Source: Verrucomicrobiota bacterium (lineage in GTDB: Bacteria; Verrucomicrobiota; Verrucomicrobiia; Chthoniobacterales; UBA6821). Taken from it: a stretch of 21,401 bases of DNA. Positions within the stretch are counted from its first letter, which is position 1. Each line of letters starts with the position of its first letter. The notes beneath the pieces were generated by a model. That model was not told where the DNA came from. It saw nothing but the letters and a program-made list of their open reading frames with translations, and made no database searches. The position numbers and the translations under genes were made by a program. Shown in pieces: positions 1 through 21,401 of the stretch. The stretch covers positions 1 through 21,401 of the forward strand of contig WBXG01000029.1 of assembly GCA_008932965.1 (NCBI GenBank), given 5' to 3'.

Positions 1-170
1 ATCCAGAAACCATGGGGCGCCAATTTCAATTTCTAGGGCTTGGAAAAGAGATGCCTCTCTCACGCAAATTAAGTGGGTTTCGTTATGAACGCCCAGGCAT
101 TCGTGGGCTTGGGATTTGATGACCCTTTTGAGATTTATTAAAATACTTTTTTTTACAAAACCAAGCCTCT

Positions 171-224
171 CAGCTTGCCTCAAAGTACGATTCAGTATGA
201 AATATGAAGTCTATCCGCATACTA
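171..224 (+). repeat. Decayed junction of the repeat family: right-end remnant (cagtatgaaatatg at 193-206) followed by a deleted left-end remnant (atccgcatacta at 213-224)
   Basis: 171-206 aligns with the right arm/end of full copies ('...cttcccggctttcgtagtagatcagtatgaaatatg'). The string 'ccgcatacta' recurs at 12711-12720, next to a full copy. It lies immediately upstream of the fabD start. Confidence 0.5.
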
Positions 225-228
225 ATTA

Positions 229-1185
229 TTGAATAACCGCTCTATGTCACATCCTCGTACCGCACTCCTTTTCTCTGGCCAGGGAGCTCAAACTGTTGGC
301 ATGGGCCAAGACCTTGCATTCTATTTTCCAACCGCTGCTGCCCTTTTTGAGGAGGCCAACACCTTACTCCAGATGCCTCTTTCTCAAATCATGTTTGAGG
401 GCCCCTCAGAGAAACTAACTCAGACGGCACTCTGTCAACCTGCCCTCTATGTTCATGGACTGGTTTGCCTGGCTTTATTAAAAGAAAAGTTACCTCATCT
501 CAAGTTGCATGCAGCAGCAGGTCTCTCACTTGGGGAATTCACAGCCCATGCAGCTGCGGGAACATTTGATTTTGCAACGGGTTTGAAACTTGTGGAACAA
601 CGAGCCCAATTCATGCAAGAGGCCTGTGAAGAGACCAAGGGAAGCATGGCTGCTATGATCGGTGCCGAAGAAGAGGTTGTCTATCGGCTCGCTTCGGTCG
701 CTGATGTCGATGTTGCTAATTTCAATGCACCTGGTCAAATTGTGATTTCTGGTGACAAGAAGAACATTGCAAAGGCGATTGAATTAGCCAAAGAACATGG
801 CATTCGAAAGGCCATTGAGCTCCAAGTAGCTGGAGCCTTTCATTCGCGTCTTATGAATTCTGCACGCCTGGAATTAAAAATTGTTTTAGAATCCACTCCG
901 ATAAAAACACCCCACATTCCTGTTATCTCCAATATCGATGCTAAGCCGGCAGAATCCCCAGAACGGATTCGTCAAACTCTCGCAGATCAAGTCACTGGTT
1001 CTGTACGATGGAGAGAAACAATAGAATATTTAATCGATGAATGTCAGTGCACCCGTTTCCTGGAGCTAGGACCTGGAGGGATTATCGCTGGACTTGTTAA
1101 TCGCATTCGTAAAGGAACCGAGGTTATTAGCATTTCTGACACAGCCACTCTGGAGGCAGCAGTAGAGATTCTCTCACACTCTTAA
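229..1185 (+). CDS. fabD: Malonyl-CoA:ACP transacylase (FabD)
   Basis: N-terminal 'ALLFSGQGAQ' motif, active-site 'GLSLGEF' (GxSxG nucleophile elbow), 'AFHS' motif, and about 310 aa, typical of FabD. The ORF opens with TTG at 229; an alternative ATG start is at 244. Confidence 0.9.
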   Translation: MNNRSMSHPRTALLFSGQGAQTVGMGQDLAFYFPTAAALFEEANTLLQMPLSQIMFEGPSEKLTQTALCQPALYVHGLVCLALLKEKLPHLKLHAAAGLSLGEFTAHAAAGTFDFATGLKLVEQRAQFMQEACEETKGSMAAMIGAEEEVVYRLASVADVDVANFNAPGQIVISGDKKNIAKAIELAKEHGIRKAIELQVAGAFHSRLMNSARLELKIVLESTPIKTPHIPVISNIDAKPAESPERIRQTLADQVTGSVRWRETIEYLIDECQCTRFLELGPGGIIAGLVNRIRKGTEVISISDTATLEAAVEILSHS

Positions 1186-1213
1186 AAAAGGGGAAGCTCC
1201 TCCTCTCCTTGCT

Positions 1214-2065
1214 GTGATGAGCCTAGCCCGGAATATTCTAGTGCCACCATCCATGAATAATAGAACTGCTCCCTTTTATTTACGCTGCTTTAGTCTCCTT
1301 TCTCTGGATGCTCTTTTGGTGGCACTGGCCTGGCAAGAGGTTTTAGCAGGCGTTAGTGGAGTAGATCTTCACTGGAATGAGAGAGTGCTTTTGGGAAGTG
1401 CAGTCTGGATTGTTTATAACGTGGACCATTTGCTTGATGGGCTTGTTAGCAAAAAATCGACTTACCTTAGCCAAGCACCACGACACACTTTTGTTCAAAA
1501 GCACCCGGGGTTTTTTATTTTCTCTATTGTCATAGCACTCGTTATTGCACTCTCTTTGTTACCGACTATTTCGTTTTCCCTTTGTAAAGGAGGAGCTCTA
1601 CTCGCTTTAGTGACCGGCCTGTATCTTTTTTTCAATTTCCTTCTCCTAGCCCATAAAATCTGGCCTCGAGGCAAAGAGATCATTATCTCCATGATCTTCA
1701 CTCTGGGATGCGGCTTGATTCCTTTTATTCAATCCAACCACAAAGGAGTTCTCTTTTTTTCAATGCTATTATTTTTTGTGATCTGTAGCATCAATTGTTC
1801 CCTCATTGCTCGGTTAGAGCGCGGTGTTCCCATCAAATCACTACTATCACATTTGATGCCTTCCCTATCGTGGACTCTTCCTGTCGCCCTTCTATTACTT
1901 TTAATCAATAATCTAAGCACTCACGCATCCATCATCACTGCATTTTTAGGAAGCCTAATAGGACTCTCCTTGGTGCCTCACATAGCAAAACGGTGTGGCT
2001 ATGAAATGGCCTCACTAGCCGCAGATGGGGCCCTTCTCTTGGGAGCAATACTCTCTTTTTTTTAG
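1214..2065 (+). CDS. Polytopic integral membrane protein, function unknown
   Basis: 283-aa ORF with about 7-8 long hydrophobic segments. It has an 'NVDHLLDG' stretch that only weakly resembles a prenyltransferase Asp-rich motif. No confident family assignment is possible from sequence alone. Confidence 0.5.
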   Translation: MMSLARNILVPPSMNNRTAPFYLRCFSLLSLDALLVALAWQEVLAGVSGVDLHWNERVLLGSAVWIVYNVDHLLDGLVSKKSTYLSQAPRHTFVQKHPGFFIFSIVIALVIALSLLPTISFSLCKGGALLALVTGLYLFFNFLLLAHKIWPRGKEIIISMIFTLGCGLIPFIQSNHKGVLFFSMLLFFVICSINCSLIARLERGVPIKSLLSHLMPSLSWTLPVALLLLLINNLSTHASIITAFLGSLIGLSLVPHIAKRCGYEMASLAADGALLLGAILSFF

Positions 2066-2068
2066 AAA

Positions 2069-2815
2069 TTATTTGAGAGAGGTTTGAGCAGCCACGGCAT
2101 TAATAGAAGCTAAGATTTTCTCCTGATCTCCTAAGTAATAGTGACGCAATGGTTGCAACTCATCACTCAGTTCGTAGACAAGAGGAACCCCTGTTGGAAT
2201 ATTAATTTCTGAAATTTCTTCTTCAGATATCTGATCTAAATGCTTCATAAAAGCTCGGATGGTATTACCGTGGGCCACAACAATAATCTTTTTTTCGGCA
2301 TGAAGTGCTGGGAGAATATGTTCCTTCCAGTAAGGAACAACTCTTTTCACAGTATCCTCGAGGGATTCTGTTAAAGGGAGCTCCTCCTTTGAAAGGAATG
2401 CATAGCGCGGATCATTGAGCGGAGAGCGCTTGTCATCTGACTCCAGAGGAAGAGGGGCACCGCTGTAGCTACGACGCCACAAGAGCACTTGCTCCTCTCC
2501 ATATTTTTCGACAGTTTCTGCCTTGTTGAGTCCTTGCAGAGATCCGTAATGTCGTTCATTGAGTTTCCATGAATGTTCCATAGGAATCCAAAGCTCATCG
2601 AGTTCTTCAAGGATTATCCATGCCGTCTTGAGTGACCGTTTTAATAAAGAAGTAAAAGCCAAATCAAAGCTATATCCCTCCTGACGCAGCAAAGCTCCAG
2701 CTGCGCGTGCTTCTTCCATTCCTTTTTTAGTGAGATCAACATCGGTCCACCCAGTAAAACGATTTTCTAAATTCCAAAGACTCTCTCCATGACGAATAAA
2801 TACAATTTTGTGCAT
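2069..2815 (-). CDS. gpmA: 2,3-bisphosphoglycerate-dependent phosphoglycerate mutase (GpmA)
   Basis: '[29 protein letters not shown]' carries the histidine-phosphatase RHGE motif, and '[10 protein letters not shown]' is the second catalytic His motif. The true start is the ATG at 2815-2813. The longer track ORF reaching 3136 runs into rpoA and has no homology. Confidence 0.9.
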
Positions 2816-3019
2816 CCTGAGAATATTAGTGTCCTTTATTGAAATTTCAATTGATGATTTAGTGTGAATCAAAAAGTACTTGCATCTAATGGAAGAAACG
2901 TTAGGGTAATGGGCTGCGCAAACTAATTCCAGAAGTTGCCGTTGGTCCTTAAGTAATGCTGTTTCATACTCATTACCAGATGCGCTAAGGGAAACCCGGC
3001 ACCAGAAATATATACTACT

Positions 3020-4036
3020 ATGCCTATTCGTCTTGGTCGTTTTGAAATGCCACAAGCTCTCGTCAAAGAGGAAACCTCCGCAACAGAAACCTACGCAAAA
3101 TTTATCGCTGAACCCTTTGAAGCAGGTTACGGCCATACGATTGGAAACTCATTGCGTCGCACGTTACTCTCCTCACTGGAAGGAGCTGCTATTACTTCCA
3201 TTCGTATTGAAGGAGCACATCATGAGTTCACAAGCCTTCCTGGTGTTGTGGAAGATGTTGTCGAAATCATCCTCAACTTGAAAAAAGTAAAATTTAAAGC
3301 TCACGACCATGATGTTCGCATGCTCAAACTTACTGTAAATAAAGAGGGAGCCGTCACAGCAGGTGACATCGCCTCCACGGCACAGTGTGAAGTTCTCAAT
3401 CCAGAACAGCATATCTGTACCCTGGATAAGAAAATGAAGTTTGAAGCAGAATTTGAAATCAAGGTAGGCCGCGGTTTTGCCACTGGTGATGAAAACAAAC
3501 ATGCTGACATGGCCGTTGGGGTAATCGCCATTGACTCGATTTTCTCCCCTGTAACACGAGTTAAGTATGCTGTAGAAAACACACGTGTCGGACAGCGCAC
3601 CGATTACGATAAACTTATTCTTGAAATCTGGACAGATGGTCGCCTCACCCCAGAGGAAGCAATCCTACAGGCCTCTGCAATCCTTCGCCATCACCTCGAT
3701 GTTTTTGTCAATTTTGATGATACTCAAATCGAATTTGATGAAACTCCAACAGAAGTTAGCCAAGAAAACAGCCGCCTCAAAAAACTCTTGTCGATGAGCG
3801 TCAACGAAATCGAGCTCTCCGTGCGTGCCGCTAATTGTCTTAACAATGCTAACATCACTACGGTGGGTCAGCTTGCTACCAAATCGGAACCAGACATGCT
3901 GAAGTACCGGAACTTCGGTAAGAAATCACTCAATGAGATTAAAGACAAGTTAGTACAGCTTGGCCTAGGTCTTGGAATGAAGTTCGAAGCAGGTCTCATC
4001 GAGCAAACATCGATTACCACCACCATCTTAGAGTAA
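3020..4036 (+). CDS. rpoA: DNA-directed RNA polymerase alpha subunit
   Basis: '[38 protein letters not shown]' is the canonical alpha NTD. The C-terminal domain '[26 protein letters not shown]' is the alpha-CTD helix-hairpin-helix. rplQ follows. Confidence 0.97.
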
Positions 4037-4057
4037 TTTTTAACATTATTTGGAATT

Positions 4058-4477
4058 ATGCGTCATCGCAGAAAAACTATTAAACTAGGCCGCTCAACGG
4101 CTCACCGTGACTCCTTGCTCGCCAATCAAGTTTGCAGTTTGATTGAACATCATCGAATCAAAACAACACTCGCTAAAGCAAAGGCTACAAAGCCTCTTGC
4201 GGAACGTATGGTGACTCTCGGAAAACGTGGAGACCTTCATGCACGCCGCACTGCGATCTCTTACCTAAAACAGAAAGATATCGTCAAGGTTCTTTTTGAG
4301 AAGATAGCCCCCGCTGCTGCTAACCGCCAAGGAGGTTATACTAGAATCACAAAGCTTGGACCTCGTCAAAGCGACAGCGCTCCAATGGCTTATCTTGAGT
4401 GGGTAGATACTGCTCCAGATCTTGAGACAAAGATAGAAGCAGAAGTCATTCCCTCTACTACTTCCTCCAAAAAATAA
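4058..4477 (+). CDS. rplQ: 50S ribosomal protein L17
   Basis: 'MRHRRKTIKLGRSTAHRDSLLANQ...GGYTRITKLGPRQSDSAPMAYLE' is a typical L17 sequence. Its position directly after rpoA fits. Confidence 0.95.
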   Translation: MRHRRKTIKLGRSTAHRDSLLANQVCSLIEHHRIKTTLAKAKATKPLAERMVTLGKRGDLHARRTAISYLKQKDIVKVLFEKIAPAAANRQGGYTRITKLGPRQSDSAPMAYLEWVDTAPDLETKIEAEVIPSTTSSKK

Positions 4478-4538
4478 GACTCCCCAGAAATAGGTGAAGT
4501 CATACTCCCCCTGGCGACTTCACAACAAAAATCACAAG

Positions 4539-4578
4539 AACCCCGGGTGCTCTGCATTTCCGGGGTTGTTTGTTTTTA
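4539..4578 (+). terminator. Rho-independent terminator of rpoA-rplQ
   Basis: An 8-bp stem of AACCCCGG (4539-4546) with CCGGGGTT (4560-4567), a 13-nt loop, then the T-rich run GTTTGTTTTTAT. It lies about 60 nt after the rplQ stop. Confidence 0.65.
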
Positions 4579-4586
4579 TATGACAC

Positions 4587-4774
4587 TTAACCCGCATATT
4601 TCATACTGGTTCGTCGCGAGGCGCCGTGCAAAGCCTATTAGTACAAGGCGGGCGAAGGATTGCGACTACGGCTGTATGTTTCATACTGCCCCCTCAATAA
4701 CAATTCGAGACCAACGCAGTAATAATGAATTTTGCACAAGCAGTAATAGATTAAGTGTGAAATATGCGGGTTAA
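4587..4774 (+). mobile_element. Palindromic TIR element, subtype 2 (184 nt plus duplicated TTAA), intergenic between rplQ and nadE
   Basis: TTAA at 4587-4590 and 4771-4774. Left end is 'cccgcatatttcatactg' and right end 'gtgtgaaatatgcggg'. The interior 'gaggcgccgtgcaaagcctattagtacaaggcgg' is shared with the copies at ~9759 and 21121. Apical hairpin 'ggctgtatgtttcatactgcc' is at 4679-4699. Confidence 0.88.
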
Positions 4775-4844
4775 TCAAGCAGGGGGCAGTTTCTTTATTT
4801 CTGGCTGCAACTTTATATAAAATGATGTAGGCTAAAAGTTTTCC

Positions 4845-6776
4845 ATGAAAATTGGCATTGCACAGATTAATACAACTGTTGGTGATCTTACTGGTAATGC
4901 CACCTTGATTTTTAATGCGTATAAAGAACTCGTTGCACAAGGAGCTGATCTTGTTATCACACCAGAACTCGCACTTACTGGATACCCGCCACAGGATCTT
5001 CTTTTTTCTGAGCATTTTATTAATGAGAATTTGAAGAGCCTCTCTTCTTTAGAAAAAAAAATTGGAACGGTCCCTCTCCTTGTCGGTTTTGTGGATAAAA
5101 ATAAAAACAGTAAAGGAAAGTCACTTTACAATGCAGCTGCACTCTTGCAAAGAGGAGCCCCACCTTGTGTGGCCCATAAACGCCTTCTCCCTACCTATGA
5201 TGTCTTTGATGAAGCTCGTTACTTTGAGCCCGGCAATCAATCAACCTGCTTTTCATATCTAGGAAAAATCTGGGGAATCACAATCTGCGAAGATCTCTGG
5301 ACTCCCGAATATTTACCTTGTGATCTTTATAGCGTTGATCCAGTTCAAGAACTCATTGTTCAAGGAGCGCAAATTATTTTAAACCTAAGTGCTTCTCCTT
5401 TTCAATTAGGCAAACCGGCACAACGTCTTGCAATGCTACAGGCGCAAGCAGAGCGATTCCAGCGCCCCATTGTCTATTGCAATTCCGTTGGGGGTAACGA
5501 TCAGCTGATTTTTGATGGACATTCCTTAGTCATCAATGCTCAAGGTAATCCCTGCGCTTTTTTTCAAGGATACATCGAAGAAAAAAATGTAATTGACCTC
5601 TCCCTGCCTTCTTATGGAGCAATAGAAACAAAGCGAGCACTCGAAATTTTTAAGAAAATAGATTCGATGCAGGAACTTCACGATGCCTTGGTCCTTGGTA
5701 TTAGGGATTACCTTAGTAAATGCGGCTTGGAACATGCCCTCCTCGGACTCAGTGGTGGTATCGATTCTGCAGTGGTTGCTGCACTCGCTACTGCAGCCCT
5801 TGGTGCAAAGAGAGTCACTGGAATCCTGATGCCTGGCCCCTACTCATCTCAAGGGAGCATTGATGATGCTGTTGCATTAGCCAATAACTTGAGTATCTCC
5901 CACCTCACCCTTCCTATTACTCCACTCTTCGAGGAGGCAAAAAAGAGTTTTCAAGAACCATTTAAACATTTGAAAGAGGACTTAACCCGGATAATTCATA
6001 CTGATCGTGACGAAGAGGCCGCGAAGGCTGATGGGCATCACTGGCGGTCGGAAGACCACGGGGGAGACTGTCGGAGACTTCCTTTAGGTAGCCCTGAAAG
6101 GGCGAGACAAGCAGGAGCGAGCGAGTCAACGCAGGCACGTATTTTGACGCAGGGCTGTATGAGTCCTTACCGCCCAAGTCAAAATGGGAATCTAACGCAG
6201 CATCCATCTAGCTTCCCAGCTTCCGTAGGTGATCGGGATGAAACATCCGGGTTAACTGAGGAAAATCTCCAAGCTCGCCTCCGCGGAGTCACCCTGATGG
6301 CTCTTTCCAACAAGTTGGGAGGCCTTCTTCTCACCACAGGAAATAAAAGCGAACTTGCTGTGGGCTACTGCACTCTCTATGGGGATATGTGTGGTGGTTT
6401 AGCAGTTATTGGTGATGTTCCAAAAACTGTTGTTTATCAACTGGCTCACTGGATCAATCGTGAGAAGGAAATTATCCCTTGGAACTCCATTCAAAAAGAC
6501 CCTAGCGCTGAACTTCGACCGAACCAAAAAGATCAGGACTCCCTCCCTCCCTACGATATTTTAGATAAAATTCTTGAACTGTTCTTAGAAGAAAATCAAT
6601 CTGTCACTCAAATCATGAATCAAGGCTTCGCTAAAAAAACAATCCTTTGGGTTATTCATCAAATTTATCGTAATGAATACAAGCGCCAGCAATCTGCTCC
6701 TGGTTTAAAAGTCACCAGTAAAGCATTTGGCCTGGGCCGACGTTTTCCAATAGCACAGGGTTATATTGAAAAGTAA
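4845..6776 (+). CDS. nadE: Glutamine-dependent NAD+ synthetase (NadE; CN-hydrolase domain plus NAD synthetase domain) carrying a 90-aa in-frame repeat-derived insertion
   Basis: The N-terminus 'MKIGIAQINTTVGDLTGN...PELALTGYPPQDL' is a nitrilase-type glutaminase domain. 'GLSGGIDSAVVAAL' is the PP-loop, with 'TEENLQARLRGVTLMALSN' and 'LLLTTGNKSELAVGYCTLYGDM' downstream. Total length is 643 aa, or 553 aa without the insert at 5982-6255. Confidence 0.9.
   Translation: MKIGIAQINTTVGDLTGNATLIFNAYKELVAQGADLVITPELALTGYPPQDLLFSEHFINENLKSLSSLEKKIGTVPLLVGFVDKNKNSKGKSLYNAAALLQRGAPPCVAHKRLLPTYDVFDEARYFEPGNQSTCFSYLGKIWGITICEDLWTPEYLPCDLYSVDPVQELIVQGAQIILNLSASPFQLGKPAQRLAMLQAQAERFQRPIVYCNSVGGNDQLIFDGHSLVINAQGNPCAFFQGYIEEKNVIDLSLPSYGAIETKRALEIFKKIDSMQELHDALVLGIRDYLSKCGLEHALLGLSGGIDSAVVAALATAALGAKRVTGILMPGPYSSQGSIDDAVALANNLSISHLTLPITPLFEEAKKSFQEPFKHLKEDLTRIIHTDRDEEAAKADGHHWRSEDHGGDCRRLPLGSPERARQAGASESTQARILTQGCMSPYRPSQNGNLTQHPSSFPASVGDRDETSGLTEENLQARLRGVTLMALSNKLGGLLLTTGNKSELAVGYCTLYGDMCGGLAVIGDVPKTVVYQLAHWINREKEIIPWNSIQKDPSAELRPNQKDQDSLPPYDILDKILELFLEENQSVTQIMNQGFAKKTILWVIHQIYRNEYKRQQSAPGLKVTSKAFGLGRRFPIAQGYIEK
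5982..6255 (+). mobile_element. Palindromic TIR element, subtype 1 long form (270 nt plus duplicated TTAA), inserted in frame inside nadE
   Basis: TTAA at 5982-5985 and 6252-6255. Ends are 'cccggataattcatactgatcg' and 'gatcgggatgaaacatccggg'. The interior matches the subtype-1 copies and carries an extra 90-nt module also present in the copy at 12906. No stop codon occurs in the nadE frame. Confidence 0.9.
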
Positions 6777-6782
6777 AATGTT

Positions 6783-7145
6783 ATGCAAGTTCACGGAACA
6801 GAATCTTTCAGTCCAGCAGTTGGGGCATCAGAAAAAAAAACCTTTCCTTCCACCTGGAGTAATGGAGTGAAAGGTAATTTCAATATTTCTTCCTTCCTAG
6901 CACGTTTTAGGATGCCAACTCTTAATTTTGGAATAATGAAAACGTATGAAAATTTCTCACAAAGAATTAAAGATTACTTTGATCCAGACAAGAGCACCAA
7001 TGGTTCCAAAATATCACCAAAGCAGATGATCTCACCAAAGCAGATGAAATTGGTTGAGAAGGTGAAAAGTGCTAATTTTGTTGGACCTGATGATGATGAT
7101 AATTCGATTAAAGTAACACCTTTTAACCCCGAAAACATTTTTTGA
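6783..7145 (+). CDS. Hypothetical small protein (120 aa), weak call
   Basis: An open frame directly after nadE with no recognisable motif. It contains an 18-nt perfect-register tandem duplication (7011-7046) encoding ISPKQM twice. Confidence 0.3.
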   Translation: MQVHGTESFSPAVGASEKKTFPSTWSNGVKGNFNISSFLARFRMPTLNFGIMKTYENFSQRIKDYFDPDKSTNGSKISPKQMISPKQMKLVEKVKSANFVGPDDDDNSIKVTPFNPENIF

Positions 7146-7181
7146 CTCCAATAACCTTCCTATGAAGCATGTACAATTGCT

Positions 7182-7365
7182 TTAACCCGCATATTTCATA
7201 CTGATCGTGATGAGGGGGCAGCAAAGGCTGATGGGGCAAGTCGAGTGATGAAGTCTGACGACGGCTGTATGAGTACATACTGCCCGAGGAGCAATTCGAA
7301 GCTGACGCAGTATCCATCAGTTGTTCGCAAGCTGCAGCAGAATCGGTATGAAATATGCGCGTTAA
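7182..7365 (+). mobile_element. Palindromic TIR element, subtype 1 short form (180 nt plus duplicated TTAA)
   Basis: TTAA at 7182-7185 and 7362-7365. It has the 'cccgcatatttcatactgatcgtga' left end, the 'ggtatgaaatatgcgcg' right end and the apical hairpin at 7263-7284. It lies between the convergent ORF 6783-7145 and msrB. Its right TTAA contains the msrB stop codon. Confidence 0.9.
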
Positions 7366-7925
7366 TCTTTCTTTTGTAAAAATTTTTCTTTTGTCCTAAA
7401 AATCAGCGCTGCAGCATTCAGACAATAACGAAGTCCTGTTGGTGGCGGCCCATCAGGAAAAACGTGACCGAGATGTCCCCCGCACCGAGCACAGAGAATT
7501 TCATCACGTACCATTCCATGCGAAGTGTCATGTTGGGTCACGATATTCTCCGGAGCGTAGGGTTGAAAGAAGCTTGGCCATCCTGTTCCTGAGTGGAATT
7601 TGGAGGCAGAGGAAAAAAGAGGCAAGTCACATCCTGCACAAAAATAAATTCCCTCTTGGTGATTATCGAGGAGGTTACCACAAAAGGGAGGTTCCGTTCC
7701 CCGAGCTCGCAAGATTTTATAGACTTTTTCACCAAGCTCTTTTTTCCATTCCTCATCGGTTTTAACCACACGAGGAACCATGACTACAGGTCCTGGGAGA
7801 CCCTTTAGACCTACGAGCCGTACGGGAACATCGTTTGAAGAAGAATGATTCATGGGAGTAGCAGATTGAGAATGCGATTGGGTTACCACTAAAAAAAGAA
7901 GAGCTAAAAAGAGTATTGGCCTCAT
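7362..7925 (-). CDS. msrB: Peptide-methionine (R)-S-oxide reductase MsrB with N-terminal signal peptide
   Basis: SelR domain: 'CAGCDLPLFSSASKFHSGTGWPSFF' and 'CARCGGHLGHVFPDGPPPTGLRYCLN', with two CxxC pairs and the catalytic Cys. The N-terminus 'MRPILFLALLFLVVTQSHS' is signal-like. Confidence 0.9.
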   Translation of the reverse strand: MRPILFLALLFLVVTQSHSQSATPMNHSSSNDVPVRLVGLKGLPGPVVMVPRVVKTDEEWKKELGEKVYKILRARGTEPPFCGNLLDNHQEGIYFCAGCDLPLFSSASKFHSGTGWPSFFQPYAPENIVTQHDTSHGMVRDEILCARCGGHLGHVFPDGPPPTGLRYCLNAAALIFRTKEKFLQKKD

Positions 7926-7974
7926 AGAAATATTTTTTTAGAATCCATTCCCTATTCTTCTTCTTTAAGCTACT

Positions 7975-8652
7975 TTGACAATCATGAATTTTTTCGTCCC
8001 CCTTGTTATCATCGCACTCGGAGCCTACTTGATTGGCTCTTTACCAGCCGGTTATTTGGCTGGGCTCTGTTGTGGTATTGATATACGCCTTCATGGAAGT
8101 GGTAATATTGGTGCTACTAATGTGATGCGTGTGCTCAATAAAAAATGGGGATACAGTGTCTTTGCTGTCGACTTTTTGAAAGGGTGGTTTCCAGTTTTTT
8201 TAGCAATGCTCTGGAGCAATAATGCTTCTATAAGTCCCCACTCCGCTCCAGGAGCTATTGCTGCATTAGCAGCCTTACTGGGACATAATTTTCCCATCTG
8301 GCTACATTTTCGAGGAGGCAAGGGAATTTCAACCTCAGCCGGTATTATTGTGGGAATGTTTCCTGGATCTTTTCTGTTTTGCTTAGGAAGTTGGGGTCTT
8401 GTTTTTATGACCACACGCTATGTCTCTATTGCTTCGATCGTGGCTTCTATCATGCTTCCAACAACAGTCATTCTTTTTTATCTATGCGGTCATTTTTTTC
8501 CTAACTGGCCTCTCTGGCTTACTGGAGATTGGCTTTCTGTTGTTGTTTCCCTCCTTATGGGAGGCTTAGCTCTCTGGCGTCATCGCGGAAATATGAAGCG
8601 GCTTCTTGCAGGAACAGAACCACGCTTTGAATCTAAAAAACCCAAAAAATAA
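7975..8652 (+). CDS. plsY: Glycerol-3-phosphate acyltransferase PlsY
   Basis: 'GSLPAGYLAG...HGSGNIGATNVMRVL' and 'LLGHNFPIWLHFRGGKG' are PlsY signature blocks, in a multi-TM protein. The ORF opens with TTG at 7975; an alternative ATG is at 7984. Confidence 0.9.
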   Translation: MTIMNFFVPLVIIALGAYLIGSLPAGYLAGLCCGIDIRLHGSGNIGATNVMRVLNKKWGYSVFAVDFLKGWFPVFLAMLWSNNASISPHSAPGAIAALAALLGHNFPIWLHFRGGKGISTSAGIIVGMFPGSFLFCLGSWGLVFMTTRYVSIASIVASIMLPTTVILFYLCGHFFPNWPLWLTGDWLSVVVSLLMGGLALWRHRGNMKRLLAGTEPRFESKKPKK

Positions 8653-8656
8653 GATC

Positions 8657-9703
8657 ATGTCATCTTCCCCCTCATCACTATCTCTTAGTATTATTGGAGC
8701 AGGAAGCTGGGGAAGTGCCCTGGCACTGATTTTTGCGCGTGCTGGTAAAAGTGTGACTCTCTGGGGTCACGATGCCAGGCATCTTCAAGCTCTTAAAGAG
8801 TCACGCCTCAACGCTCGTTATTTACCAGGAATCCTATTTCCTGAAAATATTAACTGTACTACAAGCCTTGAAAAAGCCTCCGAAGCGGAAATCATTTTTT
8901 TTGTCATTCCCTCCAAGTTTTTTCGTTCTGTTGCTCACGTGTTAGCTCCCTACATGCTCTCTTCTTCCAGCAAGACTCTTATTAGTTGCACTAAGGGGAT
9001 AGAGCCTACGAGTGGAAAACTCATGAGTGATATCCTTGGAGAATTAATACCTACAGCCTCTATTGCCGTTTTATCAGGTCCTAATTTAGCCGGAGAAACA
9101 GCTCGAGGACTCCCTGCTGCAGGAGTTCTTGGAAGTAGAGAAGAATCTCATCTTGCCTTGCTTCAGCCGATTTTTCATCAAACACAGTATCGTGCCTACA
9201 CTAGTACTGATATTGCTGGTATTCAATTAGGAGGAGCTTTAAAAAATATTTTCGCCATTGCTACTGGAGTCTCTGACGGATTAGGAATGGGTGAGAATGC
9301 TCGAGCAGGACTTGTGACACGTGCTTTAGCAGAGATGACACGACTCGGCGTTGCTATGGGAGGACGCCCTCAAACTTTTAATGGGCTTAGTGGCATCGGT
9401 GATTTGATGGCAACCTGCTTTAGCCCCCAAAGTCGCAATCATCAATTTGGATGGCAACTCGCTCAAGGAAAATCTCCATTAGAAATCGAGCACTCGATGA
9501 CGATGATTGCAGAGGGTCTCTTTACAGCTCGTAGCGCTCAAGAATGTGCGCGCAAGCTTAGCATTGATACTCCCATTATCGATGAAGTTGTTGCTGTTCT
9601 GGATCAAGGAAAATCACCTCAATCCGCTATCAAAGAACTTTTAGGGAGACGTTTGCGCTCTGAGGAAGAGGGTTTGAAAGCAAGTAATAGAAATGCATTA
9701 TGA
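8657..9703 (+). CDS. gpsA: NAD(P)H-dependent glycerol-3-phosphate dehydrogenase GpsA
   Basis: Rossmann motif 'IIGAGSWGSALA', then 'GALKNIFAIATGVSDGLGMGENA' and 'GDLMATCFSPQSRN'. The ATG at 8657 lies 2 nt after the plsY stop. The longer track ORF from 8606 overlaps plsY. Confidence 0.9.
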   Translation: MSSSPSSLSLSIIGAGSWGSALALIFARAGKSVTLWGHDARHLQALKESRLNARYLPGILFPENINCTTSLEKASEAEIIFFVIPSKFFRSVAHVLAPYMLSSSSKTLISCTKGIEPTSGKLMSDILGELIPTASIAVLSGPNLAGETARGLPAAGVLGSREESHLALLQPIFHQTQYRAYTSTDIAGIQLGGALKNIFAIATGVSDGLGMGENARAGLVTRALAEMTRLGVAMGGRPQTFNGLSGIGDLMATCFSPQSRNHQFGWQLAQGKSPLEIEHSMTMIAEGLFTARSAQECARKLSIDTPIIDEVVAVLDQGKSPQSAIKELLGRRLRSEEEGLKASNRNAL

Positions 9704-9758
9704 GTAGAGTTTTTAAATCTTTTTTCCTAAAAGTACATCGACACTTATTATGCAGTTA

Positions 9759-9946
9759 TTGAGCTTGAATATTTCAAACTAAACTCTCATGAAGCATCGT
9801 ACAAAGCTCATTATTATAAGACGGGTAAGGATAGTCATGCCGGACTGTCTATTTTCCTAATATCCCAATCACAATTCATGACCAACGCAACAACCATAGA
9901 GCTTCCTAGAATCTGTAGAAAATTTAGTATGAAATATCCGGGCTAA
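9759..9946 (+). mobile_element. Palindromic TIR element, subtype 2, degenerate copy (about 188 nt)
   Basis: 'gaatatttcaaactaaactctcatgaagcatcgtacaaagctcattattataagacgg' aligns with the 21121 copy ('gaatatttcatactaaagtgtcatgaggcgccgtgcaaagctcattagtacaaggcgg'). The right end 'agtatgaaatatccgggctaa' ends at 9946. The left TTAA and first TIR bases are mutated. Confidence 0.7.
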
Positions 9947-9973
9947 CCCTATCCTAACTAACACCTCTCTTCT

Positions 9974-10660
9974 ATGCCCTCCCTTCCTCATCTTACTGCA
10001 CGCGGATTACGTCAGACATATCGACTTGGAAATAGTTCACTTGAAATTCTCCGTGGAATCGATCTGGAAGTAGCCAAAGGAGAGGTGCTCTTTCTTCGTG
10101 GTGCTTCTGGAGCAGGCAAATCAACCTTACTCTACACCCTTGCAGGACTTGAGAGACCCAGCGCTGGTGAAGTCATTTTTGAGGGCCATCCCCTTTTTAC
10201 AATGAAGCACAATCTCCTCTCTTTTCTTCGTAATGAACGTATGGGATTTGTCTTTCAATCCTATTTTTTATTACCTGAGTTAACTGCTTTTGAAAACGTC
10301 CATCTTCCTGCAATGCTTCTAGGAAAACCATATGAAGCTAAAGCAAAAGATCTGCTAGACCGCGTGGGACTTGGGAATCGACTCGATCACCTTCCCTCTC
10401 AACTTAGCGGAGGAGAGCAACAAAGGGTTGCCATTGCCCGTGCTTTAATGAATAATCCAACAATTCTTTTTGCTGATGAACCTACTGGAAATCTTGATGC
10501 TGCCACAGGGGCTACCATTATTGATCTTCTTTTAGAAATGACCCAGCAGGATCGTCGTACTTTAATTGCAGTGACACATGATCCTGTTCTCGCTTCCCGC
10601 GGCAATCGAGAACTTCTTATTGTTAATGGATTGATTCAAGAAATCAATTCCTCTCTATGA
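9974..10660 (+). CDS. ABC transporter ATP-binding protein, LolD/MacB/FtsE-like
   Basis: Walker A 'GASGAGKST', Q-loop, signature 'LSGGEQQRVAIARAL', Walker B 'ILFADEPTGNLD' and H-loop 'VTHD'. No cognate permease is adjacent, so a LolD assignment is tentative. Confidence 0.8.
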   Translation: MPSLPHLTARGLRQTYRLGNSSLEILRGIDLEVAKGEVLFLRGASGAGKSTLLYTLAGLERPSAGEVIFEGHPLFTMKHNLLSFLRNERMGFVFQSYFLLPELTAFENVHLPAMLLGKPYEAKAKDLLDRVGLGNRLDHLPSQLSGGEQQRVAIARALMNNPTILFADEPTGNLDAATGATIIDLLLEMTQQDRRTLIAVTHDPVLASRGNRELLIVNGLIQEINSSL

Positions 10661-11118
10661 GCACTCTAGACAACAGCATTCTTTTTTCAGAACAACATCC
10701 TATGATGACGCCCATTAGTGTGATGTTTTATGATACAGATGCTGCTGGGGTTGTTCACAACATTGCCTACCTTCGCTTTATTGAAACAGCGCGAACTCTA
10801 TTAGCCTTAGAATATGGAATGGATTGGGCTACTATGAAGGAAACCTCTGTTTTTCCAGTGGTTCTTCGCACTGAAATTGATTATCGATATCCTGCTCTCT
10901 TAGGTGACCTGGTGGAAGTTGAAAGCTGGATTGGAAAAATAAGTGCAGCACGTTTTTGGTGTCATTTTAACATTCATCGCCCCTCTGATGGGCTGCTCTT
11001 AGTAACCTGCAAGCAATCTTTGGCTTTTGTTAAAATGCCTGAAGGTAAAGTGCAACGATTGCCAAAAGGCTTTCCAACACCATTTATTCCACGAGCATCT
11101 CGGGATGGTGTTAGGTGA
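10657..11118 (+). CDS. Acyl-CoA thioesterase, 4HBT/YbgC hotdog family
   Basis: 'FYDTDAAGVVHNIAYLRFIE' is the typical YbgC-type catalytic Asp region, and about 150 aa fits a hotdog fold. The start codon overlaps the upstream stop (ATGA). Confidence 0.75.
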   Translation: MSTLDNSILFSEQHPMMTPISVMFYDTDAAGVVHNIAYLRFIETARTLLALEYGMDWATMKETSVFPVVLRTEIDYRYPALLGDLVEVESWIGKISAARFWCHFNIHRPSDGLLLVTCKQSLAFVKMPEGKVQRLPKGFPTPFIPRASRDGVR

Positions 11119-13115
11119 TCATTCCATTTCATTTTAAAATTAGAATGATCATGTTTCGAAAGATACATCTTACCACCCCTTTTTTCTTAGGTATTCTTGT
11201 ACTAGGACTTGGGATCTCCTCTCTGCTAGCTTCCGTGCCCCAAGAAGAAAAAGTAATCACTACTGATGAATACCTTTCTTATCTTAATAGCATCGCCCCT
11301 AGTGATACAGACCACCTCTATGAGCTTAAGATGGGAGAAGGAGCCCACCAAATCCTACGCCTTGGCACTCCAGGAGAGTATTACTATCTTGCCCCTTTAG
11401 AACAAAAGAAAAAGAGCCTGCTGCTCGTTTCCCTTGTAATGTCACAATTCTATTGCGACTGGAAAAATCGAGAAGCATCTGCTTTCTCAAATGAGGTTAC
11501 TATTGAGCAAGACCCCATTTCTGAACGAGAGAAGAGTAACCTTAGAGAAGATTCACAGGTCTTATTGCCCTATCCCAGGAGCACTCACTACGATCCCTTG
11601 CTCTCTTCCAATATTATTATCAATGTCATTTCCCAACTACAGGAAGATCTTGCAATTCCTCAAAACGAAGAAATATCTTGGGATTCATGGGAAATTGGTG
11701 GTACTATTTTGTTAGGATTAGTAGCTTTTGGTGGTGCTTCTAGCTGCTCTCATCCTGTAAGAGAGAGAGAGATCAGAGATGATTCTATTCCATACACGAG
11801 GAATGATCGCCACATTACCTTTGGTAATAATGAAGAGATAATTCACACCAACTCTCATTTCCTGAAAGGAGAAGATAAAATCCCAATTTTGAAAAATCAA
11901 TTGGATGTAAGTGATTCAGAAGATGAAGAAATGCTTCACGTGTTTAAGAATCAGTTGTTTTCAAGACAAATGTATTTAGATCGTGAAGATATCGATGATC
12001 AAGATCTCTTCAATGAGTCTAGCGCTAATATAAGAGTATTAGAAAATCTCCTATCACCGGAAATTCATCATAAATTTTTTAATGGGATCGTTGATAGCAG
12101 AACAATTCAAGAAATCCAAGATCTCATGGCCTCACATCAAAAGATTATTGAATGGACCGAAGATATCAGCATTGACGATCTGAGCATTAATCAACAGACA
12201 CGTAATCTTAAAAAGCTAACCGACTCTACAAAAAAAATTCTCGATACTAAAATGGGAATTCAGATTCATTCGATTCGAGTTGTTGCTGCCTCTTGTGTTT
12301 CAGATCTCATGGATCATGAAGTTAAAAAAGCCACACGAGAAATATTTTATCAGAGTTACTATGATTTGATTTCAAAGAGATATAATCATGCTCACACAAA
12401 CTTTGATCGTTTGAAACAACTCTACTACTTCTGCCAAGAGCATCAGATTCTCCCACTCAAAGAGCTTCAACAACTTGGAGAGCATGCCAATGCCAATAGC
12501 GCTCTTTGCAATAAAGTAGTTAAAAATTTAGAAGAGCTGTCATTCAATCGAGAAGAGCTTCAAGAACAGGATCGATGGTTAGCCCAAGAGACCGATGAGA
12601 TACATGCCATTATTAATGAGATTAAAAAGAAAGAGATCAGTCCAAATAGCATGATCGAACTAGAAAAGATTACTGCCCCCCTCTTAGAGATAAAATCCTT
12701 CAGTGAAGATCCGCATACTAACCCATTAACCCGCATATTTCATACTGATCGTGACGAGGAGGCCGCGAAGGCTGATGGGGCAAGGCGAGTGATGAAGTCT
12801 GACGACGGCTGTATGAGTACATACTGCCCGAGGAAGACTTCGAGCTCAACGCAGCATCTATCTGACTTCCCGGCTTTCGTAGTAGATCAGTATGAAATAT
12901 GCGGGTTAACCCGCATATTTCATACTGATCGTGACGAGGAGGCCACGAAGGCTGATGGGGCACCACCAGCGGTCGGGAAACGGCGGGGGGACTGCCAGAG
13001 ACTTTCTTTAAGCAGCCCTGAAAGGGCGAGACGAGCAGAAGTGAGCGAGTCAACGCAGAGGAGTAGCAGCGAAAGAATAGATGAAGAATCTATACTCGAT
13101 GATGAGCTTCGGTAA
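11115..13115 (+). CDS. Hypothetical membrane-anchored protein whose last ~125 aa are translated repeat elements
   Basis: A long ORF with no motif I recognise. The likely start is ATG 11145 or 11151 ('MIMFRKIHLTTPFFLGILVLGLGISSLLAS' is a signal/TM segment). A second hydrophobic segment is 'GGTILLGLVAFGGA'. From codon ~538 the frame runs through the elements at 12726-13058. Confidence 0.5.
   Translation: MIIPFHFKIRMIMFRKIHLTTPFFLGILVLGLGISSLLASVPQEEKVITTDEYLSYLNSIAPSDTDHLYELKMGEGAHQILRLGTPGEYYYLAPLEQKKKSLLLVSLVMSQFYCDWKNREASAFSNEVTIEQDPISEREKSNLREDSQVLLPYPRSTHYDPLLSSNIIINVISQLQEDLAIPQNEEISWDSWEIGGTILLGLVAFGGASSCSHPVREREIRDDSIPYTRNDRHITFGNNEEIIHTNSHFLKGEDKIPILKNQLDVSDSEDEEMLHVFKNQLFSRQMYLDREDIDDQDLFNESSANIRVLENLLSPEIHHKFFNGIVDSRTIQEIQDLMASHQKIIEWTEDISIDDLSINQQTRNLKKLTDSTKKILDTKMGIQIHSIRVVAASCVSDLMDHEVKKATREIFYQSYYDLISKRYNHAHTNFDRLKQLYYFCQEHQILPLKELQQLGEHANANSALCNKVVKNLEELSFNREELQEQDRWLAQETDEIHAIINEIKKKEISPNSMIELEKITAPLLEIKSFSEDPHTNPLTRIFHTDRDEEAAKADGARRVMKSDDGCMSTYCPRKTSSSTQHLSDFPAFVVDQYEICGLTRIFHTDRDEEATKADGAPPAVGKRRGDCQRLSLSSPERARRAEVSESTQRSSSERIDEESILDDELR
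12726..12909 (+). mobile_element. Palindromic TIR element, subtype 1 short form (180 nt plus TTAA), inside the 3' part of ORF 11115-13115
   Basis: TTAA at 12726-12729 and 12906-12909. It has perfect 25-nt terminal inverted repeats, 'ttaacccgcatatttcatactgatc' and 'gatcagtatgaaatatgcgggttaa'. The apical hairpin is at 12807-12828. Confidence 0.92.
12906..13058 (+). mobile_element. Palindromic TIR element, subtype 1 long form, 3'-truncated, in head-to-tail tandem sharing one TTAA with the preceding copy
   Basis: It matches the nadE copy from the left TIR through '...agccctgaaagggcgagac.agcag.agtgagcgagtcaacgcag', after which homology stops at ~13058. No right TIR is present. Confidence 0.85.
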
Positions 13116-13151
13116 TTTAAAAAACTCCTAGTTAGAGTATTATCAAACCAC

Positions 13152-14006
13152 TTACTTTGTTTTTGTGCCCTTATCAGCTGAGATGGGAGCTTTACTCTCA
13201 AGAGCAATAAGTTCAGAGACAGTCACAAATTTATATCCTTTTGATTTAAGCGCATCAATGACTTCAGGTATCGCTTGAATCGTTCCAGGTTTGATATCGT
13301 GAGAAAGAGTAATCGCTCCAGGTTTTGCACCAGCGATGAGACGCTGAGCTACCACATTAGCACCTGGACTTTTCCAATCGAGTGGATCGACTGACCAGAG
13401 GATAATCGTAAGACCATCTTTCTCCTCGATCATTTTTCCTGTGCGGAGATTGATGGCGCCATAGGGAGGTCTTAACAAGGTTGGCTTTTTTCCAGTTGCT
13501 TCTGAAATTGCATCTGAGGTTTTTTGAACCTCTTCTTGAACACGTTGCTCAGAGATTTTAGTGAGCGAAGGATGACTCCAGCTATGATTTCCAATTTCGT
13601 GTCCCTCTGCAGCAGCACGTGCTACAATTTCAGGCGAATGAACAACATTTTGTCCAATCACAAAAAAGGTCGCCTTTACCCCTTTTTCTTTCAAAATATC
13701 TAAAAGGCGGGGAGTGAGTGTGGGACTAGGACCATCATCAAAAGTCATGGCAATATAGGGGCCATCAACATGTACGGAGCTATATTTGCGATAGCTTGGA
13801 GTGGTCTCATCAGAGACTTTGGAGGAGTGGGGATCACCTTCGGAAGGAAGGAGCATTTGAGGAGCTTCAGTGGTCCCAGTTAACTCAGAAATTTCCGTTG
13901 ATGTTACTGGAGGAGATGAAACAGAGGGTTCCACACCCCAACCCACAGAAGAAAGAAGCACGAAAATAGTAAATAATGGAGAGAAAATGAGGCTTTTATT
14001 CTTCAT
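13152..14006 (-). CDS. Secreted polysaccharide/peptidoglycan deacetylase (NodB homology domain, CE4)
   Basis: 'IAMTFDDGP', 'ATFFVIGQN', 'GHEIGNHSWSHP', 'LLRPPYG' and 'WSVDPLDW' are the canonical NodB motifs. The likely start is ATG at 14006 ('MKNKSLIFSPLFTIFVLLSS', signal-like). The track ORF extends to 14039. Confidence 0.85.
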   Translation of the reverse strand: MKNKSLIFSPLFTIFVLLSSVGWGVEPSVSSPPVTSTEISELTGTTEAPQMLLPSEGDPHSSKVSDETTPSYRKYSSVHVDGPYIAMTFDDGPSPTLTPRLLDILKEKGVKATFFVIGQNVVHSPEIVARAAAEGHEIGNHSWSHPSLTKISEQRVQEEVQKTSDAISEATGKKPTLLRPPYGAINLRTGKMIEEKDGLTIILWSVDPLDWKSPGANVVAQRLIAGAKPGAITLSHDIKPGTIQAIPEVIDALKSKGYKFVTVSELIALESKAPISADKGTKTK

Positions 14007-14066
14007 GAAAAATAGGACTTCAACAGATAATATTATCAAAAATATTTTTTAAGGTTCCAGAAAAAC

Positions 14067-14087
14067 TAATTCATACTATCTTGTACG
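14067..14087 (+). repeat. Possible solo left-end remnant of the repeat family
   Basis: 'taattcatactatcttgtacg' compared with the nadE-copy left end 'taattcatactgatcgtgacg'; the first 11 nt (taattcatact) are identical. It lies in the divergent spacer between the deacetylase and xseB. Confidence 0.35.
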
Positions 14088-14115
14088 TCAACGTTCGATC
14101 TTGTGCATTGAATTT

Positions 14116-14364
14116 ATGAATGAAAAAAAATCCCCTTTACCCACCTCTATTGAATCTGCATTAGAGCGATTGGAAACAATTGTGAACACCATTGAAACAA
14201 CACCACCTCCACTGGAGACCTTGATTAATCGTTATGAGGAGGGAGTAGCTCTTTTAAAATTGTGCCAAGAAAAATTAACCACAGCAGAGCAACGCATTGA
14301 TATTATTTCGCGAAATGCTCGGGGTGAAGCTTCATTAAAGCCATTTGATTCAACAGTCGACTAA
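14116..14364 (+). CDS. xseB: Exodeoxyribonuclease VII small subunit
   Basis: 'LESALERLETIVNTIE....LETLINRYEEGVALLKLCQEKLTTAEQRIDII' is the typical XseB helical hairpin pattern, and about 80 aa fits. It lies upstream of dxs as in many bacteria. The ATG is at 14116; the track ORF opens at TTG 14101. Confidence 0.8.
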   Translation: MNEKKSPLPTSIESALERLETIVNTIETTPPPLETLINRYEEGVALLKLCQEKLTTAEQRIDIISRNARGEASLKPFDSTVD

Positions 14365-14525
14365 GCCGCTCTCTCAATATTAGGAGCGAGAAGAAAAAGG
14401 ACTCACTAAAGATAGGGCTTGTGACCTGTGGCAAATTATAAAATTATCTTCTACTTGCCAGCACGACTTTTCATTTTCATGACTCATTTCCTAGCAGCGC
14501 CCCTTTACTGACAAAGAAATCGAGG

Positions 14526-16430
14526 TTGTTATTTTTTATTGTGAGCCAACCTAACTTCATCGATTCACGAGATGCACTGCATGCGTTGCCAGAGGCCGAT
14601 CTCCCTGCATTAGCGGAAGAAATCAGGCAAGAACTCATCACCTCACTTTCACAGACAGGAGGCCACCTCGGACCTAACTTGGGAGTTGTAGAATTGACCA
14701 TTGCCCTTCATCGCGTCTTTAACACTCCCGATGACAAGCTTCTTTTTGATGTCAGCCATCAAGGTTATATTCATAAAATGCTCACGGGTCGTCGTGATCG
14801 CTTAGCAACCATTCGCCAGCATGGGGGACTTAATGGATTTTTATTACGCAGCGAAAGTGAGCACGATTGTTATGGTGCAGGACATGCTGGAACAGCTCTT
14901 TCAGCAGCACTTGGAATGGCTGCAGCACGGGATCACTACCATGGGAAAGAGCATGTGGTAGTCGTGGCTGGTGACGCCGCTTTTACTTGTGGCTCCAGCT
15001 ATGAAGCCTTAAATAATGTAGCGGCTACCACACAACGTCTCATTGTGGTTTTAAATGACAACAAATGGTCGATTGCTAAAAATACCGGAGCGATTGCTCA
15101 ACATTTTAATCGTATTACCACAAGCCCTGCTTACGCTCATCTTCACGAACAAGCGGCTAAATTTGTAGAATGGATTGGTGGAAAAAGAGCTCGTCATCTC
15201 GCTCACAAAATAGAGACGAGTTTTAAACAAATCCTTTTACCTAGTGTCATTTTTGAAAACCTAGGTCTTCGATACTATGGCCCTATTGATGGCCACAATA
15301 TTCCACTACTCATTCGGACCTTTGAATTTCTTAAGACTCAGCAAGAGCCTGTTATTCTCCATATTTTAACAGAAAAAGGGAAAGGCTATGCCCCTGCTAT
15401 TGCTAAGCCTGATAAGTTTCATGGACTTGGAAAATATCAACCTGAAACCGGAGAGACCGATATTGCAGCAACCCCCACCTACTCTGAGATCCTTGGGAAA
15501 TCACTCTCTACTTTTGCCGATCAAGACCCATCACTCGTGGCTATCACAGCTGCTATGCCGGATGGAACAGGTTTAATACATTTTTCCAAGCGGCATCCTA
15601 ACCGATTTTATGATGTTGGTATCGCTGAAGGTCACGCTGCACTTTTTGCAGCAGGGATGGCAACACAAGGAATGAAGCCGTTCCTAGCTATCTATTCAAC
15701 CTTTATGCAGCGGGCTTTTGATATGCTTGTCCACGATATTGCACTTCAAAACCTCCATGTTAATCTCTGCATGGATCGGGCTGGACTCTCCGGAGATGAT
15801 GGCCCAACACACCATGGCCTTTTTGACATTGCCTATCTACGCGCTATCCCCAATGTGATTCAAATGCAGCCCAAAGATGAGGAGGAATTTGTTGATATGC
15901 TCTGGACGATGTCCCAGGCTAAAAAAGGATTGATGGCTATTCGTTACCCTCGGGGAGCAGGCACTGGAGCGATTCCTAAAAAAAATCCTCAGCTTCTTTC
16001 CATCGGTCATGCAGAAGTACTACTCGAGGGAAAAGATGTGGCTCTTTTTGGATTAGGAAATTTTTGTTCAATAGCGCAAGAAGTTGCTCTTTTACTTGCT
16101 GCACACGGCATTGAGGCCGCTGTCATTAATCCTCGCTGGATTAAACCACTTGATACAAAAACTCTTTCTCTCTTTGCAAAAAAAACGAATTTGATTGTTA
16201 CACTAGAAGATCATGCTCTTCTTAATGGCTTTGGAACTGCAGTTGCTGAGCATCTTGAAGATGAGCAGATAAAAACGCCCCTCGTCCGTATCGGCTGGCC
16301 AGATCAATTTATTGAGCATGGATCTCTCCCAATTTTACGAAAAAAATATGGCCTCACCCCAGAGGCAATCGCAGAAAAAATCCTCTCTTTTTATAATTCA
16401 CTCCCTTCGTCCAGCAAGAGCCTTGAATAG
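14526..16430 (+). CDS. dxs: 1-deoxy-D-xylulose-5-phosphate synthase
   Basis: 'GGHLGPNLGVVELTIALHRVFNTPDDKLLFDVSHQGY', the ThDP motif 'GDAAFTCGSSYEALNN...LNDN' and 'GIAEGHA...DRAGLSGDDGPTHHG'. The start is uncertain, either TTG 14526 or GTG 14541. Confidence 0.95.
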   Translation: MLFFIVSQPNFIDSRDALHALPEADLPALAEEIRQELITSLSQTGGHLGPNLGVVELTIALHRVFNTPDDKLLFDVSHQGYIHKMLTGRRDRLATIRQHGGLNGFLLRSESEHDCYGAGHAGTALSAALGMAAARDHYHGKEHVVVVAGDAAFTCGSSYEALNNVAATTQRLIVVLNDNKWSIAKNTGAIAQHFNRITTSPAYAHLHEQAAKFVEWIGGKRARHLAHKIETSFKQILLPSVIFENLGLRYYGPIDGHNIPLLIRTFEFLKTQQEPVILHILTEKGKGYAPAIAKPDKFHGLGKYQPETGETDIAATPTYSEILGKSLSTFADQDPSLVAITAAMPDGTGLIHFSKRHPNRFYDVGIAEGHAALFAAGMATQGMKPFLAIYSTFMQRAFDMLVHDIALQNLHVNLCMDRAGLSGDDGPTHHGLFDIAYLRAIPNVIQMQPKDEEEFVDMLWTMSQAKKGLMAIRYPRGAGTGAIPKKNPQLLSIGHAEVLLEGKDVALFGLGNFCSIAQEVALLLAAHGIEAAVINPRWIKPLDTKTLSLFAKKTNLIVTLEDHALLNGFGTAVAEHLEDEQIKTPLVRIGWPDQFIEHGSLPILRKKYGLTPEAIAEKILSFYNSLPSSSKSLE

Positions 16431-16561
16431 GATAAGTAGAGAATTTTTTTTACAGAGATCATGACTCACTTCTTTTCATAAGGCTTTTGTAATTCTTATT
16501 GCCGTTAAGCCACTTTTACTTTAGAAATCACACTCCCCATTTTTAAAATCCCTAGTCATTT

Positions 16562-16780
16562 ATGAATTCTCAAATTATCGAGCAAGCCTCACAAGTTGTC
16601 CCCAACAAACAACTCCTTATTAATATGGTTAGCAAGCGTGTGCGTCAGCTCATGGCAGGTAGTCGTCCTTTGATTGACAATTCTTATAACATGGGACTTG
16701 CTGATATTGCTCTTTCAGAAATTGCTGCAGGTAATGTTTCTATCTTAAATTTACTCTCCGAGAAAGACACCCTGGAATAG
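16562..16780 (+). CDS. rpoZ: DNA-directed RNA polymerase omega subunit
   Basis: 72 aa. 'NKQLLINMVSKRVRQLMAGSRPLI' and '...IALSEIAAGNV' match the RpoZ consensus pattern (N.y.L...a.kRarqL..G..p ... iAl.Ei..g). Confidence 0.7.
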   Translation: MNSQIIEQASQVVPNKQLLINMVSKRVRQLMAGSRPLIDNSYNMGLADIALSEIAAGNVSILNLLSEKDTLE

Positions 16781-16836
16781 TCGATCGACTCCTATCGCAG
16801 TAGGAGCATTATAGGCCGGTCCATTTTTGAGTTCTT

Positions 16837-17307
16837 ATGAGCGCTGATATCGTACTGAATCGAAAAGCGCTTCGTGATTTTGAAATCTGTGATCGTGTAG
16901 AGGCAGGTATTTCTTTGCTAGGGACAGAGGTGAAATCAATTCGCAACGGCCATGTTGATCTACTTGGTGCTTTTGCTCGAGTCGAGAAAAAAGGGGTTTT
17001 TCTCTATGATGCAACGATTCAGGCCTATGCCCAGGCAAGTCACGAAACCCATGATCCCAAGCGCCCCCGCATGCTACTTCTCCATAAAGGAGAAATAAGT
17101 CGCCTAGCAGAACAAACCTTACGCCATGGCCGAGCACTACCGGCACTCCGACTTTATTGGAAAAAAGGAAAAGTCAAAGTGGAGATAGGCATTGGTAAAG
17201 GAAAAAATGCTGGTGATAAACGGCACGATTTGAAAAAGAAAGATGCTGATCGTGAAATGAAACGAGAGGTTGTCCGATTTGAGAAAAATCACAATCTCAA
17301 GCGCTAA
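16837..17307 (+). CDS. smpB: SsrA-binding protein SmpB
   Basis: '[10 protein letters not shown]....[17 protein letters not shown]', '[16 protein letters not shown]' and a basic C-terminal tail '[24 protein letters not shown]' are classic SmpB features. Confidence 0.92.
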
Positions 17308-17363
17308 TTTTTGATCACTTTTGTATCATTGATGTAGAATCGAATGACTGGGATTATAAAAAC

Positions 17364-17957
17364 ATGCTCCTCCTGATCGATAATTACGATTCTTTCACCT
17401 ATAACTTAGTTCATTATTTTGGAGAACTTGGAGCAGAGCCACTGGTGGTGCGGCACGATAAGATCACTCTTGAAGAGGTTCAGGCGCTCCGACCAAATTC
17501 TCTCTGCATCTCCCCTGGACCAGGAAGGCCTTCCGATGCGGGTATCAGCAAGCAGCTTATTGAATCATTCAGTGGAATAATCCCCATCCTAGGGGTCTGC
17601 CTCGGTCATCAATGCATTGCGGAAGTTTTTGGAGGGGAGATTATCCAAGCTTCAAGACTGATGCATGGAAAGACCTCTTTAATACACCATGATGGAAGCG
17701 CACTTTTTCAAAATCTTCCAAATCCTTTTTCAGCAATGCGCTATCATAGCCTCTTGGTACGACGGGAAACATTCCCATCATGCTTAGAAATCAGCGCAGA
17801 AACAGAGGAGGGTGAAATCATGGCACTTCGTCATCAGGAATTTCCACTCTGGGGAGTTCAATTTCATCCTGAGTCTATTTTAACCCAGGAGGGAAAACTA
17901 CTACTCAGAAACTTTTTGAAGATAAGCGCTCCCAGACCCAGCGTATTACAAAACTAA
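17364..17957 (+). CDS. Glutamine amidotransferase component II of anthranilate / aminodeoxychorismate synthase
   Basis: '[17 protein letters not shown]', the catalytic 'GVCLGHQCI' and 'GVQFHPES' mark a class-I GATase of the TrpG/PabA type. TrpG and PabA cannot be told apart from sequence alone. Confidence 0.85.
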
Positions 17958-18903
17958 GATCCTCAACACATGCAGCGATGAGGTTTGGGAGCCTTGAAAT
18001 ACCAAAGGAGCCCCCAGCAATATTGAGATAGAGTGCTGCAGTAAAACGAGCATGATCTTTTTGAATCAAGATATTTTCTCGTAACAATGGATAGGATAGC
18101 TTGCGATACAATTCCCAAAAGGCTGTTTGCTTAGTAGGGAAACGCCAACCTTGCAAAAGAGCTCGTTCTTGTTGCGAAAGATCCTCTCGAAAAATTTCTT
18201 CAGCCAAGCGCTCCGAGATGATCGAAATTTCTTGAAGCGTCTGCTGTTGATTTTTCTGGGACAAAGAATGAGATAAATGTCGATAGCAGATCAAGCGCTC
18301 TGAGAGATTTTTTGTTTCATATCCACCAGCCATGAGTCTACCCCAAAGATCGTAATCTTGTGCAATGTGATAAGTGGCATCGTACCCTCCTAGGAAGCGC
18401 ACAATATCTGTTTGAAACAAAACAGAGGTATGTAAAAAAGGATTCGCTATTGGTGCGCTCCAATAAATGACCTCCTGTCGTAAAGGAACATCCAATAACC
18501 CAACAAGACGATCTAAGGAATCAATCATGAAACCACAACTGCCTACTAATGCCAGAGTCGGATGGTGTGAAACACAATTCATTTGCTGCTCCAAGCGCGT
18601 TGGCAAAGAGAGATCATCTGCATCTTGCCTAGCAGTCCATTTTCCACGGACCTCATTGAGACCTTGATTCAAACAGGCTGTTTGGCCTTTGTTGACCTCA
18701 TTTTGAATCACTCGAATACGTTGATCTTTCCATGCATACTCTTGTGCAATCTTCACTGAATCATCCGTTGATGCATCATCAACAATTAAAAATTCCCAAT
18801 CGCTGAATGTCTGGTGAGAGATACTCTCAATTGATTTTGCTAAATATTTTTCTGCATTGAAAACAGTCATCAAGACAGAAACAAGAGGTGGAGGTGGCTT
18901 CAT
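17905..18903 (-). CDS. Glycosyltransferase family 2
   Basis: '[42 protein letters not shown]' and the 'RQDADDLS' DxD region. The start ATG at 18903-18901 overlaps the upstream stop (ATGA). The track ORF N-terminal extension to 18963 is rejected. Confidence 0.85.
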
Positions 18904-20015
18904 AAAGGAATTCTGCGGTTTCTTAGTAGAGAGATAAAAATCTCTTGGTGCCTGGCTACCCAACGCTTTTGGTCAAAGAGAGCCTCTGCACGAATTCGTG
19001 CAGCATAGGCGTAGGATTCAAAATGAGGAACTATTTTTAAAACACCTTTTGCTAAGGCTGCTCCGGTCGGTGTGATCATTTGACTCCAATCAAGCGGCGC
19101 TGGAATTAACACCCCTGACTCTTCATCAACAAGCTCCAGAAGACCTCCAGAAGCAGATCCAACAACAGGACATCCCGAGGCTAATGCCTCCAAAACAACC
19201 GTAGGACACGGATCGAGATATTTTGGATGAAGCACGATGTGATGAGATTGATAAAGCCTTACTGCCTCTCCTTGACTGAAGGGAGGCAGAAGAGTCACGC
19301 GTGCAGTGAGTCCAAGACGTCCTATTTCACGCTTCACTAATGCGACCCCTTGAGGCCATTCACATTTTCCAGCGATTGTTAAAACAGCATCGCATCCAGC
19401 ATCAACTAAATTTTTCAAACACTCCAATGTTGAAAAAACACGTTCAGCATAACCATGGGTGCCAAGAGTCAAGAGGCGTAGTGGAGAGAGTGGAGGACGT
19501 ATGGGTGAAGGAAAATAAGTACCAAGATCAATCGGATTAAAAAGAATTTCACTGGGTGCTAAGCAGGGCCCTAAAAAAAACTCTGCTGACTCCCGACAAA
19601 AAGCACTTTGATAAATGACATAATCTGCCAATGCTCGCAATCGCCTCATCGGAGCATTATGACCCTCCGTTCCCTCCCCTGCCCATGCAGGATACCCTAC
19701 TCCATTTTGATTCCAAACGAAGATCATTCCGCAGCGGCGTGCCTTCTTAACGAGGTCCTGGGAAAAGGGAGGTTGAGCACTGCTCACCAAATAGAGAATG
19801 TTGCTTTTTTTTTCATTGATTGAAAAAGCATCACGTAATGCAAGAAGCTTGACTGCTCCACCATGAATAACAGTACGGTTTTCTAAAACTCTCCCTAAAG
19901 CTAGTATAGGCTCTGAGGCATTGGAATGTTCCACCTCACGTCGTCTCCACCAAAAAAAAAGTCGCTTTGGAAAAAAGAAACAGCGACGCATCAACGATAA
20001 AAAAAACATCTTCAT
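18900..20015 (-). CDS. Glycosyltransferase, GT-B fold (GT4 / group 1)
   Basis: The C-terminal 'PTVVLEALASGCPVVGSASGGLLELVDEESGVLI' is the E-x7-E nucleotide-sugar binding region of GT4 enzymes. The ATG at 20015-20013 overlaps the epimerase stop (ATGA). Confidence 0.8.
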   Translation of the reverse strand: MKMFFLSLMRRCFFFPKRLFFWWRRREVEHSNASEPILALGRVLENRTVIHGGAVKLLALRDAFSINEKKSNILYLVSSAQPPFSQDLVKKARRCGMIFVWNQNGVGYPAWAGEGTEGHNAPMRRLRALADYVIYQSAFCRESAEFFLGPCLAPSEILFNPIDLGTYFPSPIRPPLSPLRLLTLGTHGYAERVFSTLECLKNLVDAGCDAVLTIAGKCEWPQGVALVKREIGRLGLTARVTLLPPFSQGEAVRLYQSHHIVLHPKYLDPCPTVVLEALASGCPVVGSASGGLLELVDEESGVLIPAPLDWSQMITPTGAALAKGVLKIVPHFESYAYAARIRAEALFDQKRWVARHQEIFISLLRNRRIPL

Positions 20016-20929
20016 ACAAGCAGTTTTCTAATTTCTTCTAGAATATTTTTCTGAGGCTTCCATCCTGTAAGTTTAGAAAATTTCGAAGAGTCGATGCAAG
20101 AATGAGCTACATCCCAAGCGTAGCGTTCATGGTATTGAACCGACAAAACAACATTCAATGCCTGCTCTACTGCAAGTGCTAATTCCAAGATAGAAAAATT
20201 GTTCCCTGAACCTATATTAAAAATACCACTAGTTGGTAGGCTTAAAGCCGCTTGTAAGGCGGAGAGAAAATCATCGATCCAAAGGTAATCCTTACTACAA
20301 CGGCCGTCGCCCCAGATTGTGACCGTTTCTTGCGTGTTTGCTGCTGCAATCATGCGAGGAAGAATTCCCTGTGGATATTTTGGGTTAGAAAGAAAACCAA
20401 GAACATTAGTAATCCGTAACAAAATAGGCTGGAATGAAGAGTCCTCCTGGGAGGCCTTAAGAATCATTTCTTCTGCTAGCAACTTATTCTGAGCATATCG
20501 ACTGATAGGACGAGTAGCACCTTGTTCTGTCACGGGCTCTTCTACGGTATTTCCATAGACGGAGGCAGAAGAAAAAAATAAAAATCGAAGTTTCTTTGCT
20601 TCTTTTGAAGCAAGCCTTGCAGCCTCTAATAACTTTTTTAAAAGCGGTATATCTTCACGCTCCTCACGCCCAGGATCCTGCTCGCTTATAAAAGGAACGG
20701 TGCTCCAAGCAGCATGAATCACTGAATCAAAAGTGGCCATTACCACAGGATCCAAAAGGTCATTGAGTTTTTGAAACTCCTCTCCCCCTGTACGCGAAAA
20801 AAGAACAACATCGTATCCTGCATTATTCAGAAAATTGGCTACAAGACCTGCTAATCGACCACGTCCGCCGGTGATTGCGATTCGACTTGGAGCCTCTTGT
20901 TTTTTTAATGTTTCAGAAGATATTTTCAT
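20012..20929 (-). CDS. NAD-dependent epimerase/dehydratase (extended SDR)
   Basis: 'IAITGGRGRLAGLVANFL' is a Gly-rich Rossmann motif, 'SRYAQNKLLAE' the YxxxK catalytic motif, and 'NIGSGNNFSILEL' is also present. The start is taken as ATG 20929-20927 ('MKISSETL'). The 49 upstream codons of the track ORF are antisense translation of the repeat element. Confidence 0.8.
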   Translation of the reverse strand: MKISSETLKKQEAPSRIAITGGRGRLAGLVANFLNNAGYDVVLFSRTGGEEFQKLNDLLDPVVMATFDSVIHAAWSTVPFISEQDPGREEREDIPLLKKLLEAARLASKEAKKLRFLFFSSASVYGNTVEEPVTEQGATRPISRYAQNKLLAEEMILKASQEDSSFQPILLRITNVLGFLSNPKYPQGILPRMIAAANTQETVTIWGDGRCSKDYLWIDDFLSALQAALSLPTSGIFNIGSGNNFSILELALAVEQALNVVLSVQYHERYAWDVAHSCIDSSKFSKLTGWKPQKNILEEIRKLLV

Positions 20930-20940
20930 GAGCAGCAGAC

Positions 20941-21124
20941 TTAACCCGAATATTTCATACTGATCGTGACGAGGAGGCCGCGAAGGCAGATGGGGCAAGG
21001 CGAGCGATGAAGTCTGACGACGGCTGTGTGTATACACACTGCCCGAGAAAGACTTCGAGATCAACGCAGCATCCATCTAACTTCCCGGCTTCCGCAGTAG
21101 ATCGGGATGAAATATTCGGGTTAA
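20941..21124 (+). mobile_element. Palindromic TIR element, subtype 1 short form (180 nt plus TTAA), 11 nt upstream of the epimerase start codon
   Basis: TTAA at 20941-20944 and 21121-21124. Ends are 'cccgaatatttcatactgatcg' and 'cgatcgggatgaaatattcggg'. The apical hairpin 'ggctgtgtgtatacacactgcc' is at 21022-21043. Confidence 0.92.
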
Positions 21125-21401
21125 CCCGAATATTTCATACTAAAGTGTCATGAGGCGCCGTGCAAAGCTCATTAGTACAAGGCGGAAGAAGGATTGTGAC
21201 GCCGGTCTGTAGGAGTCCCTACTGCACACGTCAAAATGGGGGTTTTTGTGATAATCACTCTATCATATTTCCTGAATGAATTTTTATGAGATAGGGTGGT
21301 CCTTTGATAGGACTAAAATTTGACTCCTAAACTCCAGAAAATATTTTGACTCATGAGGTCTTGATTTCCTGCTGCTGCATTGTAGAAGAATGAAGTATCC
21401 C
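21121..21401 (+). mobile_element. Palindromic TIR element, subtype 2, sharing a TTAA with the preceding copy; either a long variant running off the window or a truncated copy
   Basis: Positions 21121 to ~21242 align with subtype 2 copies ('catgaggcgccgtgcaaagctcattagtacaaggcgg...'). 'gtcaaaatggg' is shared with the nadE long form. The last bases, 'ttgtagaagaatgaagtatccc', resemble the right end of the 9759 copy ('ctgtagaaaatttagtatgaaatatccggg'). The interior from 21243 to ~21370 is unmatched. Confidence 0.6.

Follow-up and report, generated by a model that had tools for sequence, protein, structure and literature searches.

What is the short palindromic repeat that recurs throughout one contig (21.4 kb) from a Verrucomicrobia MAG (hereafter the window, meaning the whole analysed stretch of 21,401 nucleotides), and which enzyme moved it? 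A sequence-only reading of this DNA had placed one repeat family at nine sites, and all nine were present at those positions (Table 1): six full-length copies, of which one is heavily degraded, two copies cut short and a single terminal remnant. Together these copies cover 1,492 nt, or 7.0% of the contig, against about 8% in the earlier estimate.

Repeat copies in the window

The three short subtype-1 copies (7182-7365, 12726-12909 and 20941-21124) are each 184 nt long, as had been claimed, and the inverted ends also stand, the 25-nt TIR (TTAACCCGCATATTTCATACTGATC) being perfectly inverted in 12726-12909. Where copies abut they have a single TTAA in common, at 12906-12909 and again at 21121-21124, in agreement with the first description. 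The subtype-2 copy at 4587-4774 gave nhmmer E-values of 5e-55 to itself and 4e-27 against the type-1 HMM, whilst the remnant carries an exact 14-nt TIR match at 193-206, with no HMM match over the rest of 171-224; such exact 14-nt matches number six in the window and zero in 100 shuffles. The right end of the truncated copy at 21121-~21244 is absent also from the longer contig L176. Several copies touch the coding sequences around them: the right TTAA of copy 7182-7365 provides the stop for msrB on the minus strand (ORF 7362-7925), and a hypothetical ORF (11115-13115) continues in frame through copy 12726-12909 close to its C-terminal end. Some gene callers run the epimerase ORF on into copy 20941-21124.

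Table 1 Copies of the repeat family in the 21.4-kb window, with positions counted from its first nucleotide.
Feature	Position	Strand	Size, flanks and match	Context
Right TIR remnant	193..213	+	CAGTATGAAATATG then diverged sequence	Inside 171-224
Complete subtype-2 copy	4587..4774	+	188 nt, 180-nt core, TTAA/TTAA	rplQ-nadE gap
Complete long copy	5982..6255	+	274 nt, 266-nt core, TTAA/TTAA	In frame within nadE
Complete subtype-1 copy	7182..7365	+	184 nt, 176-nt core, TTAA/TTAA	
Degraded full-length subtype-2 copy	9759..9946	+	Flanks TTGA/CTAA; E=4e-11	gpsA-ABC ATPase gene gap
Complete subtype-1 copy	12726..12909	+	184 nt, TTAA/TTAA, perfect 25-nt TIR	
Long-type copy, 3' end truncated	12906..13058	+		In-frame read-through, as in preceding copy
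Complete subtype-1 copy	20941..21124	+	184 nt, TTAA/TTAA	Directly upstream of minus-strand epimerase gene
Truncated subtype-2-like copy	21121..~21244	+	Left end only	

Target site and spread across Chthoniobacterales

As the sequence-only reading had presumed, the family extends beyond this locus, and it lies on many contigs of at least four Chthoniobacterales MAG species. The surveyed loci, about 600 kb in all (8-kb windows picked around MITE copies), yielded 105 complete copies, and the matches listed include more than 88 stretches, with dozens of contigs per MAG. Most frequent is a 176-nt core with 4-bp flanks (the core is exactly 176 nt in 45/105), cores span 176-374 nt, below the limit of about 600 bp usual for a MITE, and the only open frames are read-through frames of 60-124 codons, with no Pfam transposase. 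Subtype-1 copies share a mean pairwise identity of 76%, and conservation within the element is highest at its ends (52 copies). An apparent class of 97-nt mini elements was an artefact, the element centre carrying a TIR-like motif.

YTAR stands on both sides of 89 of the 105 copies, and the left and right flanks are identical in 66 (TTAA in 51, CTAG in nine, CTAA in four and TTAG in two). The two flanks of a copy go together more often than chance would allow (chi-square p=6e-9; Fisher p=5e-6 and 7e-8), and in 62 copies outside the TTAA-containing search pattern CTAG occurred 33 times, TTAA 28 times, CTAA 17 times and TTAG 15 times. The flanks are true target-site duplications and the target is YTAR (TTAA, CTAG, CTAA, TTAG); the earlier proposal of a duplicated target holds, whilst its restriction to TTAA does not. 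Duplication of TA only, as in IS630-like elements, is out, since the first and last flank bases also match between left and right and co-vary within a site. The TIRs, the matched 4-bp flanks, the dispersal and the lack of a transposase gene all bear out the suggestion of a non-autonomous, MITE-like family.

IS1380-type ends and the search for a transposase

The family is no orphan: its ends agree with those of IS1380-family insertion sequences. At the MITE end, the first 14 nt (CCCGNATATTTCAT) agree at 14/14 positions with the consensus of 104 IS ends, a set taken from elements that a search returned as relatives of an IS1380-type transposase. On a Pseudomonadales chromosome, a truncated PF13701 (IS1380-type) transposase is accompanied by the end AGTATGAAATATTCGGG+TTAA, whilst 52 metagenomic IS1380-family elements of 1559-1663 bp have the end consensus CCCG[G/C/A]ATATTTCAT; the two intact transposases checked among the metagenomic IS elements matched NF033539 at E about 1e-120. 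L131 and the L076 remnant are identical to the MITE end over 17/17 nt, and the right end of L105 over 21/24. The named element ISPosp7 reads CTAG followed by CCCGCATATTTCAC, 13/14 identical to the MITE end, ISPa33 and ISMaq4 read CTAG followed by CCCGGATTTCTCATGA, and all three have CTAG/CTAG flanks. Both 4-nt flanks were YTAR in 42 of 47 IS copies, and a large IS1380 clade, including ISPosp7, targets YTAR. The MITE thus has the same terminal sequence (CCCG.ATATTTCA.) and the same 4-bp YTAR flanks as ISPosp7, ISPa33 and ISMaq4, but elements of that type are 1.56-1.66 kb long with a transposase of about 440 aa (NF033539), whereas those of the window are 176-266 nt and encode none, and the MITE favours TTAA (its host is AT-richer) whilst IS copies mostly have CTAG.

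Because YTAR-flanked MITE ends are identical to IS1380-family ends, we conclude from the sequence comparison that the family is very probably a MITE of IS1380 type, moved by an IS1380-family transposase encoded elsewhere, and that the ends name the likely mobilising enzyme. IS1380 transposases act on sequences merely resembling their own inverted repeat (PMC9330008). The sequence shared with 83 IS loci by blastn was the TIR only, with none of it internal, and the closest true parent IS may just be unsampled. In the mechanism we propose, an IS1380-family DDE transposase, encoded elsewhere, would bind the TIRs of roughly 17-25 bp (CCCGNATATTTCATACTGATC) and insert the element at the tetranucleotide YTAR, where a staggered cut would duplicate the four bases. 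Such a transposase, in or visiting these Chthoniobacterales genomes, would have done the moving, presumably in a cut-and-paste reaction by analogy with the related piggyBac.

PiggyBac has ends ttaaCCCTAGAAAGATA and TTAA as its exclusive target (PMC3078864), and published work pairs the piggyBac superfamily with IS1380-like elements (PMC5718144). It has a TTAA/CCC junction at both ends, as does the MITE (TTAA/CCCG at most window copies); the MITE differs from piggyBac in occurring in bacteria, in a target relaxed to YTAR and in that the associated enzymes are of IS1380 type, not piggyBac type.

The longer, TIR-bounded element with a transposase, for which the sequence-only reading had suggested a search, was not found in the surveyed loci: long TIR-to-TIR spans considered as autonomous elements (L054, L007, L011, L057, L066, L060 and L079) hold ordinary host genes between separate copies, and nothing links a PD-(D/E)XK 'Rpn' protein in L054 to the element. 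That the window has no transposase ORF was borne out by Pfam scans and by tblastn with IS1380 transposases, and gene calls with Pfam matches revealed none in near-identical contigs. No IS1380 transposase gene was found in about 700 kb of Chthoniobacterales DNA, drawn from fragmentary MAGs and loci around MITE copies, and in a full-length transposase search none of the best 120 of >8000 database relatives is named as Chthoniobacterales. MAGs tend to lose insertion sequences. Protein searches with transposase fragments and MITE peptides returned only proteins of similar length, with no full-length parent and no host proteins, and all-against-all clustering of 826 locus ORFs gave the MITE peptide itself as the sole multi-copy 'protein'. 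Plasmid and phage collections contained no MITE match, and 13 single matches in viral contigs had no YTAR flanks or transposase and were at chance level for 16 specified bases. The family also matched no known RNA family, as had been supposed: Rfam with permissive filters returned only sub-threshold miRNA hairpins, the best, a plant miRNA hairpin model, scoring 32 bits against a threshold of 90. We found no earlier description of the family in Rfam, two annotated collections or the full-text literature, and no prior report of an IS1380-linked MITE in the full-text literature.

The closest copy pairs are always from the same MAG but on different contigs. Such pairs, 95-98.9% identical, occupy different loci in single MAGs and have different duplications (for example, L063 and L081, from one genome, are 98.9% identical yet flanked by TTAA/TTAA and CTAG/CTAG, respectively), which points to recent transposition in at least three lineages. 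Lineage-specific insertions were also seen in a block syntenic with SMAG_U8253, and each lineage has amplified the family separately. The pairs argue against the copies being relics, that is, products of past transposition now subject only to decay and homologous recombination, with no active partner left. We consider the relic reading unlikely but still worth weighing: no transposase was found in the same 700 kb, subtype-1 identity is only 76% on average, among insertions from 7182 on (the part of the window represented in related contigs) all but the pair 12726-13058 occur in each >99% identical strain, and the nadE copy is retained by each full-length member of its cluster. At 12726-13058 the variation itself stems from recombination. 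Strains >99% identical carry a 274-nt long form as the allele of copy 12726-12909, and an apparent empty allele at 12726 proved to be a recombinant of two adjacent copies, not a never-filled site. Close strains showed no clean filled-versus-empty polymorphism, for which the sequence-only reading had suggested a look; recombination of these neighbouring copies accounts for the one polymorphic site.

Insertions in genes and persistence of the family

The nature of the target would explain where copies persist. Of the 105 copies, 27 coincide exactly with the stop codon of an ORF 100 codons or longer, compared with 3.1% of all YTAR sites. YTAR holds a stop (TAA or TAG) on both strands, and insertion at a gene end would restore the stop and be harmless; this regeneration of the stop by target duplication would lead to a pile-up of copies at gene ends. 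A further 13 copies (about 12%) lie in frame inside long ORFs, the identified hosts being NadE, a class A PBP, a PMT glycosyltransferase, PyrF and a BCAA permease. The nadE copy (5982-6255) was correctly read as in frame: it adds exactly 90 codons and splits the NAD_synthase domain (Pfam) into two stretches, and the ortholog in another MAG lacks exactly these 90 residues. This insert is kept in 8/8 cluster members of at least 90% identity, seven of them full length at 643 aa. Where TTAA or CTAG is itself translated, a single frame (TTA-ACC-CG.) is permitted, and in that frame the element is free of stops on either strand; the added length is usually a multiple of three. With a stop-free frame and the usual addition of 180 or 270 nt, genic inserts can survive as 60- or 90-residue peptides. 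If the IS1380-type enzyme excises seamlessly like piggyBac, in-frame inserts in essential genes would be reversible.

The whole element forms one predicted hairpin (-101 kcal/mol, z=-10.9). Two-sided changes occur in 22 of 43 pairs against 13.1 in shuffles (0/500 attain 22), covariation scores 0.247 compared with about 0.06 for slid partners, and the forward strand folds better in 51/52 copies. We also saw a weak same-orientation bias among copies, which together with this strand asymmetry lies outside the predictions of a simple DDE model. On the same premise of seamless excision, the orientation bias and the better folding of one strand would suggest a single-strand or replication-linked step; to our knowledge, none is known for the IS1380 family. 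A target with a stop on both strands, a multiple-of-three length, a frame open either way and a conserved hairpin would make most insertions non-lethal, though it is doubtful that the family is adapted to live inside genes as a bacterial counterpart of piggyBac MITEs.

The whole-element hairpin with its paired arm changes and better-folding forward strand, a consensus open in frame 0 on both strands, and an insert kept in 7/7 full-length NadE relatives (at least 90% identity) could also mean that the host keeps the element for a function, as a 3'-end RNA hairpin or an RPE-like peptide module, and does not just tolerate it. We regard this as improbable. At stop-codon sites copies lie at random in either orientation with respect to the upstream gene (11 same, 15 opposite), in-frame inserts, as read from the peptides, occur in both orientations (7 vs 6), no U-tract follows the hairpin, and the correlated arm changes may derive from a few subfamily founders. 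Selection for the double open frame is likewise unconvincing, as 23% of palindrome-preserving shuffles are open on both strands and the open frame is lost on both strands in 36/105 copies.

Ends of the IS5 type typically begin with GG or GA, not CCC, whilst the terminal 14 nt of the MITE equal the consensus of the IS1380-relative ends and are shared at 13/14 positions with ISPosp7. It is very improbable, then, that the family is a MITE of another YTAR-targeting group (the IS5 group or IS701) and not of IS1380, although members of both likewise make 4-bp duplications at YTAR and the target alone does not tell them apart. That the copies are local segmental duplications or assembly artefacts is refuted and merits practically no credence: metagenome assemblies do break at repeats, and contigs L001 and L002 end before 4587, but every copy is differently flanked, assembly was independent in many samples and MAGs, the boundaries are exact with TIR and duplication, and the reading frames of conserved genes are intact.

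As an IS1380-type MITE, the family behaves like the Correia, ERIC and RPE elements to which it had been likened, without belonging to them, its ends being of the IS1380-family type. Correia/NEMIS (Neisseria) and ERIC (Enterobacteria) elements are likewise 100-200 bp, with inverted ends, hairpin potential and many copies near genes; Correia elements duplicate TA and have a different TIR sequence, ERIC is not known to have such a target, and neither is known to have IS1380-type ends. RPEs are short palindromic repeats found in frame in unrelated housekeeping genes, to which they add a peptide (PMC10969869). The MITE resembles them in lying in frame within NadE, PBP, PyrF and a permease, but this resemblance is one of behaviour only: its host is Verrucomicrobia, its TIRs are clear, it makes a defined duplication of YTAR and can be assigned to an IS family, and only about 12% of its copies are in-frame genic.

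Until now an orphan, this repeat abounds in uncultured freshwater Chthoniobacterales, where it breaks assemblies and spawns spurious 'hypothetical proteins' and ORF extensions; it now has a name and a likely enzyme. That enzyme would belong to the IS1380 family, a prokaryotic relative of piggyBac that plays an important part in how resistance genes spread. Besides the Rickettsia RPEs, the MITE family provides a second natural system in which to study how essential enzymes tolerate inserts of 60-90 residues.

Repeat copies in the window and in related genomes

A repeat search recovered every site of the repeat family proposed by the sequence-only reading, and an HMM built from 52 copies returned the same sites (see table). 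Three copies are exactly 184 nt long including both TTAAs, and where two copies abut they have a single TTAA in common, both as previously described. The terminal-repeat 14-mer has six occurrences in the window, against none in shuffled sequence. All copies combined cover 1,492 nt (7.0%) of the window, against the earlier estimate of ~8%. No transposase is present among the window ORFs, in line with the earlier reading, and comparison with Rfam gave nothing at or near threshold for the family. All copies from 4587 to 21244 lie in the same orientation, on the plus strand. Relatives of the window are labelled Verrucomicrobiae or Chthoniobacterales, and proteins identical to its own are present in lake metagenomes.

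Copies of the repeat family in the window
Position	Length (nt)	Form	Basis
193-206, within 171-224		Remnant	Exact 14-nt terminal-repeat piece
4587-4774	188	Copy	Repeat search and HMM
5982-6255	274	Copy	Repeat search and HMM
7182-7365	184	Copy with both TTAAs, on the msrB stop codon at 7362-7365	Repeat search and HMM	
9759-9946		Degraded full-length copy	Repeat search and HMM
12726-12909	184	Copy with both TTAAs	Repeat search and HMM
12906-13058		Truncated copy	Repeat search and HMM
20941-21124	184	Copy with both TTAAs	Repeat search and HMM
21121-~21244		Truncated copy	Repeat search and HMM

Scanning one genome for each species turned up at least 88 stretches matching TTAACCCGNATATTTCATACT, so the family is not a local duplication of this locus. 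Among the matches listed, nearly all are in four Chthoniobacterales ('Spartobacteria') MAG species, namely Kiruna_bin-02438, Tobar2m-G38, SMAG_U8253 and Deming_bin.170. Some 600 kb of fetched DNA contained 105 complete copies; in 45 of them the core measures exactly 176 nt, with a subtype-2 group of 178–183 nt and a long group of 257–281 nt. Copies were also found on ~2-kb contigs of unrelated MAG bins, complete in L019 (56-321, Planctomycetia) and L064 (1690-1956, Burkholderiales), and in L009 (Opitutus MAG); these contigs are probably mis-binned Chthoniobacterales DNA, alternatively the element may have been transferred between lineages. A second dispersed repeat of ~118 nt, unrelated to this family, with ends TAGACTTCTTTCCAAA...TTTGAAAGAAGTCTA and apparent TA flanks, lies in frame within nadE of SMAG_U8253 (locus L058, 4955-5080) and recurs in loci L046, L035, L080, L078, L016 and L052, and is absent from the window.

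Target duplication and insertion sites

The earlier proposal that TTAA is a duplicated target stood as regards the duplication but not as regards TTAA being the only target. With no flank imposed on the search, the tetranucleotide outside each end was TTAA, CTAG, TTAG or CTAA (YTAR); a YTAR lay on both sides in 89 of 105 complete copies, and the left and right flanks were identical in 66 (TTAA 51, CTAG 9, CTAA 4, TTAG 2). The search pattern favoured TTAA, and 62 copies not selected by it served as a check, their flanks being CTAG 33, TTAA 28, CTAA 17 and TTAG 15. Left-right agreement is far above chance (chi-square p = 6e-9), for the first flank base (Fisher p = 5e-6) as for the last (7e-8); duplication of TA only was rejected, as it would leave the outer and inner bases of the flank without this co-variation. 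The clearest example is the pair L063 and L081, two loci of one MAG whose copies differ at 2 of 176 positions, yet are flanked by TTAA/TTAA and CTAG/CTAG respectively. At the 67 insertion sites whose two flanks are identical (loci L003-L090 plus the window), G is enriched at -3 to -1 and C at +1 to +3, resembling the element's own GGG|YTAR|CCC junction; in the same loci, 13 junctions are copies abutting on a common duplication.

Of the 105 copies, 69 add a net length divisible by three, and 13 are internal in-frame inserts in long ORFs. The identifiable hosts are NadE, whose NAD_synthase domain is split by the insert, a class A penicillin-binding protein, with the insert separating its two domains, a PMT-type glycosyltransferase, OMP decarboxylase and a branched-chain amino-acid permease. 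The insert is kept in all seven full-length (643 aa) NadE relatives of at least 90% identity. In 27 of the 105 copies the insertion coincides exactly with the stop codon of an ORF at least 100 codons long, the duplication regenerating the stop; stop codons of this kind account for just 3.1% of the YTAR sites present in that DNA. With its TTAA, the subtype-1 consensus is stop-free solely in frame TTA-ACC-CG., on both strands, the two orientations reading LTRIFHTDRDEEAAKADG... and LTRIFHTDLLRRPGSQMD..., respectively. This is the sole usable frame at a coding TTAA or CTAG, because TAA or TAG is a stop in the third frame and the terminal inverted repeat (TIR) has TGA in the second. Plain shuffling gave a double open frame in 2.7% of cases, and shuffling that preserved the palindrome did so in 23%; we therefore do not claim selection for it. 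Since open frames continue from host genes into the element, gene calls are split: the minus-strand epimerase frame (20012-21076) is called as 354 or 305 aa and that of MsrB (7362-7925, minus strand) as 187 or 139 aa. Intergenic copies are called as 49–107-aa 'hypothetical proteins' in public MAGs. With respect to genes, the family behaves like the Rickettsia RPE.

Hairpin structure, amplification and recombination

The whole element is predicted to fold as one long imperfect hairpin (consensus -101 kcal/mol, z = -10.9), with standard pairs in 93.7% of pair cells across 52 copies. Both-side changes occur in 22 of 43 pairs, whereas shuffling gives 13.1 and none of 500 shuffles gets as high as 22, and the covariation score in the 52 copies is 0.247 versus about 0.06 with partners slid, though these counts tally sequences rather than events and a few subfamily founders could yield the same. 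The forward strand out-folds its complement in 51 of 52 subtype-1 copies, for example 12730-12905 (means -84 vs. -69 kcal/mol), because mismatches are G-U and not A-C; despite this advantage, orientation relative to neighbouring genes is random. Adjacent copies across all loci share orientation in 50 pairs and oppose in 29 (p = 0.024), a bias unlike the expectation for a simple DDE element. The subtype-2 loop motif GCTGTATGTTTCATACTG agrees with the terminal repeat in 13 of 17 positions (e.g., ~4672-4689, and 5407-5423 in locus L013); a class of 97-nt 'mini' copies was rejected, as this motif gave half-elements that appearance.

Mean pairwise identity among subtype-1 copies is 76%, which makes the family old. 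The closest pairs are 95–98.9% identical and always come from different contigs of the same MAG with unrelated flanks, a sign that each genome has amplified its copies recently. Just one block is syntenic with another species (L058, SMAG_U8253), and it has no insertions in common with the window: it lacks the nadE copy, and it alone carries one between msrB and plsY.

Contigs of strains >99% identical to the window carry three alleles of the 12726-13058 region. That of the window pairs a short copy with a truncated long one, the second has a complete 274-nt long copy where the short one would be, and the third has just one copy. The last was considered as a never-filled site and rejected, as it arose by recombination between the two neighbouring copies. 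Copies therefore still recombine with one another, and the clean evidence for transposition is the flank duplications (e.g., L063/L081), not this locus. The other window insertions covered (7182 onward) are present in every >99% strain spanning them. A 174-nt in-frame indel (58 codons, 11993-12159) in a hypothetical protein, unrelated to the family, also separates >99% identical strains.

Probable relationship to IS1380

No transposase was found between paired ends or elsewhere in the fetched loci, nor a partner transposase in Chthoniobacterales (~700 kb of host DNA; best 120 transposase relatives). In L054 (1908-2819), a PD-(D/E)XK 'Rpn-type putative transposase' (PF12784, E = 9e-40) lies with host genes between two element ends, and was rejected as the element's own gene, with no sign of belonging. 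A complete Pseudomonadales chromosome (L076) carries a truncated transposase gene (PF13701, E = 1.6e-37) ending in AGTATGAAATATTCGGG then TTAA, this being the MITE end in the correct place and orientation relative to the gene. Metagenomic relatives yielded 52 elements of 1559–1663 bp with both ends present, and two intact transposases checked match NF033539 'IS1380 family transposase' (E about 1e-120). The consensus of the 104 element ends, CCCG[G/C/A]ATATTTCAT, agrees with the MITE's first 14 nt at every position, and YTAR flanks both sides in 42 of 47 IS1380-family elements. Two metagenomic elements extend the match, to 17 nt at an end of L131 and to 21 of 24 at the right end of L105, with no similarity between the MITE and sampled IS elements beyond the TIR. 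Named plasmid-borne elements follow this pattern too, reading CTAG|CCCGCATATTTCAC (ISPosp7) and CTAG|CCCGGATTTCTCATGA (ISPa33 and ISMaq4). Eukaryotic piggyBac, with which IS1380-like elements are paired in the literature (PMC5718144), has ends ttaaCCCTAGAAAGATA and targets exclusively TTAA (PMC3078864), whereas the MITE target is YTAR. In L091 (1183-1668), from a relative of that Pseudomonadales strain, the IS1380 remnant is itself interrupted by a putative ISL3-type transposase gene, recognised by eye.

Full-text literature searches turned up nothing that ties MITEs to IS1380 or deals with Chthoniobacterales repeats, and a 2024 review of prokaryotic MITEs mentions neither IS1380 nor TTAA. The sequence-only reading was essentially right in seeing a real non-autonomous, MITE-like family with a duplicated target; these repeats are a MITE family, unreported in that literature, which ends and target place with IS1380. 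IS1380 transposases also act on sequences merely resembling their inverted repeat (PMC9330008), and it is thus plausible that an IS1380 transposase mobilises the MITE in trans via the 14–17-nt end match.

Follow-up and report, generated by a model that had tools for sequence, protein, structure and literature searches.

The 184-base element at positions 12726-12909 of the window (the whole 21,401-nucleotide stretch of Chthoniobacterales DNA analysed here) folds back on itself along its entire length, and this raises the question of what the element is and whether its fold is under selection, as single-stranded DNA (ssDNA) or RNA, as the initial annotation proposed. The element is one copy of a MITE (a small non-autonomous transposon) with IS1380-type ends and target site. 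This copy, of type A and on the + strand, consists of a 180-bp element and one extra TTAA; its TTAA duplications lie at 12726-12729 and 12906-12909, its terminal inverted repeats (TIRs) at 12730-12750 and 12885-12905. The 25-nt perfect inverted repeat first noticed here (12726-12750 with 12885-12909) is real; the TTAA target duplication makes up its outermost 4 nt, and the TIR proper is 21 nt long, without a mismatch. The element has no gene of its own: it sits inside an ORF (11115-13115) that reads through it in frame, and its sole open frame is a 61-codon read-through with neither a start nor a stop codon of its own.

About nine copies are found in the window, and 75 were recovered from Chthoniobacterales MAG contigs; a search of a plasmid collection returned no match. 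The insertions are also polymorphic, the nadE site being empty in some related lineages and filled in others. The target duplication is a 4-bp direct repeat of YTAR, mostly TTAA, and 54 of 75 copies have the same 4-mer on both flanks. These 4-mers include non-palindromic direct repeats (TTAG/TTAG five times; TTAC/TTAC, CTAA/CTAA and TCAG/TCAG once each). Bacterial MITEs usually form a hairpin over their full length, and the long hairpin is by itself ordinary; rod folds, compensatory changes and in-frame insertions have each already been published for other bacterial MITEs. ERIC, Correia/NEMIS, bcr1 and QMITE (Coxiella) are likewise non-coding, 100-300 bp long and present in many copies, with TIRs, a short target duplication and one long stem-loop (PMC3184786, PMC10969869). 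The present family differs from them in its host (Verrucomicrobiota, Chthoniobacterales) and in its IS1380-type ends with a 4-bp YTAR/TTAA duplication. It seems to have been undescribed until now, as a literature search of limited coverage found no paper on it.

The terminal 15 nt of the MITE (CCCG.ATATTTCATA) and its YTAR duplication are identical to those of insertion sequences (ISs) of about 2 kb belonging to the IS1380 family. One of these, L075, encodes a 478-aa transposase (NF033539, 323 bits; PF13701, 1.6e-126) and is bounded by CCCGCATATTTCATA...TATGAAATATGCGGG; four further full IS copies are flanked by TTAG/TTAG or CTAG/CTAG duplications, and a 38%-identical transposase with the same ends and TTAA is found in a Pseudomonadales MAG. 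The ISs differ from the MITE in that they are not palindromic over their length, whereas the MITE lacks a transposase and has an interior unrelated to their subterminal parts: beyond about 15 nt it bears no resemblance to the ends of L075 or of L164-L167. Full ISs that carry the matching ends were found in other genomes of higher GC content, not in the MITE-bearing contigs, and neither the window nor the fetched Chthoniobacterales contigs yielded an IS1380-type transposase; a parent IS closer than those examined may exist. Judging from the shared ends and duplication, an IS1380-type transposase is most likely to move the MITE in trans. IS1380 transposases are DDE enzymes and prokaryotic relatives of piggyBac, and the CCC...GGG termini of the MITE and of IS1380, beside TTAA, resemble piggyBac ends. 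IS1380 has been placed as the outgroup of piggyBac (PMC10813416).

The other copies in the window, all on the + strand, belong to several types. A truncated type B copy (12906-13058), missing its right part, follows the focal copy head-to-tail with a common TTAA. The same arrangement joins a type A copy at 20941-21124 (91% identical to the focal copy) to a truncated type C copy at 21121-21245, whose right boundary is approximate. Further upstream are a chimera that joins a left arm of type A (v1) to a v4 right arm (7182-7365), a type B copy inside nadE (5982-6255), a 188-bp type C copy in the intergenic region between rplQ and nadE directly after a terminator-like hairpin (4587-4774), a degenerate type C copy with a decayed left end between gpsA and lolD (9760-9949), and a right-end remnant, CAGTATGAAATATGAAGT (190-214). 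Tandem copies are head-to-tail in all 10 cases (10 pairs, some possibly from related genomes). A metagenome scan for tandem junctions returned mostly unrelated palindromic sites or other elements and only 4 new informative tandems; outside the window, tandem neighbours showed no local homogenisation of their TIR variants.

The focal copy is predicted to form a single rod with RNA parameters (-97.7 kcal/mol, against -51.9 +/- 3.7 for shuffled sequences, z -12.4) as well as with DNA parameters (-51.6, z -10.4). When every copy was folded, 71 of 75 had z below -3 against shuffles, with a median of -8 (-11.2 for the copy at 20941), so that the rod is real in nearly all of them. Its landmarks were for the most part correctly placed from the start: the mid-stem pair GAAGTCT/AGACTTC (12794-12800 with 12835-12841, version v1, spanning 12794-12841), the apical hairpin GGCTGTATG-AGTA-CATACTGCC (12807-12828) and CTATC (12858-12862) are where they had been reported, and only the partner of the last, GATGG, lies at 12774-12778 instead of the approximate 12771-12775. 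At the same mid-stem place other subfamilies carry CATTTTGAT/ATCAAAATG, GGATTTTGGC/GCCAAAACC or GGATTGC/GCAATTC. The apical stem was likewise said to vary in a pairing-preserving manner, and it does, with GTGTG/CACAC at 20941 and GTAGG/CCTAC at 21121. The internal mismatch described as retained (T12810 opposite T12825 in the focal copy) stays a pyrimidine-pyrimidine mismatch (T.T or T.C) in nearly all copies, 30 of 31 of type A and 17 of 19 of type C.

Whether the two arms change together was examined in sequence-only alignments made separately for type A (35 copies) and type C (21 copies), with shuffled and slid controls. From a mixed MAFFT alignment RNAalifold had retrieved no more than the stem of the TIRs and the apex, the middle being blurred by subfamilies and chimeras, and for this reason a reference structure was mapped onto the alignment instead. 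In type A, 27 pairs have changes on both sides (12-17 in slid controls), 86.5% of cells are paired (30-43%) and 140 are double-change cells (19-54); in type C the corresponding values are 23 pairs (8-15), 84.1% (31-41%) and 72 (12-38). Double changes and covariation score thus reach about twice those of the slid controls, and in the larger alignment the predicted covariation exceeds both kinds of control, and is well above that of controls in which relatedness is preserved. In helix 6 of the mid-stem both sides have changed in 8 of 13 pairs. Diverged subfamilies have kept the rod by changing both partners of its pairs.

The constraint appears to act on one strand. The + strand gives the more stable fold in 68 of 78 copies, its mean advantage over the - strand being 10.9 kcal/mol, and in folds restricted to Watson-Crick pairs the single mismatches inside helices are G:T in 126 cases and A:C in 30. 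The asymmetry is retained when distinct contexts are counted (73 vs 29, p 1.6e-5), when helices are defined by a strict, energy-free geometric count (47 vs 8), and among mismatch variants common to several copies (22 vs 1, small counts in which the tree is not considered). A count over whole-length self-alignments was weak (G:T 502 vs A:C 412), since it forces pairs in non-helical parts, and was replaced. G:T (or G:U) wobble is tolerated on the top strand only, and A:C is not, as a constraint on one folded single strand, either ssDNA or RNA, would predict. Mutation bias was rejected as the cause of the G:T excess, the flanks being C-rich on the + strand of the element while the element itself has a GC skew of +0.10. 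The orientation of the copies is biased against the local GC skew (35 vs 13 loci, p 0.002; 48 loci, some possibly from related genomes), and gene orientation was discarded as a cause of this association because coding-strand skew is close to 0.

The reading that we favour, and to which we give somewhat better than an even chance, is that of an IS1380-ended MITE whose folded top strand is selected during propagation. The top (+) strand of the 180-bp quasi-palindromic body folds into one rod that brings both TIRs into a single stem, and this folded strand would be the form selected while the element propagates. The most likely setting would be replication-associated foldback of ssDNA, in which the transposase is offered both ends at once. 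We consider a gain for the host at each site of insertion less probable. Chimeras whose arms do not match fold worse yet persist (-70.8 kcal/mol and z -4.8 for the copy at 7182-7365, vs -97.7 for the focal copy), and this speaks against selection on every copy where it resides.

The same one-strand pattern would also be expected if the fold acted as RNA, the element being transcribed with host genes or from a promoter of its own and its top-strand hairpin being selected as an RNase III/E site, an mRNA stabiliser or terminator, or a small RNA, all of them roles reported for ERIC, Correia, bcr1 or QMITE. We regard this as unlikely, though the likeliest of the alternatives. Tolerance of G:U with avoidance of A:C on one strand is a classic RNA signature, most covarying pairs follow the G:C-G:U-A:U series and G:U intermediates occur, and of the 14 copies inside ORFs 10 have their + strand in the sense direction. 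G:T is, however, the most stable mismatch in DNA as well, and the asymmetry therefore does not separate RNA from ssDNA. Orientation is unrelated to that of neighbouring genes (23 vs 24 and 26 vs 21); with 23 intergenic copies in the same and 24 in the opposite orientation, half would be transcribed as the weaker strand. Also counting against an RNA role, no sigma-70-like promoter or intrinsic terminator was seen in or at the element, and Rfam gave no match at the gathering score, only generic hairpins far below threshold (e.g. MIR8001 with 32 bits for a cut-off of 90). Precedent does favour it, as published MITEs give structured transcripts and the bcr1 elements of the Bacillus cereus group show compensatory base changes that keep their structure at the RNA level (PMC10969869, PMC3184786).

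Slightly less probable, in our estimation, is a fold that persists without selection, the palindrome being kept up by quasi-palindrome template switching, gene conversion between arms and recombination among copies, with concordant TIR variants inherited from different IS lineages. Arms do clearly recombine: arm-mixed chimeras across subfamilies are found at 7182 in the window and at L007, L059 and L087, while L095:4341 and L026:2679 join a reverse-complemented type A right arm to a type C right arm. Mid-stem differences between subfamilies come in blocks and not as single sites, and variants limited to a single copy are strand-symmetric in one count (14 vs 14, small numbers in which the tree is not considered). 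The TIRs themselves also fit inheritance. The initial annotation took three different base pairs at the position after CCCG as a sign of selection on the fold; the variants exist (C/G in the copy at 12726, A/T at 20941, G/C in the nadE copy at 5982), and the two ends are concordant in 42 of 75 copies (28 expected, p 0.00025), but 33 of 75 are mismatched, and concordant C/C, G/G and A/A ends also occur in the 2-kb autonomous IS1380-family copies. Since the latter are unable to form such a rod, the argument from this position is weak. What speaks against maintenance without selection is that arm-to-arm copying should erase mismatches regardless of strand, yet G:T exceeds A:C by about 4:1, and by 22:1 among shared variants. 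The apical T.T mismatch and one G:U pair (34 of 35 copies) are kept across subfamilies, and left and right arms are distinguishable in all types, with large gaps in orientation score, so that they are not regenerated from one another; the distinct arms and the conserved T.T together argue against simple copying of one arm into the other. The proposal that the fold is under selection, as ssDNA or RNA, is in this way supported in part, by the rod, its covariation and the one-stranded G:T excess, and weakened by the poorly pairing chimeras, by the symmetry of single-copy variants and by the compatibility of template switching and arm recombination with the sequences.

Selection on an encoded peptide module instead of on the fold, as has been proposed for Rickettsia palindromic elements (RPE), has very little probability. 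The body of type A corresponds to 60 codons, 24 of 36 type A copies have a length that, less 4, is a multiple of 3, and frame 0 is open in 14 of 36 on each strand (0-1 of 36 for the other frames). The copy at 5982-6255 (274 bp, that is 270 and a TTAA) adds 90 codons in frame to nadE (NAD synthetase, 4845-6776), and related lineages have no insert, one A, A+A or a B copy at this site, giving NadE inserts of 60, 90 or 120 residues at one loop with conserved flanks; the nadE copies are translated in several lineages. Conservation along the alignment columns, however, lacks a three-base periodicity (0.82, 0.78, 0.77), and a coding constraint was rejected on this ground; 64 of 78 copies are intergenic, and a peptide does not predict complementary changes in two arms. 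A 60-codon body with one frame open on both strands means rather that copies survive inside genes as in-frame inserts. RPE are similar in this respect: they are palindromic repeats that lie within housekeeping genes without shifting the reading frame and are translated as additional loops (PMC10969869). They differ in that the TIRs, the target duplication and the candidate transposase family are clear for the present elements, which are mostly intergenic and have other hosts and ends; the RPE families are set apart here by their description, and no sequence relationship is claimed.

Least probable of all is a remnant of an IS200/IS605 or REP/RAYT single-strand transposon moved by an HUH enzyme, for which the strand-specific fold, the head-to-tail tandems with a common TTAA and the orientation bias relative to GC skew could be cited, but which is already contradicted by flanking 4-mers that are direct duplications of variable sequence (such elements insert beside a TTAA-like tetranucleotide without duplicating it), by long true TIRs that pair with each other, with no separate hairpin at each end, and by ends that are those of IS1380-family DDE elements.

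Returning to selection on the folded top strand of an IS1380-ended MITE, ssDNA as the specific form selected is a tentative, somewhat doubtful proposal. DDE transposases act on double-stranded ends, and we know of no IS1380 or piggyBac mechanism that requires a folded single strand. It is a more speculative, and in our judgement improbable, extension that the spread of this DDE-type (IS1380/piggyBac-related) MITE could depend on a strand-specific fold, the top strand folding at the replication fork with its ends in one stem and serving as the substrate or template of mobilisation. If true, such dependence on foldback at the fork would explain jointly the one-stranded wobble, the orientation against GC skew and the strictly head-to-tail tandems.

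Through this family a MITE is connected with the IS1380/piggyBac lineage and its targets of TTAA type. After Rickettsia, its copies in nadE are a second and independent case of palindromic repeats carried as in-frame inserts by a housekeeping enzyme, and such inserts matter for the annotation of proteins from Verrucomicrobiota MAGs. With dozens of diverged copies and subfamilies, paired changes and one wobble-tolerant strand, the family constitutes a clean natural data set, and it makes testable whether the hairpins of MITEs matter for mobility, as DNA, or for transcripts, as RNA.

The terminal motif of the 184-nt element at 12726-12909 occurs at 16 ends in the window (0.07 expected in a motif scan), which represent about nine copies of three related types, all in a single orientation. 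Type A (184 bp) lies at 7182-7365, 12726-12909 and 20941-21124; type B (274 bp) at 5982-6255, with a second, truncated copy at 12906-13058; type C (about 188 bp) at 4587-4774, with a degenerate copy at 9760-9949 and a truncated one from 21121; a remnant end is found near 190-214. Identical ends recur many times in several Chthoniobacterales/Spartobacteria metagenome-assembled genomes (MAGs), the elements being the only sequence that the contigs of those MAGs have in common with the window, and 75 non-redundant full copies were taken from these contigs. Downstream of rplQ, both the window (4530-4774) and a contig of another genome (L106, 2690-2935) carry a terminator-like hairpin (AACCCCGGG...CCGGGGTT), a T run and then a MITE; the right junction of this MITE is identical in the two, and, compared with the window copy, that of L106 is inverted in part and follows a solo terminal inverted repeat (TIR) remnant.

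The 4-mers flanking the copies are direct duplications: 43 are TTAA/TTAA, and among the non-palindromic pairs TTAG/TTAG was seen five times and each of TTAC/TTAC, CTAA/CTAA and TCAG/TCAG once. The element thus measures 180 bp, with 21-nt TIRs and a duplicated 4-bp YTAR target, one TTAA being common to adjoining tandem copies; a repeat search confirmed the 25-nt perfect inverted repeat described for the ends of 12726-12909. A 2-kb element in a Verrucomicrobiia MAG (L075) has ends CCCGCATATTTCATA...TATGAAATATGCGGG and encodes a 478-aa IS1380-family transposase (NF033539, 323 bits; PF13701, 1.6e-126), close relatives of which abound in metagenomes. The IS1380-family insertion sequence (IS) with these ends (L075, L164-L167; proteins P0121-P0240) is very abundant there, with thousands of transposases at least 86% identical; most lie on contigs about 2 kb long, which fits a repeat that breaks assemblies. 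Four more full IS copies have matching ends and TTAG/TTAG or CTAG/CTAG duplications, and a transposase from a Pseudomonadales genome is only 38% identical yet has the same ends adjoining TTAA. The small element therefore has the ends and target of a clade of the IS1380 family, a family that serves as prokaryotic outgroup of piggyBac (PMC10813416), and by these features it is a MITE of the IS1380 lineage. Since no transposase was found in either the window or the fetched contigs that carry the MITE, and since the MITE interior bears no resemblance to the IS1380-family ISs examined, we infer, rather than observe, mobilisation in trans by an IS1380-type transposase.

As a single strand, the 184 nt of the copy at 12726-12909 fold into one rod under both RNA and DNA parameters, bearing out the extended palindrome proposed in the initial annotation: -97.7 kcal/mol with RNA parameters, against -51.9 +/- 3.7 for dinucleotide shuffles (z -12.4), and -51.6 kcal/mol with DNA parameters (z -10.4). 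The mid-stem GAAGTCT and AGACTTC (12794-12800 and 12835-12841, on opposite arms), the apex GGCTGTATG-AGTA-CATACTGCC (12807-12828) and CTATC (12858-12862) lie where that annotation placed them; GATGG, the partner of CTATC, is also present, at 12774-12778, three bases from the start first estimated (about 12771). The apical variants GTGTG/CACAC (20941 copy) and GTAGG/CCTAC (21121 copy) are all found as described. The fold is stable across copies as well, with z < -3 in 71 of 75 and a median of -8.

Covariation was measured on 35 type A copies aligned by sequence only, by mapping the reference rod onto the alignment and counting pairs, with pairing partners slid by 1-3 columns as a control. Cells were paired in 86.5% of cases (slid, 30-43%), 27 pairs had changed on both sides (12-17), 140 cells carried a double change (19-54) and the covariation score was 0.215 (0.06-0.09); shuffles gave 53 double-change cells on expectation, and none of 500 reached 140. 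A second alignment, of 21 type C copies, gave 84.1% of cells paired (31-41%), 23 pairs changed on both sides (8-15) and 72 double-change cells (12-38). The covariation first suggested by a few copies thus holds in larger alignments of both types. At least four versions of the mid-stem sequence occur, and each is complementary to itself. The conserved hairpin fold of this MITE family is real and well supported.

One strand of the rod is clearly favoured. In 68 of 78 copies the + strand gives the more stable fold, the mean gain over the - strand being 10.9 kcal/mol. Within helices defined by Watson-Crick pairs only, a definition that favours neither strand, single mismatches are G:T 126 times and A:C 30 times, in 73 versus 29 distinct sequence contexts (p 1.6e-5), and 22 G:T variants versus one A:C variant are common to several copies; an energy-model-free count, limited to mismatches flanked on both sides by three Watson-Crick pairs, gives 47 versus 8. 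In the alignments, G:C/A:U exchanges with G:U intermediates account for most covarying pairs. The folded top strand is probably under constraint. Single-copy variants are strand-symmetric in one count (14 versus 14) and still lean towards G:T in others (51 versus 28), and the constraint seems to act on propagating lineages, not on resident copies.

Such a fold could act as RNA, as shown for ERIC, Correia, bcr1 or QMITE elements. Against this, the orientation of intergenic copies relative to the nearest (upstream) gene is random (23 same, 24 opposite), no promoter-like or terminator-like site was seen at the element, and the Rfam scan proposed in the initial annotation matched no family. Nor is orientation predicted by the strand on which most coding sequence of a locus lies (26 versus 21). 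In 35 of 48 loci (p 0.002; loci L002-L104) the + strand does coincide with the strand that is locally rich in C, and as the coding strands in these loci are without GC skew, the association looks like a replication-strand effect. All 10 pairs of tandem copies that share a TTAA are arranged head-to-tail, namely those at the window junctions at 12906 and 21121 and loci L020, L026, L037, L095, L108, L123, L132 and L134, in the combinations A-B, A-C, C-A, B-C and A-A; this bias could reflect directional insertion, or loss of long perfect palindromes from head-to-head pairs. These hints from orientation, skew and tandems are modest in size, and we lean towards a DNA-level, replication-linked role. 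At one TTAA of a metagenome contig (Ga0123353_10056533, L112, 4160-4210), two TIRs meet without an element body (CCCCATGAAATATCCGGGTTAACCCGGATATTTCATGGGG); they could be the ends of two adjacent elements, or a remnant.

Paired changes could also arise by copying from arm to arm. This is disfavoured because copying would erase three features that persist: the left and right arms are distinguishable in all types, an apical-stem mismatch is kept in 47 of 50 copies (as T.T or T.C), and one G:U pair is kept in 34 of 35 type A copies. The three base pairs reported at the TIR position after CCCG (C:G, A:T and G:C) are all present, and the two ends agree more often than the 28 copies expected, in 42 of 75 (permutation p 0.00025), and differ in 33. 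However, C/C, G/G and A/A ends (plus one C/G) also occur in full-length 2-kb ISs, whose ends are too far apart for such a rod, so that agreement here lends the fold no support. Chimeras with arms of different subfamilies persist although they fold less well (window 7182, -70.8 kcal/mol; L007, L059, L087). Arm-swapped chimeras are seen at window 7182-7365, L095:4341-4524 and L026:2679-2866; the last two have two right arms, one of type C and, joined to it as its reverse complement, one of type A. Such chimeras point to frequent recombination among copies, inverted orientation included. The proposal that the fold itself is under selection is supported by covariation and one-stranded wobble and loses its TIR argument; the persisting chimeras count against selection at each resident site.

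Local mutation bias was rejected as the cause of the G:T excess, the flanks being C-rich on the element's + strand and the element having a GC skew of +0.10. An in-gene reading frame was rejected as the explanation of pairing, as column conservation in the alignment of copies has no three-base periodicity and most copies are intergenic.

Some copies do lie in genes. The window NAD synthetase (nadE, 4845-6776) has 643 aa, its homologues usually 542-555, and in a NadE alignment one loop (...PF.HLKED / SGLTEENLQ...) takes four forms: a type B insert of 90 residues (5982-6255) in the window, two tandem type A copies (120 residues, checked in the DNA) in one related MAG (L106, 4138-4501), one type A copy (60 residues) in another lineage, and no insert in more distant relatives. 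Orientation and frame do not differ among these inserts. The homologue P0004 has, elsewhere in the protein (alignment columns 307-358), an unrelated insert of about 52 residues, which may be a different inserted repeat. The element body equals 60 codons; for 24 of 36 type A copies the length minus 4 is divisible by three, and frame 0 (TTA ACC CG.) is open in 14 of 36 on each strand, against 0-1 of 36 for other frames. Rickettsia palindromic elements likewise insert in frame in genes (PMC10969869). A 666-aa ORF (11115-13115) runs through the copy at 12726 and the truncated type B, stopping 57 bp beyond, its last 19 residues being either a native C-terminus or a MITE-created extension; an opposite-strand ORF (12718-13053) is likewise open across both copies. 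The listed - strand ORF 20012-21076 starts within the 20941-21124 copy; translation probably begins further downstream, at an internal methionine ('MKISSETLKK'), which would put the MITE pair (20941/21121) just upstream of an epimerase-like gene.

Our limited literature search turned up no account of the present MITE family, nor of any IS1380-type MITE from Verrucomicrobiota. Stable stem-loops spanning the element are a known feature of bacterial MITEs (PMC10969869), compensatory structure-keeping changes have been reported for bcr1 (PMC3184786), and in-frame insertion is already known from the Rickettsia elements, so that the present family joins a known kind of element; the aspects worth pursuing are its one-stranded wobble pattern, GC-skew bias, head-to-tail tandems and NadE inserts.
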